This document shows, one piece after another, positions 1 through 41,036 of a stretch of 41,036 nucleotides of DNA. The translations under genes were made by a program, and so were the position numbers. Each line of letters starts with the position of its first letter. The first letter of the stretch is position 1. The notes under the pieces were generated by a model. It ran no database searches. It had not been told where the DNA came from and was given only the letters and a program-made list of their open reading frames with translations. Location of the stretch: the IMG/VR virus record IMGVR_UViG_2778261637_000006. One strand, written 5' to 3'. Source of the DNA: a virus (taxonomy: Duplodnaviria; Heunggongvirae; Uroviricota; Caudoviricetes).

Positions 1-573
1 TTACATTTCAGGTTGCGTTATGACAGTCCCAACAGGGTGGTAGCGGTAGATCGTTGACAGTCCAATATCATAGATAATTGCCAGCCGCTTTCTGTCATAC
101 CCTTTCTGGAGCAATCTTGCGATCTGCTCATGCTGCTCCTTCGTCAGTTTCGGGCGACGTCCTCCAACTCTTCCTTGTGCTCGCGCAGCAGCCAGTCCTG
201 CCAGCGTGCGCTCAACTATCAGTTCACGCTCCATTTCTGCCAGTGCACCCATCATATGAAAAAAGAACCTTCCCATCGGAGTGCTGGTATCGATTGAATC
301 CGTCAGACTGCGAAAATTGACACCTTTTGCGCGTAGCTCTTCTGTGAGAGCAATGAGGTGTTTCATTCTTCTACCCAACCGATCCAGCTTCCAGACCACC
401 AATGTATCCCCTCTTTTAAGGCACTTTAAAGCGCGTTTCAGGCCTGGTCGTTCCGACTTGGTTCCGCTCATTTTGTCCTCAAAAATCTGTTCACATCCTG
501 CGCACATTAATGCATTGCGTTGCAAATCTGTGTTTTGGTCATTTGTTGACACACGTATGTAGCCAATCAGCAT
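1..573 (-). CDS. gin: Serine DNA invertase, Gin/Pin/Cin/Hin family
   Basis: 190 aa from internal Met MLIGYIRVSTNDQNTDLQRNAL; conserved resolvase catalytic Ser in VSTNDQ and C-terminal HTH; very close to the Mu Gin and e14 Pin sequences as recalled. The upstream 43 codons of the ORF track are rejected. Confidence 0.9.
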   Translation of the reverse strand: MLIGYIRVSTNDQNTDLQRNALMCAGCEQIFEDKMSGTKSERPGLKRALKCLKRGDTLVVWKLDRLGRRMKHLIALTEELRAKGVNFRSLTDSIDTSTPMGRFFFHMMGALAEMERELIVERTLAGLAAARAQGRVGGRRPKLTKEQHEQIARLLQKGYDRKRLAIIYDIGLSTIYRYHPVGTVITQPEM

Positions 574-628
574 TAAAAATACTCCCTTTTGAGTGGTTAA
601 AGTACTGAGATAATGTGGGGAGGATTTG

Positions 629-850
629 AGAGATAAACGTTGGTTTGGGGGAAGGCTCTGCACTGCCTGTTGGTGTGCCTGTTCCATGGCCCACCGCCAC
701 ACCGCCAGCAGGCTGGTTAAAGTGCGACGGGCGCGCCTTTACAAAAGAACAATATCCTGTTCTGGCCAGAGTCTACCCGACCCTCCGTCTTCCCGATTTG
801 CGCGGTGAGTTTATCCGTGGATGGGACGACGGGCGCAAAGTTGATACGGG
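629..850 (+). repeat. Copy A of a ~215-bp homology block shared by three tail-fibre cassettes; candidate gix/hix-like crossover core at about 629..654
   Basis: Near-identical to 1143..1365 and to the reverse complement of 2570..2784; the start contains AAACGTTGGTTTGGGGGAAGG, resembling the AAACC-NN-GGTTT core of Gin/Hin sites. Confidence 0.5.
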
Positions 851-1148
851 GCGTTCATTGCTAAGTGGTCAGGCTGCAACATTTATTCGTACAGCTTTGC
901 AGGATTATTACGGTTACGATCTGAATACTAATGTCAAAGTAGGTATCGCTTTTGCTACTGCTGATTCTGTTATAACCGTTGGAAACCCAGCTAATCCTAA
1001 AGCAGGAAATAATAGCGATTATGTTCCTGCATCAGCAGATAACTCTATAACGGGTATTCAAAGGACAGCGGAGGATAATTTTACCGGGGCATGGATATCA
1101 ATGCGCCCCCGCAATGTTGCGTTTAATTACATCGTAAGGGCCGCATAA
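645..1148 (+). CDS. Promoterless alternative tail-fibre C-terminal cassette 1
   Basis: Begins with TTG, no SD; first ~70 aa (LGEGSALPVGVPVPWPTATPPAGW...RGWDDGRKVD) match the C-terminal part of the fibre gene, then a divergent ~90 aa tip, ending in conserved RPRNVAFNYIVRAA. Confidence 0.7.
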   Translation: MGEGSALPVGVPVPWPTATPPAGWLKCDGRAFTKEQYPVLARVYPTLRLPDLRGEFIRGWDDGRKVDTGRSLLSGQAATFIRTALQDYYGYDLNTNVKVGIAFATADSVITVGNPANPKAGNNSDYVPASADNSITGIQRTAEDNFTGAWISMRPRNVAFNYIVRAA

Positions 1149-1365
1149 AAACGTTGGTTTGGGGGAAGGCTCTGCATTGCCTGTTGGTGTGCCTGTTCCG
1201 TGGCCCACCGCCACACCGCCAGCAGGCTGGTTACAGTGCAACGGAGCTACGTTCACCAAAGAACAATATCCTGTTCTGGCCAGAGTCTACCCGACCCTCC
1301 GTCTTCCCGATTTACGCGGTGAGTTTATCCGTGGATGGGACGACGGGCGCAAGATTGACGAGGGG
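1143..1365 (+). repeat. Copy B of the homology block; candidate crossover core at about 1143..1168
   Basis: Same AAACGTTGGTTTGGGGGAAGGCTC start and ~200 bp near-identity with copy A. Confidence 0.5.
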
Positions 1366-1632
1366 CGTAAGTTGCTTTCATGGCAGAAAGGTACACTGGT
1401 CGGCGGTCATGACGATAACGATTCTTCGCTGGATATCTCGTACATGAGTAACGGAAATAATATTGACTATGGCGGCGATAAGGTGTTTGCGGGGAATTAC
1501 CGTAGCGATTATTTGTGGTACGCAATTCTGGGTGGAACAAACAGTCGCGCAAAAGCCGAATTAAACGGAGCATTCTTTAACATAACCCGCCCCCGCAATA
1601 TCGCGTTTAACTATATCGTGAGGGCGGCGTGA
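1159..1632 (+). CDS. Promoterless alternative tail-fibre C-terminal cassette 2
   Basis: TTG start, shared N-terminal 70 aa, distinct tip, conserved end RPRNIAFNYIVRAA. Confidence 0.7.
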   Translation: MGEGSALPVGVPVPWPTATPPAGWLQCNGATFTKEQYPVLARVYPTLRLPDLRGEFIRGWDDGRKIDEGRKLLSWQKGTLVGGHDDNDSSLDISYMSNGNNIDYGGDKVFAGNYRSDYLWYAILGGTNSRAKAELNGAFFNITRPRNIAFNYIVRAA

Positions 1633-1638
1633 TACCGT

Positions 1639-2253
1639 TCAGCTGGCAAGTGCCAGTGGCGCTTCCGGCCAGCTGATTTCAGGTGCCGTGCTGATATCCA
1701 GTGCGTTCAGCTCGTCGATATAATCCAGCACGGCGTTCAGTTTTGCCGTTTCTTCTGGTGTCAGACTGCGACCAGCACGCAGTTTGAGGTTGATAAGATC
1801 GACGGACGCCATCGCCTGTTTCACCCGTTGCTGGCGTTGCTGTCTGGCAACCTCCAGTTCTGCGGCTCGCTGCCGTTCAGTATCGGTTACCCACGCCTCA
1901 CCGTTCCAGGTATCCCATGGCGTGGCCGGCTGTTTTGTGGTGGTGTCCGCCGGGTAATCACCCGGTTGGGTAATCAGAACGGGGTTACCGTTCTCCGTGC
2001 TGTATACCGTCTCGCCGCGGTGATCAGGCACATGCTCCCACCCGTTCAGCGTGGCAGTCCGGCAAACCACGTAACCCGAAATTGCCTCCGGCGGTGCATC
2101 GGCGCACGAATGTGCCGGAGTACCCACCCCAAGGGCGAGATACTCCACAGAGGATGAGGTGTATTCCCGGGTTTCCTCGTCATAGTGATATACAGTGATC
2201 TCGCCCGCTACAGTGGCGATACCGTTTTCATCCAGAACTGCAGTGTTACTCAT
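1639..2253 (-). CDS. Tail-fibre assembly protein (Mu U / Tfa family)
   Basis: 204 aa immediately downstream of the fibre gene with 1-nt overlap; Tfa-like N-terminus MSNTAVLDENG and C-terminal region. Confidence 0.8.
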   Translation of the reverse strand: MSNTAVLDENGIATVAGEITVYHYDEETREYTSSSVEYLALGVGTPAHSCADAPPEAISGYVVCRTATLNGWEHVPDHRGETVYSTENGNPVLITQPGDYPADTTTKQPATPWDTWNGEAWVTDTERQRAAELEVARQQRQQRVKQAMASVDLINLKLRAGRSLTPEETAKLNAVLDYIDELNALDISTAPEISWPEAPLALAS

Positions 2254-4190
2254 TAAACTGCCCTCACAATGTAATTAAGTGCAATGCTACGGGGTCTGAC
2301 AGTGATACCCTTCGCATACCCGCTTCTGATAGAGGTCAGAATAGTAGCCTGCATACCATTGTCTGACATTGCCACGACAGGATCGCTGAATGTTGTCCCG
2401 TCCGGCATTTTAAAGCTGCCCTCACGAAGGTCTGTAATGGAATCTTCATTGTTGAATCCCATGCCGACTATCCCCGAGGTTCCCGTAGTGTCCTGGTTAT
2501 AATAATCCAGCATTGCTGTTCTTAACAGCGTTGCCCCTTGTGCGGACAGCAACTTACGTCCTGTATCAACTTTGCGCCCGTCGTCCCATCCACGGATAAA
2601 CTCACCGCGTAAATCGGGAAGACGGAGGGTCGGGTAGACTCTGGCCAGAACAGGATATTGTTCTTTTGTAAAGGCGCGCCCGTCGCACTTTAACCAGCCT
2701 GCTGGCGGTGTGGCGGTGGGCCACGGAACAGGCACACCAACGGGTAGCGCCGAGCCTTCTCCTAAACCAAGGTAATTGAGGACATCTTTTATACTGCCCT
2801 TAGCGATAATAGCGCGACCAATAGCTGTAAGGGTTGCCAGCGCTGCGCGGTCTGCTCCGGTAAAATAAGGCAACCGATCTGCTGCAGTGGCAAGTCCTGC
2901 CAGAGCAGTGAGCGTGGCATCTGCCGGTTGTTTTCCGTTTGCCAGATCGTATGCAGCCTTGACCGCTTTCGGTGTGGCGGCCAGTATTTCAGACGTGCTG
3001 TTGATGGCACTGCTCAATTGTATGGTGCCTTTTGCCGTCAGCGAGGCAGCAGGCACTCCCGTTATCTGACTCCACGGGTGAGTGTGGCTGACGGGCGCCT
3101 TGCCGGCTGCAAGGTCGTATGCAGCCTTGACCGCCTTCGGCGTGGCAGCCTCAGTTTCTGATTGACTGTCCGTGGCGCTGCTCAGTTGTACGGTGCCTTT
3201 TGCCGTCAGCGAGGCAGCAGGCACTCCCGTTATCTGACTCCACGGGTGAGTGTGGCTGACGGGGGCCTTGCCGGCAGCCAGGTCATATGCAGCCTTGACG
3301 GCCTTTGGTGTGGCGGCCAGCGTTTCAGAGGTGCTGTTGGTGGCACTGCTCAGTTGTACGATCCCTTTACGGGTCGTTGTTGCATCCTGGGCTGTGTATT
3401 TTCCCCGGGCCAGATCATACGCGATTTTCACAGCCTTCGGCGTGGCAGCCTCAGTTTCTGATTGACTGTCCGTGGCGCTGCTCAGTTGTACGGTGCCTTT
3501 TGCCGTCAGCGAGGCAGCAGGCACTCCCGTTATCTGACTCCACGGGTGAGTGTGGCTGACGGGGGCCTTGCCGGCAGCCAGGTCATATGCAGCCTTGACG
3601 GCCTTTGGTGTGGCGGCCAGCGTTTCAGAGGTGCTGTTGGTGGCACTGCTCAGTTGTACGATCCCTTTACGGGTCGTTGTTGCATCCTGGGCTGTGTATT
3701 TTCCCCGGGCCAGATCATACGCGATTTTCACAGCCTTCGGCGTGGCAGCCTCAGTTTCTGATTGACTGTCCGTGGCACTGCTCAGCTGTACGGTGCCTTT
3801 TGCCGTCAGCGAGGCAGCAGGCACTCCCGTTATCTGACTCCACGGGTGAGTGTGACTGACGGGTGCCTTGCCGGCTGCAAGGTCGTATGCAGCCTTGACG
3901 GCTTTTGGTGTGGCGGCCAGCGTTTCAGAGGTGCTGTTGGTGGCACTGCTCAGTTGGGTGAACCCCTTAGCTGTCAGTGTCGCGTCCGGGTGGTTACGGG
4001 AACGTACGTGTTCAGCCAGTGACTGTGCGGCTTCCTCCGTTTTTTTCTTCAGCCATTTCGTCCTGTTTGCCAGTTGCCGGGGGGCTCGATTTGATATCCC
4101 GTCAGCACCACCCAGAACCGGATCTGATGTCTCCAGTTGATAGATTTTTTCTTCCCACTTTTCTGTTTCATTCAGGTTTCCCATAATCAA
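2253..4190 (-). CDS. Tail fibre protein (Mu S-like) with internal repeats; currently fused variable tip
   Basis: 645 aa; repeated ~100-aa units (TAKGTVQLSSATDSQSETEAATPKAVK...); C-terminal 170 aa begins with the shared LGEGSALPVG block. Confidence 0.9.
   Translation of the reverse strand: MIMGNLNETEKWEEKIYQLETSDPVLGGADGISNRAPRQLANRTKWLKKKTEEAAQSLAEHVRSRNHPDATLTAKGFTQLSSATNSTSETLAATPKAVKAAYDLAAGKAPVSHTHPWSQITGVPAASLTAKGTVQLSSATDSQSETEAATPKAVKIAYDLARGKYTAQDATTTRKGIVQLSSATNSTSETLAATPKAVKAAYDLAAGKAPVSHTHPWSQITGVPAASLTAKGTVQLSSATDSQSETEAATPKAVKIAYDLARGKYTAQDATTTRKGIVQLSSATNSTSETLAATPKAVKAAYDLAAGKAPVSHTHPWSQITGVPAASLTAKGTVQLSSATDSQSETEAATPKAVKAAYDLAAGKAPVSHTHPWSQITGVPAASLTAKGTIQLSSAINSTSEILAATPKAVKAAYDLANGKQPADATLTALAGLATAADRLPYFTGADRAALATLTAIGRAIIAKGSIKDVLNYLGLGEGSALPVGVPVPWPTATPPAGWLKCDGRAFTKEQYPVLARVYPTLRLPDLRGEFIRGWDDGRKVDTGRKLLSAQGATLLRTAMLDYYNQDTTGTSGIVGMGFNNEDSITDLREGSFKMPDGTTFSDPVVAMSDNGMQATILTSIRSGYAKGITVRPRSIALNYIVRAV
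2570..2784 (-). repeat. Copy C of the homology block, inverted relative to A and B, inside the fibre gene; candidate crossover core at about 2759..2784
   Basis: Reverse complement reads CCTTGGTTTAGGAGAAGGCTC followed by ~190 bp near-identical to copy A. Confidence 0.5.
2860..3960. repeat. Tandem direct repeat, 300-bp unit, about 3.5 copies, in-frame in the fibre gene
   Basis: Identical stretches at 3121, 3421 and 3721 (cagccttcggcgtggcagcctcagtttctgattgactgtccgtggc); shadow ORFs 3162..3461 and 3462..3761 are identical. Confidence 0.85.
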
Positions 4191-4765
4191 CTGCTCCCGT
4201 GGTTATAACTGCCATCATGGATGGCGGTATTGTTATAGCGAATGGCCACAGACTGATACTCCAGGCTGGCCAGATGGCAGCGGGCCGGTGCAAATGCAGC
4301 GAGCGTCTGACGCAGCATCGCGGCCTGATCGTTAGTAATGGGCTGTTTCAGAATAACGCGATAAACCGCCCAGGCGGCTGCATCTCCATGAACAAACAGT
4401 CCGTTATAGCTGCGATTGCCGTCGTAACTGAGACGACCTGTGCCTTCAATCAGATCCACTTCACCAAAGCCAAAACGGCGGATAACTTCCCGGATTGACC
4501 ACGGCGTCCCTTTATACCGGTGTAGTTCGATGGCTGCTTTTATAAGCATGCGGCGAACATCGTCCGATTCCGCCAGCTCCCAGCCATCGCCAGACAGTGA
4601 GAACTGCTCGCCCAGCCATGGCAGCGCAGAACTGTCGACGATATCGACGAGAAAGACCATCAGTACGCTCAGGTCGATGTTATCCAGCCGCCCTGCCAGT
4701 CTTCCCAGCGTCCTGAGACTGATATCACCCTCAAGCGGTGGCGGGAGTTGTAATGGCTCAGTCAT
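4187..4765 (-). CDS. Baseplate/tail protein (P2 gpI-like, Mu gp48-like)
   Basis: Position between the baseplate J-like gene and the fibre gene; ATG at 4765 chosen over upstream GTG. Confidence 0.7.
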   Translation of the reverse strand: MTEPLQLPPPLEGDISLRTLGRLAGRLDNIDLSVLMVFLVDIVDSSALPWLGEQFSLSGDGWELAESDDVRRMLIKAAIELHRYKGTPWSIREVIRRFGFGEVDLIEGTGRLSYDGNRSYNGLFVHGDAAAWAVYRVILKQPITNDQAAMLRQTLAAFAPARCHLASLEYQSVAIRYNNTAIHDGSYNHGSS

Positions 4766-5861
4766 CAGACACTCCACTCATGTTAAGTGTGATCGCCGTA
4801 CAGTTTGCCCATTCGTTTTCTGCCACCACCCTCAGTGCCGGTGTCACCAGTTCAACCTGGTACACCCCGGAAACGGACAATGCACTGATAATCTGGCTGG
4901 GGACAATATCACGCCCCAGCGTGGCGGCACGTGATGCCACCCAGTTCTGTATGGCGCTGTTAGCGGCATCTTTTACAGACCTGGCATCCTGATCACGATA
5001 GATCGTAATCCTGGCTTCAATGGTGTAATCCACCTTCACTGGTGTTTTAGCCCGCACTGTATCAGTGAGTGGCCTGACTTTCTCATCAGAGCAGAAACTC
5101 TCTACCAGCGTGAGAACACCGCCGTCCGGCAGACCGGTACTGAGCAGCGGATACAGATCTACGGTCCCGGGAACCGGGGAAAGCACAGCAACATCGACAA
5201 TGTTGGGATGGGCCTGCATGGCATGAAAGCGGTATGCGCCACGGCTTCCGGCATTGGTGAATGACTCCGGGGCCAGCCTGATACGCTCCCGGAGCCTGTC
5301 ATCGTCTTCCTGTTCTGAACCGCCGGAACTGGCCGTCAGATTGCTCACCAGCAGGTCGACGTTATCAATCTCATCGAGTAACTGACTGACCTGCGCAGGT
5401 TGCCAGCCGTTACCAGCGGTACCGGGTTCGGTACAGGTGGACGTGACATTGACCAGCAGCAATCCGGCCTTCAGTACCACATCTGTATCGGTGGCAAAAA
5501 TAACGCTGTCGGAAGCGCTGACGCGGGTGCCTGCCGGGATCAGCACATCAATGGTCAGTGCCTCATCCACAGAGAACTGAAGTGTGGTGGTGGCAGGCTG
5601 CGCGGCAAGGCGGTATACACCAACCAGTTCTCCGAGGTAATCAATCATCGGCTCTCGTGAAAAGGCGACCAGATTCTGCTTTGCTGCCTCCTGTACCGCA
5701 ACCCTGACCAGCATTTCGCGATAGGCCCACAGATCAATCAGCAGACGTTCTGCCTGTGCCGGGTACAGCGTTTTGCCGGTATCCGCTTCATACTTCGCAA
5801 TCATTTCTGCCGTGATTTTGTCGGCATCGCGTTCAATAAAATCGGGTTCTGTCAGCGCCAT
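4758..5861 (-). CDS. Baseplate J-like protein (Mu gp47 / P2 gpJ family)
   Basis: 367 aa, typical N-terminus MALTEPDFIERDADKITAEMIAKYE; conserved position. Confidence 0.85.
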   Translation of the reverse strand: MALTEPDFIERDADKITAEMIAKYEADTGKTLYPAQAERLLIDLWAYREMLVRVAVQEAAKQNLVAFSREPMIDYLGELVGVYRLAAQPATTTLQFSVDEALTIDVLIPAGTRVSASDSVIFATDTDVVLKAGLLLVNVTSTCTEPGTAGNGWQPAQVSQLLDEIDNVDLLVSNLTASSGGSEQEDDDRLRERIRLAPESFTNAGSRGAYRFHAMQAHPNIVDVAVLSPVPGTVDLYPLLSTGLPDGGVLTLVESFCSDEKVRPLTDTVRAKTPVKVDYTIEARITIYRDQDARSVKDAANSAIQNWVASRAATLGRDIVPSQIISALSVSGVYQVELVTPALRVVAENEWANCTAITLNMSGVSDD

Positions 5862-6199
5862 AGCAACTCCTGAGTCCGGGTCTGTCCGTCTGAGCCTTTC
5901 CAGCTCACCCGGAGCGTAAGATGTTCGCCGTCGACGGCGGGTTTAACTGACATAAGCTGGCAGCGGGGCTCCCAGCGTCGGATGGCATCGACGGATTCGC
6001 GCACCACATGCGGAATGGCCCGGTCTACAGGCCAGTCGATATAAAGATGCAGATTGCTGCCGAACTCCGGGCGATGCGGGTCGCTGCCGCGGGGAGTCCG
6101 CAGGATAATTTGAATCGCCTGCCGGATATCATCCAGCCCCCGGACAATTTCGCCGGGAGCCTGCAGGGTCGGTTGCCAGAATACTGAGGTTGTTTTCAT
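5852..6199 (-). CDS. Baseplate protein, GPW/gp25-like (Mu gp46)
   Basis: 115 aa; gp25-like motifs (IRQAIQIILRTPRGSDPHRPEFGSNL). Confidence 0.85.
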   Translation of the reverse strand: MKTTSVFWQPTLQAPGEIVRGLDDIRQAIQIILRTPRGSDPHRPEFGSNLHLYIDWPVDRAIPHVVRESVDAIRRWEPRCQLMSVKPAVDGEHLTLRVSWKGSDGQTRTQELLWR

Positions 6200-6253
6200 G
6201 GGGGCAGTATTGCCCCCGTGCGGGAACGCTGATATTAAAGGCGTTTAAAAAGC

Positions 6254-6850
6254 TCAGTGGGAGTGGTGGCTGGAGTTTTCGCCATCAGACAACATACTGC
6301 CCGTGGCATGGGCATTCCCTTTAATCTCGATATTGCCATGGATGGTCGCGGTAACACCTTCACCACCAGAACCCGCCATGCCTCCTTCGTAAATCAGCTT
6401 ACCCCTGACACGCAGATCTCCGGTAAGTTCGGTTTCCGGTGCGTCAATCGTGGCTTTCTGTGTTTTCAATACCACATCAGCACCACACTCAATGACAATA
6501 TGCTCAATGCCGCCCCGGATGATCAGAGTGTGCGTCTTCCGGTTGTAGCTGTACTCTGCACCATCAGCAAACCGGGTTCCCCGGATATTTTTGTCACTGA
6601 ACGGTGGTTTATCGACGTCTGAATACACCGCGCCCAGAATAACACCATCCTCGCCGTTGGCATCGAGCAGCACCTCAACCTGCTCCCCCACGTCAGGGAG
6701 CCAGTAATCTTTGTTATCCTGGGTATTGCGCTGCAGCACGTTAAGCCAGTTTGTGCGCAGGTTATCGCATTCAGGCAGACGAACGCGGGCCTGAACCCTG
6801 TCGGCATCAACGGCACTGACCGTACCGACCTGACGAGTGACACCAGTCAT
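6254..6850 (-). CDS. Baseplate spike/assembly protein V-like (Mu gp45)
   Basis: 198 aa; gpV-like N-terminus (VGTVSAVDADRVQARVRL). Confidence 0.8.
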   Translation of the reverse strand: MTGVTRQVGTVSAVDADRVQARVRLPECDNLRTNWLNVLQRNTQDNKDYWLPDVGEQVEVLLDANGEDGVILGAVYSDVDKPPFSDKNIRGTRFADGAEYSYNRKTHTLIIRGGIEHIVIECGADVVLKTQKATIDAPETELTGDLRVRGKLIYEGGMAGSGGEGVTATIHGNIEIKGNAHATGSMLSDGENSSHHSH

Positions 6851-8019
6851 TTTTTCTTCTCTCTTATTACTGTGGACGTGCTGCCGTCCGGTTTATAGAT
6901 GGTCAGCATCCGGGTTTTGCCGATTTTTTTACCTTTCTTCGCCTTGCCCTGTGTGATCGGCCCCCGTGCCACTTCCAGCTCTGTGGTGTAGCCGCTGTTA
7001 CGGTCAAACGCATGGCGGGCAGTGGTTATGAGCCATGGCCCGGATAACTGCCCAAAACCCACCAGTTCAATTTTGTTGCCTGCTGTCAGTTGAGGTGTTC
7101 CCGTCAGCGTCAGGGAGCCGTTCTGCTGGTATTCGTTATGTCTGGCCAGTGCTGAATCCGCTTTAATCCGGGCACTGTCCGGGTCGCTGACGCGGCTGTT
7201 AACTTTAAGTGAGTCAGCGCTGGTAACCTTACCACCTTTGAGCTTTTTGTCGCTTTCACGGGTACCACCATCAGCTTCGTAGACGATCAGTTTTTTACTG
7301 CTGCTTTTCTGGTGTTTTACCTTTGCAGATTTATAGACCCGGTTGATGGTGTCACGCAGGGAAAAGCGGGCCACATCCTGCGGTTTTAACTGCCTGACCG
7401 GCTCCTGACTGCGCAGTGTGGCCAGATGAGAAAAAATCAGCTGGTCACTGACCACTTTCACTGCATAACCATACTCGCTGGCCAGCCGGCGCAGAAAACC
7501 CACGTCGGTTTCAGCATACTGGGTCACCCGGTCGATTCTGATGGACTCAATGCTGCCCACCAGTTTCAGCCGGTGCTTTCTGGCAATCCGCCCCGCAACA
7601 GCTGCCAGCGTGGTGTTCTCAAAACCACGACTGGTTTTAGTCCGCAGGGCACTGTTAACCGAGGTGGCCACCCCACGGATAGAAACAACGGAAGCGGGCG
7701 AACTCACTTCGATCTCGTCTATAGAGAACGTACCGCAGGACAGCAGCTTCTCGTCCTGATAGCCCATTTTCAGCGTCAGCGTGTCACCCTTGCCCGGATA
7801 CCACTTATCCAGCCAGCGGCCATCGGTGTCGTCCAGCTCCACCTCAATGGTATCGGACTCATTTTTGATGTTATCGCTCCAGGTCACACGGGTGACATAA
7901 GGCGCGATATCAGAGGTGATGTTTTTCTGCAGATACCACAGAGTGAACACCGGTGTCAGCACATCGCTGACGCCGGTTAACGCTGATGTGACTTGCGCAG
8001 TGCTGTTTATCTCAGCCAT
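6847..8019 (-). CDS. Baseplate hub protein (P2 gpD-like, Mu gp44/P)
   Basis: 390 aa; conserved position upstream of V/W/J. Confidence 0.8.
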   Translation of the reverse strand: MAEINSTAQVTSALTGVSDVLTPVFTLWYLQKNITSDIAPYVTRVTWSDNIKNESDTIEVELDDTDGRWLDKWYPGKGDTLTLKMGYQDEKLLSCGTFSIDEIEVSSPASVVSIRGVATSVNSALRTKTSRGFENTTLAAVAGRIARKHRLKLVGSIESIRIDRVTQYAETDVGFLRRLASEYGYAVKVVSDQLIFSHLATLRSQEPVRQLKPQDVARFSLRDTINRVYKSAKVKHQKSSSKKLIVYEADGGTRESDKKLKGGKVTSADSLKVNSRVSDPDSARIKADSALARHNEYQQNGSLTLTGTPQLTAGNKIELVGFGQLSGPWLITTARHAFDRNSGYTTELEVARGPITQGKAKKGKKIGKTRMLTIYKPDGSTSTVIREKKK

Positions 8020-8222
8020 GGGGCAATATCCTCTTCTGTACGGGCTTCTTCAGCCTCAATCACCGGGATCAGTAACAACAGCCCGGAGGGCAGCACCGGC
8101 GTGATGGCCACGTGCGGATTGGCGGCAATAATCCGGGGATAGCCCAGCGGGTCACCGTAGTACTGCCATGCCAGCGAATCCCAGCGCTCTCCGTCACGGG
8201 TAACATGTTCAAGAAACATCAC
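8007..8222 (-). CDS. Tail protein X-like (LysM-like small tail protein)
   Basis: 71 aa; pattern DSLAWQYYGDP...IIAANP...LLLLIPV typical of P2 gpX-like proteins. Confidence 0.7.
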   Translation of the reverse strand: MMFLEHVTRDGERWDSLAWQYYGDPLGYPRIIAANPHVAITPVLPSGLLLLIPVIEAEEARTEEDIAPWLR

Positions 8223-9103
8223 ACACTCCTCGTCAGTATTCTGGCGGCCATTGCACTTAATCCCGGAGACATGCGGTTGAATGCTGTTCCGACGGCGTTA
8301 AGCTGCCCGGAAACGGTATCCAGAGCACCTGCAATATTTCTTTTGTCCACACCACTCAGCGCAGACTGTGCCTGCTGTACATACGTGGCTGCTTCGCTGG
8401 CTGTTCTGGCCAGACTGATGGCATCGGGCATGGATTCAGAGAGTGCGTTAAACGCCGGAACACTTTTCCCCAGAGCCCCGGAGATATTACCCAGTCCGCT
8501 CATCAGCCCCGGCACACGGGTCAGTGCGACAACGGGGTTATCCTTCATTTTCTGTGTCACCCGAACGGCGCTGATAGTGGTCTGGAGTACAGACTGCGCC
8601 TGTTTCGCATAGTTGACGCCGTTGCGGATGAACTGCGCCACCCCGGAAGGTGAAGGAATGGCACCGGAGACCGCCCCGACACCCGGGAGCTTCGTGCGTA
8701 TTGCCGGTGGTTGCAGAGGATTTTTCGGGTCACCGGTGTATTCCCGGAGAGACACGGTGGCACTGACAGCCAGCACGTTGCCGGTACTGTCAGTCTGCTC
8801 GCTGGTTGCAGTCACATCGGTAATCACGAACCAGCCGCGATAGTCACCGTTGCCGAAGACCAGCGCCAGTGCCTGATGGGCTTTCATGGCTGTTCGCAGT
8901 CTCGCCAGCTCCACATCGGGTACACAATAATGCTGATGGAAAACCAGAGTTATCTGGATTTCGTCCAGCCTGTCGCCGACGAACTGCAGGCCAGGCTTAC
9001 CCCCGATGCGGGCATGCTCCGCATAATCGACGCCGAACGTGGCCTCGAAGCCGTCCCAGTAGGTAATCAGCTCAAACTCAATATCACCCAGTACGGCAAA
9101 CAT
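8219..9103 (-). CDS. Tail protein, P2 gpU-like / Mu N (DNA circulation) family
   Basis: 294 aa; N-terminus GDIEFELI...HARIGGKPGLQFVGDRLDEI resembles gpU family; directly downstream of tape measure. Confidence 0.7.
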   Translation of the reverse strand: MFAVLGDIEFELITYWDGFEATFGVDYAEHARIGGKPGLQFVGDRLDEIQITLVFHQHYCVPDVELARLRTAMKAHQALALVFGNGDYRGWFVITDVTATSEQTDSTGNVLAVSATVSLREYTGDPKNPLQPPAIRTKLPGVGAVSGAIPSPSGVAQFIRNGVNYAKQAQSVLQTTISAVRVTQKMKDNPVVALTRVPGLMSGLGNISGALGKSVPAFNALSESMPDAISLARTASEAATYVQQAQSALSGVDKRNIAGALDTVSGQLNAVGTAFNRMSPGLSAMAARILTRSV

Positions 9104-12100
9104 CAGCGGTACTCCTTACGTTGTTTCTGAGCCAGCAGACGCTCCAGCATTTTTTCCAGCTCATGCAGACTCATATTCAGGGCACCAGTCAGTCCTGCAG
9201 GCGCTGTGGTTTCCCTGCCATTGAGGAAAAACTGAGGATTAAAGCTGACCTGGATACCACCAGACGTTCCACCGCCGGTTGCAGCTGCACCACGGCCTGA
9301 ATATCCGGCAGCCAGGATTTCAGGCGAGGGGATACGGGGAACATCCGGTGTCATCTCATTTGCCAGACGTTGCCCTGGTAAAATCGATGCCCGGGTGGAG
9401 AGCGGAATAACGGGCATGGAAGACAAACTATTGATTACGGCTCCGATCGCATTTTTAGCAGACGACATAAACCCATTGATATCGGGCAACGGCATACTGA
9501 AGCGAACACCTGAAGTGTTATCCCGTATTTCTGGCCCCTGAATGCTCACGGGCATTCTGGGGAGCAGTTCACTGGCCATTCGCTGCCCGGCCAGAGCTGC
9601 AAGCGGAGTGGTCCGCTGCAGGCCAATGGCGGCCCCCTGCGCGATATTGTCACCAAAGCCCATAAACACGCGGCTCGGCGAATGAATGCCCAGCTTTTCG
9701 CTGAACCAGCCACTGATGCTGTCACCCATTCCGGTTACACTGGATTTGAGCGACTCCCATTTGTTTTTGATACCGTTAATCAGACCGTCGACAAGATGGC
9801 CACCGAAGTCGGTGAACTTTGCCGGCAGATCAACACCAAGATATTTCAGCGCAGCTGCAAAGGCTTTATAGAGCAGACCTGCCGGCGACCAGTTAATCAG
9901 CAGCTTACCAGTTCCCGCGATACCGCCGTTAAAGGCTTCCTGAATGTCAGCCCAGCACTGTTTAAACCAGCTACTGATGCTGTCACCCATTCCGGTTACA
10001 CTGGATTTGAGCGACCCCCATTTGTTTTTGATACCGTTAATCAGACCGTCGATAAGATGGCCACCGAAGTCGGTGAACTTTGCCGGCAGAGCAACGCCGA
10101 AATATTTCAGCGCAGCCGCAAAGGCTTTATAGAGCAGGCCTGCCGGCGACCAGTTAATCAGCAACTTACCAATTCCCACAATGCCGCCGTTAAAGGCTTC
10201 CTGAATGTCAGCCCAGCGCTGTTTAAACCAGCTACTGATGCTGTCACCCATTCCGGTTACACTGGATTTGAGCGACCCCCATTTGCTTTTGATACCGTTA
10301 ATCAGACCGTCGATAAGATGGCCACCGAAGTCGGTGAACTTTGCCGGCAGAGCAACGCCGAAATATTTCAGCGCAGCCGCAAAGGCTTTATAGAGCAGGC
10401 CTGCCGGCGACCAGTTAATCAGCAACTTACCAATTCCCACAATGCCGCCGTTAAAGGCTTCCTGAATGTCAGCCCAGCGCTGTTTAAACCAACCACTGAC
10501 AGCCCCCCAGTTGCGGTAGATAAGGTAAGCTGCTGTCGCGACAGCGGTGATAACGAGACCGATGGGATTCATCATCAGCGCTCGCCCAATCCAGAGAACG
10601 GCACGTGCAGCGCTCATAAAACCGCGAACGAGGCTGCCCGCCAGAACTTTGCTGAGTTTCAGTCCTCCGCTGGTCAGTCGGCTGAATCCAGTGACAAGCC
10701 AGCGTAATTTGCCACCTTCTCCGAGTGCGGTAGTCAGTCGATGCCAGTTGGTCCGGAGTAAAACAGTAGTTTTCCAGACGTTCACAAAGGGGGAAATAAG
10801 GAGATTCAGCCCCAGTTTGAGACCAATAGTCGCTATCTTAATCGCAAGGAGCGCACTGATGAGCTTAAAAGCCCCACTGACAAATTGCGGGTGAGTCGCT
10901 ACCCAGTGTTTTGTCCCCTGAATGAGTGGGAGCAGTTCCTGAGTCAGAGAAATAAAAGATGGAGCTAATTGATCGCCCAGCGTAATTGCCAGATCGCGAC
11001 TGCTGACCATAAGTGTTTTAGTGGCTTCAAGGGGAGATTTCAGCCGCTGATCATAAGCACTGGCAAGCAAATCGTTATCCGCAGCCCTGAGAGCACCGGC
11101 ACGGATCTCTCGATATCTGTCCATGTTGGCCAGCATCGGGCGGATAAATGCCATGACCTGCATATCCGCGAACATATCGCCCAGACCAAAGTTTTTCGCC
11201 AGAGCCTGAAGTGCCTCATCTCTTGCCGTATCATTCTTTATTTTCATGGCTGATTTGAAGCCGGCCAGCGCTTCGGGGCTTTTGGCATTGAGGTAACGTT
11301 CTATAACACTCAACATCCCTTCAATCGGAGAGATCCCCGCAGCTTTATAACTCGCAATAGATCCCTGCAAATCAATACCCAGATCAGCAAACTGTTTCTG
11401 AGTATCGCGGGCAAAAATTTTGGTAAGAAAGTTTTTAAAATTATTGGCTGCTTCGTCGGTGGAACCTGCACCGATTTTTGCTATCTGGAGACTGGCCCCG
11501 ATTTCAGCAACAGCCTCTTTTCCACTGGCAAGACCCGCCATCATTGGGGCCAGGGACTGCATCCACTTGACCTGATCCGGGATTTCAAATGACCCCTGGT
11601 CACCGGCATAAGCCATAATATTCTGAACGGCACCAAAATCTCTGGCCGCACCTTTCAGGGAGTTTTGCCAGACTGCGGCCACTTTTGCCCAGTCCTGAGC
11701 AGACGTGCGTGTTGCCGTTGCCGCGCGGGCAATATCCGGCATCAGAAAACCGATATCTGACACATTATCAATATTGTCGCTGATGAGTGAACCCACCGCC
11801 TCCTGCAGCTCATCCTGATACTGATTGTATTTAAGCGCCCAGCCTTTTATCTGTCCGGCAAGTGCATCCCGCGTTTTATTGTCATATTTTGCGGTGATCG
11901 ACATATCAATCATTTTGTCCTGAAAAGACATGGACTGCTGAACGGCAGGGGAAACCGTATGATAAACAGTCTGTGCCATGCCATACGCTTCAATCCCCTG
12001 ACCATACAGCGCCATGCGGTTAGCTTTCAGCGCATCACTGGTAGCGGATGCCGCTGACAGACGGCGCTGCTGGCGCTCAATTTGCTCCATGGTGCGGCTT

Positions 12101-12315
12101 ACCCGCAGCAGCTCGCTGTTGAGATGCTGCATCCGGGAAGAACCCAGTTGACCATAACGTTCTGTTGCACGGGTTAAAGCGTTCTGACGTTCCTGCAGGC
12201 GGCGTGAGGTATCGCTCAGGGAATCAAGCGCACGGCGGGTACCGCTCATTGCAGAACGGAATGTGCTGCCAATCATCCCGCCGATAACAACGCCGACTGA
12301 AAACTGTCCCGACAT
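9103..12315 (-). CDS. Tail tape measure protein
   Basis: 1070 aa, coiled-coil-rich N-terminus, hydrophobic central region, three tandem 87-aa repeats; follows the frameshifted chaperone. Confidence 0.9.
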   Translation of the reverse strand: MSGQFSVGVVIGGMIGSTFRSAMSGTRRALDSLSDTSRRLQERQNALTRATERYGQLGSSRMQHLNSELLRVSRTMEQIERQQRRLSAASATSDALKANRMALYGQGIEAYGMAQTVYHTVSPAVQQSMSFQDKMIDMSITAKYDNKTRDALAGQIKGWALKYNQYQDELQEAVGSLISDNIDNVSDIGFLMPDIARAATATRTSAQDWAKVAAVWQNSLKGAARDFGAVQNIMAYAGDQGSFEIPDQVKWMQSLAPMMAGLASGKEAVAEIGASLQIAKIGAGSTDEAANNFKNFLTKIFARDTQKQFADLGIDLQGSIASYKAAGISPIEGMLSVIERYLNAKSPEALAGFKSAMKIKNDTARDEALQALAKNFGLGDMFADMQVMAFIRPMLANMDRYREIRAGALRAADNDLLASAYDQRLKSPLEATKTLMVSSRDLAITLGDQLAPSFISLTQELLPLIQGTKHWVATHPQFVSGAFKLISALLAIKIATIGLKLGLNLLISPFVNVWKTTVLLRTNWHRLTTALGEGGKLRWLVTGFSRLTSGGLKLSKVLAGSLVRGFMSAARAVLWIGRALMMNPIGLVITAVATAAYLIYRNWGAVSGWFKQRWADIQEAFNGGIVGIGKLLINWSPAGLLYKAFAAALKYFGVALPAKFTDFGGHLIDGLINGIKSKWGSLKSSVTGMGDSISSWFKQRWADIQEAFNGGIVGIGKLLINWSPAGLLYKAFAAALKYFGVALPAKFTDFGGHLIDGLINGIKNKWGSLKSSVTGMGDSISSWFKQCWADIQEAFNGGIAGTGKLLINWSPAGLLYKAFAAALKYLGVDLPAKFTDFGGHLVDGLINGIKNKWESLKSSVTGMGDSISGWFSEKLGIHSPSRVFMGFGDNIAQGAAIGLQRTTPLAALAGQRMASELLPRMPVSIQGPEIRDNTSGVRFSMPLPDINGFMSSAKNAIGAVINSLSSMPVIPLSTRASILPGQRLANEMTPDVPRIPSPEILAAGYSGRGAAATGGGTSGGIQVSFNPQFFLNGRETTAPAGLTGALNMSLHELEKMLERLLAQKQRKEYR
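9690..10480. repeat. Tandem direct repeat, 261-bp unit x3, in-frame in the tape measure gene
   Basis: Near-identical blocks starting about 9700, 9962 and 10223; copies 2 and 3 almost identical. Confidence 0.85.
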
Positions 12316-12390
12316 AGTGGTTAACCTCCGGGGAAGGTGAAAAGACGTGAGGGGATAACGCAGAACAGCCGCTACTGGCGGCTGTCTGTA

Positions 12391-12486
12391 CTATGATTTG
12401 TCGCCGTACTCGCTTTTGATTTGCTCTTCAGCCTGCTCCAGCCACATCTCCAGATCGTCAGTATCGAGGGCATCAATCTCCCCCGG
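12391..12486 (-). CDS. C-terminal extension of the chaperone reached by a putative programmed frameshift (+1/-2 frame)
   Basis: ORF 12391..12648 overlaps the chaperone 3' end in the +1 frame; a G5 run (CCGGGGGAGAUUGA on the mRNA) sits just before the chaperone stop. Confidence 0.4.
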   Translation of the reverse strand, partial: PGEIDALDTDDLEMWLEQAEEQIKSEYGDKS

Positions 12487-12808
12487 CTGAAACCGGAACC
12501 ATCTCGCCAGCAGCCCCTGCGCCTGCGTCAGCGCCCTGGTTGCTCTCACCCATCCCCGTGATGAGCTGAAATCGTTTCTGTAACTGCAGGTAATCAGCCA
12601 GATCCATATTGTCGAGATCTTCCGGGAGAAGACCAGTACTGCGGGCAATCAGCGGTTCGTCCCAGTCTGCCGGGTTTTTGCTGATTTTGCGCACCTGCTT
12701 CAGGTCTTTTACCGTCAGGCGTTTCAGTTCAACCAGCTCAATTCTGGTGCCTGCAGCAGTGGTGAAGGGATAAGACAATTTAAAAGTATCGGATGGGGTC
12801 TGTGACAT
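12473..12808 (-). CDS. Tail assembly chaperone (P2 gpE / Mu gp41-like), short form
   Basis: 111 aa immediately upstream of tape measure; overlapped by a second ORF in another frame. Confidence 0.75.
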   Translation of the reverse strand: MSQTPSDTFKLSYPFTTAAGTRIELVELKRLTVKDLKQVRKISKNPADWDEPLIARSTGLLPEDLDNMDLADYLQLQKRFQLITGMGESNQGADAGAGAAGEMVPVSAGGD

Positions 12809-12905
12809 GATTGTGCTCCTGTGTAAGTTCAGGGCAGTATGTCGGGAGAAGCGCGTGACGGATATTAAAGGAGATTAAGAAGAAGGGGCCGGAGCCCCTG
12901 TGATG

Positions 12906-13187
12906 TCAGCAAGTGCGAAACCCCTTGCAGTTACGCAGGAAAGCGATGAGAAGCGTCTTTCCCTCAGATTTGCCGATGCCGGAGAACCAGTGGTCGGGAG
13001 GCTCCCATGCTTCAATCAAATCCGCCAGTTTGCGGGCCTTTGAACGTGTGCAGTCAATCGGGTCATTGGTTTTACGGGTATTAAAAAGGGTTTCCACCCC
13101 CGGAATATCAAGGAGGGTAAACCACGTACCATTTGACATGCCCAGTGCCGCACATCGTCCTCCTTTATCCGTCAGTTCAACACTCAC
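12906..13187 (-). CDS. Hypothetical small protein between tube and chaperone genes
   Basis: 93-aa ORF, GTG start 3 nt after the tube stop with GGGGG SD-like run; no recognisable motifs. Confidence 0.4.
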   Translation of the reverse strand: MSVELTDKGGRCAALGMSNGTWFTLLDIPGVETLFNTRKTNDPIDCTRSKARKLADLIEAWEPPDHWFSGIGKSEGKTLLIAFLRNCKGFRTC

Positions 13188-13189
13188 CG

Positions 13190-13711
13190 TCAGCCCCCGA
13201 TATTGATACGGTAGTCAGTCAGTTGATCAACACCGCCGACCCGGAAGATGTTGGCCAGATAGTCCAGTTGCAGCAGCTCTTCACCATCCAGTACCTGTCT
13301 GATATACGTGCAGGTGAAGCTACTGGAGAACTCGGCGTTCTCGTGCTGTTTGAACGTCCCCAGCGGGTTCTTCTTGAACATAATCGTCAGGAAGGTGACC
13401 AGCGGGATTTCGTCAATCAGCCCCTGCGAGCTGTAGCGCTGGACGCTGGAACGACACTGCAGTGCCAGCGACCTGTACGGGTTCGCGGCAGACAGCATCG
13501 CATCGCGGTAAAAGCTGTTCCATTTGATTTCGCCTTCCAGCTTGTCAAAACCAGCCGGGAGTTCCACCTTACCCACCATCCCCAGCGCCTTGTGTTCCTG
13601 CATAATCATGGAGACATCGGGGAGTTTGACTTCCTCAGCCCGTCCCAGCAGGTTAGTACCATCCAGATAGATGTTGGCATTCGTGATGCGGTTTATCTCA
13701 ATCTTTGACAT
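13190..13711 (-). CDS. Tail tube protein (Mu M / P2 FII-like)
   Basis: 173 aa, directly downstream of sheath with overlapping stop/start. Confidence 0.85.
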   Translation of the reverse strand: MSKIEINRITNANIYLDGTNLLGRAEEVKLPDVSMIMQEHKALGMVGKVELPAGFDKLEGEIKWNSFYRDAMLSAANPYRSLALQCRSSVQRYSSQGLIDEIPLVTFLTIMFKKNPLGTFKQHENAEFSSSFTCTYIRQVLDGEELLQLDYLANIFRVGGVDQLTDYRINIGG

Positions 13712-15138
13712 CAGTTGCCCCCTTTCAGGGTTAACAGGTATTCCGAGGTGATCTCAGTCTCAAACGTCAGTCGCTCCAGCGGCGGTGGTGGCGTATATTT
13801 GTAGCTCAGCAACAGGTGCCCGGCGGCCAGCTCCGTCTCCGGATTGCGGGCCGGATCAAACCAGCAACGGAAGCCCAGTACCGCACCATCACCAGTCATT
13901 TTGCGACCGTAGGCGTTGACCGACTCCGTCAGTGCATCAATCAGCGCCTGAGTAATCGGCATGTCGATGTACTGCTGGCTGAAATAACGAATGGACTCGT
14001 TGATCACATCACCGGTGCGGCGAACGTTCTCAAAGTTACGCATATGGGTGACCGTTGGCCATGCTGCCGTCCGGTTACCCCACAGACGAAGGCCGCTGCC
14101 GTAACTGCTGAATACCGTGGTGATCCCCTGTTCGTTAAGCAGGTTCACCTCACTCTGCGGGTCATCAATCATCGCGGACAGCTGGCGCTCCACGCCGGTG
14201 ATCCCCAGAATCTCCTGATTGGAGGATGACCACCAGTAGCCCTTGTCCAGATCGACTCTGGCACGCAGACCTGCTGCACGCTGGCTGAGCGGCTCCAGAC
14301 GCTCTGTGTTTGTCACCGGGTCATATACCTTCACATGCGGATAGCACAGACGGACGCGGTCGGAGCTGGTATTGAAGTTGATGGTGCCTTCCGGGCCACG
14401 ACCTGCCAGAGCCTGTGCAAAGGTGGTACCGACAGGCGCATCAATGTAGGTTACCGCGCCCAGCTTCTCTGCCATGGCGATAAGCTCAACTGCGACACTC
14501 TTCTGGGTGCAGAACACCGGCGCAATCAGAATTTTGGCGAAATAGCCGTACAGGTTGAAGCTGTCGTTAAGCAGCTTCATGCCGGTTCGGTTTCCGGCGC
14601 TGTTCACCCCGCCGATGATGTCCGCCGCAGTCACCTTCGACGGGTCCGCGTACTCATAGCTCACCTTCACGCTGCCACCGGCCTCAATAGCCTTGCCCAG
14701 GTTCGTGAGCACACCCGCCTGCGCATCAACACGGTAGTCCGTGTTCGCCGTGTGGGTGGTGCTGCCTTCACTGTTTTTCACCACCACATTAGCGACAACC
14801 GGATGCGCCAGTCTGGCCTGCCCTGTCGATTTGTCAAAGGTAACCACCTCATCCTCGATCGCCGTTTTATGTTTCGCCGGGTCGAGGACGTTAATGACCA
14901 GAACGGTGCCTGCACCATGGTCATAAATCGCATCCAGCGCCTGCGGAATGGTAAAGCCGGTGAACTGGCTGCCAAATGCCGCTGCGTCTTTCTCAGACAG
15001 GCACTGTACCAGCGTATTGACATCCCCCATCGGGGCGGTACCAATCAGGCCAATAACGGCAGATTTCACCGTTTTAACCGGGCGGGCACCGTTTTCCACC
15101 TCAATGGTTTCGGGACCATGCAGATAGTTAGCTGCCAT
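13711..15138 (-). CDS. Contractile tail sheath protein (Mu L / P2 FI-like)
   Basis: 475 aa; position and size typical of myovirus sheath. Confidence 0.9.
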   Translation of the reverse strand: MAANYLHGPETIEVENGARPVKTVKSAVIGLIGTAPMGDVNTLVQCLSEKDAAAFGSQFTGFTIPQALDAIYDHGAGTVLVINVLDPAKHKTAIEDEVVTFDKSTGQARLAHPVVANVVVKNSEGSTTHTANTDYRVDAQAGVLTNLGKAIEAGGSVKVSYEYADPSKVTAADIIGGVNSAGNRTGMKLLNDSFNLYGYFAKILIAPVFCTQKSVAVELIAMAEKLGAVTYIDAPVGTTFAQALAGRGPEGTINFNTSSDRVRLCYPHVKVYDPVTNTERLEPLSQRAAGLRARVDLDKGYWWSSSNQEILGITGVERQLSAMIDDPQSEVNLLNEQGITTVFSSYGSGLRLWGNRTAAWPTVTHMRNFENVRRTGDVINESIRYFSQQYIDMPITQALIDALTESVNAYGRKMTGDGAVLGFRCWFDPARNPETELAAGHLLLSYKYTPPPPLERLTFETEITSEYLLTLKGGN

Positions 15139-15382
15139 GGGTGTCCTCCGTTTTCACTTCGCTGTCACTGCTGCTTCTGCGCTTTGGTGACTGCACAGCC
15201 GGTGTGCCGGCGGGTTTAGTCTCTTCAGGTACCGGCGTCAGATGTTTCAGCGCCACCAGTACCTTCACGTAGTCATGCTCCTCCGGCAGGGAAACCGTCT
15301 TCCCCGGCCAGAGCAGGATTTCGGTTCCGTCCGACAGCGTGACGCCGCTGGCCGGGCCGGAATAGCGGTATTCTTTCATCAC
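15128..15382 (-). CDS. Small phage protein (Mu gp38-like)
   Basis: 84 aa, translationally coupled between gp37-like and sheath. Confidence 0.55.
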   Translation of the reverse strand: MMKEYRYSGPASGVTLSDGTEILLWPGKTVSLPEEHDYVKVLVALKHLTPVPEETKPAGTPAVQSPKRRSSSDSEVKTEDTHGS

Positions 15383-15843
15383 TCGCTTTCCTCATAGTTC
15401 ACTTCGGTTAACAGCGGGCCGGACGGTAAATCGCTGTCTTCGATAAAGACGCTTTCAGTCGCGAAGTCGAGGGCGTACTGCCACAGCCCCCTGACTTCAC
15501 CGATAAACACCTCGCGGGTCAGCCAGATACGGCGGCGGCAGCCGGGCGGGGTGTGGCCACCGAGAATGCGGCGGACAGCATCCAGGACATTAATCGCCCC
15601 TTTTTTACCGTTGAGCTGGCGGAAGACCACCGTGACGCAGAGCTGGATAGTCTGAGACTGGATCACCGCACCGGTATCATCCGGCCTGTCAAAGCGCGAA
15701 CCGGCATAGCTCAACAGCAACGCGCCAACCGGATGGTTCAGGCGATATTCAGCCGGTTTCTCCGGGAAGTACTCCACCTGCAGTTGCGGCAGCTTCTCGC
15801 GTAACCGGGCCAGTACCGCATCAAGGACGGGCAGAACGTTCAT
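15379..15843 (-). CDS. Virion morphogenesis/tail completion protein (Mu gp37-like)
   Basis: 154 aa, conserved position after the head module; overlapping stop/start. Confidence 0.6.
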   Translation of the reverse strand: MNVLPVLDAVLARLREKLPQLQVEYFPEKPAEYRLNHPVGALLLSYAGSRFDRPDDTGAVIQSQTIQLCVTVVFRQLNGKKGAINVLDAVRRILGGHTPPGCRRRIWLTREVFIGEVRGLWQYALDFATESVFIEDSDLPSGPLLTEVNYEESE

Positions 15844-16289
15844 CAGTATTTCTCCAGTAAACCGTCACGACCGCCGAAAGTAGCCGGGCGACTGCGTACA
15901 CGAAACTCGCCAGGCTCAGGCACATCTTTCTGAGTGGACGGCAGCCCCAGCGTGAGCCTGTTATCACGTAACTCCCTGAGTTGCCGCAGCGCTTCTTTGT
16001 GGTCATCCTTCACCGTATCCGGGAGGTCACCTTCCGGGCGGCGGGCGTAGAGCCGGTAACGGACCAGCGTGATGGCAATGTCCCGCAGAACAGTCGGTAT
16101 CTCTGCCAGTGGCAGGATATAGCGTCCGCGCAGATGGGCATCAATCAGCTCGTCGGCATAGCGGATACAGCTGTCCACCACACGGGTATTCACTGTTGCA
16201 GGTGAGTCGAAGTCCATCTCTTCACTGGTGAGCTCGATAAGCGTCCGCTCCGGCACCTGCGCAAGCAAATCCTCCAGGGTGCAGTACAT
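15843..16289 (-). CDS. Head-tail connector-type protein (Mu gp36-like, DUF1320-like)
   Basis: 148 aa from ATG at 16289 (MYCTLEDLLAQ...), 2 nt after the upstream stop; longer upstream start rejected. Confidence 0.6.
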   Translation of the reverse strand: MYCTLEDLLAQVPERTLIELTSEEMDFDSPATVNTRVVDSCIRYADELIDAHLRGRYILPLAEIPTVLRDIAITLVRYRLYARRPEGDLPDTVKDDHKEALRQLRELRDNRLTLGLPSTQKDVPEPGEFRVRSRPATFGGRDGLLEKY

Positions 16290-16290
16290 G

Positions 16291-16629
16291 TCACACCCCG
16301 CGCAGGATACGAATGACGTCGCCTTCACCCCCGGCTTCATCAAGTGCAATACCACAGGATTTACCGTCGCCGGACTGCGGCACGGCTCTGGCCTGAGCAT
16401 CTGACTGAACAGCCACACCACGGCTGACAGCGGCCCCGGCCTCGACAGCAATAATGCCCAGAACGCTCACCGGCGTGCTGTCGCCGGTAACAGCATCCAC
16501 TTCGGCAACCCCGAGCGCTGCGGCACCGGCTTTACAGGGGGTATTATCTGCCCCGACAAAACGCTGCTGTGCCAGTGCTGCCCCTGCCGTTACGGTTGTG
16601 ATCAGAATGACCTGCTGAGTGGTTCCCAT
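16291..16629 (-). CDS. Gly/Ala/Val-rich putative head-associated protein
   Basis: 112 aa directly downstream of the major capsid gene. Confidence 0.55.
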   Translation of the reverse strand: MGTTQQVILITTVTAGAALAQQRFVGADNTPCKAGAAALGVAEVDAVTGDSTPVSVLGIIAVEAGAAVSRGVAVQSDAQARAVPQSGDGKSCGIALDEAGGEGDVIRILRGV

Positions 16630-16638
16630 AACGCCTCC

Positions 16639-17592
16639 TTATTTACTGATACCGGTAATGAGATACCCGGCATCGCCACCAACCACGGCGACTTTGTAGA
16701 TATCGGTATAACGGCAGTACTTCACCTTGCCACCGGCTCCGTCGTATTTGTCGGCAACAGGCATCCCCTTACGACGCAGGGTGTAGCCGAAGGACGGCTC
16801 GTTCTCGTCCGCGCTGTCCGCCCCCGGCTGCGGTTTGCCGACATAGTGCAGCATCAGATTGTCTCCCCAGATATCCGCCGGCACGCTGTTCTTATCCATT
16901 GCCGCTTTCATGGACGGCAGGGAGACTGGGGCACCGATGACGATCTCTTCGATCTGAAAGAGGTCCTGCAGGATTTCTGTGGTGATGCGCTTGCGTTCGT
17001 TGGCTCCGATGGCGGCCTGAATCGCCGGGTGGAACTTCAGCAGCGCCATCACGCCGGCCCCCATGGTCATCAGGTTAGGACGCAGCCCCGTGGCCGTACG
17101 GACCGCTTCCATACCGGCTTCAATCACCCCGATGGGGTCCCCCTTACCACCGGCCCAGCGATCACTGGCTGTCAGTTTTTTGACGTGCCCGGTACGGTAG
17201 ACCTTTTCATCCTGAGCCAGACGGGCAGCGATAAGTTCACGGCGCAGGTTCACGCCATTCGTGGCGCGACGGATGGCCTTGCTCTCTTCGTTAAACATGG
17301 ACTCCGCCTGCTCGCGATAGTCCACCGGCGCAGCCAGATCGTGTTCACCCAGCACCAGGTCCAGCGTGCCTGTTTTTTCACGGACCAGAACATTGCTGTC
17401 CGCCCCGACGGCACGCTCGGTGTCATATTCCACAAAGGCGGTTTTCCCGAAGGTCGGTACACGCACGCCTTCCTTGTCCGTCAGCACGACGGGGAAAATA
17501 CGTTCGCCGATGAATGCGGCATTTTTATAGCCACGGGCGATACTGGTCAGTACCGGATCAACGACACGTTTACCTTTTAAGTAATCAGACAT
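16639..17592 (-). CDS. Major head (capsid) protein, Mu T-like
   Basis: 317 aa; position after the I protease/scaffold gene. Confidence 0.9.
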   Translation of the reverse strand: MSDYLKGKRVVDPVLTSIARGYKNAAFIGERIFPVVLTDKEGVRVPTFGKTAFVEYDTERAVGADSNVLVREKTGTLDLVLGEHDLAAPVDYREQAESMFNEESKAIRRATNGVNLRRELIAARLAQDEKVYRTGHVKKLTASDRWAGGKGDPIGVIEAGMEAVRTATGLRPNLMTMGAGVMALLKFHPAIQAAIGANERKRITTEILQDLFQIEEIVIGAPVSLPSMKAAMDKNSVPADIWGDNLMLHYVGKPQPGADSADENEPSFGYTLRRKGMPVADKYDGAGGKVKYCRYTDIYKVAVVGGDAGYLITGISK

Positions 17593-17606
17593 GCTCTCTC
17601 CTTAAA

Positions 17607-18722
17607 TTACAGGCAGCGTGCGACAGCAGCCTCATAGCTGATGCCTTCTTTTTTGGACAGGGCCACTGCTTTCTGATGCAGGGCCAGACGCTCAGGATCG
17701 GCTTCCGCAAACTCTGCCACATCCACCTTCACCGTGTCGCCGACACGCTCTTTTGTGGCCTGTTCGGCGAAATTCATCACCGGCTCCCCGTCGGAGAGCA
17801 ATGAACGAAAGGCGGTGGCCAGCGGTGTGCGGCTTTCCCCCTCAGCAAACTCCACCGGCTTGTCGCCACCGGCGACGGCATCCAGCAGGGCAACCACCAC
17901 GGAGGAGGCGCGGGGAGCCAGACGGCCCTCTGCGACCAGTTTTTCTGCAAAGGCCACATTGTCCTTATGCAGTTGCTCCTGTCTGACCTGTGCATCACGC
18001 GCATCGCGATCAGCAGCCTGCTGCTTCAGGCGGCGGTTCTCCTCCTGAAGGGCTTCAATCTCTTCTTTTGTCATCGATGATTCCTCGTTACTTGCGGAAG
18101 ACGGCCCCGGGCCTGTCTCACTGAATTGTGCACCTGCTGCATCCTGCGACAGTGTGTCGCGGTACGCCTCTTCGCGCAGACTGTTGAGCTGCCATTCCGG
18201 CAGGACTTTTTCTGCCTCGTCCAGACTGAAGCGGGCGATCAGAAAATCGCGCAGCTTTCCCCACAGGGAGGCATTCGTGATGGCCTGCCAGTCGGCGAAC
18301 TCCACCACACCTTCTTCCTGCTCACTGAAGGACACCTGTTTCAGCCCCTTGACGGAAGGTGGCTGTGCCCCGAGAAAGCCCACATGGCGAAGGTAGAGCA
18401 CGCCGGGCTTCGGATTGGACGGTGAATCCGGGAGGTAGAAAGAGGCGGACACTTTTTTGAATCGTCCGTCGGTGACCATCTCAGCAAACTGCGGGTCCAG
18501 CTGGGCAGGCTCTGCCATCAGATCGACGCCGCTGAGCGACAGGGCTTTCACCCAGCCCCACGCCGGGTCTTCCGTTCTGGGATGACCAATCACGAGTGGT
18601 GCTTCATGGACGGACGGGTCATAGGCTTTCACGCAGGCGGCAAGATCGTCTGGCGTGAACGGCAGTTTTTTGCCGTGCATATCGGTATGAGTACCGGCTT
18701 TAAAAATGTGAATGGCTGACAT
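17607..18722 (-). CDS. Head maturation protease/scaffold, Mu I-like
   Basis: 371 aa; N-terminus MSAIHIFKAGTHTDMHGKKLPFTPDDL typical of Mu I; acidic coiled-coil C-terminal scaffold part. Confidence 0.85.
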   Translation of the reverse strand: MSAIHIFKAGTHTDMHGKKLPFTPDDLAACVKAYDPSVHEAPLVIGHPRTEDPAWGWVKALSLSGVDLMAEPAQLDPQFAEMVTDGRFKKVSASFYLPDSPSNPKPGVLYLRHVGFLGAQPPSVKGLKQVSFSEQEEGVVEFADWQAITNASLWGKLRDFLIARFSLDEAEKVLPEWQLNSLREEAYRDTLSQDAAGAQFSETGPGPSSASNEESSMTKEEIEALQEENRRLKQQAADRDARDAQVRQEQLHKDNVAFAEKLVAEGRLAPRASSVVVALLDAVAGGDKPVEFAEGESRTPLATAFRSLLSDGEPVMNFAEQATKERVGDTVKVDVAEFAEADPERLALHQKAVALSKKEGISYEAAVARCL

Positions 18723-18936
18723 TTTGCTGTCCCGCGTTATGTTGTCGGAGACAGTTTGTGAGAAATGCAGGCCCGGCGATTTTAATCTGCTTTAGAAAAC
18801 ATCAGGGGAGAAGGACAGGGAAAGCAATGCGGTGAACCGGAGGCGGTTATAAAACAGAGGCTGTAAAGCCTTTATAAGGGTAATACAGCCCCTCATTCGC
18901 TGGCAATGATAAATCACCCGCCTGAAGAGAGAAAAC

Positions 18937-19395
18937 TCAGCGACGGGCCGCTGATTCAAGATGGCGGACAATGGTATCGAGGATGGGGATTACCACTTCA
19001 GGCTGTAGTTCTCCATCCCCCGTCACCGGCAGGAACGGGCGGGCCGGAAGTTCAACAGACTCATTACGCCCCGTTTTACCCCCGAACTGGTGAATGGCAC
19101 CGTAAACAACGTTGGTCCCCACAACAGCCTGCCGGTCGTCATGGTCGGTTGATACTGACCCCATCAGACGCCCGGTATCCTGCAGTGTCTGCCCGTCACG
19201 TTCTTCCGCTGCCAGCGAGGGCATCCACCCCGGACGCCCCTCATCAAGAAAGTTAAACTGTGTTTCCGCCAGCAGGGTTCCGGCGATTTTGCGCATCGCG
19301 GGCTCCAGGTCTGTGGCAGCAAGATCCAGCGCACGGAGGCTCCGGCGCAGGGACTTATCGTTAATGGTGATACTGACCAGGTTATCGGAAGCCAT
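18937..19395 (-). CDS. Virion morphogenesis protein, Mu G-like
   Basis: 152 aa between the F-like and I-like genes. Confidence 0.75.
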   Translation of the reverse strand: MASDNLVSITINDKSLRRSLRALDLAATDLEPAMRKIAGTLLAETQFNFLDEGRPGWMPSLAAEERDGQTLQDTGRLMGSVSTDHDDRQAVVGTNVVYGAIHQFGGKTGRNESVELPARPFLPVTGDGELQPEVVIPILDTIVRHLESAARR

Positions 19396-19397
19396 TG

Positions 19398-20219
19398 TTA
19401 TCCTCTCAGTTCCTGTTGTGCCAGTGGCTGAAGCGTACCCTGATAGCGGGCCAGGTCGGGACGGTATGCTGCCCCCGGTGCATAAGACCAGCCGACGTCG
19501 GTGGTCACCTTCGTGGTGCCGGTATTAAAGGTGGCCACGTTCCGCATTTCGCCGGTTTTCTCTGAGACCAGTTTCAGTTCCTGGCCCATGGCAGAGCCGG
19601 AGCTGATAACCTTCAGGCCACGGGCACGGACATCCGCCGCACTCAGGGCAATCACACTACAGCGGCAGCGCCAGCCGTTCGGCGGGTAAAATGCCTGCCA
19701 GAACGGGTCATCCCAGCGCAGCACCAGACCATGCAGCGCCAGATGGCTCCTGCGGGTATGGCTGTCGTTGATGCCGGTATACATCCAGTACGGCCTGTCG
19801 TCGACGTTTTCCATCTGCTCCGCCCAACGACCGGCGCTGTAGAGTACGGACATATTGGTGCGAAAGATGGTGTCGAGCCGCCACGGGCTGCCCTGCTGAA
19901 TGGTGACCGGCTCACCCGTTACCGGGTCAGTCGTGTCACGTGGTCCCCACCATCCCTTACGCTTCAGCACCGGCTCCAGCTCCTGCCGGAACCAGCGATC
20001 GGTTTTTCCTTCATCGACAGCCTGCTGCAGTGCCCCGCGAATATCTTCCAGAATATCCAGGCGGGTCACTTTAGCGACGGTAAAGGCGCGGGCATGGGCT
20101 TCCTGCCACATTTCTTCCCAGTCCCAGGTAATCTGATACCCTTTGGACTTCAGGTAACTGACTGCCCGCTTCGGGGGAAGCGTCATGCAGTACGCCAGTT
20201 CAGCCGTTGTCACGCTCAT
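19398..20219 (-). CDS. Head morphogenesis protein, Mu F-like
   Basis: Downstream of portal; ATG at 20219 chosen, start uncertain (alternatives 20246, 20186). Confidence 0.75.
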   Translation of the reverse strand: MSVTTAELAYCMTLPPKRAVSYLKSKGYQITWDWEEMWQEAHARAFTVAKVTRLDILEDIRGALQQAVDEGKTDRWFRQELEPVLKRKGWWGPRDTTDPVTGEPVTIQQGSPWRLDTIFRTNMSVLYSAGRWAEQMENVDDRPYWMYTGINDSHTRRSHLALHGLVLRWDDPFWQAFYPPNGWRCRCSVIALSAADVRARGLKVISSGSAMGQELKLVSEKTGEMRNVATFNTGTTKVTTDVGWSYAPGAAYRPDLARYQGTLQPLAQQELRG

Positions 20220-21696
20220 GCAGACGCCCCCAGATATTTGCCACAAAGAGAATGCGGGCCAGCCGTTCCTGCAGATCGTCCGTGTTCATCTGAGGGTAGA
20301 GCTCCGCCAGTTCGCCCAGCAGCTCAGACGGGTTAACCCCGTTTTCGACCCGCTTAAACAGAGGTGCCAGGACGGGTTCCAGCGTGCCATTTAACACACC
20401 TCCGTTCATCAGAATGTCCAGCGCGTCGTCAAGCTGCTGCTGAGCCTGAATATCGGCATCAATCGCCTCGGCAAATGACAGCGGCAGCATGTTATTCTGG
20501 CGTTCCGACGGTGGTGTCTCGTCAATATCGCCGTCCTGCAGCTGGTACTCACGCTTAAAGTATTGCGGGGTCAGACGCAGACCCGCCCGGGTGAGTTTTT
20601 CGTCGCGGGTGGCGCGGGTGTCATCAATGGTCTCCTGTTCCCACATGGCCCAGACCGGACACGGCACATCGCCGAAGTTCAGGGTGACCACCGTTCTGAT
20701 AACCTGATTCACTGCTGCCTGAATGATGTCCGCATCCGCATCGCGGATATCAGCCGTTACCTCCAGCCCGGCCTGTGCAGAGGCCTTGTTACTGTTCGCT
20801 TCCGTGGTCTGATTCTGACCAAGTAATGCAATGGAGATCTCACTGCGTGACAGTGTGATCAGCTCGCGGAATACCTCGCTGCTGTCCGCCTTACCATCCG
20901 CGGCTTTGAGTTCGATGCTGCTGTCATCGGGGATGGCGGCCACCGCGTCCTCCACCATCTGCTCCATGGAGTCCAGCAGTTTTTCAATCTCTGCATCATT
21001 TGCACCCCTCGGGTGCTTACCGATCACCCACGGGGAGCCAAACTTTTCGGCAAAGCGGAGCCAGAATTTCATCCCGCCTTTCTTGAAGGCGACCGGCCAG
21101 AAGCACATGGACAGGTCCGGGAAACCGTAAGGATTGTCATACGAGGCATCCTGTGCCGGCACCACGAATTTTGACGGTGACAGCAGCTCACCCTCCACAC
21201 CCGCATCACGCGCCCGGAAGCGCAGGCAGTTGTCCGTATCAAACTGAAACCACTCAGGCGGTTTGCCGACAATATCCGTCACTGCCCACGCCCTGACCGA
21301 ACGGCCCCACATGATTTCACAGGGCTGATACCCGTAGAGCACGGCATCACTCATCTCACCGATGATGCGGGACAGATCCAGATCGTCGAGCATGTCGCGG
21401 ATGAAACGGAAGACCCGGGCAGAAGCGTGACCGCGCTCCAGTCCACGCTCCAGTGATTTGAGCGCTGCTTTACGTCTGCGGATACAGCCCCCGACCAGCG
21501 GGTCGGTGCGCAGTTCGCGGTAGATACGGATATCCCGTCCCTGAGCCTTGAGAATGGGATCAGGATTGGGCAGATACATGCCCAGTCCGTAAAAGTCGAT
21601 CGCGCGGCTGCGGGAGGCAATCTGCGCGGTCAGTGATTTCTGAGGCTCAGAAAAAGCAACAAATTCATCGGGTGAAACCCAGATACCCCTCGCCAT
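20200..21696 (-). CDS. Portal protein (Mu gp29/H, DUF935 family)
   Basis: 498 aa directly downstream of large terminase with 1-nt overlap. Confidence 0.9.
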   Translation of the reverse strand: MARGIWVSPDEFVAFSEPQKSLTAQIASRSRAIDFYGLGMYLPNPDPILKAQGRDIRIYRELRTDPLVGGCIRRRKAALKSLERGLERGHASARVFRFIRDMLDDLDLSRIIGEMSDAVLYGYQPCEIMWGRSVRAWAVTDIVGKPPEWFQFDTDNCLRFRARDAGVEGELLSPSKFVVPAQDASYDNPYGFPDLSMCFWPVAFKKGGMKFWLRFAEKFGSPWVIGKHPRGANDAEIEKLLDSMEQMVEDAVAAIPDDSSIELKAADGKADSSEVFRELITLSRSEISIALLGQNQTTEANSNKASAQAGLEVTADIRDADADIIQAAVNQVIRTVVTLNFGDVPCPVWAMWEQETIDDTRATRDEKLTRAGLRLTPQYFKREYQLQDGDIDETPPSERQNNMLPLSFAEAIDADIQAQQQLDDALDILMNGGVLNGTLEPVLAPLFKRVENGVNPSELLGELAELYPQMNTDDLQERLARILFVANIWGRLHERDNG

Positions 21697-23219
21697 CAGA
21701 ATCCCTCCAGCATACGGGCCGCCTGACGACGACGGCGTGAGCTTGCCTTCACCGGCCCTTTGTTAATTTCACGGCTGGCGAAATACGCCAGCGCCAGTGC
21801 GATGGCTGAATCCCCGTGACGTTTACCACCATCAGCCTTTGCTTTTGAGCGTTGCTCCGGCACGCGGGGGACACCGTTCACCACCTGAACGGCCCGCAGG
21901 TCATCCAGTGTGTCTTCATCCTTTGGTAAGTCCACCAGGTTACCGTCTTCCAGTGCAGCTTTGACCGGAGGCATATGCTCCCGGTACCAGCCTTCGGTTG
22001 GCATCACCTGCTGAACCCGGCCGGAGCCGTAGCGCTGCATGGCGTATTCAGCCAGATAGGCACCATTACCACGGGCATCAAACGCTGCACCCAGCAGACC
22101 GGGCAGGCCATCCATCAGATACCAGGTGATTTGCTCCTGCTGCCTGAACGGCACGTTACGCAACTCCAGTACGAATGGCACGCGTCGTATCAGGTTCTTC
22201 TCCTGCAACAACGGGTAGTCCACCGACAAATCCCCGCTACGGCCAAAGTCACGCCCCAGAAAAGAGCGGGCACCAGCGGGGAGCGCCTCCAGTAATGGTT
22301 TCAGATGCTCATCAAGCCAGTCCTGCGTCTCGCGGAAGCGAACCTCATCAGACAGCAGTTCATAACCTTCCTTGCAGGTCAGACGCAATACCGGCGTATC
22401 AGCGGACATGCGGGACTCTATCAGGGCTCGGGACAGCCAGGCACCGCCACCGTTGGCCGGAATACAGTCAAGCTCTTCGGATGCACCGGCACCGTAGAAT
22501 TTGTACACCGACGCCATCCAGGCCTGCTCGGATGCCTCCGACCATTCCTTCCCGGTGCGCAGACAAACGCGCCGGAACAGCCCCTCAGATACGGCTTCCC
22601 GGAAAGTGATGCGATGTACGCTGCCTCCCTGACGTCCGGCACGGATATCCCCGATAAGCGTATTGAACGGATTGTCGTCACCGTCATGGGTGGAGATAAC
22701 GCGTACCTTTCCCCCCCAGATAAGCATCGCCAGCGCCGCTTTCAGCAGTTCGTCCAGTTGCTCATGGAACGCCGCTTCGTCGATAACAATAATACCCTGA
22801 CGGCCACGCAGGTTAGACGGGCGGCTGGAGAGCGCAACAATACGAAAGCCGGAGTCAGGAAATTTGATGGTGTAAGTCCTGATGTGTTTGTCGTCGTCGT
22901 CCTCTTCCCAGAATCCTTCTTCAATTTCACTGGCCGCATAGTTGAATGCCCGTGCCCACATCGCACACGCCTGAATGTATTCGACGGTCATGTCCTGGTT
23001 ATAAGCGATGTAATACACATTCATCCCGCCTGCTGGCGCAGAAGAGGCGGCGGTCAGTACGTTATCGGATGCCTCAGCCCATGTAATACCGGTACGACGG
23101 CTCTTTTCTATCACCTTAAGCGGAGAGGCATCTGCCACCCAGCGCTGCTGGTAGGGCAACAGAACGGGAGGGGCCTTATAACTCGCGGTGTCAGGAATGT
23201 GCGGCGGCAGCTCCGTCAT
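21696..23219 (-). CDS. Terminase large subunit (Mu gp28-like)
   Basis: 507 aa; ATPase-type motif GIIVIDEAAF and C-terminal nuclease-like region. Confidence 0.9.
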   Translation of the reverse strand: MTELPPHIPDTASYKAPPVLLPYQQRWVADASPLKVIEKSRRTGITWAEASDNVLTAASSAPAGGMNVYYIAYNQDMTVEYIQACAMWARAFNYAASEIEEGFWEEDDDDKHIRTYTIKFPDSGFRIVALSSRPSNLRGRQGIIVIDEAAFHEQLDELLKAALAMLIWGGKVRVISTHDGDDNPFNTLIGDIRAGRQGGSVHRITFREAVSEGLFRRVCLRTGKEWSEASEQAWMASVYKFYGAGASEELDCIPANGGGAWLSRALIESRMSADTPVLRLTCKEGYELLSDEVRFRETQDWLDEHLKPLLEALPAGARSFLGRDFGRSGDLSVDYPLLQEKNLIRRVPFVLELRNVPFRQQEQITWYLMDGLPGLLGAAFDARGNGAYLAEYAMQRYGSGRVQQVMPTEGWYREHMPPVKAALEDGNLVDLPKDEDTLDDLRAVQVVNGVPRVPEQRSKAKADGGKRHGDSAIALALAYFASREINKGPVKASSRRRRQAARMLEGF

Positions 23220-23764
23220 GATACCACCCCCAGAATTTCCCGGCGCAGTGCCTGTACGGCTTCCGCAGAGAGCCCGCCCTTACGGGCAATTTTCTCGGCG
23301 GCAGCGGCAGCACGTTCAACCCTCTCTCTGACTTCTGCCTGATAGCGCTTGAGGTTGACCGAGGCGCGGGTCAGTGTGGCGATATTTTTTGAAGCCGTTG
23401 CCAGCAGTTTTGCCCGGGCGAAGGGATCGTCGTTTTCCCGCGACTCCTGCAGGCGCATCAGGATATCCGTCATTTCGGTCTGGACGAGGGTTATCAGCCC
23501 GGCTGAACGGTCATCAGGATCGTCTCCGGCCTCCCGGGCAAGCAGACGCGCTGCCTCGGTTGCCGCCCGCACCCGGGCCAGTTGCTGCTCCATTTTGTAG
23601 CCAAACCGCTGCAGGGAAGAGCGGGTGATGCTGTACCCCTTTTCCTTCAACAGACTTTCAAGCTCTGCATAGCCGGTGAAATTATTCTCCGTCAGTGCCC
23701 GCTCAAGCCAGCGACGGACCTCCTTCGGCAGAGAATCAATGCTGCTGCGACGTCCCATAATCAC
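23216..23764 (-). CDS. Putative terminase small subunit (Mu gp27-like, DUF3486-like)
   Basis: 182 aa with N-terminal HTH-like region, immediately upstream of large terminase with overlap. Confidence 0.65.
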   Translation of the reverse strand: MIMGRRSSIDSLPKEVRRWLERALTENNFTGYAELESLLKEKGYSITRSSLQRFGYKMEQQLARVRAATEAARLLAREAGDDPDDRSAGLITLVQTEMTDILMRLQESRENDDPFARAKLLATASKNIATLTRASVNLKRYQAEVRERVERAAAAAEKIARKGGLSAEAVQALRREILGVVS

Positions 23765-24072
23765 TCACTCCAGTATTTTTCCGGGCGGGCAATACCGGGG
23801 CCGCATTCCACGGTGTATTCCACAATATCCACACCAAGGCGACTCAGATCGGCAAACCAGTCACCGGAAGGCCTCTTCTCCAGTTCCACCATCTTGCGAT
23901 CTGCCAGGTAATCAAGCTCACGGCGCAGCTCCAGTTGCGTGGTGTCCGGGTAGATGGCGCGGGACACTTCCAGCAGCAGCGTCTCGCTGGCGGTATAAGG
24001 GCGGGTTTTGTTCAGGGCAACCAGCAGACTCCAGCGCAGGGATTCGCGGCGTACCCGGGTAATATCGACCAT
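23761..24072 (-). CDS. Hypothetical phage protein (Mu gp26 position)
   Basis: 103-aa ORF coupled to neighbours. Confidence 0.5.
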   Translation of the reverse strand: MVDITRVRRESLRWSLLVALNKTRPYTASETLLLEVSRAIYPDTTQLELRRELDYLADRKMVELEKRPSGDWFADLSRLGVDIVEYTVECGPGIARPEKYWSE

Positions 24073-24398
24073 TATTGACCTCCGGTATTGCGGTACTGCT
24101 GTACCACTTCCAGTTTGTTGTAGAGCGCGTCCAGTTTGGCCTCGATGACTGTCTGGCCACGGATATAATCCTCGCGACGGACATAATTCAGCGGTAAATC
24201 CGCTTTAAATCGCATAAATTCTTTTTCCAGTTCGCCCCAGTTGGAGGCGGACTGTTGCAGGGCCTGCTCAAGGGAGGCGAATCGTGCCGCCTGGCGTTCT
24301 TCTGTTTTACTGAACAACCATTTGGCGAGCCCTCCCACAAACCCCATGAAGGTGAGCAAAAAACTCACCACCGTCCAGAATTCAACCTGCAGTGTCAT
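24072..24398 (-). CDS. Membrane-anchored protein (Mu gp25 position)
   Basis: 108 aa, N-terminal TM helix (FWTVVSFLLTFMGFVGGL) then coiled coil. Confidence 0.55.
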   Translation of the reverse strand: MTLQVEFWTVVSFLLTFMGFVGGLAKWLFSKTEERQAARFASLEQALQQSASNWGELEKEFMRFKADLPLNYVRREDYIRGQTVIEAKLDALYNKLEVVQQYRNTGGQ

Positions 24399-25006
24399 TT
24401 CTGTAATCCTTCCCGTTCATCCAGTAGCGCGTTTATCTGGTTTCGCCAGCGACGACATTGCCCTGCGTTGTCGATGATGTTGGCAAGGACGTCAAGCTGG
24501 GAGACACCCGAATTGCGTAACCGGGCGTCAGCGGTTTCAGGTTGCCCGGTCGCTGCGCCAGTGCCGGTGCCAGCGGCGGCAACTGAGTCTGAATGACCGG
24601 TGTCGACGGATGCGTTGTCGTATCCGAGTGCGGCGTTGTACTGGCGCACGAAACCGCGAGTAAACACGCACTCAATGGGATGGCTCTTACCTTTTTCATC
24701 AATCCAGCGCTGTGTGACATCGTTAATTTGCCCCTGTAGTTGTTTGTTCTGGTCCTCCAGTTGAGCAATCTGCTCAAGATAACCAGCTTCAGCCCGTTGC
24801 CCGGCGGCTACCTGCTCCTGATAACGCTCAGACCATGCGCGCAACGCCGCCACCTCACGCCGGGCCTGTTCTGCCCGGTATCCGTCAAAATCCGCCTGCA
24901 GGCGGCTGAGCGCCGCCTGACCGTCAGCGGAGGCCCGGTCGTGGCCTGTGCTGTATCCCAGCCACCAGATCGCCAGCAGGAAGGTGTTCAGGAGAATGGC
25001 CAGCAT
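24395..25006 (-). CDS. i-spanin (Rz-like)
   Basis: N-terminal TM helix MLAILLNTFLLAIWWLGY then coiled-coil periplasmic domain; downstream of endolysin. Alternative GTG start at 25042. Confidence 0.7.
   Translation of the reverse strand: MLAILLNTFLLAIWWLGYSTGHDRASADGQAALSRLQADFDGYRAEQARREVAALRAWSERYQEQVAAGQRAEAGYLEQIAQLEDQNKQLQGQINDVTQRWIDEKGKSHPIECVFTRGFVRQYNAALGYDNASVDTGHSDSVAAAGTGTGAATGQPETADARLRNSGVSQLDVLANIIDNAGQCRRWRNQINALLDEREGLQK
24433..24699 (-). CDS. o-spanin (Rz1-like lipoprotein) nested in the i-spanin gene in another frame
   Basis: MKKVRAIPLSAC: signal with L-S-A-C lipobox-like motif, then Pro/Thr/Ser-rich mature part; fully embedded. Confidence 0.6.
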   Translation of the reverse strand: MKKVRAIPLSACLLAVSCASTTPHSDTTTHPSTPVIQTQLPPLAPALAQRPGNLKPLTPGYAIRVSPSLTSLPTSSTTQGNVVAGETR

Positions 25007-25034
25007 AATGACCCGCCACGGCAGCGACCGTAAC

Positions 25035-25772
25035 TTACGTACCCACACAGCTTGCCCCTCCCCATGAGAGATAACGCGGGGCCAGCGTGAACAGGATGCG
25101 CTGGGGATAATGACGGTTCTCCCGCCAGCTGGCAGTGCTGCGTCCGGCATTCACCGTGGCGACATGACCAAACCAGCGGGTGCTGTCCAGCCCTTTTTGT
25201 GATGCAAGCCGCCTGTCCCGCTGTACCCAGCCCAGACCACCGTTATAGCCCGACAGTGTCATGGCCATACGCTCGCAGTCACTGGCGGCGCTGACGCGCT
25301 GCCACAGCCAGCGGTCATAGCTGACCAGCGCCCGGATGGCCCATGCCGGATTAAATGGCTCACGGCTGTTAAGCCCCGGCATCAACTGACTTATCCAGTC
25401 GGCGGTGGCGGGCATGAACTGCGCCAGTCCCTGAGCGCCAACCGGCGAGATCGCATCAGGTCGCCAGCCGCTTTCCTGATGCAGTTGCGCAGCGAAATCA
25501 GCCACCGGCGCAGACAGTCCCCATTCAAGCCGGGCATTACGGATCACATCATCGCGATACTGCAGCGCTGCCTGCGGAGGCTGCGCTGCGCGGGCCTGAC
25601 TGAAGAAGCCGCCACACCAGAGCAACATTGCGACAAAGAATACCCGTGCCATATGAACCAGAAAGGTCCCGGCGCGGACTGACAGGCGTTCGGTTCTGAT
25701 GAAGACCCTAAAGGCTTCGAAAGCCAGTTTCAGGGACATGCATACAATCCAGGTGATCTGCGGCCAGTTCAT
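25035..25772 (-). CDS. Endolysin, lytic transglycosylase (SLT domain) with N-terminal signal/anchor
   Basis: SLT motif AAQLHQESGWRPDAISPVGAQGLAQFMP; hydrophobic MARVFFVAMLLWCGGFF; ATG at 25772 is 2 nt after the holin stop, internal start at 25652 also possible. Confidence 0.8.
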   Translation of the reverse strand: MNWPQITWIVCMSLKLAFEAFRVFIRTERLSVRAGTFLVHMARVFFVAMLLWCGGFFSQARAAQPPQAALQYRDDVIRNARLEWGLSAPVADFAAQLHQESGWRPDAISPVGAQGLAQFMPATADWISQLMPGLNSREPFNPAWAIRALVSYDRWLWQRVSAASDCERMAMTLSGYNGGLGWVQRDRRLASQKGLDSTRWFGHVATVNAGRSTASWRENRHYPQRILFTLAPRYLSWGGASCVGT

Positions 25773-25774
25773 GA

Positions 25775-26125
25775 TTAAAGCCCCATCGCAACAGCCAGAC
25801 AGACCGCTGCAACAATCAGTGCACGGCGGATTAACGCAGCAGAAAACACCAGGTGAAGGCCGGTCTGTACCGGGAAACGCCCATCAGCCATCAGCCTGTC
25901 GTCATGTTTCAGGTACTGACCGGGACGGGCTTTGGGGAAGAGCGAACGGTCAAGCCAGTAACCCAGCACTGCTGCCAGCGTGATGAGTGCCAGCTTGTAG
26001 ATCACAACAGGCAACTGCTGTGGCGAGACCAGAGCGATGGTGCCCAGCAACAGCACTGAGGTCAGCAGCCAGCCGCTGAGGCGAGGTTTTTTAACAGGGG
26101 GAATGAATTTTTTCAGGTTTTTCAT
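25775..26125 (-). CDS. Putative holin
   Basis: 116 aa from ATG at 26125, preceded by AAGGAGA SD; basic N-terminus and two predicted TM helices; directly upstream of endolysin. Confidence 0.65.
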   Translation of the reverse strand: MKNLKKFIPPVKKPRLSGWLLTSVLLLGTIALVSPQQLPVVIYKLALITLAAVLGYWLDRSLFPKARPGQYLKHDDRLMADGRFPVQTGLHLVFSAALIRRALIVAAVCLAVAMGL

Positions 26126-26255
26126 GTGTGTCTCCTTGTCTGGTGGAGACAGCATCACAAATACAGGGCGCGAAGGATTTTAAAGCGCGTTAAGAGAGCC
26201 GGGGATACGGGATGTGCAGGATAAACGATGAATTATTCACAGAGGAGAATACGAT

Positions 26256-26999
26256 ATGACGCAGACACTGAATCCGGTCATCACTGTCACCGTGTCCGGT
26301 CCTGTGGGCAGCGGTAAAAGTTACATATTGGCGCGGATAGAGGAAGTGGTGAAACAGGAATTCGGGGGCAGCGTCATTGTCGATGCTGCAGACGTAGATG
26401 ATGAGCGGCGTATGAGTGGCGATGATCTGACGACCTGGCAGAAGCCACGGGGTGGCACAGTGATCAGGCTGGAGGAATACACGGGACAGGGCCTGTTGTC
26501 ATACGGCGAGGAGCGTATCTGTCGGACGAATGAGCTGCTGGATGTTATATGCCCCACGGGCCGGCAACCCTGGATACTGCCCGATGCACTGCATGCCACC
26601 ATTGCGGCACTGATGACAGTTTACGATCAGGAGCTGCTCATGAAGGAGCTACGTAAACTCACCGGTCAGCCAACAGAATGTTTTTCTGCCCCGAAGTACG
26701 GGAAACAGGAACACATCCCGGTGAACACGCTCCCCGTTAACCAGCCTCCCCGGTTCTTCGACGAATACATTCTGACACCGGAAAATAAAGCTGAGCACGA
26801 AGAGATCAAAGCGGCGTTGTTCCGGGAAATCAGGAAGATTGCTGAAATGCAACTGGGGGGCGGGCTGGACAGAGTGATGGCGAGAGGAGAATGGGAGTCG
26901 CTGTTTGAAAGAGTTTCCCCGGAATTACTTCCCCTCGCACTGGCTATCGGGATTATGCAGACAGCGGATAAACCTCACTTACGTTCATTAAACACGTAA
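26256..26999 (+). CDS. P-loop NTPase/kinase-like protein of unknown function
   Basis: 247 aa; Walker A VSGPVGSGKSY at residues 13-22, Walker-B-like SVIVDAADVDDE; GAGGAG SD; opposite strand to the adjacent late genes. Confidence 0.7.
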   Translation: MTQTLNPVITVTVSGPVGSGKSYILARIEEVVKQEFGGSVIVDAADVDDERRMSGDDLTTWQKPRGGTVIRLEEYTGQGLLSYGEERICRTNELLDVICPTGRQPWILPDALHATIAALMTVYDQELLMKELRKLTGQPTECFSAPKYGKQEHIPVNTLPVNQPPRFFDEYILTPENKAEHEEIKAALFREIRKIAEMQLGGGLDRVMARGEWESLFERVSPELLPLALAIGIMQTADKPHLRSLNT

Positions 27000-27379
27000 C
27001 GCATAATCCGGGATACGCATTCAGCGATGACTGCATTTTCACCGGTTTTTACTGCATCCAGAAGTGACTCTTTAAATGGTGCGGGCCGGGGCTGCAGAAG
27101 GGTCGGCGTGGCATTGAGCAGACGGAGCGTTTTTTCCGTGAGGACGACATCAGCCGCTCCCACAGCCAGCAACTGAGAGTAACGAATATAGCTGTTATCC
27201 CGAAGCCATATCAGCGTATCAATAAAATACCGGCACTTTTTCTGGTCGTGATCAACCTGGTCCGGGATATCGAAAAAACCAGAATAAATCAAAACCTGAG
27301 GTGCCGGATGCGTGTTCAGTAATCGGCAGAATATTTTGCCGGTGAGTGCATAAAAATCATCATTTAAGGAGTGCATCAT
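26975..27379 (-). CDS. Hypothetical protein (134 aa)
   Basis: Non-repetitive ORF convergent with the P-loop gene (25-nt overlap); no clear Mor/C-family HTH. Confidence 0.45.
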   Translation of the reverse strand: MMHSLNDDFYALTGKIFCRLLNTHPAPQVLIYSGFFDIPDQVDHDQKKCRYFIDTLIWLRDNSYIRYSQLLAVGAADVVLTEKTLRLLNATPTLLQPRPAPFKESLLDAVKTGENAVIAECVSRIMRYVFNERK

Positions 27380-27593
27380 GAATCCCCGATTAACGTTAAC
27401 AGAACATCAGCGCCGTGCTGAAGCAGTGAACAATGTTCTGGAAGATATTATCCGGTTACATCGCGGAGAACTGAGTGTCTGTCGTGCCGCTTTTCATTTT
27501 CAGGGAATACAAAAGCAGTTTGATACTTCTGTTTTTGCAGAAGGTATTACTTATGCCCTGGACCGGATAAGGTCAGAAAATCGCCCCGGATAA
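27378..27593 (+). CDS. Hypothetical small protein (71 aa)
   Basis: ATG with AAGGAG SD 6 nt upstream. Confidence 0.5.
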   Translation: MNPRLTLTEHQRRAEAVNNVLEDIIRLHRGELSVCRAAFHFQGIQKQFDTSVFAEGITYALDRIRSENRPG

Positions 27594-27784
27594 TCCCTAA
27601 ACCACATTAACAGAAATCCCACTATCCCTGCCGCATCATGAAAGAACGACCAGCCCGGTGCTTCGGACCCACCGGGCTGGCCATCGTCCCACAGAAGTGG
27701 CTGTGAGCCGACCGAGGTTCAGTCAGTCTCGCGAGACCAGACTAGCCTGCCATATTTTTAATAATTGTAAAAGGCTTACAGATT

Positions 27785-28549
27785 ATGAAAATGAAGACAT
27801 TACCCATCGTTCCATGGATTGGTGGCAAACGTCGCCTGGCAAAACACATCCTGCCGCTGTTTCCGGCGCATGAATGTTATGTGGAGCCGTTTTGTGGGGC
27901 AGCAGCGCTCTATTTTCTTAAGACACCCGGCAAGATCGAAGTCATCAATGATATCAACGGTGAACTGGTGAATCTGTACCGGGTGGTAAAGCATCACCTG
28001 GAAGAATTTGTCCGCCAGTTCAAATGGGCGCTGGTCAGCCGTCAGATCTACAAATGGCTGCAGATCACCCCGGAAGAAACACTGACGGATATCCAGCGTG
28101 CGGCACGGTTCTACTACCTTCAGAAGCAGGCGTTTGGCGGCAAGGTGGCAGAGCACAGCTTCGGTACCTCCACCACATCCCCGCCACGCTTCAACCTGCT
28201 GCGTATTGAAGAAGAACTGTCAGCAGCACACCTGCGGCTTTCCAGAACAGTCATAGAACACATGGACTGGCAACAGTGCATTGAGCGTTATGATCGTCCG
28301 CACACACTGTTCTACTGCGACCCACCGTACCTGGGTACGGAAGGCTATGGTGTGGATTTTCCTGAAGGGAACTACTCGCGGCTGGCAGAGCTGGCCCGGT
28401 GCATCAGAGGAAAAATGATAATTTCGGTGAACGATATCCCACAGATGCGCGAGGTGTTCACTGGACTGAACATACAGACAGTGAACATCAACTACAGTCT
28501 GGCGGGGAAATCTACGCCGCGCCGTGAACTGGTAATCTGCAACTTCTGA
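27785..28549 (+). CDS. DNA N6-adenine methyltransferase, Dam-like
   Basis: 254 aa; AdoMet motif FCGAAALYF then catalytic DPPY (FYCDPPYLG) in the order typical of Dam-type enzymes. Confidence 0.85.
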   Translation: MKMKTLPIVPWIGGKRRLAKHILPLFPAHECYVEPFCGAAALYFLKTPGKIEVINDINGELVNLYRVVKHHLEEFVRQFKWALVSRQIYKWLQITPEETLTDIQRAARFYYLQKQAFGGKVAEHSFGTSTTSPPRFNLLRIEEELSAAHLRLSRTVIEHMDWQQCIERYDRPHTLFYCDPPYLGTEGYGVDFPEGNYSRLAELARCIRGKMIISVNDIPQMREVFTGLNIQTVNINYSLAGKSTPRRELVICNF

Positions 28550-28552
28550 AAC

Positions 28553-28585
28553 AAAACCGGAAAGCACAATGCTTTCCGGTAAACC
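28553..28585 (-). terminator. Hairpin between convergent Dam and repressor genes; likely terminator for the repressor transcript
   Basis: Perfect 10-bp stem ACCGGAAAGC/GCTTTCCGGT, 5-nt loop; on the minus-strand RNA followed by UUUGUUU. Confidence 0.5.
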
Positions 28586-28665
28586 AAACAACTTCCACTA
28601 TGTCACTGGCGATGTTTTCTGAAAGCATCCAGATCAACCACCTGTCCTTTGTGTCCAGGTCAAAA

Positions 28666-29004
28666 TCAGCCTGCGAGTTTGCTTGGTTTGGGTTGAATGA
28701 AGACTTTGCCGACCTCAAGAATTGCCCTCCGTTGTTCGGGGCTCATTTCGTCGAATGCATCCATTAACTCTTTCTTTTCTTGTGACACATAAGGTGCAAC
28801 AACAGGCTGACTCCGCACCCCAGTAACTACATACAAAATATCTACACCGATTTCTGATAGTGCAGATAACTGCACTGCAGTAGGAGAAGTGCGATCTTTT
28901 TCCCAATCAATGAAAGTTCTCTTTGCCACACCTATAGCATCAGCCAACCCTTGCTGTGTAAGAGATAGACGCTCTCTTTCTTCTTTAATACGTAACCCGA
29001 TCAT
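28666..29004 (-). CDS. Prophage repressor candidate, XRE-family HTH
   Basis: 112 aa from ATG at 29004; HTH LSLTQQGLADAIGVAKRTFIDWEKDRTSP; divergent from the early operon. Confidence 0.75.
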   Translation of the reverse strand: MIGLRIKEERERLSLTQQGLADAIGVAKRTFIDWEKDRTSPTAVQLSALSEIGVDILYVVTGVRSQPVVAPYVSQEKKELMDAFDEMSPEQRRAILEVGKVFIQPKPSKLAG

Positions 29005-29028
29005 GTGAGTTTTTCTGCACTCTTTAAG

Positions 29029-29057
29029 TTGACTGGTGAGGTAATCTGCACCATAAT
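29029..29057 (+). promoter_or_regulatory. Candidate sigma70 early promoter for the ner-like/transposase operon
   Basis: TTGACT (29029..29034), 17-nt spacer, CATAAT (29052..29057); AAGGAG SD 6 nt before ATG 29105. Confidence 0.45.
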
Positions 29058-29104
29058 CTATCACACATAAGGCAAACATCATTGCATCAACAAAGGAGAC
29101 AACG

Positions 29105-29293
29105 ATGACTGCAGAACAAGTCAAAGCTCTCTTCCGCCAGCGCGGGATCACTTTCACCCGCTGGGCAGAAGAAAACGGCTACAACCGCAATGAGGTATAC
29201 CGCGTTCTCAATGGGCAGACCAAAGCCCGTTACGGTAAATCCCATGAAATCGCCGTGAAGTTGGGGCTGAAATCAACAGCTCAGGCAGCCTGA
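29105..29293 (+). CDS. Ner/Cro-like small DNA-binding protein
   Basis: 62 aa, first gene of the early operon, HTH-like ITFTRWAEENGYNRNEVYRVLNG. Confidence 0.55.
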   Translation: MTAEQVKALFRQRGITFTRWAEENGYNRNEVYRVLNGQTKARYGKSHEIAVKLGLKSTAQAA

Positions 29294-29345
29294 AGATTTT
29301 GAGTCTTTGTAAAAGGTTATCACATATCGCAAAAGAGGTATGCAG

Positions 29346-29654
29346 ATGAGTAAGACGAATGTTTCAAGCTCCGGCAGTCGCATCCTCCGGGTACTCAAAG
29401 CGCTGCGCGGTCATGCCCTGAACGGTATTTCCAACGGTGAACTGGCGGCAGCACTGCACGAGTCACCGGCAAACATCAACCGGGCACTCAACACCCTCAT
29501 TGAAGAAGGGTTGGCCCTGAAACTGGAAAACGGGCGTTTCGCGCCGGGCATCCAGTTACTGCAGATCGCTATGGCCCACAGTAACGAGATGGCACGTGCA
29601 CAGGATCGCATTAACGAAATCAACCAACGTGTCATTTCAGGTAGTCGTTTGTAA
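29346..29654 (+). CDS. Winged-helix-like putative regulator
   Basis: About 102 aa; ATG 29346 has better SD spacing than 29340; ISNGELAAALHESPANINRALNTLIEEGL resembles wHTH. Confidence 0.5.
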   Translation: MSKTNVSSSGSRILRVLKALRGHALNGISNGELAAALHESPANINRALNTLIEEGLALKLENGRFAPGIQLLQIAMAHSNEMARAQDRINEINQRVISGSRL

Positions 29655-29664
29655 GGAGTAATAA

Positions 29665-30576
29665 ATGGGACGCACCAAATCACCGATTAACACTGAACTG
29701 AACGCCGAGGTACCGCTGTCGGATGATCTCAATGTCAGTCTGAACGCCATGACACAGCATCGTATGGAGATCATGCAGCAGTTTGGCGATGGTCAGCCCT
29801 ATGAGCGTGATCGCATAGTTCATGAGGCTCGGTTTTATATGGCACAGAGCGCTGAGGCCATGCTGGAAGCAGGTAAACGACTTATTATTCTCAAAGAAAA
29901 TGAACCTCACGGGGACTTTGTTGGAATTGTAGAAGAACAACTTGGTCTGCATGTGCGCGCAGCACAACGAATGATGAAAGCATCTTTGAAATACCTTTCA
30001 CCAAAACTAGAGCCAAAAGCGACAACGTTGTCGCTTTTAGGTAAGGCAAAATTATTTGAACTTGTTGCTGAAGATGACGACGACCTTGCTGAACTGGCCG
30101 ACGGTGGCACAGTTGCCGGACTGACGCTTGACGATGTTGATCGCATGTCAGTACGTGAATTGCGTCAGGCCCTGCGCGAAGCGCGCGAAACCAACGCAGC
30201 ACAACAGCGCGTACTCGCCGACAAAAATGAAAAAATAGACTCACTCTCCACCAGACTGGAGAAGAAATCCCGTATTCAGCCACCTGAGCCTGATGAAGAG
30301 GTGAAGAAACTGCGGGCAGAAGTGACCGCGTTAGCGGTTGAGGCGGAATCTGCCATCGCCGTTCGACTGTCCAGCGCTTTTGAGACGCTGTGCGCATATT
30401 GTGCTGAAAACATGATTGATACCCCCAGAGACTTCATGGCAGGCCTGGTCTGTCAACTGGAAAGCACAGCGCGTAGCCTGCGCTCCACATTTGACCTGCC
30501 GGACGAGCCAACAGGCAATGCAGCGCCTTCATGGCTGACTGAGCCGACGCCACAGATTAACGGGCTGGAGGCATAA
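29665..30576 (+). CDS. Hypothetical protein with acidic/coiled-coil middle
   Basis: 303 aa, AAGGAG SD; between the ner-like gene and the transposase. Confidence 0.55.
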   Translation: MGRTKSPINTELNAEVPLSDDLNVSLNAMTQHRMEIMQQFGDGQPYERDRIVHEARFYMAQSAEAMLEAGKRLIILKENEPHGDFVGIVEEQLGLHVRAAQRMMKASLKYLSPKLEPKATTLSLLGKAKLFELVAEDDDDLAELADGGTVAGLTLDDVDRMSVRELRQALREARETNAAQQRVLADKNEKIDSLSTRLEKKSRIQPPEPDEEVKKLRAEVTALAVEAESAIAVRLSSAFETLCAYCAENMIDTPRDFMAGLVCQLESTARSLRSTFDLPDEPTGNAAPSWLTEPTPQINGLEA

Positions 30577-30579
30577 CCA

Positions 30580-32349
30580 ATGAATGCTGCCCTGACTGAA
30601 CGACTGGTTTATGTCGCCCGCGCGGCACGTGACGCGGGGCATGGTAAACGCGGCGCAGTATACGACGCTGCCTGTGCTGAACTTGGCATGTCCCGCGCCA
30701 CTCTGCTGCGCAGGCTGAAGGAGGTATCTGTGACTGATAAACGCAAAAAACGCGCCGATGCCGGGCGCAGCGCCCTGACCCGCGACGAAGCCGCGCTGAT
30801 ATCTGCCACACTGCGTGAGGCCACCCGCAAGAACGGTAAGCGTCTCTATTCCATCGCGGATGCAGTGGAAACCCTGCGGGCTAACGGCTTTATATCCGCA
30901 GGCAGAACAGATGAAACCACCGGTGAGTTTTTCCCGTTGTCCGAAGATGCCATCAGCCGAGCCCTGCGTAACTATGGCCTGCACCCGGAACAACTGGATG
31001 CCCCTGCGCCGCATACCGAAGTGGCCAGTCTGCATCCCAATCATGTCTGGCAGATTGACGCCTCACTCTGCACGCTTTACTACCTGAGCAATGGACATAA
31101 AGGGCTGCAGGTGATGGACAGCGCGAAGTTCTACAAGAACAAGCCCGCTAACCTTGCCCGTATCGCCAGTGACCGCGTGTGGAGTTACGAGATTACCGAC
31201 CATGCCAGCGGCTGGATTTACGTTGAGTATGTGACGGGCGCGGAATCAGGTGAGAACCTGTGTTCTGTGCTTATCAACGCCATGCAGGAGCGTGGCGGCG
31301 CAGACGTGCTGCACGGTGTGCCGAAAATACTCTATCTCGACCCCGGCTCGGCAAACACCGCGGGTATGACGAAAAACATGTGCCGCTCACTGGGCATCGA
31401 CCTGATAGCGCACAAGCCGCATAACGCCCGCGCCACCGGACAGGTGGAAAAGGCGCGGGACATTATCGAACGCAAGCTGGAGCCGGGTCTGAAGTTCCGG
31501 CCGGTTCACAGTCTGGAAGAACTCAACGCGCTGGCCGCGAAATGGCGCAGCCACTTTAACGCCACGGCTGTTCACAGCCGCCACGGTAAAACCCGCACGG
31601 ATATCTGGCTGAAGATTACTGCTGAGCAGCTGAAAAAAGCGCCTTCCGTTGAGGTATGTCGTGAACTGGCTGTGGCGGCACCAGAACTCCGCAAAGTCAC
31701 GCCAAAACTTCGTGTCTCGTTCCGGGGCACTGAATTTGACGTATCAACGGTACCGGGCGTACTGGTTGGTGAAAAACTGATGATTACCCGTAACCCGTGG
31801 CGCAGCGATGTGGCACAGGTGGTTCTGACCGGTGAGGACGGCCACGAGACGTTCTTCCTGGTCGAAGAGGTCAGAAAGAACGAGTTTGGCTTTGCTGAAG
31901 GCGCGGCGGTATTTGGCGAAAGTTACAAAGCCCTGCCGGAAACCCCGGCGCAGATGGCGGCAAAAGAAACCGAAGCGCTGGTCACCGGTACAGACAACGC
32001 CGCAGATGCAGCTGCCGCACGCAAGGCGAAGGCGCTGCCGTTCGGCGGGCGGCTTGACCCGTATAAACATATCGACGACACCACACTTCCGGCCTATATG
32101 CCGAAGCGTGGTCAGGCCTCTGACGTACGCGGGCCGCGCACTGAACAACGTCCCATGACTTATGTGGAGGCCGCGAAAGCCCTGCGCGATAAGTTCAGCG
32201 CCAACGGCTTTACCTGGACGCCGGAACATTACCGCCAGTTAACGGCACAGTATCCGGACGGCGTACCGGAAGCCGCACTGGATGAAGTCATGGCCACGCT
32301 GACCACGCCGGCCCGCAGCAGCGTTATCAGTATTGTTAACGGCAACTGA
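30580..32349 (+). CDS. DDE transposase, Mu A-like (rve/integrase core)
   Basis: 589 aa; integrase-core-like region from about residue 150 (HVWQIDASL, ILYLDPGSANT); followed by B-like ATPase and Gam. Confidence 0.85.
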   Translation: MNAALTERLVYVARAARDAGHGKRGAVYDAACAELGMSRATLLRRLKEVSVTDKRKKRADAGRSALTRDEAALISATLREATRKNGKRLYSIADAVETLRANGFISAGRTDETTGEFFPLSEDAISRALRNYGLHPEQLDAPAPHTEVASLHPNHVWQIDASLCTLYYLSNGHKGLQVMDSAKFYKNKPANLARIASDRVWSYEITDHASGWIYVEYVTGAESGENLCSVLINAMQERGGADVLHGVPKILYLDPGSANTAGMTKNMCRSLGIDLIAHKPHNARATGQVEKARDIIERKLEPGLKFRPVHSLEELNALAAKWRSHFNATAVHSRHGKTRTDIWLKITAEQLKKAPSVEVCRELAVAAPELRKVTPKLRVSFRGTEFDVSTVPGVLVGEKLMITRNPWRSDVAQVVLTGEDGHETFFLVEEVRKNEFGFAEGAAVFGESYKALPETPAQMAAKETEALVTGTDNAADAAAARKAKALPFGGRLDPYKHIDDTTLPAYMPKRGQASDVRGPRTEQRPMTYVEAAKALRDKFSANGFTWTPEHYRQLTAQYPDGVPEAALDEVMATLTTPARSSVISIVNGN

Positions 32350-32359
32350 GGAGGGAAAC

Positions 32360-33526
32360 ATGCTGGTACTGAAGCAGCAACTGAAAGAAGCCCGTATTCC
32401 ACAGGCGGTGGTGGCGAGAGCTGTCGATGTTTCTGAGGCCACGCTGGCCCAGATTGTGAATCATAACGCGTGGCCCCGCACCAGCCCCGGAGAAGTGCGC
32501 CGGCGTCTTGCGTCCTGGCTGGAAAGTCAGGGGATTGATACAACGAAGAGTTTTGATGCTGTACAGGGCGCGGCCACGCCCCGTACAGCGGGTACCACAG
32601 ATAAAACGAGCCTCAGTGAGGAAGAGAATATGTTACTCAAAAAACAGGTGTTATTTCCAGCAACCAAAAAAGCGTTTGGTCTTTTCCGTGACCCGTTCGC
32701 CGACGAAGCCATGCAGGGTTCTGATGATGTGTTCACCACCCCGGATATTCGCTACGTGCGTGAGGCGTTGTACCAGACAGCCCGTCATGGTGGGTTTATG
32801 GCCGTCATCGGTGAGTCCGGTGCGGGTAAATCCACGCTGCGCCGCGACCTGACTGAACGTATCAACCGCGAGAATGCGCCGGTAATTGTTATCGAGCCAT
32901 ACATCATCGCTATGGAAGACAACGATGTGAAAGGGAAAACCCTGAAGGCAGCAGCGATTGCCGAAGCCATTATCAGTACCATCGCACCACTGGAAAGCAT
33001 CAGACGCAGTCAGGACGCCCGCTTTCGCCAGTTGCATCGCGTCCTGAAAGACAGCAGCCAGGCGGGGTTCAGCCACGTTCTGGTGATTGAGGAGGCCCAC
33101 AGTCTGCCCATTCCGACACTGAAACACCTCAAACGCTTTTTTGAGCTGGAGTCCGGTTTCAAAAAACTGCTGTCCATCGTGCTGATTGGCCAGCCGGAAC
33201 TGGCGACAAAACTGTCTGAACGCAATATGGAAGTCCGTGAAGTCGTTCAGCGCTGTGAGGTGGTCGAACTTCTGCCTCTGGACAATAACCTTGAAGAGTT
33301 TCTGACGTTCAAACTGCAACGGGCCGGTAAACAACTGACGGACATTATGGACGCCAGCGCAGTGGATGCCATACGTGCCCGCCTGAGCAATCCGGGAAGT
33401 CATCGTAAAAATATGGTCAGCCTGCTGTATCCGCTGGCCGTCAGTAACCTGGTAATAGCCGCCATGAATCTGGCCGCTGAAATCGGGGTTCCACAGGTCA
33501 ACGCTGACGTTGTCAAAGGGGTTTAA
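32360..33526 (+). CDS. Transposition ATPase, Mu B-like (AAA+)
   Basis: 388 aa from ATG 32360 with GAGGAGGG SD; N-terminal HTH, Walker A GESGAGKST, Walker B HVLVIEEAH. Confidence 0.8.
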   Translation: MLVLKQQLKEARIPQAVVARAVDVSEATLAQIVNHNAWPRTSPGEVRRRLASWLESQGIDTTKSFDAVQGAATPRTAGTTDKTSLSEEENMLLKKQVLFPATKKAFGLFRDPFADEAMQGSDDVFTTPDIRYVREALYQTARHGGFMAVIGESGAGKSTLRRDLTERINRENAPVIVIEPYIIAMEDNDVKGKTLKAAAIAEAIISTIAPLESIRRSQDARFRQLHRVLKDSSQAGFSHVLVIEEAHSLPIPTLKHLKRFFELESGFKKLLSIVLIGQPELATKLSERNMEVREVVQRCEVVELLPLDNNLEEFLTFKLQRAGKQLTDIMDASAVDAIRARLSNPGSHRKNMVSLLYPLAVSNLVIAAMNLAAEIGVPQVNADVVKGV

Positions 33527-33528
33527 TA

Positions 33529-33798
33529 ATGAAATCCACCACAGGTATCAACCAGCAAATCAGCAAAGTGCAGTCAGCCATTATGGCGCTTAAGGCGACG
33601 AACACGGATGTACAAAGCATCACCATCAGGGGTAACAAACCTGTCATCCGCGTTTCCCGGAGTGCGCATTGCATGCGCATGCTTGAGCAGGGAAAGGCCT
33701 GTTATCTGTATACCGGTCATGACCACAGGGGACATTTCCGTCAGGGCGTTTTCGAACTGCACGGCTGTCGCGTCGTGTGGCCGGAATCTTTGTGGTAA
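33529..33798 (+). CDS. Hypothetical small early protein
   Basis: 89 aa, several Cys/His; coupled to the B-like gene. Confidence 0.5.
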   Translation: MKSTTGINQQISKVQSAIMALKATNTDVQSITIRGNKPVIRVSRSAHCMRMLEQGKACYLYTGHDHRGHFRQGVFELHGCRVVWPESLW

Positions 33799-33825
33799 TC
33801 AGCACAACAGGAGGAGTCATAAAAT

Positions 33826-34356
33826 ATGGCAAAAAGTACAAAAGGGGCAAAACGTATCAAAGCCGCAGCAGCACTCTGGGTGCCGGGGACACGCGAAGAG
33901 GTCATTGAGGGAATCAGACTGCTTGGTGACGCGCAACGTGAACTGGTCAGGGCTGAAACAGAAATGAATGACACCATTGGCGACATCACCGCACGTTATG
34001 CCCCGCTCACCGAGAGCCTGAAAAAACGCATGGCCGAACTGCAGTCCGGTATTCAGACATGGTGTGAGGCACACCGTGATGAACTGACCGGCAACGGGAA
34101 GGTGAAGTTCGCTAACCTCACCACCGGCGAGGTGCAGTGGCGAAACCGTCCGCCGTCAGTCAGTATCCGTGGGGCGGATAATGTTATTGAATTACTGAGA
34201 CGTCTGGGGCTTGAGCGCTTTATCCGTGTAAAGGAGGAAATAAATAAAGACGCCATCCTGAATGAAAAGGACGCCGTGAAAAATATTCCCGGTATTACCA
34301 TAAAAAGTGATATTGAGGATTTTTCAATAATTCCTTTTGAGCAGAATGTGCAGTAA
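33826..34356 (+). CDS. gam: Host-nuclease inhibitor Gam (Mu Gam / Ku-like)
   Basis: 176 aa; blocks such as RIKAAAALWVP, WCEAHRDELTGNGKVKFANLTTGEVQWRNRPPSVSIRG, GIEDFSIIPFEQ match Mu Gam as recalled. Confidence 0.9.
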   Translation: MAKSTKGAKRIKAAAALWVPGTREEVIEGIRLLGDAQRELVRAETEMNDTIGDITARYAPLTESLKKRMAELQSGIQTWCEAHRDELTGNGKVKFANLTTGEVQWRNRPPSVSIRGADNVIELLRRLGLERFIRVKEEINKDAILNEKDAVKNIPGITIKSDIEDFSIIPFEQNVQ

Positions 34357-34452
34357 AAACAGCATATAAGCTATTTAAAACAGCCTTTTCTTTTTTATTC
34401 CGGCATCAGCGCCGTGGGCTTCTGCACGCCGGAAACAGAGGAGAATTAAATC

Positions 34453-34647
34453 ATGATATTTAAATGTATTCAGTGCGAGAGGGATATAACAGCCCTGCGT
34501 TTTCACAGCGCCATCGCCGTGATGTCCGGTAAGTACCACGTACCTGCAGTACGCGTCACCCTGGTCTGTCCGTACTGCAGTCAGCATTTTTCGGCAGACG
34601 TGCCCGTCATGGAATTCTCCCGCCCTGACAGGGAGGACTCGCAATGA
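34453..34647 (+). CDS. Small zinc-ribbon-like protein
   Basis: 64 aa with CIQC and CPYC pairs. Confidence 0.5.
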   Translation: MIFKCIQCERDITALRFHSAIAVMSGKYHVPAVRVTLVCPYCSQHFSADVPVMEFSRPDREDSQ

Positions 34648-34916
34648 TTACCCCACAGGAAGCACGACAGCGCACCCGAACCCTTGTTGAACACTATGTC
34701 AACGAGTGTGAATGCCGCGACCTCACCGATGTGAAGCACGTCCTGACGGCGCTAATCAGCATGACCGCTCAGGCCATTGTGGCGACCAACGGAAAGGCGG
34801 CTGCCCTGCAGGTACTGGTGAACACACTCACCCACACGGCAGAGCACGATGTGCCGTACCGGATGGAAACCACTGCAGAAGGCGGCCTGAACATCACCGT
34901 CGACCGGAAACACTGA
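34644..34916 (+). CDS. Hypothetical small protein
   Basis: 90-aa ORF coupled to neighbours. Confidence 0.5.
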   Translation: MITPQEARQRTRTLVEHYVNECECRDLTDVKHVLTALISMTAQAIVATNGKAAALQVLVNTLTHTAEHDVPYRMETTAEGGLNITVDRKH

Positions 34917-34925
34917 GGGCGCGGC

Positions 34926-35231
34926 ATGACACGGAACACCGAACTCACCCGCACCGCCCTCTACCGTCTGGCCCTGCAGCGTTTCGGGCCGGACGCACAG
35001 GCCCTGAAACTGACAGAAGAGGCCGCTGAACTGGCGGCCAGTGCCGCCCGCAACCTGAACGGACAGGGCAGCGAAAGTGACCTCGCGGCAGAGCTGGCAG
35101 ACGTGGAAATCATGACAGAGCAGCTGCGCCTTCAGGGAATGGACCGGCTGATTGACTTCCACAAACAGAAAAAACTGGAACGCCTTGCCGCACGGCTGGG
35201 CGTCATGTACACCGGAGATACTGAACAATGA
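34926..35231 (+). CDS. MazG-like nucleotide pyrophosphohydrolase-type small protein (tentative)
   Basis: 101 aa with acidic helices TEEAAELAASAA and AAELADVEIMTEQL resembling MazG-like metal-binding motifs. Confidence 0.45.
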   Translation: MTRNTELTRTALYRLALQRFGPDAQALKLTEEAAELAASAARNLNGQGSESDLAAELADVEIMTEQLRLQGMDRLIDFHKQKKLERLAARLGVMYTGDTEQ

Positions 35232-35911
35232 CAGACCAGGATAAACACATTGAGAAACTGAAAAAGTTGCTGGCGCTGGCCGCATCCGGCAACCCTCACG
35301 AGGCCGCTCTGGCACTGCGCCGTGCCCGTAAACTGATGGATGTTCACGGCATCACACATTCCGACATCGCCATGAGTGATATTGATGAAACCATCAGTCA
35401 CTACTGGCCGACAGGCAGCCTCCGTCCACCGCGCTACATGCTGGGCCTGATGAACATCATCCGCGAGGCATTTGGTGTTAACTCCATCATTCACCCCGGC
35501 ACATATCCGGGTGTGGGGTTCTACGGCAACCGGGAACGGGCTGCACTGGCTGCGTACACCTGGGAAGTGCTGGCCCGCCAGCTGAAAAAGGCGCGTCAGC
35601 AATATATCAGCGCACAGAACAAAAGAATAAAAACTGCCACCCGTACCAGCCGTGGTGACCAGTTTGCTGAAGGCTGGGTGCTGGCCGTTATCAGTGAAAT
35701 ACAGTCCTTCGCCCTGACCGATGACGAACGTGAACTGATGCAGCAGTGGCTGGAACATAAATACCCGCAGACGCAAACCACCAGGGCGCGTAAACCGGGA
35801 AGAAGCCGCAATGGCGACGCCTCGCGCTATGCGGGGTTTCTTGAAGGGCAGAACGTCAGACTGCACCGCCCGGTCAGTGGGCAGGAACAACAGAAACTGG
35901 AGGCCAGATGA
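35228..35911 (+). CDS. DUF2786-like early protein
   Basis: 227 aa; N-terminus IEKLKKLLALAASGNPHEAALALRRARKLMDVHGI. Confidence 0.55.
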   Translation: MTDQDKHIEKLKKLLALAASGNPHEAALALRRARKLMDVHGITHSDIAMSDIDETISHYWPTGSLRPPRYMLGLMNIIREAFGVNSIIHPGTYPGVGFYGNRERAALAAYTWEVLARQLKKARQQYISAQNKRIKTATRTSRGDQFAEGWVLAVISEIQSFALTDDERELMQQWLEHKYPQTQTTRARKPGRSRNGDASRYAGFLEGQNVRLHRPVSGQEQQKLEAR

Positions 35912-36138
35912 TTACGCTATCAGGTAAAAGCCGGAAATTAAAAGCCTGCCGAATATCTGCCAGATACCTTTTTGCCCGCGCCTTTTTTAAGAACGTCAGG
36001 CCGGGGATCACAATTGGTGTTATTGCCGGACGCGAACAGGTTGAAAAATACATGTCAGGTGCATGGTGGAATAACGACCCTGTCATTGCTGCCCGTAATA
36101 TTCATATCAGTTGGGGGGATATTCAGAATGACGGCTGA
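35908..36138 (+). CDS. Hypothetical basic small protein
   Basis: 76 aa, ATGA overlap with the upstream gene. Confidence 0.4.
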   Translation: MITLSGKSRKLKACRISARYLFARAFFKNVRPGITIGVIAGREQVEKYMSGAWWNNDPVIAARNIHISWGDIQNDG

Positions 36139-36343
36139 ATCTGTTGTATGTGCCCTGTTCTGGTATTGTTTTGTCGGTTGGTGTACTGCTGAACTGCACC
36201 GCCGTTCAGGGTTTTATTCACGTTACAGTGGTGCTGGCTACTGGATTAGCTGGTCGGTGATGTTCCTGTGCTGGCCTGTGGCGCTTCCTTTATATGTCGA
36301 TTATATCGGTGGCGCAGGTAAAAGGAGCAACGATGATGACTAA
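36128..36343 (+). CDS. Small membrane protein (two predicted TM helices)
   Basis: 71 aa from ATG 36128; hydrophobic segments VVCALFWYCFVGWC and WISWSVMFLCWPVALPLYV. Confidence 0.45.
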   Translation: MTAESVVCALFWYCFVGWCTAELHRRSGFYSRYSGAGYWISWSVMFLCWPVALPLYVDYIGGAGKRSNDDD

Positions 36344-36785
36344 ACAACGTCTTATCCAGCTCATTCATATTGCCCGTAATGAACTGGGTATGGATGAAGA
36401 CACCTACCGCCAGATGTTACAGGGGCTGACCGGTAAAGCCTCAACCAAAGGAATGGATACCACACAACTAAACTGCGTGCTGGAATCCATGAAAAGGAAA
36501 GGCTTTCGCGTTAAGCCTGCCGGAAAAGCCAGCTCCGGTTTACCGCTGGATAACCATCCGCAGTCCAGGAAAATCCGTGCGCTATGGCTTGAAATGGCTG
36601 CTGCCGGCATTGTTCGTGACCGTTCAGAAAATGCATTAGCGCGGTGGATCAAGCGGGAAACGGGCATCAGCGCCCTGCGCTGGCTCAGTACTGAACAGGC
36701 AAGCAGTGTTATTGAGAAACTGAAGAAGTGGCAGCGCAGAGCTGCGGGAGTCAAACATGAGCGACCTGAATCAGTTTCGAAGTAA
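36333..36785 (+). CDS. GemA-like protein (Mu gp16, DUF1018-like)
   Basis: 150 aa from ATG 36333 with AAAGGAG SD; immediately upstream of mor as in Mu. Confidence 0.6.
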   Translation: MMTKQRLIQLIHIARNELGMDEDTYRQMLQGLTGKASTKGMDTTQLNCVLESMKRKGFRVKPAGKASSGLPLDNHPQSRKIRALWLEMAAAGIVRDRSENALARWIKRETGISALRWLSTEQASSVIEKLKKWQRRAAGVKHERPESVSK

Positions 36786-37155
36786 AGGGCCGGAACTCCT
36801 GGTGGAGCTGGCACAGCATACCTCTGAGACCGTTCGCGAGATTATTGATATTGAGCCCGCAATTGCCGACCAGATTGGTCAGGCCGTCGCGAACCGAATG
36901 ATGCAGGTCTGGGGCGGGCAAAACGTTTATTTCCCGATGGGCATGGTATGGAAGGTCAGTCAGCGCGACCGGGAAATCTTCAGGGAGTTTAACGGACGCA
37001 ACCACCACGAACTGGCCCGCAAGTTTGGTGTTTCGCTTCAGTGGGTCTACAGCGTGGTTAAGCGGGTCAGAAAAGAAGAACTGGATCGGATGCAGGGCAG
37101 GTTGTTTGATGAAGATCTGCCAGAGGAGACGAAAGACGTTAACAAATCCAGATAA
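36757..37155 (+). CDS. mor: Middle operon regulator Mor (Mor/C family activator)
   Basis: 132 aa; C-terminal HTH FNGRNHHELARKFGVSLQWVYSVVKRVR matches the Mor pattern. Confidence 0.8.
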   Translation: MSDLNQFRSKGPELLVELAQHTSETVREIIDIEPAIADQIGQAVANRMMQVWGGQNVYFPMGMVWKVSQRDREIFREFNGRNHHELARKFGVSLQWVYSVVKRVRKEELDRMQGRLFDEDLPEETKDVNKSR

Positions 37156-37198
37156 TTCCTGCTTGTTAAAGTCCTTTCAAAAATCTCCTTATTGTATA

Positions 37199-37231
37199 AA
37201 AGCACGGTAGACCCCTTACCGTGCTTTTTTT
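37199..37231 (+). terminator. Rho-independent terminator after mor
   Basis: Stem AGCACGGTA / TACCGTGCT with 7-nt loop followed by TTTTTTT. Confidence 0.8.
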
Positions 37232-37269
37232 ATGCTCTCTCTTTAGTATTCAGGATGCAGGGAGAAAAT

Positions 37270-37902
37270 ATGTTTGACGTTTCGTTGTTAAATCTGCCAT
37301 GGGCAACACTGGTGACCCTGACCAGTGGCTATATTGGGTATTTTATTGCGAATGTGGGACTGAAGGATCACCACAAGCCCATTGAGGTGACTTTTTCTTC
37401 GCTGATTTTTGGCCTGACAGCAATGATGGCTTACCAGGCTGTTATGTGGGCAGGTCTGAATGCCTGGCTGGCAACACCACCAGCACTTCTGTGTGCCCTT
37501 ACATGCGGTGCGTGGTGGCGCAGGTACGGTCGCAAATGGATGTACAGATTACTGTGGAATAATGATATTTCATGGTCTGACGATACCAGCTCAGCATGGC
37601 AGGCAATGTTTGATCAAACAGGCTTCAGCGTTACCGAGGTCAGAGTGATTCTTCGCGATGGTTCCGGTATGATGTCACGGCTGCCAGGGAACTTTGAAGA
37701 GTGGCCTAACGGTCCGTTTACCCTGGGGAATAAAGGCGATATGGTTCTTTACGTCACGCACAGCAGCCCTTCAGGCAGTAACGAATGGGAAGAGTATAAA
37801 GGCGTGGTTGATAAGTACTGGGGAGCTCTGGCAACCTATATTCCAGCAGATCAGATTGCCAGAGTGGAGATCAGGCGCGTTCGTGCAACGAACGATGAAT
37901 GA
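37270..37902 (+). CDS. Membrane protein of unknown function (cargo near the prophage edge)
   Basis: 210 aa from ATG 37270 with GGGAGAA SD; about three N-terminal TM helices then ~110-aa soluble domain; after the mor terminator. Confidence 0.6.
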   Translation: MFDVSLLNLPWATLVTLTSGYIGYFIANVGLKDHHKPIEVTFSSLIFGLTAMMAYQAVMWAGLNAWLATPPALLCALTCGAWWRRYGRKWMYRLLWNNDISWSDDTSSAWQAMFDQTGFSVTEVRVILRDGSGMMSRLPGNFEEWPNGPFTLGNKGDMVLYVTHSSPSGSNEWEEYKGVVDKYWGALATYIPADQIARVEIRRVRATNDE

Positions 37903-38474
37903 TGTTTATTTTTTCCCTGGGGCAGGGGCTGCCGGCATAGTGGTTTTATTGGCAGAGGAAGACGATTCTCCTTTTCTACCGGAATCGCGCTCGAACGTCA
38001 CGATGTGCTTGCTTTTGGGCTTTTCTGAGTAATCCAGGCTATCATGCTTATTGTTTTGAGTAGTCATTGGAATCATCCTTTTTGTTGCGGGTCATGTTTC
38101 AGCAAACTCGATTCTAAGTTGCCAGGAAGGATGATTTCAATGCCCGACTTATCTATCGTATAGCGGAAAAGAATTTCAGTTCTGTTCACCAGAACCCATG
38201 TTAACCCACTCCAATTCGTTATTTATCTCACGGATCCCCCTTCATTTATCTCATGTCTGATCATTTATTCAACCGACGCAATTTTGCGTACCTGCTTCAT
38301 AAGCATCACGCAAAAGCTGCAAAACAGCATCTTTCCCGGAATCACCATCAAGAACTCGCCGTTCGCTTCTTCCCCTGAAATGATTAACTCCGGTATCATG
38401 TGCGCCTTATGTGATTACAACGAAAATAAAAACCATCACACCTCATTTAATATCAGGGAACCGGACATAACCCC

Positions 38475-41036
38475 ATGAGTGCAATAGAAAATTTCGATGC
38501 CCATACGCCCATGATGCAGCAGTATCTCAAGCTGAAAGCCCAGCATCCCGAGATCCTGCTGTTTTACCGGATGGGTGATTTTTATGAACTGTTTTATGAC
38601 GACGCAAAACGCGCGTCGCAACTGCTGGATATTTCACTGACCAAACGCGGTGCTTCGGCGGGAGAGCCGATCCCGATGGCGGGGATCCCCTACCATGCGG
38701 TGGAAAACTACCTCGCCAAACTGGTGAATCAGGGCGAGTCCGTTGCCATCTGCGAACAAATTGGCGATCCAGCGACCAGCAAAGGTCCGGTTGAGCGCAA
38801 AGTTGTGCGTATCGTTACGCCGGGCACCATCAGCGATGAAGCGCTGTTGCAGGAGCGTCAGGATAACCTGCTGGCGGCTATCTGGCAGGACAGCAAAGGT
38901 TTCGGCTACGCGACGCTGGATATCAGTTCCGGGCGTTTTCGCCTGAGCGAACCGGCTGACCGCGAAACGATGGCGGCAGAGCTGCAACGCACTAATCCGG
39001 CAGAGCTGTTGTATGCAGAAAATTTCGCCGAGATGTCGCTGATTGAAGGTCGTCGCGGACTGCGCCGTCGCCCGCTGTGGGAGTTTGAAATCGACACCGC
39101 GCGCCAGCAGTTGAACCTGCAATTTGGCACCCGCGATCTGGTCGGTTTTGGCGTCGAGAACGCGCCGCGCGGACTTTGTGCTGCCGGTTGTCTGTTGCAG
39201 TATGCGAAAGATACTCAACGCACGACCCTGCCGCATATTCGTTCTATCACCATGGAACGTGAGCAGGACAGCATCATTATGGATGCCGCGACGCGTCGTA
39301 ACCTGGAAATTACCCAGAACCTGGCGGGCGGTGCGGAAAATACGCTGGCTTCTGTGCTCGACTGCACCGTCACGCCGATGGGCAGCCGTATGCTGAAACG
39401 CTGGCTGCATATGCCAGTGCGCGATACCCGCGTCTTGCTTGAGCGCCAGCAAACTATTGGCGCATTGCAGGATTTCACCGCCGAGCTGCAGCCGGTACTG
39501 CGTCAGGTCGGCGACCTGGAACGTATTCTGGCGCGTCTGGCTTTACGAACTGCTCGCCCACGCGATCTGGCCCGTATGCGTCACGCTTTCCAGCAACTGC
39601 CGGAGCTGCGCGCGCAGTTAGAAAATGTCGATAGCGCTCCGGTACAGGCGCTGCGTGAAAAAATGGGCGAGTTTGCCGAGCTGCGCGATCTGCTGGAGCG
39701 AGCAATCATCGACACACCGCCGGTGCTGGTACGCGACGGTGGTGTTATCGCACCGGGCTATAACGAAGAGCTGGATGAGTGGCGCGCGCTGGCTGACGGC
39801 GCGACCGATTATCTGGAGCGTCTGGAAGTCCGCGAGCGTGAACGTACTGGCCTGGACACCCTGAAAGTCGGCTTTAACGCGGTTCATGGTTATTACATTC
39901 AGATCAGCCGTGGACAAAGCCATCTGGCACCCATCAATTACATGCGTCGCCAGACGCTGAAAAACGCCGAGCGCTACATTATTCCAGAGCTAAAAGAGTA
40001 CGAAGACAAAGTTCTCACTTCAAAAGGCAAAGCACTGGCACTGGAAAAACAGCTTTATGAAGAGCTGTTCGACCTGCTGTTGCCGCATCTGGAAGCGTTG
40101 CAACAGAGCGCGAGCGCACTGGCGGAACTCGACGTGCTGGTGAACCTGGCGGAACGGGCCTATACCCTGAACTACACCTGCCCGACCTTTATTGATAAAC
40201 CGGGTATTCGCATCACCGAAGGCCGCCATCCGGTGGTTGAACAGGTGCTGAATGAGCCGTTTATCGCCAACCCGCTGAACCTGTCGCCGCAGCGTCGCAT
40301 GTTGATCATTACCGGTCCGAATATGGGCGGTAAAAGTACCTATATGCGCCAGACCGCACTGATTGCGCTGATGGCCTACATCGGCAGCTATGTACCGGCA
40401 CAAAAAGTCGAGATTGGACCTATCGATCGCATCTTTACCCGCGTAGGGGCAGCGGATGATCTGGCATCCGGGCGTTCAACCTTTATGGTGGAAATGACCG
40501 AAACCGCCAATATTTTACATAACGCCACCGAGTACAGTCTGGTACTGATGGATGAGATTGGGCGCGGGACGTCCACTTACGATGGTCTGTCGCTGGCGTG
40601 GGCGTGCGCGGAAAATCTGGCGAATAAGATTAAAGCGTTGACGTTGTTTGCCACCCACTATTTCGAGCTGACCCAGTTACCGGAGAAAATGGAAGGCGTC
40701 GCCAACGTGCATCTCGATGCACTGGAGCACGGCGACACCATTGCCTTTATGCACAGCGTGCAGGATGGCGCGGCGAGCAAAAGCTACGGCCTGGCGGTTG
40801 CAGCCCTTGCGGGCGTGCCAAAAGAGGTGATCAAACGCGCGCGGCAGAAACTGCGTGAGCTGGAGAGCATTTCGCCGAATGCCGCCGCGACGCAGGTAGA
40901 TGGCACGCAGATGTCTTTGCTGTCCGTACCAGAAGAAACTTCGCCTGCGGTCGAGGCACTGGAAAACCTCGACCCGGATTCACTGACTCCGCGTCAGGCG
41001 CTGGAGTGGATTTATCGCTTGAAGAGTCTGGTGTAA
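38475..41036 (+). CDS. mutS: DNA mismatch repair protein MutS (host chromosomal)
   Basis: 853 aa, full length with TAA stop at 41034..41036; mismatch-binding N-terminus and Walker [10 protein letters not shown]; reads as E. coli MutS. Confidence 0.97.

Follow-up and report, generated by a model that had tools for sequence, protein, structure and literature searches.

How can a phage exchange the tip of its tail fibre among three versions when it carries a single tail-fibre assembly gene (tfa)? This question is raised by positions 1-4200 of the window, by which we mean the whole stretch of 41,036 nucleotides analysed here. Based on sequence comparisons, the locus is very probably a multiple DNA-inversion switch of the Pin/Min type for the tail-fibre tip, residing in a Mu-like transposable prophage of E. 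coli. Its features are the following, with the crossover sites L, R1 and R2 given in the fibre reading direction:

1..573, minus strand: serine DNA invertase gene (pin/min/gin-like, 190 aa); the window begins at its stop codon
628..653, plus strand: crossover site R1, GAGAGATAAACG-TT-GGTTTGGGGGAA, in front of which the pin side lies and after which silent cassette c1 follows
642..1148, plus strand: silent tip cassette c1, 168 codons and a stop, without a start codon or promoter of its own; Pfam Collar
642..2768: large invertible segment (c1, c2, tfa, c0), 2127 bp from the R1 core to the L core
1142..1167, plus strand: crossover site R2, CGCATAAAAACG-TT-GGTTTGGGGGAA, whose left half forms the 3' end of c1
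1156..1632, plus strand: silent tip cassette c2, 158 codons and a stop; Pfam Collar; convergent with tfa, 6 nt between the two
1156..2768: small invertible segment (c2, tfa, c0), 1613 bp from the R2 core to the L core
1639..2253, minus strand: tail-fibre assembly gene tfa, 204 aa; Pfam Caudo_TAP 3.5e-28
2253..2768, minus strand: resident tip c0, forming the last 171 codons of the fibre gene in the isomer of the window
2757..2782, minus strand: crossover site L, inside the fibre gene, TCCTCAATTACC-TT-GGTTTAGGAGAA, inverted relative to R1 and R2
2769..4184, minus strand: constant part of the tail-fibre gene; Pfam Phage_fiber_2 2.8e-131 in 7 stretches

The invertase, the crossover sites and the tip cassettes

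The invertase belongs to the Din type (Gin/Hin/Pin/Cin/Min) of small serine recombinases, with an N-terminal catalytic domain and a C-terminal helix-turn-helix (Pfam Resolvase, 8e-51, and HTH_7). Its residues 1-181 match the Mu Gin structures 4M6F and 3UJ3 with E-values of 2e-93 and 1e-92, and the protein also matches the DNA-binding domain of Hin (E=1e-10). The gene is intact and, compared with other strains, has a pS of 0.015 and a pN of 0.002. Its 5' part, where a Fis-dependent recombinational enhancer would be expected, contains one strict match to the Fis consensus (+71..+85), and a weaker G…C 15-mer was spotted by eye approximately 49 bp upstream of it. The first 180 nt share 71-76% identity with pinE and a Min-like gene, a conservation no higher than in the rest of the gene. 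The switch may depend on Fis and an enhancer.

A preliminary description of this DNA had noted three blocks of approximately 215 bp, two direct and one inverted, each with a gix/hix-like core, and this was borne out. A direct repeat pair (635-862 and 1149-1376; 228 nt, 91% identity, far above chance) is accompanied by inverted arms at 637-910 and 2500-2773 (274 nt, 88%) and at 1151-1379 and 2545-2773 (229 nt, 89%). Together they delimit three blocks of about 230 bp (635-862, 1149-1376 and, inverted, 2545-2773), each of which starts with a 26-bp crossover site of the hix/pix type. The sites have the architecture of Din-type sites, with two imperfect 12-bp half-sites around a 2-bp core, which is TT in L, R1 and R2, and with an inverted pair. 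When aligned to the inverted repeats of e14 and Mu (Table S1 of PMC4272514), site L agrees with the e14 pix repeat AAACCTTGGTTTGGGAGAAGG in 18 of 21 positions and with the shorter Mu gix repeat in 17 of 19; the e14 repeat was also read directly in the K-12 sequence. The three blocks differ mostly at synonymous positions (pS 0.18-0.38 versus pN 0.02-0.08) and therefore represent a conserved protein domain, Pfam Collar, rather than DNA kept identical for recombination. The recombination target is only the 26-bp site at the start of each block.

The fibre gene consists of a constant part, which contains 300-bp tandem units at 2941-4008 (repeat family D1) and starts at the same ATG as a fibre gene of 1932 nt annotated in RefSeq, and an exchangeable tip. 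The open reading frames listed earlier (645-1148, 1159-1632 and 1639-2253) have the correct coordinates. The TTG that had been taken as the initiation codon of the two spare cassettes is instead the leucine codon of the in-frame LGLGEGS junction. The ending RPRN(I/V)AFNYIVRA attributed to all three tips is found in c1 (RPRNVAFNYIVRAA) and c2 (RPRNIAFNYIVRAA) but not in c0 (RPRSIALNYIVRAV); common to all tips are the Collar block and a C-terminal strand of the form RPRx(I/V)AxNYIVRA. Likewise, the AT-richness of the variable parts is clear for c1 (40% GC) but modest for c2 (46.5%) and c0 (49.5%), compared with 55-62% in the surroundings.

No stop codons were found inside c1 or c2 in the strain comparisons. 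A pS of 0.205 and a pN of 0.032 were obtained for c1 against ZH063, and for its variable part pN/pS was 0.12-0.26 against seven more distant IMG/VR relatives. The comparisons for c2 gave a pS of 0.07-0.11 versus a pN of 0.006-0.017. Judged by these ratios, purifying selection acts on both spare cassettes.

All four isomers occur in E. coli genomes

Three sites, two overlapping segments and three alternative 3' ends, as expected of a Min-type switch, allow four isomers, and all four are present in complete E. coli genomes:

Isomer 1, H-c0: the window and Esc31
Isomer 2, H-c2: Esc30, small segment inverted relative to Esc31 and the window
Isomer 3, H-c1: DA33135, whole large segment inverted
Isomer 4, H-c1, c0, tfa: FDAARGOS_1303

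In BLAST comparisons, every segment of these loci matches the window at 100%. Esc30 and Esc31 are near-identical and share one malE insertion of the prophage; all that separates them is the 1.6-kb inversion. Compared with Esc31 and the window, the inverted segment of Esc30 shows 1 mismatch in 1620 nt. In agreement with the earlier proposal that a Gin-family invertase could fuse either silent cassette to the constant part, c1 is fused in frame to it in FDAARGOS_1303 and DA33135, and c2 in Esc30 and many other genomes, where matches spanning 817 nt in one piece reach up to 100% identity. In other genomes, c0 is found off the constant part, adjoining the pin side or 3' of c1. The left half of R1 on the pin side is joined to c0, c1 or c2 depending on the genome; metagenome contigs show it linked to c0, c1 and further types of cassette. 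The hybrid site CGCATAAAAACG-TT-GGTTTAGGAGAA is present in Esc30 and FDAARGOS_1303. New combinations of the three left halves with the two kinds of right half meet exactly at TTGGTTT, which holds the central TT, as predicted by cleavage at the central TT and not by homologous recombination within the 230-bp repeat. Natural variation among genomes thus indicates that inversion occurs and that the exchange takes place at the core. The possibility raised at the outset that inversion isomers would be missing and the cassettes would be decayed remnants did not hold.

Among 5426 complete E. coli genomes (all figures are approximate), about 617 carry tfa of the window type, with a median of 1 place per genome. 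The junctions H/c0, H/c1 and H/c2 were counted in about 327, 78 and 103 genomes, respectively. H-c0 is the commonest state, with about 53% of the genomes carrying the window-type tfa. Its excess could reflect selection for the state with tfa in sense orientation, or merely loci that are unable to invert.

One assembly gene for three tips

Only one Caudo_TAP gene is present within 1-4200, consistent with the preliminary description of three tips and a single assembly gene. The ATG of this tfa overlaps the stop codon of the resident fibre gene (TAATG), and the gene adjoins c0 in the same orientation in every locus examined. With 6 nt between the stop codons of c2 and tfa, there is no room for a remnant of a second tfa. 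Since tfa and c2 lie in the same segment and converge, they are never co-oriented. The gene inverts with its segment, so that two of the four isomers, 2 and 3, have it antisense to the fibre operon, and this includes every state in which c2 is the expressed tip. The statement that tfa would be antisense after inversion thus applies to two of the three alternative isomers, but not to isomer 4, in which it stays in sense orientation. A sigma-70-like promoter able to drive tfa independently was looked for and not found, and no terminator-like site is present in the 6-nt gap between tfa and c2.

Most likely, the single Tfa acts as a generic chaperone for this tip family. One tfa would suffice because all tips have the Collar block and the C-terminal strand in common, and a generic Tfa is plausible since no co-variation is seen between the variable regions of the tips and the Tfa proteins of the family. 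In 112 tip-Tfa pairs, the identity of the tip variable parts barely predicts that of the Tfa N-terminal parts (Spearman 0.15), which can be up to 97% identical next to unrelated tips. As an example, the Tfa beside a c1-type tip in locus L029 is 74% identical to the Tfa of a P1-type plasmid that accompanies an unrelated tip (22% identity). On the other hand, these tip and Tfa families also occur in loci where each tip is paired with a separate, co-oriented tfa, and c1-type tips elsewhere adjoin a tfa of their own, suggesting that orientation matters to some extent. Our view of the Tfa supply when the gene faces the wrong way is conditional: if the tfa-antisense states give infectious virions, either c1 and c2 would have to fold without Tfa, or tfa would have to be transcribed whichever way it faces, from an unrecognised promoter within c0. 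We regard this reading as possible, though doubtful. To our knowledge, neither has been described for a tail-fibre switch. If c1 and c2 did fold without Tfa, the presence or absence of Tfa would be a second variable between tip states.

Alternative explanations

A functional switch of which only the tfa-sense isomers are infectious seems rather unlikely, but would account for several of these observations. Isomers 1 and 4 would then assemble fibres, while isomers 2 and 3 would lack Tfa and be fibre-less or defective unless a co-resident prophage supplied a compatible Tfa, leaving c2 effectively dead or parasitic. The convergence of tfa and c2 in one segment with no terminator-like site in between, the failure to find an independent tfa promoter and the predominance of H-c0 all fit such a scenario, as do the existence of symmetric two-tfa loci and the single-tip phages HK97, HK106 and pro483, which have a tfa after a tip of the same family. 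However, a cassette converging on tfa is found in every single-tfa locus, including the two-site loci L001, L011, L012, L017 and L018. There it is the sole alternative tip, and the invertase would be purely harmful if only tfa-sense isomers were infectious. Moreover, c2 is under purifying selection and has not decayed, and the tfa type is single-copy in most genomes, so that rescue in trans by a near-identical copy is not the rule.

It is extremely unlikely that the cassettes have decayed and that the arrangements stem from sporadic RecA-dependent recombination of the approximately 230-bp repeats rather than from site-specific inversion. The repeats are, with 88-91% identity, long enough for homologous recombination, and variants lacking exactly one 514-bp unit (phage 503046 and 2016C-3878) could be recombination deletions. 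In all four isomers, however, sequence differences lying 4-6 nt right of the core (GGTTTAGGAGAA versus GGTTTGGGGGAA) follow the cassette and those on the left follow the flank. This limits the exchange to the 7-nt TTGGTTT with which the repeat opens, rather than allowing it anywhere along the repeat. The intact and conserved invertase gene and the low pN/pS of cassettes free of stop codons also speak against decay, as does the finding that homologous loci of EPEC and the phage FRphi flip in culture, in the latter case requiring gin. It is also very unlikely that the inversion has been co-opted by the host, as reported for PinQ/PinR of cryptic prophages, with fibre-derived proteins acting in the lysogen, for instance in preventing other phages from adsorbing, rather than in phage host range. 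There is a precedent for such a role, as one report describes inhibition of T2 adsorption by a PinQ-mediated inversion in a cryptic prophage (PMC12529663), and the invertases and sites are of the same family. Yet the prophage of the window looks complete and mobile, with a Mu-type portal, a terminase-like open reading frame, a transposase and a MuB-like ATPase, and is found at many different chromosomal sites across strains. Its fibre gene follows immediately on the baseplate genes within a late structural operon, and expression in the lysogen is therefore not expected.

Proposed mechanism

We propose that the invertase recombines L with either R1 or R2, which are oppositely oriented to L and each precede a promoterless tip cassette. 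Exchange at the 2-bp core is in frame (…NYL/GLGEGS…, the stroke marking the junction), and each inversion therefore swaps the last 160-170 or so codons of the fibre gene. The three sites lead to exactly four isomers and three fibre proteins, H-c0 and H-c2 each being made by one isomer and H-c1 by two. A lysogen population would therefore release virions differing in receptor specificity, a form of host-range bet-hedging, and tip inversion may in this way change the host range.

Comparison with known inversion systems

The switch of the window is not new, as the same design has already been described in other E. coli prophages and plasmids. It is not a shufflon of the R64 type: the recombinase is a serine resolvase/invertase and not a tyrosine recombinase (Rci/sfx/pilV), and the target is a phage fibre gene, so that the term shufflon is only a loose analogy here. 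With Mu G/Gin, P1 C/Cin and e14 P/Pin, the locus has the invertase family, the crossover sequence and alternative 3' ends on a constant fibre gene in common. Mu G and P1 C have two sites and two tips with a tfa after each tip. The same holds for e14 P (stfP-tfaP and tfaE-stfE, checked in the sequence), whereas the window has three sites, three tips and the single Caudo_TAP gene. Describing the locus as unlike Mu or P1 was thus correct with respect to these three systems, but a single tfa is normal in the EPEC locus, in Min-like loci and in many IMG/VR loci, and is therefore nothing peculiar to the window. Many phage loci in IMG/VR have the single-tfa layout, with up to eight cassettes per tfa.

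The Min-like loci of P1-type plasmids (L013, L014 and L007) resemble the window in having more than two sites, overlapping segments, a repeat-built constant part of the fibre, Collar-type spare cassettes stacked beside the invertase and a single tfa. Their tip set differs, and their Tfa and invertase proteins are 56-57% and 84% identical to those of the window, respectively. A Min system on a P1-type plasmid can have up to six sites, compared with three sites and four isomers in the transposable prophage; the p15B Min system, from the work of Sandmeier, Iida and Arber in 1990-92, reportedly has six sites and 240 isomers.

Switching has been followed in several related loci. In ST131 prophages, switching of fibre genes was confirmed by PCR. 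FRphi, a temperate phage of Enterobacter, has a three-tip gin shufflon with a 50/25/25 split of isoforms, loses switching upon deletion of gin, and has related loci with up to six paralogues (PMC13418256). It resembles the window in its three C-terminal isoforms, and 50/25/25 is the equilibrium ratio for a three-site, four-isomer system; according to its description, it is set apart as a lambdoid-type phage with other tips. In the P2-like prophage of EPEC E2348/69, three 215-bp repeats, four coexisting variants and three C-termini were found by PCR and sequencing (Goldberg et al. 2014, PMC4272514). The layout of that locus is the same as in the window, with a fibre gene, two spare cassettes, one tfa and one invertase, repeats of about 215 bp starting with …ACC/ACG-TT-GGTTTGGGGGAAGGCTCTGC, and overlapping inversions of approximately 2.0 and 1.6 kb compared with 2.1 and 1.6 kb. 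The invertases are 81% and the Tfa proteins 59% identical, whereas the variable parts of the EPEC tips are unrelated to c0, c1 and c2 (28-39% identity), the constant part of the fibre differs as well, and the phage backbone is P2-like in EPEC and that of a Mu-like transposable phage in the window.

Organization of the tail-fibre locus

The late structural operon, which is encoded on the minus strand, terminates in the left 4.2 kb of the window, where the following features are found.

Features of the tail-fibre locus
1-573, minus: pin, serine recombinase (invertase), 190 aa
645-1148, plus: c1, spare tip cassette, ORF without promoter or proper start codon
1159-1632, plus: c2, spare tip cassette, ORF without promoter or proper start codon
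1639-2253, minus: tfa, tail-fibre assembly gene, 204 aa, after H
2253-4184/4190, minus: H, tail fibre with the resident tip c0, 643-645 aa
upstream of H in the late operon, minus: homologues of baseplate V, W, J and I

The three repeat blocks named in the preliminary description were recovered with a repeat finder: the direct repeats 635-862 and 1149-1376 are 91% identical, and both are inverted with respect to 2545-2773 (88-89% identity). Each block codes for a Pfam Collar domain, and 66 of the first 70 residues are identical across all three tips. The differences between the blocks are mostly synonymous (pS 0.18-0.38, pN 0.02-0.08), which indicates that the long repeat reflects protein conservation and is not a recombination substrate. 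Every block opens with a 26-bp site with a central TT, namely L within H (TCCTCAATTACC-TT-GGTTTAGGAGAA), R1 before c1 (GAGAGATAAACG-TT-GGTTTGGGGGAA) and R2 before c2 (CGCATAAAAACG-TT-GGTTTGGGGGAA). These sites match the e14 crossover repeats as read directly in K-12 as well as the repeats given for e14 and Mu in Table S1 of PMC4272514, bearing out the initial impression of gix/hix-like cores. The recombinase matches the crystal structures of Mu Gin with an E of about 1e-93. Its gene contains a Fis-like site at +71, which may belong to an enhancer.

The fibre shaft (2941-4008) is made up of four 300-bp tandem units, which are 78-97% identical and correspond to Phage_fiber_2 repeats. Shaft matches in other E. 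coli genomes fall short of the query span by approximately 300, 420 or 665 bp, and H differs in length among strains, suggesting that the repeat copy number, and hence the length of the fibre, is variable.

Inversion isomers in complete genomes

The predicted H-c1 and H-c2 junctions were constructed and searched against 5426 complete E. coli genomes. Both fusions were found, many of them as uninterrupted matches with identities of up to 100%. All four arrangements that are possible with three sites are present among the example loci fetched.

Arrangements of the locus, in window orientation
Isomer 1: pin, c1> c2> <tfa <c0-H (window, Esc31)
Isomer 2: pin, c1> c0> tfa> <c2-H (Esc30)
Isomer 3: pin, c0> tfa> <c2 <c1-H (DA33135)
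Isomer 4: pin, c2> <tfa <c0 <c1-H (FDAARGOS_1303)

Across all four isomers, the three left half-sites, which belong to the constant part of the fibre, the pin side and the end of c1, pair with the right half-sites in different combinations. The breakpoint always falls within the common TTGGTTT, and polymorphic positions lying 4-6 nt right of the core stay with the cassette, which points to cleavage at the central dinucleotide and not to homologous recombination along the 230-bp repeat. In Esc30 and Esc31, the prophage occupies the identical position in malE. The two differ by the inversion of a 1.6-kb segment, in which a single mismatch was seen over 1620 nt; outside the switch, mismatches are only seen at alignment ends running into the repeat blocks. 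The presence of all four isomers in complete genomes and the exchange at the core thus support the preliminary reading of this locus as a switch, in which inversion fuses alternative tips to the fibre.

By approximate count, the tfa type of the window is present in 617 of the 5426 genomes (about 11%), and the H-c0, H-c1 and H-c2 junctions in 327, 78 and 103 genomes, respectively. Isomer counts by junction query are approximate as neighbouring same-strand pieces were joined by the search; the H-c1 and H-c2 counts are somewhat inflated, and some H-c2 matches are really H-c1 followed by c2. Among the metagenome matches listed, at least five window-type H-c0 and at least two H-c1 junctions were seen and none for H-c2, numbers too small to count.

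In some strains (loci L001 and L012; matches H45 and H71-H76), the locus is otherwise the same but lacks precisely one 514-bp unit, cassette c1, and the pin-side half-site joins c2 directly. A rare deletion between the direct sites R1 and R2, or recombination between the 91%-identical blocks, would leave such loci.

Conservation and exchange of the spare cassettes

No stop codons were found in c1 or c2 in any locus examined. Between the window and ZH063, c1 differs by 26 synonymous and 12 non-synonymous changes (pS 0.205, pN 0.032), and the variable part of c1 has a pN/pS of 0.12-0.26 when compared with seven more distant IMG/VR relatives. Comparisons of c2 gave pS values of 0.07-0.11 and pN values of 0.006-0.017, and judged by these values c2 is under purifying selection. 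Intact reading frames and low pN/pS ratios argue against the possibility, raised in the preliminary description, that the cassettes are decayed remnants.

Among the IMG/VR relatives, divergence in the variable part of c1 is far lower (pS 0.12-0.16) than in the conserved Collar block just upstream (pS 0.62-0.69), which suggests that the variable modules move between phages apart from the block; they appear to be exchanged via recombination inside the cassette. Within the window's c1 (647-1145), this pS contrast is seen against loci L029, L026, L035 and L097. Eleven tip types were counted among fifteen loci, and in metagenomes from gut and food the same site precedes cassettes of 134-192 codons.

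A single tfa gene in two orientations

Only one tfa gene is present, as was noted from the start. The accompanying claim that tfa would be antisense after inversion is correct for isomers 2 and 3 among the three alternatives, but not for isomer 4, in which it is in sense orientation. Because a single segment holds c2, tfa and c0, the tfa gene is in sense whenever c0 is expressed and antisense whenever c2 is expressed; with c1 expressed, isomer 4 has tfa in sense and isomer 3 has it in antisense. c2 and tfa are convergent and 6 nt apart, and no terminator-like site was found between them. A scan for an orientation-independent tfa promoter, or a rightward promoter upstream of pin, found none. 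Within 1-4400 there is a single sigma-70-like match, which lies in c1 on the wrong strand and does not exceed chance expectation, and a TTGAGT…GATAAT pair, spotted by eye at 589-614, has a spacer of just 14 nt.

How, then, are all tips served by one invertible gene? The main rival explanation is that only isomers with tfa in sense are productive. We regard this as unlikely, since two-site loci in which the sole alternative tip converges on tfa are widespread and c2 bears the marks of purifying selection. A second, near-identical tfa elsewhere that supplies the chaperone is not supported either: most genomes carry this tfa type once, with a median of 1 copy per genome. A one-to-one pairing of each Tfa with the tip beside it, under which c1 and c2 would be orphans, is similarly not supported, as co-variation is weak. 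Across 112 tip-Tfa pairs, identity in the variable part of the tip correlates only weakly with Tfa identity (Spearman 0.15), and the N-terminal parts of Tfa proteins beside unrelated tips are up to 97% identical. In three IMG/VR loci, a c1-type tip (variable part 97% identical) lies directly before its own co-oriented tfa; the Tfa encoded there is 59% identical to that of the window and 74% identical to a P1-type plasmid Tfa, whose neighbouring tip is unrelated (22% identity). We infer that Tfa may recognise a feature common to all tips, either the Collar block or the terminal RPRx(I/V)AxNYIVRA strand, in which case one gene would be enough. A search of the Tfa sequence against solved structures gave no match; for the tip region, matches were confined to T4 gp37 (its collar region) and a short tail fibre, and these are uninformative on the need for a chaperone. 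An answer to how one invertible tfa serves all tips would show whether Tfa chaperones of this family are generic or dispensable.

Prophage backbone and ends

The element is a Mu-like transposable prophage, and the window, which begins at the invertase gene's stop codon and ends at that of mutS, includes approximately 2.7 kb of host DNA.

Backbone and host features
20200-21696: Mu-type portal
27785-28549: D12-class N6-adenine DNA methyltransferase gene, mid-prophage
30580-32349: rve transposase
32333-33526: MuB-like AAA ATPase
38475-41036: host mutS at the window's right end, complete (853 aa, with each of the five MutS domains)

Whereas early and late genes point in the same direction in Mu, the early genes (29340-38300) point away from the late genes here. 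In other strains (loci L003, L006 and L009-L012), the prophage is inserted in malE, ssuB, yfaL and an FHIPEP gene, and further contexts are next to gspL, in an sfa region and inside lysB/lysC of another prophage. Copies of CATTTATC and TTATTTATC are located near 38220-38270 at one prophage end, and GATAAATG, the complement, is present in two copies immediately beyond the stop codon of pin in Esc31 (L006 2930-2975). These short motifs (38200-38280 in the window) look like terminal transposase-binding repeats and would put the right prophage end approximately 200 bp before mutS.

Implications and comparison with known systems

Assemblies of such strains fix one arbitrary isomer, and a host range predicted from a single assembly misses two of the three tips. 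RefSeq labels for unfused cassettes are inconsistent and vary with the isomer assembled (L003, L006, L010), being either 'phage tail protein' or pseudogene ('incomplete; partial in the middle of a contig').

How such switches work and are built is already established, the Min system of p15B being the classical multi-site precedent, and the window is a further example with its own tip set and a Mu-like backbone. A P2-like prophage of EPEC contains three 215-bp repeats with two overlapping inversions, and four coexisting variants with three C-termini were detected by paired-end sequencing and PCR (Goldberg et al., 2014, PMC4272514). The EPEC locus is homologous to that of the window, with the same sites and gene order, an 81% identical invertase and a 59% identical Tfa, and it likewise has a single tfa (H-cX> cY> <tfa <cZ inv>). 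The Min-like loci of P1-type plasmids combine one tfa with two to five spare cassettes. In a set of 103 unique IMG/VR loci, arrays with one tfa carry as many as eight cassettes, and classic symmetric loci (c> tfa> <tfa <c) built from the same families of proteins are also present. The single-tfa layout, initially presented as a departure from Mu and P1, is therefore no peculiarity of this element. PCR-verified switching in fibre genes of 'Entero_P88'-type prophages has been described in a preprint on ST131 isolates, together with a 'translocation' in a 'Burkho_phiE255'-type, invertase-bearing prophage; a switch between isomers 1 and 4 would have the appearance of such a translocation. A three-tip gin shufflon of an Enterobacter phage was reported in 2026 in a study that used locked variants (PMC13418256). 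To these, the window adds a well-documented three-tip fibre switch in a Mu-like transposable prophage.

Follow-up and report, generated by a model that had tools for sequence, protein, structure and literature searches.

In the transposable phage Mu (NC_000929) the early and late blocks are read from a single strand, whereas in the Caudoviricetes record IMGVR_UViG_2778261637_000006, 41,036 nucleotides long (hereafter the window), an early block (29105..37155, + strand) diverges from late genes running from 26125 to base 1 on the - strand. The first-pass annotation, which had recorded this divergence at about the same coordinates, treated it as surprising and left three options for its origin, namely a native organization of the lineage, an internal inversion or an assembly artefact. 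Our analysis indicates that the window very probably contains a transposable prophage of the BcepMu lineage, apparently intact, ~38.3 kb in size and lodged in the ygbA-mutS intergenic region of E. coli, and that the divergent layout is native to its lineage (Table 1).

Table 1. Features of the prophage and its flank, in window coordinates
Feature	Position	Strand	Basis or remarks
Gin/Hin-type DNA invertase	1..573	-	77% identity to Mu Gin; PGAP names identical gene "recombinase family protein"
Invertible tail-fibre segment	637..2773	.	inverted repeats
P2-like contractile tail module	1639..15138	-	sheath, tube, gpE, tape measure, gpU, X, D, V, W, J, I, tail fibre, fibre assembly; PGAP
Promoter-like site between gpV and gpW	6206..6249	-	TTTAA-N6-TTAAT, 22 nt, AATACT
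Promoter-like site upstream of gpE and tape-measure gene	12836..12879	-	CTTAA-N6-TTAAT, 22 nt, CATACT
Mu-like head/packaging module	15128..23764	-	TerS, TerL, portal, F, G, protease/scaffold, major capsid, DUF2190, gp36, gp37
Promoter-like site upstream of protease/scaffold gene	18753..18796	-	TCTAA-N6-TTAAA, 22 nt, CAAACT
Lysis cassette leading the late block	23761..26125	-	homologues of BcepMu gp21-gp26; PGAP
Rz-like	24395..25006	-	lysis cassette
SLT transglycosylase (lysin)	25035..25772	-	PGAP "transglycosylase SLT domain"
Holin	25775..26125	-	PGAP "putative holin"
Promoter-like site upstream of holin	26151..26194	-	CTTAA-N6-TTAAA (26179..26194), 22 nt, GATGCT (26151..26156)
Variable accessory region	26256..28549	.	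between early and late blocks; Pfam, PHROGs
Repressor-gene terminator	28556..28580	-	-17.1 kcal/mol, z = -4.8
cI/c-type HTH repressor	28666..29004	-	HTH_3 Pfam match; PHROG repressor families; PGAP starts
Sigma-70-like putative early promoter	29029..29057	+	TTGACT-17-CATAAT; consensus scan, 10/12 matches
Early operon	29105..37155	+	Ner-like, HTH2, DUF3102, transposase, B-like ATPase, Gam, small ORFs, DUF2786, GemA, Mor (Pfam)
Ner-like HTH	29105..29293	+	Pfam
Second HTH	29340..29654	+	Pfam
DUF3102 protein	29665..30576	+	Pfam
DDE (rve) transposase	30580..32349	+	Pfam; 68% identity to BcepMu gp09
AAA+ (AAA_22/ExeA-type) transposition ATPase, B-like	32360..33526	+	Pfam; 59% identity to BcepMu gp08
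Gam	33826..34356	+	Pfam
DUF2786	35228..35911	+	Pfam
GemA	36294..36785	+	Pfam
Mor/C-family activator, final early-operon gene	36757..37155	+	Pfam Mor 1e-43; 56% identity to BcepMu gp01
Intrinsic terminator closing early operon	37198..37228	+	13-bp stem and U-run, -19.1 kcal/mol, z = -6.4
End-proximal cargo gene, 210-aa membrane protein	37270..37902	+	hydrophobic N-terminal segments; PHROG 12870 (no assigned function)
53-aa ORF	37906..38067	-	after 210-aa cargo gene
Early-side transposon end	38220..38263	.	tip reads ...TGATCA at 38263
Predicted 6-bp target duplication TTTATT	38264..38269	.	ygbA-mutS intergenic, 206 to 211 bp upstream of mutS start codon

Divergent orientation among Mu-like relatives

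Since the early and the late genes of the window both map to the + strand of Mu, the early block is truly inverted relative to that phage. This would accommodate a private inversion of the early block (~28.6-38.3 kb) in the window strain from a Mu-like collinear ancestor, as would three loci with a BcepMu-type transposase (L035, L041 and L069) in which the early operon is followed on its own strand by packaging genes, accompanied in L035 and L069 by lysis genes, an arrangement implying that module orientation has changed in evolution. However, comparison of gene order with Mu-like relatives, which the first-pass annotation had proposed, reveals that 36 of the 52 window genes have homologues in BcepMu (NC_005882; genus Bcepmuvirus; Summer et al. 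2004), all perfectly collinear and in the same relative orientations. The map of that phage runs from gp01 (Mor, -) at the left end through gp09 (transposase, -) and gp17 (repressor, +) to the genes from gp21 (holin, +) to gp52 (tail fibre, +). The same orientation recurs in PhiKM (PQ738613) and KP12 and, among 80 loci taken from relatives in other species (12 of them uninformative), in 63 of the 68 informative ones. Furthermore, the junction at 25400..29800 runs unbroken in 488 of 5426 complete E. coli genomes, and two further copies, in G749 (99.98% identical, within another gene) and EC21GDE043 (99.92%, at another chromosomal site), match the window collinearly across all 38263 bases, with target duplications bounding the whole unit. 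A private inversion is consequently very unlikely, and any inversion of the early block is ancient and lineage-wide.

The same observations bear on the possibility of a mis-join between two contigs or two different prophages at 26.1-29.1 kb or 37.2-38.5 kb, for which we found no positive evidence. Both junctions recur with identical bases in numerous complete genomes assembled independently of one another, and that at 38263/38264 agrees with a clean empty site of other E. coli, leaving misassembly the least probable of the alternatives. Functional relatives with the same orientation, which the first-pass annotation had named as the mark of a lineage trait, are at hand in plaque-forming BcepMu, in PhiKM and in the 63 relatives counted above. 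A left-end inversion is described as common to the BcepMu family in a passage of PMC3091646 that cites Summer et al. 2004. Thus, of the three options only the native layout stands: the divergence is a known trait of the lineage, neither an inversion nor an artefact.

The resemblance to BcepMu extends from the Mor gene, single in both phages and last in an outward-reading early operon at the genome end, through a central cI-type repressor to a late block of holin, SLT lysin, Rz, Mu-like head genes and P2-like tail, with protein identities reaching 76% in the sheath. The early genes are collinear with BcepMu gp16..gp01, on the opposite relative strand, the head module with gp27-gp38 and the tail module with gp39-gp52 (31-76% identity). 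The two phages differ in several respects: the BcepMu host is a betaproteobacterium, unlike that of the window, and BcepMu lacks the Mu-type Gam, DUF2786, Dam and end-proximal membrane protein, with genes of its own (HU, SSB-like, acyltransferase) instead. It is also described as devoid of an invertase and an invertible tail-fibre segment (PMC2628397). Because nucleotide identity is low (8.4 kb of DNA aligns, at 66-70%), it appears uncertain whether a strict nucleotide criterion would place the window prophage in the genus. PhiKM, filed under Bcepmuvirus, and the E. coli sibling prophages (e.g. G749, EC21GDE043, elppa9 and ABU 83972) are essentially the same phage, differing in insertion site and in small tail-fibre-repeat and accessory-region changes. 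PhiKM is collinear and 93-99% identical over most shared segments, apart from one 84% stretch, its record being partial and permuted such that the tail-fibre end is joined to the mor end without the invertase segment; G749 and EC21GDE043 reproduce the layout, ends and late-promoter motifs of the window.

Mu itself shares with the window a transposable lifestyle, a DDE transposase with an ATPase partner, Gam (62%), GemA, the Mor/C family, TerL (49%), portal, F (48%), G, Gin and an invertible tail-fibre segment; no BLAST match to the window was obtained with Mu A, B, c, ner, lysis or tail genes, so that the P2-like tail module has no Mu tail hits. The AAA_22/ExeA-type ATPase is the functional counterpart of MuB. 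Burkholderia phage KS10 (NC_011216), another transposable phage with modules re-oriented relative to Mu and with BcepMu-like holin, lysin and early genes, presents a third layout differing from that of the window: its early operon is divergent from the genes for lysis and packaging, and mor is immediately followed on its own strand by those for protease, head and a Mu-like tail.

Ends, insertion site and integrity of the prophage

The early-side end lies at 38263, where alignments to many E. coli genomes break off beside unrelated host genes. It bears two G[AC]GATAAAT[GA] copies (38243..38252 and 38220..38229; 12-21 and 35-44 nt from the tip), presumptive transposase-binding repeats, and the pair is arranged in the same way at the late-side end. 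The late end falls ~78 bp to the left of base 1 (as placed from loci L003, L086 and L087), so that only the early transposition end could be located within the window. Mu generates a 5-bp target duplication, and the same length had been expected here; in contrast, three sibling insertions are flanked by 6 bp (CAGTCC, ATTAGC and GGAATG). An unoccupied mutS-upstream site in E. coli 7/2 reads ...GGAGGAGG-TTTATT-CAACCGACG, and TTTATT abuts the early-side end in the window; as its second copy would fall beyond the window, duplication bounding of this particular copy is a prediction from one side.

The combination of a P2-like tail with Mu-like head and early genes, together with the partial annotation of the G749 tail-fibre gene as a pseudogene, might be taken to indicate a chance composite or decaying remnant, such as a Mu-like early region beside an unrelated P2-like tail prophage, rather than one functional phage. 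We consider this improbable, if slightly less so than the two alternatives discussed above: the same mosaic occurs in plaque-forming BcepMu, three genomes carry the whole 38.3-kb unit enclosed by one inverted-end pair and one 6-bp duplication, the ORFs of the window are intact and line up with those of the sibling copies, and induction of gut prophages classed as Bcepmuvirus has been described (PMC12629997). A single apparently intact phage remains the preferred reading.

Late block, accessory genes and promoter-like sites

The late genes, all on the - strand, follow the order holin, SLT lysin, Rz, TerS, TerL, portal, F, G, protease, capsid, P2-like tail and tail fibre, with two additional small conserved genes in the lysis cassette. 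The first-pass annotation had begun a single late operon at 26158, a GTG that is the longest-ORF start of the holin; the - strand block stands, but its reading as one operon does not, given four promoter-like sites. At the distal end, two alternative + strand fibre C-terminal cassettes (645..1148 and 1159..1632) oppose the expressed tail-fibre gene and its assembly gene (1639..2253), and the segment contains the inverted repeat pairs 637-910/2500-2773 (274 nt, 88%) and 1151-1379/2545-2773 (229 nt, 89%); the stop codon of the invertase coincides with window bases 1-3. A 2610-bp inversion has been described for a BcepMu-like prophage of E. coli (PMC11610265).

As had been noted earlier, mor is followed by a terminator and a membrane protein; the latter is labelled hypothetical in sibling copies and had no Pfam or PADLOC match. 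There is no support for expecting a late activator and lysis genes downstream of mor as well. Mu Mor and Mu C queries match only one window locus, that of mor itself, tblastn searches of the window (E <= 1) recovered neither a second Mor/C homologue nor a Mu lys homologue, and the late block opens with the lysis genes. The late activator is most probably the lone Mor/C-type protein. Between the two blocks, the accessory region comprises orf26256 (+), orf26975 (-), orf27378 (+) and a D12-class Dam methylase (27785..28549, +); in other E. coli copies it is swapped for an ABC ATPase or a DUF2441 protein, with both flanks unmoved. The adjoining repressor gene reads away from the early operon, and its 112-aa form is the most plausible, longer ORFs starting at 29124 and 29157.

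Promoter and operator assignments were made from sequence pattern and position. The pattern YTAA-N6-TTAAWATC occurs exactly four times in the window (0.21 expected), always on the - strand and in late intergenic gaps, and all four sites are built alike, from a 16-bp dyad of 5-6-5 form, a spacer of 22 nt and a -10-like hexamer, without a -35 element. The hexamers are weak (3-4/6 matches), and a transcript from the gpW site would be nearly leaderless. The holin-upstream dyad is present in 37 of 56 related loci with a variable N6, most of the 37 placing it ~73-91 bp upstream of the holin start. BcepMu has related dyads ahead of its homologues of the holin, protease and gpW genes (the last between gpV and gpW), with CGTAA-AGCCGA-TTAAA at the place homologous to the protease/scaffold site; Mu, which likewise has four dyad-plus-minus-10 late promoters, has its PI at the position equivalent to that site. 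As described in PMC2582627 and PMC4390567, the C and Mor proteins of Mu bind to an imperfect 16-bp dyad whose centre lies at -43.5, in promoters without a -35. The four window sites have this geometry of the Mor/C-dependent promoters of Mu, and the window activator would bind them.

Proposed regulatory cascade

The early operon occupies one genome end, reading outward with mor last, the repressor, operator region and variable cargo form the middle, and lysis, head and P2-like tail genes extend to the other end. We propose that, in this layout, the HTH repressor would hold the early promoter shut, a role that we assign to 29029..29057 from its position inside the 100-bp repressor/ner divergent region. 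Upon induction, an early transcript would yield the transposition proteins, Gam, GemA and lastly the Mor/C-type activator; stopping at the terminator, this transcript would not read through into the cargo gene or mutS. The activator would then act in trans on the four late promoters of the opposite strand. Given activation in trans and the same presumptive repeat pair at both ends, the relative orientation of early and late genes would thereby cost the phage nothing in function. Regulation would proceed in two tiers, early then late, as opposed to the three of Mu, with its two activators (Mor, then C) and middle operon. Since this layout is normal for the BcepMu family and already published, in PMC3091646 citing Summer et al. 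2004, and the same prophage resides in hundreds of E. coli genomes, the finding is an ordinary one rather than the surprise it was first taken to be.

Gene layout and its relation to Mu and BcepMu

Domain scans combined with an ORF map bear out the gene content described in the first-pass annotation, including the terminator and membrane-protein ORF that it had placed downstream of mor. The divergence of the early and late modules, unlike Mu, is likewise confirmed, both by the strands in the ORF map and by tblastn comparison with Escherichia phage Mu (NC_000929). Whereas Mu carries its genes rightward on a single strand in the order c, ner-A-B...mor-C-lys-head-tail-S-U-gin, and inspection of its record showed all the corresponding blocks to share that strand, the early and late genes of the window lie on opposite strands. 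As both sets map to the + strand of Mu in protein comparisons, it is the early block that is inverted relative to Mu.

Features of the prophage, its surroundings and a sibling copy
Feature	Position	Strand	Basis or remark
Early block	29105..37155	+	ORF map, Pfam domain scans
Ner-like HTH, then second HTH	start of early block	+	domain scans
DUF3102 protein	early block, between HTHs and transposase	+	domain scans
rve-family DDE transposase	30580..32349	+	Pfam rve
AAA_22/ExeA-type ATPase	32360..33526	+	Pfam AAA_22
Mu-type Gam, DUF2786 protein, GemA	early block, after ATPase	+	domain scans
Mor-family activator	36757..37155	+	domain scans; last early gene
Strong intrinsic terminator	37198..37228		downstream of mor; -19.1 kcal/mol, z = -6.4
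210-aa ORF	37270..37902		hydrophobic N-terminal segments; follows early terminator
mutS	start 38475		
cI-type HTH repressor	28666..29004	-	between early and late blocks
Accessory region	26256-28549		includes Dam methylase; between holin promoter and repressor
Late block	26125 down to base 1	-	PGAP names, BcepMu homology
Holin, SLT transglycosylase, Rz-like, TerS, TerL, portal, F, G, protease/scaffold, capsid	late block, in this order	-	
P2-like tail, tail fibre, Gin-type invertase	late block, after capsid	-	PGAP names, BcepMu homology
Target-duplication copies in L003, a sibling prophage insertion	3457-3462 / 42105-42110		

Could the element nevertheless be a rearranged Mu? In tblastn searches of the window, Mu A, c, ner, lys, mom and com found no meaningful match (A, c, ner and lys none at E <= 1), and Mu B found only a stray 51-residue match (E = 0.12) away from the ATPase locus; these results rule out that identity. 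Conversely, the transposase, B-like ATPase and tail proteins of the window have no match in Mu. The element thus departs from canonical Mu on five counts, namely layout, homology of A/B/c/ner, the two-activator cascade, tail type and duplication size.

Burkholderia phage BcepMu (NC_005882) provides a far closer parallel. At the left end of its map lies the Mor/C-family gp01, on the - strand, and the genes for GemA, a B-like protein (gp08), the transposase (gp09) and an HTH protein (gp16) follow in the same leftward orientation. The rightward set comprises the repressor (gp17), the holin (gp21) and the genes for SLT lysin, Rz/Rz1, terminase, head, P2-like tail and tail fibre (gp52). Protein-by-protein tblastn recovered BcepMu homologues for 36 of 52 window genes in perfectly collinear order, with the early homologues all on one strand and the late homologues all on the other; the window late genes are collinear with the homologues of gp21-gp52. 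The transposase and ATPase are respectively 68% and 59% identical to gp09 and gp08 over their full length. Thus, the window has the hallmark of the lineage, an inverted early block with mor last at the genome end, diverging from the lysis-head-tail block, as well as its combination of Mu-like head and packaging genes, a P2-like contractile tail (the BcepMu tail is P2-like; PMC10612066) and a holin/SLT/Rz cassette leading the late block. On this sequence evidence, the element has the architecture and homologies that define the BcepMu lineage, and its divergent layout is an already described trait of that lineage: PMC3091646, citing Summer et al. 2004, records the early-block (left-end) inversion for the BcepMu family. 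The papers on KS10, SuMu and SfMu make no explicit statement of the BcepMu orientation, and Burkholderia phage KS10 (NC_011216) itself has a third layout, unlike those of Mu and BcepMu.

We also examined nearer relatives. PhiKM (PQ738613), placed under Bcepmuvirus in GenBank, is collinear with the window at 93-99% identity over most shared segments, with one stretch at 84%; a literature search found no publication on this phage. The Klebsiella sequence KP12_2 (OM835952) is also collinear, at about 81-88% identity. Both public records call for care: PQ738613 is a permuted, partial assembly in which the tail-fibre end is joined directly to the mor end, and OM835952 ('Klebsiella phage KP12 clone KP12_2'), despite its classification in Vequintavirinae, is BcepMu-type prophage sequence. 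The genus figure in ICTV-style demarcation is about 70% nucleotide similarity over the genome. As only 8.4 of the 38.3 kb align between BcepMu and the window at the nucleotide level, at 66-70% identity, strict membership of Bcepmuvirus is doubtful by this measure, and the window phage probably represents a sister genus to BcepMu inside the same lineage. The lineage has functional members: BcepMu is a plaque-forming phage, and induction of gut prophages assigned to Bcepmuvirus has been reported (PMC12629997).

Besides a native lineage layout, the first-pass annotation had allowed for an assembly artefact or an internal inversion of the early block. We judged the former by the reproducibility of the junctions across genomes. 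The prophage is widespread in E. coli. Of 5426 complete genomes, 636 match the junction region 25400..29800 and 488 carry it contiguously (coverage of 80% or more), the lower-coverage matches having exchanged only the middle accessory genes, with the holin and HTH flanks in place. Furthermore, all 38263 prophage bases form one collinear block 99.98% identical to the copy in G749, which interrupts an amino-acid permease gene, and a copy near fecE in EC21GDE043 is collinear over the same 38263 bases at 99.92% identity. A mis-join is incompatible with such recurrence. With regard to an inversion private to this copy, a survey seeded with the transposase yielded 80 loci, drawn from 80 species-level gammaproteobacterial and betaproteobacterial genomes. 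In 63 of these loci the layout is window-like, the lysis and packaging genes being upstream relative to the transposase and on the other strand, and 12 were too short for a layout call. The orientation is identical in these 63 loci, the E. coli copies and BcepMu. The divergent layout is therefore neither an assembly artefact nor a private inversion, and the native-lineage option, with which the BcepMu map, PhiKM and the surveyed loci agree, is the one that stands.

Prophage ends and insertion site

In many E. coli genomes the aligned sequence breaks off at 38263 (...TGATCA), the mor-side end, where the adjoining host genes (among them yeiB, yecR, tnaB, irp1, yfaV and yodD) are unrelated; junctions to many unrelated genes are the pattern expected of a transposable phage. 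The opposite end, on the invertase side, lies in sibling copies 78 bp past the invertase stop codon, which is base 1 of the window, and thus falls outside it. Three independent sibling insertions have termini of the form TGATG...TGATCA and are flanked by 6-bp target duplications (CAGTCC, ATTAGC and GGAATG). The target-site duplication of Mu is 5 bp, and the first-pass annotation had anticipated the same length here; the sibling insertions instead point to 6 bp as the duplication of this family. At both ends, inspection of the sequence revealed G[AC]GATAAAT[GA] repeats with identical spacing, 12-21 and 35-44 nt from the tip, which are presumptive transposase-binding sites.

The siblings accordingly display the hallmarks of transposition, with many insertion sites, TG...CA termini and a short duplication, while the window copy offers one end and a matching empty site. 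The latter is found in E. coli 7/2 as GGAGGAGG-TTTATT-CAACCGACG in the ygbA-mutS spacer, based on which TTTATT (38264..38269) is predicted to be the duplication of the window copy. The second copy of this duplication would lie beyond the window edge. The insertion point in this spacer is about 211 bp 5' of the mutS start, where a small annotated ORF has its stop codon; across the 5426 complete E. coli genomes searched, the phage never occupies this site.

Predicted late promoters and regulatory cascade

Exactly four matches to YTAA-N6-TTAAWATC are present in the window, and the count stays at four with one mismatch allowed; the chance expectation is 0.21. All four sites are on the - strand in late intergenic gaps, preceding the holin, the protease/scaffold gene, gpE and gpW, and each is built from a 16-bp imperfect dyad in 5-6-5 arrangement, a spacer of exactly 22 nt and a -10-like hexamer of the pattern nAnnCT (GATGCT, CAAACT, CATACT and AATACT), with no -35 element. 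At three of these sites, the predicted transcription start precedes the start codon by about 20-25 nt. Promoters of Mu that depend on Mor or C have a -10 but no -35, and their 16-bp imperfect dyad, a pair of 5-bp inverted repeats, is centred near -43.5 (PMC2582627; PMC4390567). By sequence geometry, the four window sites fit this definition. The dyad recurs in 37 of 56 related loci, mostly 73-91 bp 5' of the holin start, with the half-sites kept and the spacer variable, and BcepMu has a related element ahead of its holin, protease and gpW homologues. In the literature examined, the original BcepMu paper aside, we found no description of either this motif or the two-tier logic set out below.

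While Mu has three tiers with the paralogous activators Mor and C, the window has only one Mor/C-family gene, and tblastn queries with Mu Mor and Mu C both match that gene alone. Taking the observed sites, terminators and gene content together, we infer a two-tier cascade, early then late, operating without C. The repressor would control a sigma-70-like early promoter at about 29029..29057, the early transcript would run to the terminator with mor as its last gene, and Mor would then switch on the four late units in trans. With trans activation and equivalent ends, the orientation of the early block should be neutral, and hence can differ from that in Mu.

Mu has its strong gyrase site at the genome centre. 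Window positions 18797-18936 belong to the 214-bp spacer separating G from the protease gene, which sits almost exactly midway along the 38.3-kb genome; the spacer contains a hairpin-like sequence, with BcepMu having one at the same place. A gyrase-site counterpart and a terminator were both considered as its role and set aside, the predicted fold being weak (z = -1.9).

Variable regions and implications for the family

Several regions of the prophage vary among relatives. Window positions 1-2773 hold an invertible tail-fibre system resembling the Mu G segment, in which a Gin-type invertase 77% identical to Mu Gin adjoins two alternative C-terminal cassettes for the fibre, bordered by inverted repeats of 229-274 nt; an invertible region is reported absent from BcepMu (PMC2628397), and a 2610-bp inversion is described in an E. 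coli BcepMu-like prophage (PMC11610265). The tail-fibre gene has an in-frame tandem repeat at 2940-3956 (about 2.7 copies of a 300-bp unit, 98% matches), the length of which differs among sibling prophages, and the tape-measure gene another at 9704-10499 (3 copies of a 261-bp unit, 96%). The accessory region is a swap-prone cargo slot with constant flanks, the three small genes and Dam giving way to an ABC-type ATPase or a DUF2441 protein in other E. coli copies. The Dam methylase is widely conserved among relatives from other genera. Between the early terminator and the transposon end, 37270-38067 holds two genes, one for the 210-aa protein, which falls in PHROG 12870 (function unknown), and the other, on the opposite strand, an ORF of 53 aa. 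No BcepMu gene occupies this position, and both are candidates for cargo that acts in lysogenic conversion or exclusion. Neither PADLOC nor Pfam returned anything for the membrane protein or the small accessory-region genes, and PHROGs gave only families of unknown function.

Variation extends to the modules themselves. In a few surveyed loci, L035 (a Burkholderiaceae MAG), L041 (Rhodocyclus tenuis), L069, L039 and L063, the transposase is of BcepMu type (54-68% identity) and packaging genes follow the early operon in the same orientation, as do lysis genes in L035 and L069; in L035 the protease and head genes are upstream on the opposite strand. The arrangement in L035, L041 and L069 suggests a fourth layout distinct from those of Mu, BcepMu and KS10, although the layouts of these five loci could be real or could reflect neighbouring prophages or MAG assembly. 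It is conceivable, at somewhat under an even chance in our estimation, that in phages with BcepMu-type transposases the early, lysis-packaging and head-tail modules are freely re-orientable, this being tolerated because one trans-acting Mor/C-type activator drives all the late units. If so, the breakpoints would lie at late-promoter gaps and genome ends, and the activator would drive every late unit via the conserved TTAA-N6-TTAA dyad.

As a discovery the divergent layout carries little weight, being a textbook feature of the BcepMu lineage; what is mildly new is only the explicit four-site late-promoter map and the hint of further module-orientation variation in the family. For annotation, the four dyad sites offer a ready map of the late transcription units, and prophage ends are best looked for as TGATG...TGATCA with a 6-bp duplication. 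Most usefully, a Mu-like early operon pointing outward, away from the structural genes, signifies a BcepMu-type phage rather than damage or mis-assembly.

Follow-up and report, generated by a model that had tools for sequence, protein, structure and literature searches.

Gene organization of the locus

The window analyzed in this study (IMG/VR record IMGVR_UViG_2778261637_000006; the whole stretch of 41,036 nucleotides) is an E. coli prophage of the BcepMu-like transposable type: the region shows 100% identity with a prophage in strain SK1144 of E. coli and 96.7% identity with Escherichia phage PhiKM, a phage classified in Bcepmuvirus. The genes and features at the locus are as follows.

25035..25772, minus strand: SLT transglycosylase, a lysis gene, to the left of the P-loop gene
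25775..26158, minus strand: holin, with which the late/lysis operon begins, in divergent orientation to the P-loop gene
26159..26255: divergent intergenic region between the holin and P-loop genes (97 bp), with conserved blocks
26244-26247, plus strand: Shine-Dalgarno sequence GGAG, 8 nt upstream of the ATG of the 247-aa ORF
26256..26999 (including stop), plus strand: 247-aa ORF with an ATG start (the P-loop gene), encoding a mosaic accessory protein, phrog_3787
26256..26480, plus strand: miniature P-loop module, residues 1-75, the sole conserved part in an exhaustive search
26481..26660, plus strand: helical module, residues 76-135 (..PWILPDALHATIAALMTVYDQELLMKELRKL), which recurs in homologues P0025 and P0027
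26661..26996, plus strand: low-confidence linker (136-175) and C-terminal helical module, together residues 136-247, with pLDDT <50
26975..27379, minus strand: 134-aa ORF, phrog_2266, convergent on the 247-aa ORF
27378..27593, plus strand: 71-aa ORF, phrog_4490, whose start is back-to-back with that of the 134-aa ORF
27785..28549, plus strand: D12-class Dam DNA adenine methylase (PF02086, E=5.9e-29), the last gene of the same-strand group
28666..29157, minus strand: HTH repressor, to the right of the P-loop gene

Genes for a Ner-like protein and a transposase were also found to the right. An earlier note on this DNA had described a gene for a 247-aa protein with a GPVGSGKS motif, preceded by its own Shine-Dalgarno sequence, encoded on the strand opposite to the late operon, with the lysis genes on one side and the repressor region on the other, and both convergent and overlapping with the 134-aa ORF. 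Each of these points was confirmed: the gene is in the accessory part of the phage, the motif occupies residues 15-22 of the ORF, GGAG is placed 8 nt before the ATG, and the two ORFs have 25 bp in common (26975-26999).

In the intergenic region, the conserved block TTTTAAAG (26179-26186) reads TAAAAT on the minus strand, and a second conserved block, GCAGGAT (26216-26222), is located upstream of this hexamer in the minus-strand reading. Judged by sequence, TAAAAT is consistent with a candidate -10 element of the late promoter, which would be activator-dependent. No consensus sigma-70 promoter for the P-loop gene was found in the 97-bp region, nor were a promoter and terminator of its own, of the moron type, identified, and the Shine-Dalgarno sequence (GGAGGA) is kept in distant relatives. 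The P-loop gene is the first of a plus-strand group (P-loop gene, 71-aa ORF, and Dam methylase) that lies between the late-operon promoter and the repressor.

Selection on the P-loop gene

The 247-aa ORF is a real gene under purifying selection, an accessory gene of BcepMu-like transposable prophages in Enterobacterales. It is annotated by NCBI PGAP (WP_000194949.1) and matched phrog_3787 from end to end (E=3.8e-164; residues 1-247 against positions 1-242 of the 242 in the profile). Pairwise Nei-Gojobori dN/dS values among alleles were 0.16-0.35 for the whole gene, and those of the three sub-regions (residues 1-75, 76-135, and 136-247) were 0.06-0.6, mostly 0.1-0.4. For the middle module, a comparison with the divergent 141-aa allele gave dS of about 1.1 and dN of about 0.24, corresponding to a dN/dS of about 0.2. 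Internally deleted (182 aa) or truncated alleles occur in E. coli genomes, suggesting that the gene is dispensable in some lineages. Literature searches with the protein accessions gave no matches.

Position and prevalence in related prophages

Of 5426 complete E. coli genomes, 633 contained the holin gene, 570 had the first 225 nt of the P-loop gene, and 499 had the 134-aa ORF; the P-loop gene was present in about 90% of E. coli prophages of the BcepMu-like type. Across 24 contigs from IMG/VR and a number of E. coli genomes, the gene with the N-terminal module always started ~100 bp from the start of the holin gene in the divergent orientation, and this fixed position held at 64-68% holin identity (L027, L028, and L030). 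A scan of GTDB returned two loci only.

The variable region among these relatives starts inside the P-loop gene, and several types of locus were distinguished by what follows. In the type of this window, the 247-aa gene is accompanied by the 134-aa ORF, the 71-aa ORF, and dam. The Eco889 type (L004/L021-L026) has a 158-aa gene and two minus-strand membrane-type genes with no dam; L029 has a 141-aa gene, a Cys-rich 173-aa ORF, and dam; L028 has a 314-aa gene and a lipoprotein with no dam; in L030, a 151-aa gene is followed directly by dam. No P-loop gene was found in Klebsiella phage KP12, in which dam is present, or in Burkholderia phage BcepMu, in which three unrelated accessory genes (gp18-20) are located between the repressor and holin genes.

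The GC3 value of the P-loop gene (0.61) was similar to that of the phage core, as represented by the holin (0.63), SLT (0.68), and transposase (0.64) genes; lower values were obtained for the 134-aa ORF (0.50), 71-aa ORF (0.33), and repressor (0.38). The earlier note had found the position and orientation of the gene to fit a moron; the evidence leans the other way, since its 5' part is found at a constant site in distant relatives and in ~90% of the prophages, with core-like GC3. Because of this fixed place beside the holin gene, together with the prevalence, composition, and dN/dS of 0.2-0.3, the P-loop gene looks like a resident gene and not a recent moron. Of the two, the 134-aa ORF (GC3 of 0.50 and patchy occurrence) is the better fit to the definition of a moron.

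The 134-aa and 71-aa ORFs

The 134-aa ORF is a member of a real family: it matched phrog_2266 (E=6e-44), and has a 53% identical homologue in Serratia and a 154-aa paralogue in L018. The label "DUF2513", given to the Serratia homologue in UniRef, was not reproduced by Pfam. In L015 and L019 the 134-aa ORF is cut to 18 codons, and in L007 it contains an in-frame stop; the P-loop gene is intact in all three. At least 71 of the 570 E. coli genomes carrying the P-loop gene lack the 134-aa ORF. The ratios of synonymous to non-synonymous substitutions between alleles were 0:6, 1:5, and 2:6 (dN/dS of about 1). Wherever the 134-aa ORF is deleted, the 71-aa ORF directly follows the P-loop gene (about 50 nt from stop to start in L015 and L019), and its dN/dS value was 0.2-0.7. 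These results indicated that the 134-aa ORF can be dispensed with in this lineage and behaves as a minus-strand insertion in a plus-strand gene group, not as an obligate partner. Toxin-antitoxin behavior, which the earlier note had considered, lacks the obligate linkage expected of it, as the 134-aa ORF is deleted or interrupted by a stop while the P-loop gene remains intact; a pairing of this kind between the two is therefore unlikely.

Sequence searches of the PDB with the 134-aa and 71-aa ORFs gave no match, and PADLOC had no matches for either. A Com-like translational activator was considered for the 71-aa ORF and dropped because of the lack of a Cys4 motif. In scans of all three ORFs against Pfam, NCBIfam, PADLOC, and PHROGs, only sub-threshold P-loop matches and PHROGs of unknown function were obtained.

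Sequence and predicted structure of the N-terminal module

An exhaustive phmmer search of 1.84 billion representative sequences returned only 55 proteins and, apart from near-identical E. coli alleles, the matches covered residues 1-75 alone. These homologues are about 75 to 364 residues long, with C-terminal parts that are unrelated or reordered. The conserved part (residues ~5-75) follows the pattern strand, GxxGxGK(S/T), helix, strand, E..W, strand: in the 247-aa protein, the elements are a strand at 8-13, GPVGSGKS at 15-22, a helix at 21-37, a strand at 39-43, Glu50, Trp61, Lys63-Pro64, and a strand at 68-72. In an alignment of 43 sequences (A1), Gly20 and Lys21 were invariant, and Gly15, Gly18, Ser22, Ile28, and Trp61 were conserved in 90% or more; conservation in a 20-sequence alignment (A3) was nearly the same, but Ile28 was invariant. 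Glu50 was conserved in most of the aligned members. Overall, the P-loop residues were invariant at the protein level among relatives with 30-55% identity. In three members (P0027, P0049, and P0051), GK-S/T is replaced by GK-N, and phosphate binding is possibly not universal in the family.

The Walker-B-like motif of the earlier note is present in this protein (VIVDAAD at residues 39-45), but its Asp varies across the family: Asp43 is replaced by Glu, Val, Ile, Cys, Thr, or a gap in the relatives (alignments A1 and A3).

AlphaFold2 (AF2) with the 43-sequence alignment gave a pLDDT of about 90 in the module, and the model was confident only for residues ~8-72. A single-sequence run gave a pLDDT of 45, with secondary structure that disagreed with the alignment-based run. 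A fold comparison of the predicted model gave no significant match. No Pfam model covers the module, and NCBIfam is likewise without a description of it.

The remaining ~170 residues are variable. Residues 85-135 reappear at 200-248 of P0025 and at 211-240 of P0027, so that the helical module 76-135 forms the C-terminus of these two relatives. Residues 136-247, predicted by AF2 with a pLDDT <50, are swapped out or missing in the 158-, 141-, and 182-aa alleles. A PDB sequence search with the C-terminal 168 residues gave no match, and tblastn of the C-terminal part against phages found PhiKM only, with no match in the phage collection outside this lineage. The protein is thus a mosaic, whose helical modules are swapped and reordered among relatives.

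Comparison with known enzyme and defense families

The canonical Walker A sequence of P-loop NTPases, GxxxxGK[ST] after a strand, was found in the module as GPVGSGKS (15-22). No Walker B (hhhhD/E) on a later core strand was conserved in the family alignments, a full alpha/beta core (five or more strands and ~150 residues or more) was not recognized by the family profiles, and the other elements of an NTPase core are lacking as well. In scans against Pfam, NCBIfam, and PDB sequences, all of the matches were sub-threshold and confined to the strand-loop-helix of Walker A and the next strand, the best being with ABC and PilT ATPases. The Pfam ABC_tran profile gave 13.6 bits against a cut-off of 25 and covered residues 4-52 only, and an LSGGQ motif was not found in the 247-aa sequence. 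The designation "ABC ATPase", used by NCBI for the 141- and 158-aa alleles, was rejected on these two grounds.

Matches with kinases were also sub-threshold (phrog_2107, E=0.15; uridine kinase, E=0.2) and extended over ~30 residues each; among nucleoside and nucleotide kinases, no profile match took in the LID and NMP-binding regions. The profile searches suggested by the earlier note revealed no clear homology with a housekeeping kinase. In PADLOC-DB v2 (covering systems described up to 2023), the best matches were mad8 (E=0.0046) and SngB (E=0.028), neither of which was meaningful. The conserved part does not qualify as a complete NTPase, a kinase, an ABC ATPase, or a PADLOC component. A complete P-loop NTPase or kinase, as a reading of the small nucleotide kinase or NTPase suggested in the earlier note, is not supported: conservation does not extend beyond about residue 75, the Asp of the Walker-B-like motif is variable, and the profile matches are sub-threshold.

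Homologous modules in other phages

A tblastn search against phage genomes found an 82-aa stand-alone protein in Vibrio phage 1.101.O, encoded between thymidylate synthase and dihydrofolate reductase, and, more weakly, Ead/Ea22-like proteins of lambdoid phages, including phiV10 (phiV10p48) and D6, in which the match lay in the C-terminal ~70 residues. A profile built on the module scored 55 bits on the Vibrio phage protein and 24 bits on phiV10p48. When 5.8 billion proteins were searched with the profile, 535 matches were obtained, many of which are PF13935 (Ead_Ea22) proteins and many others 70-90 aa long. An hhalign comparison of the BcepMu-type and stand-alone modules with the Ea22-type end domains, in which the two profiles shared no sequences, gave a probability of 98.4% (E=5.1e-15) over 70 columns.

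Stand-alone homologues of 70-89 aa had phrog_3787 (positions ~6-75) as their best PHROG, with E=1.8e-8 to 8.8e-11 for four of them, and the Vibrio phage protein matched the same family with E=7.7e-4. One stand-alone protein, P0162, bridges the families by matching phrog_3787 (E=1.8e-8, positions 9-73) as well as the Ea22-type phrog_11761. Genes for the stand-alone proteins are complete and packed tightly between their neighbors, either in arrays of small early or accessory genes or immediately upstream of genes for HNH and terminase proteins, and the module also occurs in lytic phages. By sequence comparison, residues 5-75 are homologous to the C-terminal domain of many Ead/Ea22-like proteins, and the module is an autonomous, portable, phage-specific domain of ~70 residues.

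The 247-aa protein itself does not match PF13935, on which phiV10p48 scores 141 bits; the N-terminal/coiled-coil signature of the Ea22 family is lacking, and the P-loop-type end domain is shared. Published studies (PMC10834534, PMC7093339, PMC8614690) describe Ea22 as pro-lysogenic, expressed early, and mosaic in structure, its C-terminal domains being portable and its mechanism undescribed; they make no mention of a variant with a P-loop end domain.

Potential physiological role

Our preferred, though tentative, reading is that the protein carries a phosphate- or nucleotide-binding accessory module on variable adaptor regions, and is not a kinase, an abortive-infection NTPase, or a toxin. The strict conservation of the Gly-Lys-Ser/Thr loop points to ligand binding: the module may bind a phosphate-bearing ligand, such as a nucleotide, a nucleotide-derived signal, or nucleic acid. 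The module would bind without turnover, with no catalysis when it stands alone; the only grounds for this are that it is small and that its "Walker B", described above, is variable and not conserved. The module probably works as an oligomer, and the variable helical parts may provide specificity for a partner or target, or oligomerization. The whole protein would then modulate phage development or phage-host conflict, in the manner of the pro-lysogenic Ea22 in lambda. A more specific proposal, which we consider quite unlikely, is that the module in its three forms (alone, on Ea22-type scaffolds, and in the BcepMu-type mosaic protein) serves in counter-defense as a sponge or decoy. As a sponge, it would soak up nucleotide-derived immune signals; as a decoy, it would mimic the Walker A lobe of ABC-type defense ATPases (the OLD, PARIS, Gabija, and Septu class) and poison their assembly.

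Several other explanations were weighed against the binding module. A minimal enzyme, in which the 70-residue module oligomerizes into an active site and takes part in nucleotide metabolism, either as a nucleotide kinase or as a small NTPase, appears unlikely. The conserved Gly, Lys, and Ser of Walker A and the acidic Glu50 are compatible with such an enzyme, as are the setting of the Vibrio phage homologue between two genes of nucleotide metabolism and the sub-threshold matches to thymidylate kinase, uridine kinase, and APS kinase; however, the kinase and NTPase matches are far under their cut-offs and take in the P-loop only, no Walker B, LID, or NMP-binding region is conserved, and most of the other contexts are arrays of small unknown genes. 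Furthermore, three strands and seventy residues cannot make the five-stranded P-loop core in one chain. A role as a prophage-encoded NTPase in defense or abortive infection, or as half of a toxin-antitoxin pair with the 134-aa ORF that overlaps it, would suit a gene placed opposite to the late operon in a variable accessory region, where relatives carry other cargo, and would draw on the weak mad8 match and on a distant homologue (P0112) that barely reaches the AAA_21/AbiEii cut-off (27.8 vs 27 bits). We regard it as highly improbable, since no PADLOC family gave a meaningful score, the 134-aa ORF is lost, interrupted, or absent in the genomes given above and its substitutions are mostly non-synonymous, and the P-loop gene is fixed in position across the clade with core-like GC; the occurrence of the module in lytic phages and in early-region Ea22-like proteins is also unexpected for cargo that protects the host.

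The order of genes on the plus strand raised a further explanation, namely that the P-loop gene, 71-aa ORF, and dam form a DNA-modification or anti-restriction operon, in which the P-loop protein would be a helper of Dam. The three genes are on the same strand with close spacing, forming a tight array in L015 and L019, and dam directly follows the P-loop gene in L030. This explanation was nevertheless set aside as a very doubtful one, because each gene occurs without the other: the P-loop gene is present without dam at the locus in the Eco889 type and in L028, KP12 has dam without the P-loop gene, and homologues elsewhere are unlinked to methylases, except loosely in the Vibrio phage. The least credible alternative, to which we give almost no weight, is a decaying or chimeric ORF without function, the 5' end of which is kept only as a neighbor of the essential late promoter and as a recombination anchor for the variable cargo. 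The start of the variable region within the gene, the frequent truncated and internally deleted alleles, and the conserved DNA blocks immediately upstream would all be compatible with decay. On the other hand, each of the three parts has a dN/dS value well under 1, the middle module (dS of about 1.1) among them, the P-loop residues are invariant across the 30-55% identical relatives, and the module is found independently of this locus.

Significance

The new point of this analysis is a mini P-loop domain that has not previously been described. Roughly one-ninth of complete E. coli genomes have the P-loop gene, and the same module is present on Ea22-like proteins in hundreds of lambdoid prophages, although no domain model describes it. 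One portable mini-domain thus unites three sets of hypothetical proteins (the product of this gene, many Ea22-like proteins, and many tiny phage proteins), and its recognition corrects names such as "ABC transporter ATPase" and "KAP family NTPase". The invariant Lys21 provides a single testable target for these accessory proteins, and a natural P-loop protein of 70 residues is relevant to the origin of the P-loop fold. If the counter-defense proposal were true, it would provide a biochemical handle on the long-unexplained Ea22 family; if the module merely binds a common nucleotide and gives no phenotype, this would be an ordinary phage accessory gene.

Comparison with known systems

In BcepMu, gp18-gp20 occupy the same interval and, within the genus, have the same accessory role as the region of the P-loop gene. 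They differ in being co-oriented with the repressor and late genes, and none of them contains the mini P-loop module.

Ead/Ea22-like proteins (for example, phiV10p48, YP_512303.1) and the 247-aa protein are both mosaic phage accessory proteins with portable end domains (PMC10834534), and neither has a known biochemical activity. The module is N-terminal in the 247-aa protein, whereas it is C-terminal in the Ea22-like proteins, and the 247-aa gene belongs to a transposable Mu-type phage and lies beside the lysis genes, whereas Ea22 is encoded in the exo-xis region. Since the Ea22 phenotype was measured on variants (of lambda and Stx phages) that bear other C-terminal domains, its transfer to the module is an analogy.

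The likeness with ABC-, PilT-, and T2SSE-type ATPases consists of the strand, GxxGxGKS, helix, and next strand (for example, residues 1102-1144 of the P-gp NBD and 136-166 of PilT in the PDB), stops after about 45 residues, and scores under the family cut-offs. The module is without the Q-loop, LSGGQ, Walker B, D-loop, and H-loop, and has no Asp or His box. The Tawfik laboratory reportedly designed minimal "P-loop prototype" polypeptides, which are said to bind nucleotides, polyphosphate, and nucleic acids with no turnover of NTP. These prototypes resemble the module in size (tens of residues) and in having a core of strand, P-loop, and helix with no further part of the NTPase fold; they are, however, laboratory constructs, whereas the phage module is a natural, selected domain.

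Shortened alleles and stand-alone copies of the P-loop module

The 182-aa alleles P0011 and P0015, whose clusters contain approximately 59 member sequences, look like the 247-aa P-loop protein with two in-frame deletions flanked by short repeats: ..DDER and ..GEER, and ..NELL and ..QELL, respectively. The first deletion takes W61 and also strand three out of the miniature P-loop module (residues ~5-75). Several alleles or fragments of this gene with a length of 46-158 aa (P0017, P0019, P0024, P0091, and P0122) are named "ABC transporter ATPase", "KAP family NTPase", or "P-loop NTPase fold protein" at NCBI; these names were given from the Walker A motif only and are misleading.

Stand-alone mini P-loop genes were recurrently found at particular genomic spots.

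Stand-alone mini P-loop genes (coordinates of each locus)
L032, 2471-2719
L005, 6004-6396
L034-L036, 5001-5213

In a lytic Vibrio phage, one such gene was flanked by thyA and DHFR; others, in prophages of two unrelated types, were located directly 5' of the HNH, small-terminase, and large-terminase genes.

Interval between the P-loop gene and the repressor

A cargo hotspot separates the P-loop gene from the repressor; its contents differ between relatives.

Contents of the interval in relatives (coordinates of each locus)
L004 and L021, 6500-8200, 196-aa membrane protein and 328-aa protein
L029, 6500-7030, Cys-rich 173-aa protein
L028, 7000-7680, 225-aa lipoprotein
L018, 7588-8052, second, 154-aa paralogue of the 134-aa ORF

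At and next to the repressor gene, two further features were found.

28556-28580, hairpin ACCGGAAAGCAttgTGCTTTCCGGT (11-bp stem) followed by a T-run, flanked by the Dam and repressor genes, which converge
28666-29157, minus strand, longest repressor ORF (163 aa, GTG start)

The hairpin is likely a terminator of the repressor transcript, and is perhaps bidirectional. The 163-aa ORF overlaps the divergent Ner-like gene. The true start of the repressor is uncertain because PGAP called a product of 112 aa, as opposed to 163 aa, in the identical prophage of E. coli SK1144.

Candidate late promoter and start region of the holin gene

At the start of the holin gene, which diverges from the P-loop gene, and upstream of it, the following features were found in the window.

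26176-26225, conserved blocks TTTTAAAG and GCAGGAT of the divergent intergenic region
26123-26158, minus strand, holin dual-start region with two in-frame ATG codons and an inverted repeat

Within TTTTAAAG, the minus strand reads TAAAAT, a possible -10 element, and GCAGGAT is located ~35 bp further upstream on this strand; together, the two blocks could serve the lysis operon as a late promoter that depends on an activator. The two ATG codons of the holin gene (26155 and 26125) are spaced by ten codons (N-terminus, MLSPPDKETH-MKNLKK), and the inverted repeat between them, GTCTCC (26130-26135) and GGAGAC (26145-26150), contains the Shine-Dalgarno sequence of the inner start. In relatives with holins of only 64-68% identity, the two ATG codons and the inverted repeat are conserved. 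This arrangement is similar to that of lambda S, a dual-start holin/antiholin with an sdi stem.

Follow-up and report, generated by a model that had tools for sequence, protein, structure and literature searches.

When does a phage make an adenine methyltransferase that has no restriction partner, and what does the enzyme do for it? We take up this question for an N6-adenine DNA methyltransferase (MTase) gene that lies between the late and early gene modules of a prophage, in a 41,036-nucleotide stretch of DNA referred to as the window (Table 1). The window is E. coli chromosome with a BcepMu-like (Bcepmuvirus) transposable prophage, in which the late genes (lysis, head, and tail) run leftward from 26158, the early genes (DDE transposase, MuB-like ATPase, Gam, and a Mor-family activator) run rightward from 29105, and host mutS follows the prophage at 38475. 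Among phage records, Escherichia phage PhiKM comes closest (92.8% identity). DNA of the MTase region is present in 556/5426 complete E. coli genomes (~10%), and the insertion sites differ: the prophage lies beside mutS here, between other genes in strain EC958, and in gspL in DA33135.

Table 1. Positions of the genes, dyads, and RNA elements discussed, counted from the first nucleotide of the window
Feature	Position	Strand	Description
Late-promoter dyad, baseplate genes	6235-6248		Directly upstream of operon
Late-promoter dyad, tail genes	12865-12878		Directly upstream of operon
One-mismatch dyad	18782-18795		Upstream of protease/scaffold gene
Late-promoter dyad, holin/lysis operon	26180-26193	-	Upstream of holin gene
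MTase dyad CTAA-N6-TTAA	27597-27610	+	Candidate Mor/C-family activator site, one mismatch
Structured 5' leader RNA of MTase	27644-27784	+	~140 nt, conserved
Leader helix H1	27644-27685	+	27644-27660 pairs with 27670-27685; long hairpin, conserved apical loop
Leader helix H2 (anti-sequestor)	27690-27705	+	CACAG (27690-27694) pairs with CUGUG (27701-27705)
Sequestor helix	27701-27781	+	CUGUGAGCC (27701-27709) pairs with GGCUUACAG (27773-27781)
Orphan D12-class N6-adenine DNA MTase, M.EcoMIV ortholog	27785-28549	+	254 aa
Hairpin between MTase and repressor genes	28556-28580	-	11 bp, tail TTTGTTTCAG on - strand
HTH repressor gene	28666-29157	-	HTH_3 and DicA-like matches; RefSeq start at 29124
Mor/C-family late transcription activator	36757-37155	+	Pfam PF08765 (Mor), E=1.1e-43

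The initial annotation had described a complete N6-adenine MTase with the motifs FCGAAALYF and DPPY, and the gene bears this description out. Its open reading frame (ORF), which opens at the first start codon past an in-frame stop (27785, + strand), matches the D12-class N6-adenine MTase family over residues 11-234 (Pfam: PF02086; E=5.9e-29, 102 bits against a cut-off of 22), as well as PHROG 56 (E=6e-101) and the REBASE-derived type II MTase model of PADLOC (375 bits), and it scores just above the cut-off of the Dam-family model TIGR00571 (117.4 bits; cut-off 114.85). The motifs stand in the alpha-group order, from motif X (WxGGK; here WIGGK, W11-K15) through motif I (FxGxG-like; within FCGAAALYF, residues 36-44) and the recognition region to motif IV (DPPY, D179-Y182), with D56 in NDIN. 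Motif I reads FCGAA (F36-A40) here, compared with FAGGA in the related enzymes of phages B3 and phiE125, and the core motifs are invariant across 29 orthologs. Because dN/dS is 0.045-0.09 in comparisons with orthologs in Klebsiella, Trabulsiella, Brenneria, and Citrobacter, the gene is under strong purifying selection and is no relic; the same ratio offers indirect support for m6A formation by the predicted enzyme. Sequence matches to the solved structures 2dpm and 2g1p are significant, and an AlphaFold2 model, built on a shallow alignment of 29 orthologs that are all at least 85% identical, has a mean pLDDT of 51, too low for the model to be of use.

In a type II restriction-modification (R-M) system the cognate endonuclease gene is adjacent, and none is found beside this MTase. 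The absence of a neighboring endonuclease had been noted from the start, and it stands up both to profile searches of the neighbors and to a comparison of 80 related loci: the three ORFs upstream of the gene (26256-27593) have no nuclease or defense match in Pfam, NCBIfam, or PADLOC, and clustering of the flanking ORFs at the 80 loci yields no recurrent nuclease, only lysis, early, and tail genes together with Com. The three upstream ORFs are uncharacterized and directly precede the MTase, and one of them has a P-loop-like N terminus with weak similarity to AAA_30 (E=0.005) and mad8 (E=0.0046), so that the MTase could be imagined as the modification half of a cryptic defense or R-M-like system. 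We consider this highly improbable, given that no nuclease or defense domain is matched at a meaningful E-value, that the three ORFs are swapped for other genes in Klebsiella phage KP12, and that they are absent from the ORF families recurring beside the MTase at the 80 loci.

The equivalent slot of BcepMu holds unrelated accessory genes (gp18-20) and no MTase. This use of a variable inter-module slot as an accessory-gene site speaks for a lysogenic-conversion ("moron") MTase, which would reprogram host expression or shield the chromosome from incoming R-M systems, and so does the position of the gene, which faces the repressor gene convergently and has an upstream region to itself. The convergence had been described earlier, along with a strong hairpin between the two genes, and both are confirmed, the hairpin having a folding energy of -17.6 kcal/mol (z=-7.0 against shuffles). 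Since its T-run lies on the - strand side, we assign it to the repressor gene, and it reads as a terminator-like element of the repressor transcript, not of the MTase transcript. A further point for a gene expressed in lysogens comes from phi1026b gp27, which is likened to the MTase by its putative annotation alone (DNA adenine methylase) and whose RNA is measurable, at moderate levels, in lysogen cultures (PMC2920897).

Further evidence on expression in lysogens comes from an ortholog, as the MTase gene is already catalogued under the name M.EcoMIV. The protein is identical at 251/254 residues (99%) to EC958_1101 of prophage Phi2 in E. coli ST131 strain EC958, from which it differs by three substitutions, and Phi2, likewise BcepMu-like, agrees with the prophage here in gene order and leader. 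EC958_1101 was classed as an orphan type II enzyme of the D12 kind, predicted to be a Dam homolog, and received the name M.EcoMIV; its transcript was significantly below that of dam in EC958, no methylation motif in the single-molecule real-time (SMRT) methylome of the strain could be assigned to it, and for no homolog more than 65% identical was the recognition site known (Forde et al. 2015, PMC4659465). A study of ST101 found GATC and type I motifs only, despite the presence of Dam-like prophage orphans, and in the literature searched no recognition motif is assigned to M.EcoMIV or its homologs. The lysogen methylome proposed in the initial annotation as a check has in effect been done already, on the EC958 ortholog and with a negative outcome, and the altered host methylation that it suggested for lysogens is contradicted for this 99% ortholog by the low transcript and the lack of an EC958 motif (PMC4659465). 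The same two observations argue against the moron MTase, as do a ribosome-binding site that is sequestered in the favored leader fold (see below) and the cassettes of related phages, which are linked to Com and lie inside late operons; we regard a lysogenic-conversion role as improbable.

The term "Dam-like," applied to the enzyme at the outset, is apt for its predicted fold and its family, as TIGR00571 indicates, and not for Dam proper. With the solved GATC enzymes EcoDam, T4 Dam, and DpnM the MTase has the predicted fold family, the motif order, and the catalytic motif DPPY in common, but identity is only ~25-30% and the GATC-reading residues are not conserved. The EcoDam equivalog model NF008152 gives the MTase 68.3 bits where 441 are required, and in an ungapped alignment EcoDam K9, Y119, N120, L122, R124, and P134 correspond to P10, F117, G118, K120, A122, and S132 of the MTase. 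In EcoDam, K9 and R124 read the G:C pairs of GATC, R124 making the first and most discriminating contact and K9 helping with the first pair, and the R124A substitution abolishes discrimination at the fourth base pair (PMC4417163). With K9, R124, and their companions replaced and the equivalog model failed, the MTase is, on this comparison of sequences, Dam-like in predicted fold and in family only, and the hairpin with which it would recognize DNA is another one; this hairpin (FGGK...FGTSTTSPP) is kept throughout the MTase clade. The comparison neither predicts nor excludes GATC as the target, which the enzyme probably does not read in the way EcoDam does.

These residues bear on a second account of the gene, namely that it encodes a GATC-specific "extra Dam" that tops up the methylation of fast-replicating phage DNA, as in T4, P1, and Stx phages, and that goes unseen in lysogens that have Dam. 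The lack of an extra motif in the EC958 and ST101 methylomes would equally follow from a GATC enzyme; in addition, the best solved relatives of the MTase, DpnM and EcoDam, are GATC enzymes, the TIGR00571 cut-off is passed, and a basic residue (K or R) is conserved at position 120, two positions before the equivalent of R124. We still find this account rather unlikely. K9 and R124 have become Pro10 and Ala122, the latter an exchange of the kind that costs EcoDam its fourth-base-pair discrimination (PMC4417163); N120, L122, and P134 have become G, K, and S; the equivalog score is 68 against 441 bits; homologs are found in Burkholderia phages; and GATC is under-represented in the prophage, with 109 sites observed and 184 expected (0.59 observed/expected). 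As a clue to which sequence the enzyme recognizes, this depletion was rejected, other palindromes such as CTAG being depleted too.

Perfect TTAA-N6-TTAA dyads occur four times in the window (0.18 expected), and those of the holin/lysis, tail, and baseplate operons, together with the one-mismatch copy at the protease/scaffold gene, are each followed by a 23-nt spacer and then by an xAxxCT hexamer. The C protein of phage Mu recognizes a comparable interrupted 4-bp dyad. Upstream of the MTase we find a dyad with a single mismatch and, 23 nt past it, a -10-like CATCAT (27634-27639), the leader beginning ~7 nt later; the orthologous dyad is perfect in Brenneria, Photorhabdus, Xenorhabdus, Citrobacter, and Symbiopectobacterium. 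The site in the window departs from the other late sites in its weak hexamer, CATCAT, and in having no "ATC" after the dyad. A sigma-70 scan of the + strand upstream of the MTase found no consensus promoter, which fits an activator-dependent promoter and is no proof of one. From the dyads we infer that the Mor-family activator of the prophage would drive the MTase as a late gene. Late expression is implied for phiE125 and B3 as well, since the leader there lies behind a late-gene stop codon.

The initial annotation was correct in seeing a complete orphan phage enzyme, but the regulatory context, which consists of this dyad of late-promoter type and of a conserved leader RNA, escaped it. Across Enterobacterales, the 190 nt ahead of the MTase are conserved in nucleotide sequence even though the flanking genes differ, and RNAalifold predicts 42 pairs in the leader from 12 sequences, 16 of them with compensatory changes. 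In the alignment obtained from the model, 88.9% of cells are paired (71.7% in shuffles and ~40% in slid controls) and double changes occur in 38/42 pairs, including all 14 pairs of H1 and 6/9 pairs of the sequestor; these covariation figures are inflated, H2 excepted, as the alignment was fitted to the model. H1 is kept in an RNAalifold run on alignment A3. H2, which lies outside the model, is 92.9% paired in alignment A3, compared with 79.6% in shuffles and 16-38% in slid controls, with exchanges from AU to GC in 16 sequences and from AU to UA in 17. A search of 27300-29300 against Rfam 15 returned no family at E<=1 except a chance miRNA match.

The predicted helices suggest how the leader could act. 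The sequestor encloses a hairpin (27715-27748) and a UUUU:AAAA helix (27755-27772), and in the predicted fold the sequestor and the UUUU:AAAA helix together bury the Shine-Dalgarno sequence AAAGG (27770-27774). The minimum-free-energy structure computed for the copy in the window (-70.2 kcal/mol, z=-3.3) is of this sequestered kind. The 5' strand of the sequestor is also the 3' strand of H2, so that the two helices are mutually exclusive, and since both covary, they carry the signature of a translational switch, predicted to free or hide the ribosome-binding site. The strand specificity that G-U pairs give the structure points to a leader that acts as RNA rather than as DNA. In the window, which has no com, such a leader could, without a trigger, merely damp translation constitutively.

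We further traced the MTase and its leader in other phages. The MTase is 63% identical to ORF48 of Pseudomonas phage B3 over its full length and 65% identical to gp27 of Burkholderia phage phiE125, and its clade reaches phages of Pseudomonas, Acidovorax, and Acinetobacter and many beta- and gamma-proteobacterial prophages. A covariance model of the leader (R1) finds it upstream of the MTase or com in 73/86 loci, its end always lying ~15 nt inside the opening ORF of the cassette, be it com or, in cassettes without com, the MTase. Positions 27638-27800 of the window, which are part of the seed alignment, score 151.7 bits, and independent members score 83.7 (L030), 63.6 (L006), 35.5 (L005), and 28.0 bits (L010); R1 has no match in the Mu com-mom region or in BcepMu. 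The B3 ORF47-ORF48 locus resembles the window in having the leader (28 bits), in belonging to a transposable phage, and in its Mor-type activator, but in B3 a Com zinc-finger gene stands between leader and MTase and the cassette lies among tail genes, whereas in the window the leader abuts the MTase. In phiE125, a lambda-like siphovirus that is not transposable, the leader is also present (35.5 bits); there gp27 follows the lysis cassette, and the leader comes after a late-gene stop codon and not after a separate promoter. Woods and colleagues are said to have found, in 2002, that phiE125 virion DNA contains m6A.

Com-type zinc-finger ORFs overlap the MTase start in B3, in UMP151, and in 15/80 genomic loci, assignments that rest on Pfam PF10122 for B3 ORF47 (77.7 bits; the Com of Haemophilus phage SuMu scores 30.2 bits) and on the CxxC...CxxC pattern alone for the other Com-like ORFs. 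A com gene that overlaps or precedes the modification gene is the arrangement of the Mu com-mom and com-hin1523/hia5 modules (PMC3299994). The whole window, the region before the MTase included, has no com gene; its only zinc-ribbon-like ORF (34450-34644) was rejected as Com, having no PF10122 match.

The leader is not restricted to this MTase family. Scanning IMG/VR with a pattern derived from the leader gave 120 matches, and in 101/120 the MTase family follows six bases on; 17 of the other 19 are chance matches without support from the covariance model. In the remaining two, contigs L104 and L153, the leader is genuine (49.6 bits) and stands before a different adenine MTase, which is 64.5% identical to gp53 of phage SuMu, a com-linked gene at the mom position, and SuMu itself has a weak leader match upstream of com. 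We infer that the L104/L153 enzyme is of the Hia5/Hin1523 type from the mom position and the Pasteurellaceae Mu-like host phage. As the leader precedes the MTase in L104 and L153 and, weakly, com in SuMu, it goes with a function, the late adenine-MTase cassette, and not with one protein lineage.

Hia5, Hin1523, and Nma1821, from FluMu-like prophages, are Dam-related orphans that occupy the mom position, are linked to Com, and are silent in lysogens (Drozdz et al. 2012). They form a sequence family separate from that of the MTase, and the non-specific activity that has been shown is theirs. The MTase could nonetheless be a relaxed or non-specific adenine MTase like Hia5 and Hin1523, and since such an enzyme would be toxic if leaky, this would explain the tight double gating. 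The loss of the residues with which EcoDam reads G:C pairs agrees with relaxed specificity, as does the presence of the leader before a Hia5-type MTase (L104 and L153) and, with a weaker match, before com of SuMu; enzymes of the Hia5 family, moreover, hold a com-linked late position and are silent in lysogens (PMC3299994). But the recognition hairpin FGGK...FGTSTTSPP is conserved across the clade and suggests a defined DNA contact surface, BLASTP against the Hia5-type protein of L104 matches around DPPY only (E=0.006), and the authors of the Hia5 work did not find B3 ORF48 among the 1000 closest relatives (PMC3299994). This variant, a sub-case of the main model given below, we judge unlikely.

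Among the known counterparts of the module is Mu com-mom, which resembles it in being a late DNA-modification function of a transposable phage. Expression of com-mom depends on a C/Mor-family-dependent promoter and on a translation-inhibitory RNA structure over the start region (PMC3299994), and the MTase leader likewise has a predicted, covarying RNA structure over the translation start. The two differ in that Mom is an acyltransferase-fold enzyme and not an MTase, and in that Mu uses Com and Dam/OxyR control; 27594-27784 contains no GATC, so there is no upstream cluster of the kind that serves Dam/OxyR control in Mu.

On balance, we think it moderately probable that the gene encodes an orphan adenine MTase, expressed late and gated twice, which protects progeny DNA from restriction by modifying it, an analogue of com-mom without com. 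The departures of the MTase dyad from the other late sites and the lysogen RNA of phi1026b gp27 weigh against this model. An active S-adenosylmethionine (SAM)-dependent N6-adenine MTase would then be a late-lytic function of the BcepMu-like transposable prophage, held back in the lysogen at two levels: its late-type promoter probably needs a Mor/C-family activator, and the favored fold of the leader would base-pair the ribosome-binding site (27701-27709:27773-27781 plus the UUUU:AAAA helix). The alternative 5-bp hairpin H2 would take the shared strand and free that site. During late lytic growth the replicated phage DNA would be methylated before packaging, so that the progeny may be spared adenine-methylation-sensitive restriction in the next host, the job that Mom does in Mu and Hia5 and Hin1523 do in FluMu-like phages. 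Protection of phage DNA from restriction, already proposed for the gene, remains its most plausible role, being consistent with an intact prophage MTase that has no cognate nuclease; like the late timing and the dependence on an activator, it is presumed from the evidence above.

What is new in this locus is the conserved, predicted leader RNA switch in front of the MTase, which probably silences the enzyme until late lytic growth, and the regulatory architecture of late-type promoter plus leader appears undescribed. The leader may more generally be an undescribed and widespread cis-regulatory switch that answers to a ligand or a protein and controls the translation of phage anti-restriction adenine MTases, a proposal that we make tentatively and rate as short of probable. 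Under that proposal the leader serves enzymes of the M.EcoMIV/B3 ORF48 clade and of the Hia5 type, two families with only a distant relationship, and is found immediately ahead of the MTase or ahead of its Com activator. If it is true, the conservation of the leader across phages of beta- and gamma-proteobacteria would reflect a signal that they share and that sets when phage DNA is methylated; a late phage factor, SAM or S-adenosylhomocysteine (SAH), and co-transcriptional folding kinetics are examples.

The MTase is carried by about one in ten complete E. coli genomes, ST131 among them, and no target has been assigned to it after a decade of methylomes. If its promoter is of the late type and its ribosome-binding site is hidden by a switch, this would explain why methylome studies miss the enzyme in lysogens, and for work on its specificity the ORF is best expressed without the leader. 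The leader joins three phage modules (the com-less MTase, the com-MTase pair, and the Hia5-type MTase), which suggests that anti-restriction methylation in phages is under a common further layer of control, one that seems not to have been described.

The dyad TTAA-N6-TTAA is strongly over-represented in the window, with four perfect copies against 0.18 expected, and occurs twice with one mismatch (see table). It lies 5' of late operons at a constant spacing of 23 nt from an xAxxCT hexamer, and is a candidate operator of the prophage's Mor/C-family late activator. The Paraburkholderia prophages L061, L073, L075, L078, L086, and L087 carry a palindrome unlike it, CAAAGTnACTTTGA, some 20-35 nt 5' of the leader, the conserved structured RNA directly 5' of the methyltransferase (MTase) gene; this is the place of TTAA-N6-TTAA in enterobacterial prophages. 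Its replacement at the equivalent position suggests that activator sites are phage-specific, while the leader behind them is common to both.

Features of the window and of related loci
Feature	Location	Strand	Description
Gin/Hin-type serine invertase	1-702	-	Resolvase plus HTH_7
Perfect TTAA-N6-TTAA dyad	416-429
Perfect TTAA-N6-TTAA dyad	6235-6248
Perfect TTAA-N6-TTAA dyad	12865-12878
One-mismatch dyad	18782-18795
Perfect TTAA-N6-TTAA dyad	26180-26193
Accessory ORF 1	26256-26999	+	function-unknown PHROG; P-loop-like N-terminus
Accessory ORF 2	26975-27379	-	function-unknown PHROG
Accessory ORF 3	27378-27593	+	function-unknown PHROG
One-mismatch dyad	27597-27610
Small early-region ORF	34450-34644	+	65 aa; CxxC-N30-CxxC zinc-ribbon pattern
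Host mutS	38475-41036	+	853 aa
Leader before Hia5/Hin1523-type MTase	L104:11762-11934		IMG/VR contig
Leader before Hia5/Hin1523-type MTase	L153:13673-13845		IMG/VR contig

The first of the perfect dyads falls within the invertase gene, which sits at the left window edge and adjoins the tail-fibre genes, an arrangement suggesting that the tail-fibre segment may be invertible, as in Mu. Three accessory ORFs (PHROGs 3787, 2266, and 4490) separate the lysis operon from the MTase gene, whereas Klebsiella phage KP12 has different genes at this place. The zinc-ribbon ORF of the early region has no match to the Com family of zinc-finger translational activators. GATC is scarce in the prophage (109 sites observed in window positions 1-38200 vs. 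184 expected), with the greatest depletion in the early region (15 vs. 30), and the same site count found none in the MTase promoter and leader.

Prophage genes stop at about 37900, and host mutS, complete with all five MutS domains, lies directly to the right, placing the insertion a few hundred bases 5' of it. Elsewhere the same prophage is found within gspL (strain DA33135) and beside ycaL (the ST131 strain EC958), and such differing sites are as expected under random transposition.

Some database records, including phage PhiKM (L002, 29908-30762) and P0001, give a version of the MTase that is extended at its N-terminus to 284 or 320 aa. These longer starts are probably wrong, because a stop codon precedes 27785 in frame in the window, and the ATG at that position is where the conserved leader and its Shine-Dalgarno sequence end. 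In two IMG/VR contigs the same leader RNA stands 5' of another kind of adenine MTase, probably one of the Hia5/Hin1523 type, and Haemophilus phage SuMu (L212, 2198-2351) has a weakly scoring match 5' of com. The leader thus accompanies late MTase cassettes whose enzymes belong to two protein families.

What the first reader, a model, noticed from the sequence alone, without database searches (positions are those of the whole stretch)
28666..32349. Short transposase paired with an XRE-type repressor instead of a Mu c-type repressor
The transposase is 589 aa and its catalytic core starts near residue 150, leaving a much shorter N-terminal DNA-binding region than I recall for MuA (663 aa). The repressor here is a 112-aa XRE-family HTH protein rather than a Mu c-type repressor related to the MuA N-terminus. 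Together this suggests the operator/enhancer coupling between repressor and transposase differs from Mu.
Basis: partly seen in the sequence, partly recalled or inferred. Interest (0 to 1): 0.5.

Follow-up and report, generated by a model that had tools for sequence, protein, structure and literature searches.

The report
BcepMu/B3-type transposable prophage early region
This is the normal early-gene module of a BcepMu/B3-type transposable prophage of E. coli, whose transposase belongs to a Tn552-related lineage that lacks Mu's enhancer-binding domain and pairs with a small XRE-type repressor, a difference from Mu that is already published.

Summary
A 112-aa HTH_3 (XRE/cI-type) protein is encoded at 28666-29004(-). 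It faces an early operon that includes a 589-aa DDE transposase at 30580-32349(+), whose rve core starts at about residue 152.

It is not a shortened MuA. The window holds a Bcepmuvirus-like prophage in an E. coli chromosome. The transposase is 98% identical to that of Escherichia phage PhiKM, 68% to BcepMu gp09 and 57% to B3 TnpA.

The module of repressor(-), Ner-like HTH, winged-HTH protein, DUF3102 protein, TnpA and AAA+ TnpB recurs in BcepMu, B3, phiSHP3 and Bise.

The first 150 residues fold confidently (pLDDT 86.6) into two DNA-binding subdomains joined by a basic linker. There is no room for a third domain. None of the Pfam Mu domains is present, including PF02316, which MuA and Mu c share. 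In the joint PHROG profile phrog_310, this protein starts at column 129, after the columns that the Mu c repressor matches.

The ends are TG...CA with GNGATAAAT repeats 23 bp apart. A sister copy has a 6-bp target duplication. The candidate operators are unrelated to the end repeats.

The inference that Mu-type repressor/transposase coupling is absent is supported at sequence level. It is already published for this family, so interest is low.

The parts
28666..29004 (-). Putative lysogeny (immunity) repressor, 112 aa. XRE/cI-type HTH at residues 6-51 plus a C-terminal part of about 60 aa. No S24 peptidase domain.
   Evidence: Pfam HTH_3 at 1.6e-7 and weak Phage_CI_repr. PHROG repressor and regulator families. 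37-42% identical to the divergently placed repressors of B3 and phiE255, and to repressors of P2-like phages. Only 33% identical to the PhiKM counterpart although the flanks are 94-98% identical, which is an immunity swap.
29005..29123 (.). Divergent regulatory region. It holds three copies of TGAS-N4-TCTGCAS: O1 at 29006-29020(+), O2 at 29037-29051(+) and O3 at 29109-29123(-). It also holds a sigma70-like early promoter with -35 TTGACT at 29029-29034 and -10 CATAAT at 29052-29057.
   Evidence: Repeats found. The pattern occurs three times here and nowhere else in 41 kb, against 0.10 expected, but it was derived from these same copies. Promoter-like site. O2 fills the -35/-10 spacer. Operator function is inferred, not shown.
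29105..29293 (+). Ner/Cro-like small HTH protein, 62 aa, first gene of the early operon.
   Evidence: phrog_925 at 3.8e-33. Weak HTH_31 and HTH_35. Same position as BcepMu gp16, B3 ORF17 and the Bise 'Ner-like antirepressor'.
29340..29654 (+). Conserved winged-HTH (IclR/MarR-like) protein, 104 aa.
   Evidence: Pfam HTH_IclR at 3e-6. phrog_1368 at 9e-45. Syntenic with BcepMu gp12, B3 ORF14 and phiSHP3 orf18.
29665..30576 (+). DUF3102-family protein, 303 aa, function unknown, always immediately upstream of tnpA in this phage group.
   Evidence: Pfam DUF3102 at 4e-5. phrog_1748 at 1.9e-140. Syntenic with BcepMu gp10 and B3 ORF13.
30580..32349 (+). TnpA, a 589-aa DDE transposase of the BcepMu/B3 (Tn552-related) type.
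   Evidence: 98% identical to PhiKM, 68% to BcepMu gp09 and 57% to B3 TnpA. rve at residues 152-282. phrog_310 at 2.4e-147, profile columns 129-687. 2359 homologues at E<=1e-5; among the 240 retrieved by the two searches, 228 are 560-620 aa.
30586..30726 (+). TnpA N-terminal subdomain 1 (residues 3-49): three-helix HTH.
30781..30999 (+). TnpA N-terminal subdomain 2 (residues 68-140): helices plus a beta-hairpin, winged-helix-like. It follows the basic linker 51-67 (RKKRADAGRS...).
   Evidence: Same model: H68-85, H92-101, E108-110, E117-119, H122-131. R55, K56, R58 and D60 are invariant within the closer homologues, and R58 and D60 remain invariant in the 48-sequence set. The best Foldseek PDB hits to the whole two-domain module, not significant, are three ShCAST TnsB structures at E about 0.3 over about 150 columns.
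31033..31677 (+). TnpA RNase H-like DDE catalytic core (about residues 152-366) with D160, D254 and E290.
   Evidence: Pfam rve. D254 and E290 align to the second D and the E of retroviral integrases. All three residues are invariant in 24 homologues.
32360..33526 (+). TnpB, an AAA+ transposition ATPase (ExeA-like), functional analogue of MuB.
   Evidence: Pfam AAA_22 at 3.8e-20. phrog_296 'DNA transposition protein' at 2e-93. PGAP start and 'ExeA family' name. Syntenic with BcepMu gp08 and B3 ORF11.
38221..38263 (+). Prophage end proximal to the early genes. Two ATTTATCTCA repeats (38221-38230 and 38244-38253) lie 23 bp apart, followed by the terminal ...TGATCA. Host DNA upstream of mutS starts at 38264.
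   Evidence: The host match starts at window 38264. Repeats. Both ends and the BcepMu ends have the same layout: TG, then a GNGATAWWT repeat starting at nt 12, then a second copy 23 bp later. The other end lies about 78 bp before window position 1.

Best explanation
The region is the immunity and early-transposition module of a BcepMu-like (Bcepmuvirus) transposable prophage in an E. coli chromosome.

TnpA architecture. TnpA is a Tn552-related rve-type DDE transposase with these parts in order:
- a three-helix HTH (residues 3-49);
- a basic linker;
- a winged-helix-like subdomain (residues 68-140);
- a DDE core (D160, D254, E290);
- a small beta-rich domain;
- C-terminal helices.

This is the MuA/TnsB layout without the extra N-terminal I-alpha domain that lets MuA bind the operator-overlapping enhancer.

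Inferred mechanism. The two N-terminal subdomains most likely bind the GNGATAAAT repeats, which are spaced 23 bp apart at the TG...CA ends. TnpA then acts with the adjacent AAA+ TnpB to transpose, making 6-bp target duplications. The 112-aa XRE-type repressor most likely binds the three TGAS-N4-TCTGCAS repeats around the divergent promoter region. This would shut off the early operon (ner-like, winged-HTH, DUF3102, tnpA, tnpB) by promoter occlusion. Immunity would then be purely transcriptional, with no Mu-style competition between repressor and transposase for shared sites.

Shown here: gene identities, domain content, end structure, the 6-bp duplication, family membership and the absence of Mu-type domains.

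Inferred: which protein binds which repeats, the absence of an enhancer, and the way the prophage is induced.
For: Family membership.
- TnpA is 98% identical to PhiKM (taxonomy Bcepmuvirus), 68% to BcepMu gp09 (annotated 'Tn552/IS1604 rve transposase') and 57% to B3 TnpA.
- The full gene order is shared with BcepMu, B3, phiSHP3 and Bise.
- Late genes lie on the opposite strand to the early operon, as in BcepMu and B3 (PMC5977238).

Domain content.
- Pfam finds rve only. None of PF02316, PF09039, PF02914 or PF09299 is found, although MuA hits all four and Mu c hits PF02316.
- In phrog_310, MuA residues 1-644 cover profile columns 6-639 and Mu c residues 3-79 cover columns 18-96. This TnpA starts at column 129, BcepMu at 134 and B3 at 127.
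- The N-terminal model (pLDDT 86.6) has exactly two DNA-binding subdomains.
- The N-terminal module sits at the very start of 565-644-aa proteins in nearly all full-length representatives among the 150 best listed (560 clusters matched in all). No PF02316 was found in the four outliers checked.

Repressor and DNA sites.
- TnpA residues 1-157 and the repressor give no BLASTP alignment.
- The ends and their repeats match the BcepMu layout.
- A 6-bp duplication, ACAAAT, flanks the same prophage in rstB of strain ABU 83972.
- The same prophage sits in malE, in rstB and upstream of mutS in different strains.
- The operator-like repeats occur only in the immunity region. End-type repeats are absent from it.

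Literature. PMC8705779 reports two end-binding domains and a missing enhancer-binding domain for B3/Tn552-type prophage TnpA. PMC2628397 treats BcepMu gp17 as the lysogeny repressor and notes the TG...CA ends.
Against: - No experiment on this element was found in the library searched.
- The operator pattern was defined from the same three copies that it then 'finds', so its significance is overstated.
- No promoter for the repressor gene met the scan criteria.
- The full-length model is poor in the catalytic core, so the beta-rich domain and the C-terminal helices rest on a moderate-confidence model.
- Lack of an I-alpha domain does not prove lack of an enhancer. The conserved winged-HTH and DUF3102 proteins could act in trans.
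Confidence: 0.85

Rival explanations
1. The 589-aa protein is a MuA homologue that lost its N-terminal enhancer-binding domain by deletion, for example in a decaying prophage. On this view the arrangement is a degenerate Mu rather than a distinct system.
For: PHROGs places MuA and this protein in one remote-homology family. This protein starts at profile column 129 and so looks N-terminally shorter. 663 minus about 76 residues of I-alpha is close to 589.
Against: - BLAST and hhalign detect no significant similarity to MuA.
- The core is rve (PF00665), not DDE_2 (PF02914).
- Length and N-terminal layout are constant in the relatives examined, including the isolated phages BcepMu, B3, PhiKM and KP12.
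- Plasmid-borne transposases annotated as IS481 family or integrase align from residue 30 to about 388. The N-terminus is therefore shared with non-phage relatives.
- The target duplication is 6 bp, not Mu's 5 bp.
Confidence: 0.03
2. Enhancer-like control still exists but is supplied in trans. The conserved winged-HTH protein (29340-29654), the DUF3102 protein (29665-30576) or both bind an internal site and help or gate transpososome assembly. They would functionally replace MuA I-alpha.
For: Both genes sit immediately upstream of tnpA in every relative inspected, down to 32% TnpA identity. Both have strong dedicated PHROG families with no assigned mechanism. MuA I-alpha is itself a winged helix (established knowledge).
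Against: There is no sequence link to PF02316. No repeated internal site was found other than the operator-like repeats. Synteny in an operon does not show a role in transposition. PhiKM carries an extra ORF between the DUF3102 gene and tnpA, so tight coupling is not required.
Confidence: 0.1
3. The 112-aa XRE protein is not the lysogeny repressor. It could be an accessory regulator or an antitoxin-like protein, and immunity would be set by another protein such as the Ner-like or winged-HTH protein.
For: It is small and lacks a cleavable S24 domain. No promoter for it was detected. The region next to it holds unannotated accessory genes.
Against: - It lies divergently, directly against the first early gene, as in BcepMu gp17, B3 ORF18, the Bise 'CI-like repressor' and phiSHP3 orf20.
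- It is the segment that is swapped between otherwise near-identical phages, which is typical of an immunity determinant.
- Homologues are annotated as immunity repressors in P2-like and Mu-like phages.
- PMC2628397 treats the KS10 and BcepMu counterparts as lysogeny repressors.
Confidence: 0.05

Closest known systems
Burkholderia phage BcepMu (Bcepmuvirus), with its enterobacterial relatives Escherichia phage PhiKM and Klebsiella phage KP12
   Same: TnpA is 68% identical to BcepMu gp09 and 98% to PhiKM. The gene order is the same from repressor(-) through Ner-like HTH, winged-HTH, DUF3102, TnpA, AAA+ TnpB, Gam, GemA and Mor. Late genes are on the opposite strand. The TG...CA ends carry GNGATAWWT repeats 23 bp apart.
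   Different: The immunity module differs: the repressor is only 33% identical to PhiKM's and is shorter than BcepMu gp17 (112 versus 138 aa). The accessory genes next to the repressor and at the early-gene end also differ.
Pseudomonas phage B3 (Beetrevirus) TnpA and ORF18 repressor
   Same: 57% TnpA identity over the full length (593 versus 589 aa). The early-operon synteny is the same. The divergent repressor is cI/P22 c2-like and 37% identical.
   Different: B3 carries extra early genes (ORF15 and ORF16) and has a siphovirus tail (established knowledge). The host is different.
Phage Mu MuA with the c repressor and the enhancer (IAS)
   Same: Same lifestyle and same overall order of transposase parts: end-binding DNA-binding domains, DDE core, beta-rich domain, then a C-terminal tail. 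MuA and this protein fall in one PHROG (phrog_310). Both elements have an AAA+ partner, Gam, GemA, Mor, TG...CA ends and a Gin-type invertible tail-fibre segment.
   Different: There is no I-alpha domain (PF02316) in the transposase or the repressor. The repressor is XRE-type. The core is rve, not DDE_2. The duplication is 6 bp, not 5 bp. The repressor and operators lie mid-genome, about 9.2 kb from the nearest end, rather than about 1 kb from attL. BLAST and hhalign find no significant similarity to Mu c, Ner, A or B.
Tn552/IS481-like and Tn7-type (TnsB) transposases
   Same: All have an rve DDE core preceded by a bipartite HTH plus winged-helix DNA-binding region. Plasmid-borne transposases annotated as IS481 family align from residue 30 to about 388 at about 26% identity. 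The top Foldseek PDB hits for the N-terminal module are ShCAST TnsB. The BcepMu record and PMC8705779 call the family Tn552-related.
   Different: Those elements are transposons, not phages. The structural similarity found here is weak and not significant. The region C-terminal to the core and the TnpB partner differ.

Membership tests
BcepMu/B3-type (Tn552-related) transposable-phage transposase TnpA | Full-length sequence homology to BcepMu gp09 and B3 TnpA | tested here: met
   tblastn gives 68% identity over 98% of the length to BcepMu and 57% over 100% to B3, with E reported as 0.
BcepMu/B3-type (Tn552-related) transposable-phage transposase TnpA | rve-type RNase H core with a conserved D,D(35)E triad | tested here: met
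   Pfam PF00665 at residues 152-282. D160, D254 and E290 are invariant, and D254 and E290 align to the integrase D and E.
BcepMu/B3-type (Tn552-related) transposable-phage transposase TnpA | [quoted passage not shown] | tested here: met
   The AF2 model of residues 1-150 (pLDDT 86.6) has an HTH plus a winged-helix-like subdomain. No PF02316 is found. The protein starts at phrog_310 column 129. DNA binding itself was not tested.
BcepMu/B3-type (Tn552-related) transposable-phage transposase TnpA | Element ends 5'-TG...CA-3' with repeated subterminal binding sites | tested here: met
   The right end is ...TGATCA at 38263. The left end is TGATGCG..., seen in sister copies. Both carry two GNGATAAAT repeats 23 bp apart, in the same register as the BcepMu ends.
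BcepMu/B3-type (Tn552-related) transposable-phage transposase TnpA | 6-bp target-site duplication | tested here: met
   ACAAAT is duplicated on both sides of the same prophage in rstB of ABU 83972. It cannot be checked in the window because the left junction lies outside it.
BcepMu/B3-type (Tn552-related) transposable-phage transposase TnpA | Adjacent AAA+ TnpB gene and early operon inverted relative to the late genes | tested here: met
   AAA_22 and phrog_296 gene at 32360-33526. Late genes lie on the minus strand at 1-26158 and early genes on the plus strand.
MuA-type transposase | Mu I-alpha DNA-binding domain (PF02316) at the N-terminus, shared with the Mu c repressor | tested here: not met
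   No hit even at E<=5, whereas MuA scores 1.3e-57 and Mu c 3.2e-54 in the same scan.
MuA-type transposase | Mu-specific core and flanking domains (PF02914 DDE_2, PF09039 I-gamma, PF09299 Mu-transpos_C) | tested here: not met
   None is found. hhalign of the family profile against MuA gives a probability of 3% or less. A fold-level relationship was not resolved.
MuA-type transposase | 5-bp target-site duplication | tested here: not met
   The sister copy has a 6-bp duplication. The 5-bp figure for Mu is established knowledge.
Mu c-type repressor | N-terminal winged-helix domain homologous to MuA I-alpha (PF02316) | tested here: not met
   The repressor hits HTH_3, HTH_31, HTH_19 and Phage_CI_repr only. 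tblastn with Mu c finds nothing in the window.
XRE/cI-type phage repressor | N-terminal HTH_3-type helix-turn-helix | tested here: met
   PF01381 at 1.6e-7, above its cut-off, at residues 6-51.
XRE/cI-type phage repressor | C-terminal S24 (LexA/lambda cI-type) autocleavage domain | tested here: not met
   No peptidase S24 hit, and only about 60 residues follow the HTH. It therefore resembles the short repressors of P2-like phages that it matches, not lambda cI.
XRE/cI-type phage repressor | Binds operators at the early promoter and confers immunity | not testable with these tools
   The only evidence is positional: three repeats bracket a sigma70-like promoter, and the module is swapped relative to PhiKM.

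The most novel reading that the evidence does not exclude
In BcepMu/B3-type phages the cis coupling used by Mu, in which the enhancer overlaps the operators and is read by the I-alpha domain, may be replaced by trans-acting factors. The universally syntenic winged-HTH (phrog_1368) and DUF3102 (phrog_1748) proteins, encoded just upstream of tnpA, could bind an internal site or TnpA itself. They would license transpososome assembly and link the lysis-lysogeny decision to transposition by a route not yet described.
Probability: 0.1. Interest if true: 0.5.

Novelty: already known. Interest (0 to 1): 0.1.

Why it matters
It matters little beyond correct annotation. The region should be labelled as a BcepMu-like (Tn552-related TnpA) transposable prophage, not as a Mu variant. 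The repressor should be called as 112 aa, not with the 152-aa TTG start that PGAP uses.

The family is common. Part of the 801-bp immunity-region query (28550-29350) matches in 591 of 5,426 complete E. coli genomes, and this immunity type in 93. The prophage inserts into genes such as malE and rstB. Its regulation is therefore relevant to strain variation.

Whether these phages need any transposition enhancer, and what the conserved winged-HTH and DUF3102 proteins do, did not complete by any paper found in the library searched. The finding as stated does not open a new route to those questions.

Tried and rejected
1. Profile comparison of the TnpA family with MuA. The full-length profile (A1) and the N-terminal profile (A2) gave only non-significant hhalign matches. 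One was a 20-residue HTH match of TnpA 31-50 to MuA 210-232 at 3% probability. No subdomain-to-subdomain equivalence is claimed.

2. Full-length AlphaFold2 model from 24 close homologues. Mean pLDDT was 58.7 and the catalytic core was poor. It was not used for fold search. Only its beta-rich and C-terminal segments are mentioned, with caution.

4. Sequence searches of PDB with the protein and with the N-terminal profile found nothing significant.

5. Search for end-type TnpA sites (AWWTATCKC or ATTTATCTCA) in the immunity region as a possible enhancer. None was found, and the total count in the window is at chance level apart from the two terminal copies. Mu's enhancer sites also differ from its end sites, so this is a weak test.

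6. The first operator pattern, written with N5 spacing, missed the repeats through my own error. It was corrected to N4.

7. Stop-codon readthrough fusing the DUF3102 protein to TnpA. The two are in the same frame one codon apart here. They are not in frame in B3 or BcepMu, and PhiKM has an extra ORF between them, so the idea was dropped.

8. tblastn of Mu c, Ner, A and B against the window gave nothing below E 0.1.

9. A check of four unusually long family members for an added N-terminal domain found no PF02316.

Full report
**What is in the sequence**

The window carries a prophage. Its late genes run leftward on the minus strand (1-26158). Its early operon runs rightward from 29105 to about 37900. 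Host DNA 100% identical to E. coli, lying upstream of mutS, begins at 38264.

The features in the finding are real.
- The minus-strand ORF ends at 28666. From the ATG at 29004 it encodes 112 aa with a Pfam HTH_3 domain at residues 6-51.
- The plus-strand ORF 30580-32349 encodes 589 aa. A stop lies just upstream, so it cannot be extended.
- The only significant Pfam domain in that protein is rve, at residues 152-282.
- D160, D254 and E290 are invariant in 24 homologues. D254 and E290 align with the catalytic D and E of retroviral integrases.
- The 112-aa start is preferred over the 152- and 163-aa alternatives. All phage homologues align from residue 2 of the short form. The longer forms overlap the divergent gene that starts at 29105.

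**What it is**

The transposase is 98% identical to that of Escherichia phage PhiKM, which is classified in Bcepmuvirus. It is 93.5% identical to that of Escherichia phage Phi06_2974 B. Klebsiella phage KP12 matches the region at 87% DNA identity. The transposase is 68-69% identical to those of BcepMu and phiE255, and about 57% to that of Pseudomonas phage B3.

The BcepMu record annotates its orthologue, gp09, as a 'Tn552/IS1604 rve transposase'. It annotates the divergent gp17 as a 'cro/cI repressor'. B3 ORF18 is annotated as 'similar to phage P22 c2 repressor'.

One gene order recurs in BcepMu, B3, phiSHP3 (42% TnpA identity) and Bise (32%):
1. repressor on the minus strand;
2. Ner-like HTH;
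3. winged-HTH protein;
4. DUF3102 protein;
5. TnpA;
6. AAA+ TnpB.

Further downstream the window has Gam, GemA and Mor.

The family is large. The first search returned 2359 homologues, and 228 of the 240 proteins retrieved by the two searches are 560-620 aa. Part of the 801-bp immunity-region query (28550-29350) matches in 591 of 5,426 complete E. coli genomes.

**Ends and mobility**

The end near the early genes reads ...CATTTATCTCATGTCTGATCA at 38263. The other end lies about 78 bp before window position 1 and was read in sister copies. It begins TGATGCGCCGCGCGATAAATG.

Both ends, and both ends of BcepMu, have the same layout. Each starts with TG, has a GNGATAWWT repeat starting at nucleotide 12, and has a second copy 23 bp further in.

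The same prophage lies in malE in strain Esc31, in rstB in ABU 83972, and upstream of mutS here. In ABU 83972 it is flanked by a 6-bp duplication, ACAAAT. PMC8705779 gives a 6-bp duplication as the footprint of a B3/Tn552-family transposase. Mu makes 5 bp (established knowledge).

**The transposase N-terminus**

Across 81 homologues with less than 80% mutual identity, the region before the core is 147-155 aa in all but one, which is a shorter sequence.

An AlphaFold2 model of residues 1-150, built on 48 diverse sequences, is confident (mean pLDDT 86.6). It shows three parts:
- a three-helix HTH at residues 3-49;
- a conserved basic linker at residues 51-67;
- a second subdomain of helices plus a beta-hairpin at residues 68-140.

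That is two DNA-binding subdomains, with no space for a third.

Sequence comparisons with Mu were run with positive controls.
- MuA (663 aa) hits PF02316, PF09039, PF02914 and PF09299. Mu c hits PF02316. This TnpA hits none of them, even at E<=5.
- In the remote-homology family phrog_310, MuA residues 1-644 cover profile columns 6-639 and Mu c residues 3-79 cover columns 18-96. This TnpA begins at column 129, BcepMu at 134 and B3 at 127.
- hhalign and BLAST find no significant similarity to MuA.
- TnpA residues 1-157 and the repressor give no alignment at all.
- A profile search of 1.84 billion representative proteins matched 560 clusters. Among the 150 best listed, nearly every full-length protein (565-644 aa) carries the module at its very start. 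The four long or offset proteins checked carry no PF02316.
- Plasmid-borne transposases annotated as IS481 family align from residue 30 to about 388. The N-terminal layout is therefore shared with non-phage relatives and is not a truncation of MuA.

**The regulatory region**

The 100-bp intergenic region and its edge hold three copies of TGAS-N4-TCTGCAS, at 29006-29020(+), 29037-29051(+) and 29109-29123(-). The pattern occurs nowhere else in the window, against 0.10 expected. It was, however, derived from these same copies.

A sigma70-like promoter points into the early operon. Its -35 is TTGACT at 29029 and its -10 is CATAAT at 29052. The second repeat fills the spacer between them.

End-type repeats are absent from this region. 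The repressor and its candidate operators lie about 9.2 kb from the nearest prophage end, not about 1 kb as in Mu.

The repressor is only 33% identical to PhiKM's, although the flanking genes are 94-98% identical. That is the usual signature of an exchangeable immunity module. The repressor has no S24 cleavage domain. Its best phage matches, all at 37-42% identity, include the short repressors of P2-like phages (phiCTX, Dobby) and those of B3 and phiE255.

**Most likely mechanism**

This part is inferred.
- The XRE repressor binds the three repeats and blocks the early promoter. That keeps tnpA and tnpB silent.
- When the operon is expressed, TnpA binds the subterminal repeats through its two N-terminal subdomains. 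It then transposes with TnpB, making 6-bp duplications.
- The repressor and transposase share no DNA-binding domain, and their candidate sites are unrelated. Mu-style direct competition at an operator-overlapping enhancer is therefore not expected.
- It cannot be excluded that the conserved winged-HTH and DUF3102 proteins supply an accessory function in trans.

**Comparison with the literature and verdict**

[quoted passage not shown] It cites Toussaint and Van Gijsegem on phages with a Tn552-related transposase. PMC8705779 reports that B3/Tn552-type prophage TnpA proteins have two end-binding domains, a DDE core and a small beta-barrel. [quoted passage not shown] PMC2628397 treats BcepMu gp17 as the lysogeny repressor and notes the TG...CA ends.

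Its inference is right at the sequence level but is already established for this family. The element is an ordinary, widespread member of a known kind.

Noticed in passing
window 1-4190 (invertase 1-573 minus strand; partial tail ORFs 645-1632 plus strand; tail-fibre assembly 1639-2253 and tail fibre 2253-4190 minus strand): A Gin/Cin-type serine invertase (Resolvase plus HTH_7) sits next to the tail-fibre genes. Two partial, oppositely oriented tail-protein ORFs lie between them. This looks like a Mu G-segment-type invertible host-range switch.
   Followed up: partly
window 28550-29350 compared with L001 (PhiKM) 29153-29857: The immunity module is exchanged. The repressor is only 33% identical to PhiKM's while the transposase is 98% identical, so the two are probably heteroimmune variants of one phage. 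This immunity type is in 93 of 5,426 complete E. coli genomes. A match to part of the 801-bp immunity-region query is in 591.
   Followed up: partly
window 26256-27593: Three ORFs of unknown function lie between the lysis cassette and the Dam methylase and repressor: a 247-aa protein (plus strand, weak P-loop/AAA_30 hit), a 134-aa protein (minus strand) and a 71-aa protein (plus strand). This is a typical position for accessory or exclusion genes. None has a significant Pfam family.
   Followed up: no
window 37192-38067: Extra coding capacity lies between mor (36757-37155) and the prophage end at 38263. It comprises a plus-strand ORF of about 210-236 aa with no Pfam hit and a small minus-strand ORF annotated in ABU 83972. 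BcepMu has no genes in the equivalent position.
   Followed up: no
window 38264 (host junction); L003 5923; L004 20214; L010 172-177: No complete E. coli genome in the collection carries the prophage at this site upstream of mutS. Near-identical copies sit in malE (Esc31) and rstB (ABU 83972), and the rstB copy has a 6-bp duplication, ACAAAT. This points to recent, near-random transposition that disrupts host genes.
   Followed up: yes
window 29004-29157: RefSeq/PGAP annotates the repressor in many genomes as 152 aa from a TTG at 29124. That start overlaps the ATG of the divergent Ner-like gene. Homologues support the 112-aa form, so the start is probably mis-annotated.
   Followed up: partly
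window 30574-30582: The DUF3102 stop codon and the tnpA ATG are in the same reading frame, one codon apart. This is not conserved in B3 or BcepMu, and PhiKM has an extra ORF there. It was treated as coincidence rather than programmed readthrough.
   Followed up: yes

Follow-up and report, generated by a model that had tools for sequence, protein, structure and literature searches.

The stretch of DNA analysed here, hereafter the window, is 41,036 nucleotides long and contains a transposable prophage of the BcepMu-like type (Bcepmuvirus), one boundary of which lies 211 bp upstream of mutS. The prophage is carried by 640 of the 5426 complete E. coli genomes (~12%), ST131 among them; its chromosomal insertion site varies between strains and its end reads ...CA. 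The gene order is the same as in Bcepmuvirus, with a ner-like gene, A, B, a cluster of small genes, gemA, mor and finally a terminator, and the late genes lie on the strand opposite to the early operon, in a genome that is overall of the BcepMu type. A sigma-70-like site (TTGACT-17-CATAAT, 29029..29057, + strand), identified by consensus scan only, closely precedes the first early gene on the + strand; it is likely the early promoter and faces a divergent repressor gene. The upstream anchor of the cluster is the transposition protein B, a member of the ExeA/AAA family (32360..33526, + strand; PGAP annotation in identical copies) with 94-100% identity among relatives. GemA (36336..36785, + strand; PF06252 at 1.1e-40) forms the downstream anchor, and a Mor-family middle/late transcription activator (36757..37155, + strand; PGAP annotation) is encoded by the final gene of the early operon, ahead of a strong intrinsic-terminator-like hairpin with a 13 bp stem and a T run (37198..37228, + strand), which is a consensus match only. 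A scan of the whole window against Rfam returned no RNA family.

Nine genes are packed between B and gemA. Short gaps separate the first three (p1, Gam and p3), and from p3 to mor adjacent genes mostly overlap by 4-29 nt (4-11 nt within the cluster), except for a short gap between p4 and p5. A first-pass annotation made from the sequence alone had described a set of small early ORFs here, and their coordinates and + strand orientation were all confirmed, in agreement with the RefSeq/PGAP calls in identical copies. Each cluster gene has a full-length PHROG family match (5e-15 to 9e-76), and pairwise dN/dS values of 0.05-0.4, obtained in informative comparisons against diverged relatives, indicate purifying selection on all of them. 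An overlapping 123-aa ORF (35972-36343) was considered as an alternative to the 76-aa gene and rejected, the conserved unit being the pair of 76-aa and 71-aa genes.

The first gene after B, p1 (33529..33798, + strand; phrog_2041), encodes a basic 89-aa protein with a pI of 9.9, and its start lies 3 nt past the B stop codon, that of Mu kil being 19 nt past B. An exhaustive HMMER search yielded a family of 91 representatives, which hhalign aligned with nearly the whole of Mu Kil (P=1.6e-5 to 4.3e-5, probability 69-79%, 68-69 columns); the value of 1.6e-5 is the best among 161 comparisons of families with Mu and JBD24 proteins, the expected match between p6 and gp17 aside. Pairwise BLASTP of p1 against Mu Kil gave E=0.004 across a common C-terminal LxGCx[IV][IV]W motif. 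When 13 close family members were scanned against PHROG, the Kil families phrog_6381 and phrog_2743 were found in 11 and 6 of them, respectively, full-length and colinear, and among 73 diverse members these two Kil PHROGs were the sole recurrent second families (best E 1.3e-5 and 3.9e-5). The p1 of the window itself matches both weakly and colinearly (E=0.023 for phrog_6381 and 0.21 for phrog_2743). These profiles point to p1 as a probable homologue of Mu Kil, a link that we judge remote given the probability of 69-79%, the best E-values of about 1e-5 and the E=0.023 of the window protein. Expression of Mu kil is described as producing spherical cells, killing the host and altering cell shape (PMC3961180, citing Waggoner 1989). 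By analogy, p1 would poison host cell morphogenesis or division. The 89-aa protein had first been picked out for its Cys and His residues, of which it indeed has three and five, and a role in host takeover is plausible through its probable kinship with Kil, as indicated by profiles and position.

Immediately downstream lies gam (33826..34356, + strand), whose product is with certainty, by homology, a Mu-type DNA-end-binding inhibitor of host nucleases (PF07352 at 7.8e-41, 139.9 bits against a cut-off of 28.3, residues 23-169; phrog_491 at 3.6e-73). Gam proteins are RecBCD antagonists, and the protein of the window would cap linear phage DNA ends against RecBCD, dsDNA-end binding being predicted from homology. 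Among the cluster proteins, only Gam falls in the PHROG category "host takeover". In a Mu-like phage, Gam and GemA have each been reported to license Gabija, which puts the two at the interface with host defence (PMC12407980).

The 101-aa p5 (34926..35231, + strand) is a candidate single-domain, all-alpha MazG-like nucleoside triphosphate pyrophosphohydrolase. It matches phrog_2245 at 3.8e-34 and three more MazG PHROGs, models that come without curated cut-offs. The acidic metal-binding motifs EExxE and ExxD are carried on two helices, and across 18-24 homologues residues E31, E32, E56 and D59 are invariant, with E35 conserved in at least 90%; E61 and E65 are likewise invariant. Its C-terminal residues come from an adjacent gene that has been deleted, as seen at the deletion junction. 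The AF2 model is all-helical (pLDDT 82), and its top Foldseek matches are DCTPP1, iMazG, BcMazG, SsoMazG, HISN2 and YpjD, none of them significant (best E 0.23, TM ~0.46). The tentative MazG-like call of the first-pass annotation gained invariant motifs and four MazG PHROGs, but the protein stays below the curated cut-offs of Pfam PRA-PH (14.9 bits against 21.3) and TIGR03188 (14.4 against 42.7), and sequence and profile searches of PDB sequences found nothing. In its length of about 100 aa, all-alpha character and EExxE...ExxD motifs, p5 resembles Atd1, DCTPP1, integron iMazG and BcMazG, although it differs from the solved MazG enzymes in having no significant sequence match to any of them and in scoring below the Pfam thresholds. 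We regard it as a candidate minimal MazG-like pyrophosphohydrolase with an intact predicted acidic metal site. Its substrate would most likely be a nucleotide, whether a (d)NTP of non-canonical type or an alarmone, for instance (p)ppGpp, and its activity would keep the nucleotide pool clean while the phage replicates or dampen stringent or abortive responses. Atd1, a phage MazG-like enzyme, is a reported counter-defence factor whose removal of (p)ppGpp counteracts defence based on TIR (bioRxiv 10.1101/2022.06.09.495361).

The next gene encodes p6 (35228..35911, + strand; phrog_421), a basic protein of 227 aa in which DUF2786 (residues 8-44, 4.4e-11, 43.0 bits against a gathering score of 23.9) and DUF7168 (residues 46-189, 4.9e-26, 91.5 bits against 25.5) follow each other in N-to-C order. 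A helical hairpin at the N-terminus precedes a beta-alpha-beta-beta-alpha core, and the protein may bind nucleic acid. Assignment of the core to the KH domain was rejected, as the GxxG loop that links the two helices of the KH beta-alpha-alpha-beta-beta-alpha fold is not conserved. Both domains score above cut-off, and architecture and length equal those of the DUF2786/DUF7168 proteins found in phages and on conjugative plasmids. A full-length homologue, gp17 of JBD24 (hhalign 1e-40), is located between Gam and GemA, and the family extends to B3-like, Ralstonia and Pasteurella phages, to non-transposable and lytic phages and to 229 conjugative plasmids. No homologue was detectable among Mu gp5-gp15, a search of PDB sequences found nothing, and a scan of genome contigs with p6 gave no relative. 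In one Acinetobacter plasmid, the DUF2786/DUF7168 gene lies in a one-directional array of small genes, beside H-NS-like and nuclease genes. We found no functional study of either domain in the literature. Placed by the first-pass annotation in a hotspot of host-interference genes, p6 is not a variable cassette: transposable phages conserve it among their early genes, and it is widespread in other phages and in plasmids. Since it is conserved rather than variable, a housekeeping phage role fits as well as a counter-defence role.

Four further proteins complete the picture. The 64-aa p3 (34453..34647, + strand; phrog_3401; dN/dS 0.05-0.21) is a four-Cys protein whose residues C5, C8, C39 and C42 (CxxC...CPxC) are kept in 14 of 14 family variants, down to about 30% identity. 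Conservation of these cysteines, which read CIQC...CPYC in the window, upholds its description as a zinc-ribbon-like protein with two conserved CxxC knuckles and a predicted metal site; Pfam zinc-finger matches are weak. Homology with Mu gp6 was rejected, as the likeness is confined to 13 residues of the CPxC knuckle. The 90-aa p4 (34644..34916, + strand; phrog_3691 at 2e-54) shows, against L012 and L020, a pS of 0.61-0.68 in its N-terminal half and of 0.08-0.11 in its C-terminal half, with dN/dS below 1 in both. Positive selection was rejected because synonymous change is saturated in the divergent N-terminal half and dN/dS is 0.4-0.5, values from which we conclude that this half is a recombination mosaic. 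The 76-aa p7 (35908..36138, + strand; phrog_3681) is basic, as initially described (pI 10.4); in some relatives its place is taken by a 59-aa ORF unrelated to it. The small hydrophobic p8 (71 aa, 36128..36343, + strand; phrog_6436) does have the two hydrophobic stretches, predicted membrane segments, that were first noted in it, and close relatives carry an allele with 39-41% identity. Neither p4 nor p7 has recognisable features, and PADLOC, NCBIfam and PDB sequence searches gave no function-giving match for p3, p4, p7 or p8. For the cluster genes as a whole, nothing usable came from NCBIfam or from PADLOC, the latter being made of defence and not anti-defence models.

Among relatives, the interval is mosaic, with cassettes swapped, inserted and deleted. 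In the same phage pairs, dN reaches 0.05-0.30 in cluster genes against 0.03 in A and B. A Pfam scan of ten proteins encoded by alternative cassettes in relatives returned one DUF and nothing else. Evolution of the block proceeds by gain, loss and swap of cassettes between conserved anchors, B, the Kil-like gene and Gam on one side and GemA and Mor on the other. The semi-essential early (SEE) region of Mu, composed of kil, gp6-gp9, gam, gp11-gp15, gemA and mor, lies, like the cluster, in the span from B to gemA/mor of an operon of the same kind. Mu and the phage of the window clearly share Gam, GemA and Mor as homologues, and the gene that directly follows B is probably related to Kil. Each region is also crowded with small uncharacterised proteins, among them one with four Cys, but no gene is detectably shared with the Mu cluster beyond Kil, Gam, GemA and Mor. 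Mu lacks the MazG-like and DUF2786/DUF7168 genes, whereas the phage of the window lacks gp7-gp9 and gp11-gp14. In JBD24, gp10, directly upstream of Gam, has a weak likeness to the p1/Kil family (P=2e-4); the remaining small genes of the JBD24, JBD30 and B3 early regions are unrelated to those of the window, and a MazG-like gene is absent. Tip and Aqs1 are functions known in the early regions of Pseudomonas Mu-like phages, with no counterpart detected in the window. The proposal that this region is a Mu-type semi-essential early segment therefore holds for its gene order (ner-like, A, B, cluster, gemA, mor) and for its mosaic content.

Taken together, our results lead us to interpret the interval, with a probability of about 70%, as the accessory or "semi-essential early" segment within the early operon of a transposable prophage of the BcepMu-like type, with Gam, Kil-like and MazG-like products. 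The operon would probably start at the promoter near 29.03 kb and end at the terminator at 37198-37228, and its layout suggests that the cluster stays off in the lysogen and is switched on immediately upon infection or induction. Its products would fall into three groups, those assigned to host interference by homology (Gam and p1), an enzyme candidate (p5) and the functionally unassigned proteins (p3, p4, p6, p7 and p8). Sequence comparison makes host interference plausible for the Kil-like, Gam and MazG-like proteins; to this extent the idea of anti-defence or host-takeover candidates was fair in speaking of candidates, although no known anti-defence family was matched in the PHROG and PADLOC scans. 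It is possible, if rather unlikely, that the unassigned proteins include at least one new counter-defence or establishment factor. Foremost among them would be p6, because a family found in the early operons of transposable phages, in many unrelated and mostly non-transposable phages and in conjugative plasmids has the distribution expected of a factor acting at the entry of foreign DNA.

A comparably doubtful reading is that the cluster mainly serves the replicative transposition and DNA handling of the phage itself instead of targeting host defence or physiology, with p6 as a DNA- or RNA-binding replication cofactor. The classical "arm", "sot" and "lig" phenotypes of Mu provide the model for such helpers. 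However, Mu gp5-gp15 include no detectable p6 homologue, the GxxG signature of KH domains is not conserved in p6, and the presence of its family in non-transposable and lytic phages and on so many conjugative plasmids makes a transposition-specific role unlikely. We consider it much less probable still that some of the small genes, above all p8 and the optional cassette for a 71-aa membrane protein, serve lysogenic conversion or superinfection exclusion and benefit the lysogen. Exclusion is a typical role of small membrane proteins, p8 alleles are divergent and a membrane-protein gene has been gained and lost in the adjacent slot; yet these genes lie within a tightly packed early operon and no separate promoter-like site precedes them on the + strand, so that they should be repressed in the lysogen, and the obvious moron position is past the terminator, at 37270-37902. 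That several of the short ORFs are chance reading frames of a GC-rich operon might be suspected from lengths of only 64-90 aa, from several of them having no Pfam domain and from a reverse-strand ORF annotated across the 64-aa gene in the PhiKM phage record, but full-length PHROG matches for every ORF, dN/dS values far below 1 in comparisons with diverged relatives, conserved Cys ligands and coupled start/stop overlaps make this extremely improbable.

The reading of the interval as the accessory early region of a Mu-type phage has several implications. Since about 12% of the complete E. coli genomes carry the prophage, its early genes would be expressed in many clinical strains when it is induced. 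The previously unannotated 89-aa gene is now a testable Kil candidate, and p5 is a MazG-like candidate with an intact predicted active site. The DUF2786/DUF7168 family stands out as a widespread and wholly uncharacterised early protein of phages and plasmids. Otherwise, the region conforms to what is expected of accessory early genes in a Mu-type phage and is an ordinary block that is common in E. coli.

The early operon runs along the + strand in the order small DNA-binding gene, HTH gene, gene for a 303-aa protein, transposase A (30580-32349), B (32360-33526), a cluster of small genes (33529-36343), GemA (36336-36785) and Mor (36757-37155). Sequence matches place a sigma-70-like site (29029-29057) upstream of the first early gene, facing the divergent repressor gene, and a terminator-like hairpin with a 13-bp stem and a T run (37198-37228) 3′ of mor. 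We infer that the early genes are carried on one transcript, which would be silent in the lysogen. The first-pass annotation had described the open reading frames of the cluster and proposed that they are candidate anti-defence or host-takeover genes. All of these reading frames exist as described and agree with the PGAP calls. The cluster comprises an 89-aa protein (p1, 33529-33798), Gam (33826-34356), a 64-aa zinc-ribbon-like protein whose four Cys are retained in 14/14 variants (p3, 34453-34647), a 90-aa protein (p4, 34644-34916), a 101-aa MazG-like protein (p5, 34926-35231), a 227-aa protein with DUF2786 and DUF7168, both over Pfam cut-offs (p6, 35228-35911), a 76-aa protein that is indeed basic (p7, 35908-36138; pI 10.4) and a 71-aa putative membrane protein in which the two hydrophobic stretches expected of a two-TM protein are present (p8, 36128-36343). 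Each gene matches a PHROG (5e-15 to 9e-76), and dN/dS is 0.05-0.4 where divergence is informative (Nei-Gojobori, against the diverged relatives Klebsiella phage KP12, Phi06_2974 B and several IMG/VR contigs). Short gaps separate p1, Gam and p3, and from p3 to mor neighbouring genes mostly overlap by 4-29 nt. The sole sizeable non-coding stretch in the cluster, the 96-bp gap between gam and p3 (34357-34452), includes a CCGGC...GCCGG hairpin lacking a T run, as well as a GAGGAG ribosome-binding site, and gave no Rfam match.

Host-interference roles can be assigned by homology to two products, with certainty to Gam, whose identity is unambiguous from its sequence, and with probability to p1. In the Mu-like phage JBD30, Gam and GemA confer sensitivity to Gabija (preprint, PMC12407980), which puts the Gam-GemA stretch of the operon at the interface between phage and defence. 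Searches of p1 against Pfam, NCBIfam and PADLOC returned no match. The gene has the place that kil occupies in Mu, first after B, and its product shares with Mu Kil the C-terminal motif LxGCx[IV][IV]W (pairwise BLASTP E=0.004). When 13 members of the p1 family were compared with PHROGs at a loose threshold, 11 matched phrog_6381 and six matched phrog_2743, full-length and colinear; both families are annotated Kil, the latter being that of Mu Kil itself. The family profile, run in an exhaustive HMMER search, retrieved 91 representatives at E <= 1e-3, mostly of 80-120 aa, and 73 of these were scanned against 38,880 PHROGs (E <= 0.01): all 73 matched phrog_2041, and the sole other recurrent families were the two Kil PHROGs, matched by seven (best 3.9e-5) and six members (best 1.3e-5). 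Alignment of the family (79 sequences) with Mu Kil by hhalign gave a probability of 69-79% (P=1.6e-5 to 4.3e-5) over 68-69 columns, approximately the entire Kil, and was the top match among 161 comparisons of families with Mu or JBD24, save the expected pair of p6 and JBD24 gp17. We thus consider p1 to be probably a remote relative of Kil. Because expression of Mu kil results in spherical cells (PMC3961180, citing Waggoner 1989), p1 would by analogy be expected to act on host morphogenesis. The 90-aa gp10 of JBD24 (3752-4024 of that locus), directly upstream of Gam, bears a faint likeness to the p1/Kil family (hhalign P=2e-4, 73 columns), and in more distant loci B is followed by a 116-aa reading frame that closes with the same ...G[IC]RVAW motif. 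Transposable phages may generally carry Kil-like genes, under differing family names.

Motif and profiles both give good support to the assignment of p5 to the MazG-like proteins. The match to phrog_2245 (nucleoside triphosphate pyrophosphohydrolase) is at 3.8e-34 and those to three more MazG PHROGs are weaker, and among 18-24 homologues E31, E32, E56, D59, E61 and E65 never vary and E35 hardly does, a pattern corresponding to the EExxE...ExxD of the MazG family. Scores against Pfam PRA-PH and TIGR03188 were under the cut-offs, and neither sequence nor profile searching of the PDB gave a match. AlphaFold predicts an all-helical model (pLDDT 82), for which the top Foldseek PDB matches were human DCTPP1, integron iMazG, Bacillus and Sulfolobus MazG, HISN2 and YpjD, none of them significant (E >= 0.23, TM ~0.46). 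Some relatives are 166-169 aa long; the homologues P0096 and P0115 are extended at the C-terminus, and P0122 resembles an in-frame fusion to the zinc-ribbon gene that lies upstream. The PHROG profile likewise spans 218 positions, with an additional N-terminal half. The enzyme class has a counter-defence precedent, as the phage MazG-like enzyme Atd1 reportedly removes (p)ppGpp and dampens TIR-based defence (bioRxiv 10.1101/2022.06.09.495361), which is not evidence for p5 itself.

Comparison with 70 IMG/VR loci found via Gam, and with PhiKM, KP12 and Phi06_2974 B, revealed that A, B, p1, Gam, GemA and Mor are conserved across the clade. In more distant members p3, p4, p5, p7 and p8 are lost or replaced, and in far relatives entirely different reading frames fill the Gam-GemA interval. 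Close relatives carry a p8 allele at 39-41% identity, an unrelated 59-aa reading frame in place of p7 and, at one locus, a 1.3-kb insertion. Compared across the same phage pairs, cluster genes have a dN of 0.05-0.30 and A and B one of 0.03. The p5/p6 slot (window 35205-35231; loci L012, 7346-7660, and L019, 3130-3805) is found in three states: empty, as in this window, occupied by a gene for a 71-aa membrane protein, or occupied by a 127-aa gene and a membrane-protein gene. The empty state is the product of a deletion across repeated ACCGGAGA microhomology, so that the C-terminal residues TGDTEQ of p5 derive from the lost 71-aa membrane-protein gene. In p4, pS is 0.6 in the N-terminal half versus 0.1 in the C-terminal half, with dN/dS < 1, and the N-terminal half is a recombination patch.

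Rather than a variable cassette, p6 is a conserved early protein, with a full-length homologue, JBD24 gp17, that sits between Gam and GemA (hhalign 1e-40). Relatives also occur in B3-like, Ralstonia and Pasteurella phages, and BFVD yielded 30 phage proteins at E <= 1e-3, all uncharacterised and spread over widely differing phages, phiM12, PhiW-14 and mycobacteriophages among them. The family was detected by tblastn in 285 plasmids (229 conjugative; mostly from Acinetobacter). In the single plasmid inspected (NZ_CP107606.1, 8001-8690), the homologue belongs to a series of small hypothetical genes that all point the same way, and adjoins H-NS-like and thermonuclease genes. The confident AlphaFold model (pLDDT 87.9, pTM 0.78) has a helical hairpin at the N-terminus, a beta-alpha-beta-beta-alpha core and, in addition, long helices. 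Classification as a KH protein was not adopted, GxxG not being conserved; our guess, helped by a pI of 9.9, is that p6 binds nucleic acid. A literature search on DUF2786/DUF7168 found no functional discussion. Each of p3, p4, p7 and p8 matches one PHROG of unknown function and nothing further, and the likeness of p3 to Mu gp6 is confined to the zinc knuckle.

The last 2.5 kb of the window are occupied by mutS, and a Mu-type prophage makes up nearly all the DNA upstream. Of 5426 complete E. coli genomes, 640 contain the region 33400-36900, and in ST131 and further lineages the identity is 100%. Among isolated phages, Escherichia phage PhiKM (Bcepmuvirus; 96% identity) is the nearest. Two other strains have identical prophage copies, inside gspL and beside cusS, respectively, and similarity to both ceases past window 38263, the end of the element (...GATCA, i.e. 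...CA), 211 bp upstream of the mutS start codon (38475). These differing insertion sites with a shared end therefore mark the element, by sequence comparison, as a randomly inserting transposable phage. At the prophage extremity, beyond the early-operon terminator, a gene on the + strand (37270-37902) encodes a 210-aa predicted membrane protein (phrog_12870, a family of unknown function), beside a small reading frame on the reverse strand (37906-38076). The membrane gene is absent from many related loci and 65-69% identical in others, and its moron-like position and behaviour make it a candidate for lysogenic conversion or defence. A DNA adenine methylase gene (27785-28549, +; PGAP annotation of an identical copy) adjoins the repressor region, outside the cluster, with a possible anti-restriction or regulatory function.

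The initial description of the cluster was thus right, and its host-interference interpretation, while reasonable, is borne out only in part: by homology, host-interference roles fall to Gam and probably to the Kil-like p1, p5 is of an enzyme class with a counter-defence precedent, p6 is a conserved early protein, and p3, p4, p7 and p8 are blank. For a Mu-type phage, the cluster is the expected kind of early accessory region, with no departure from it.
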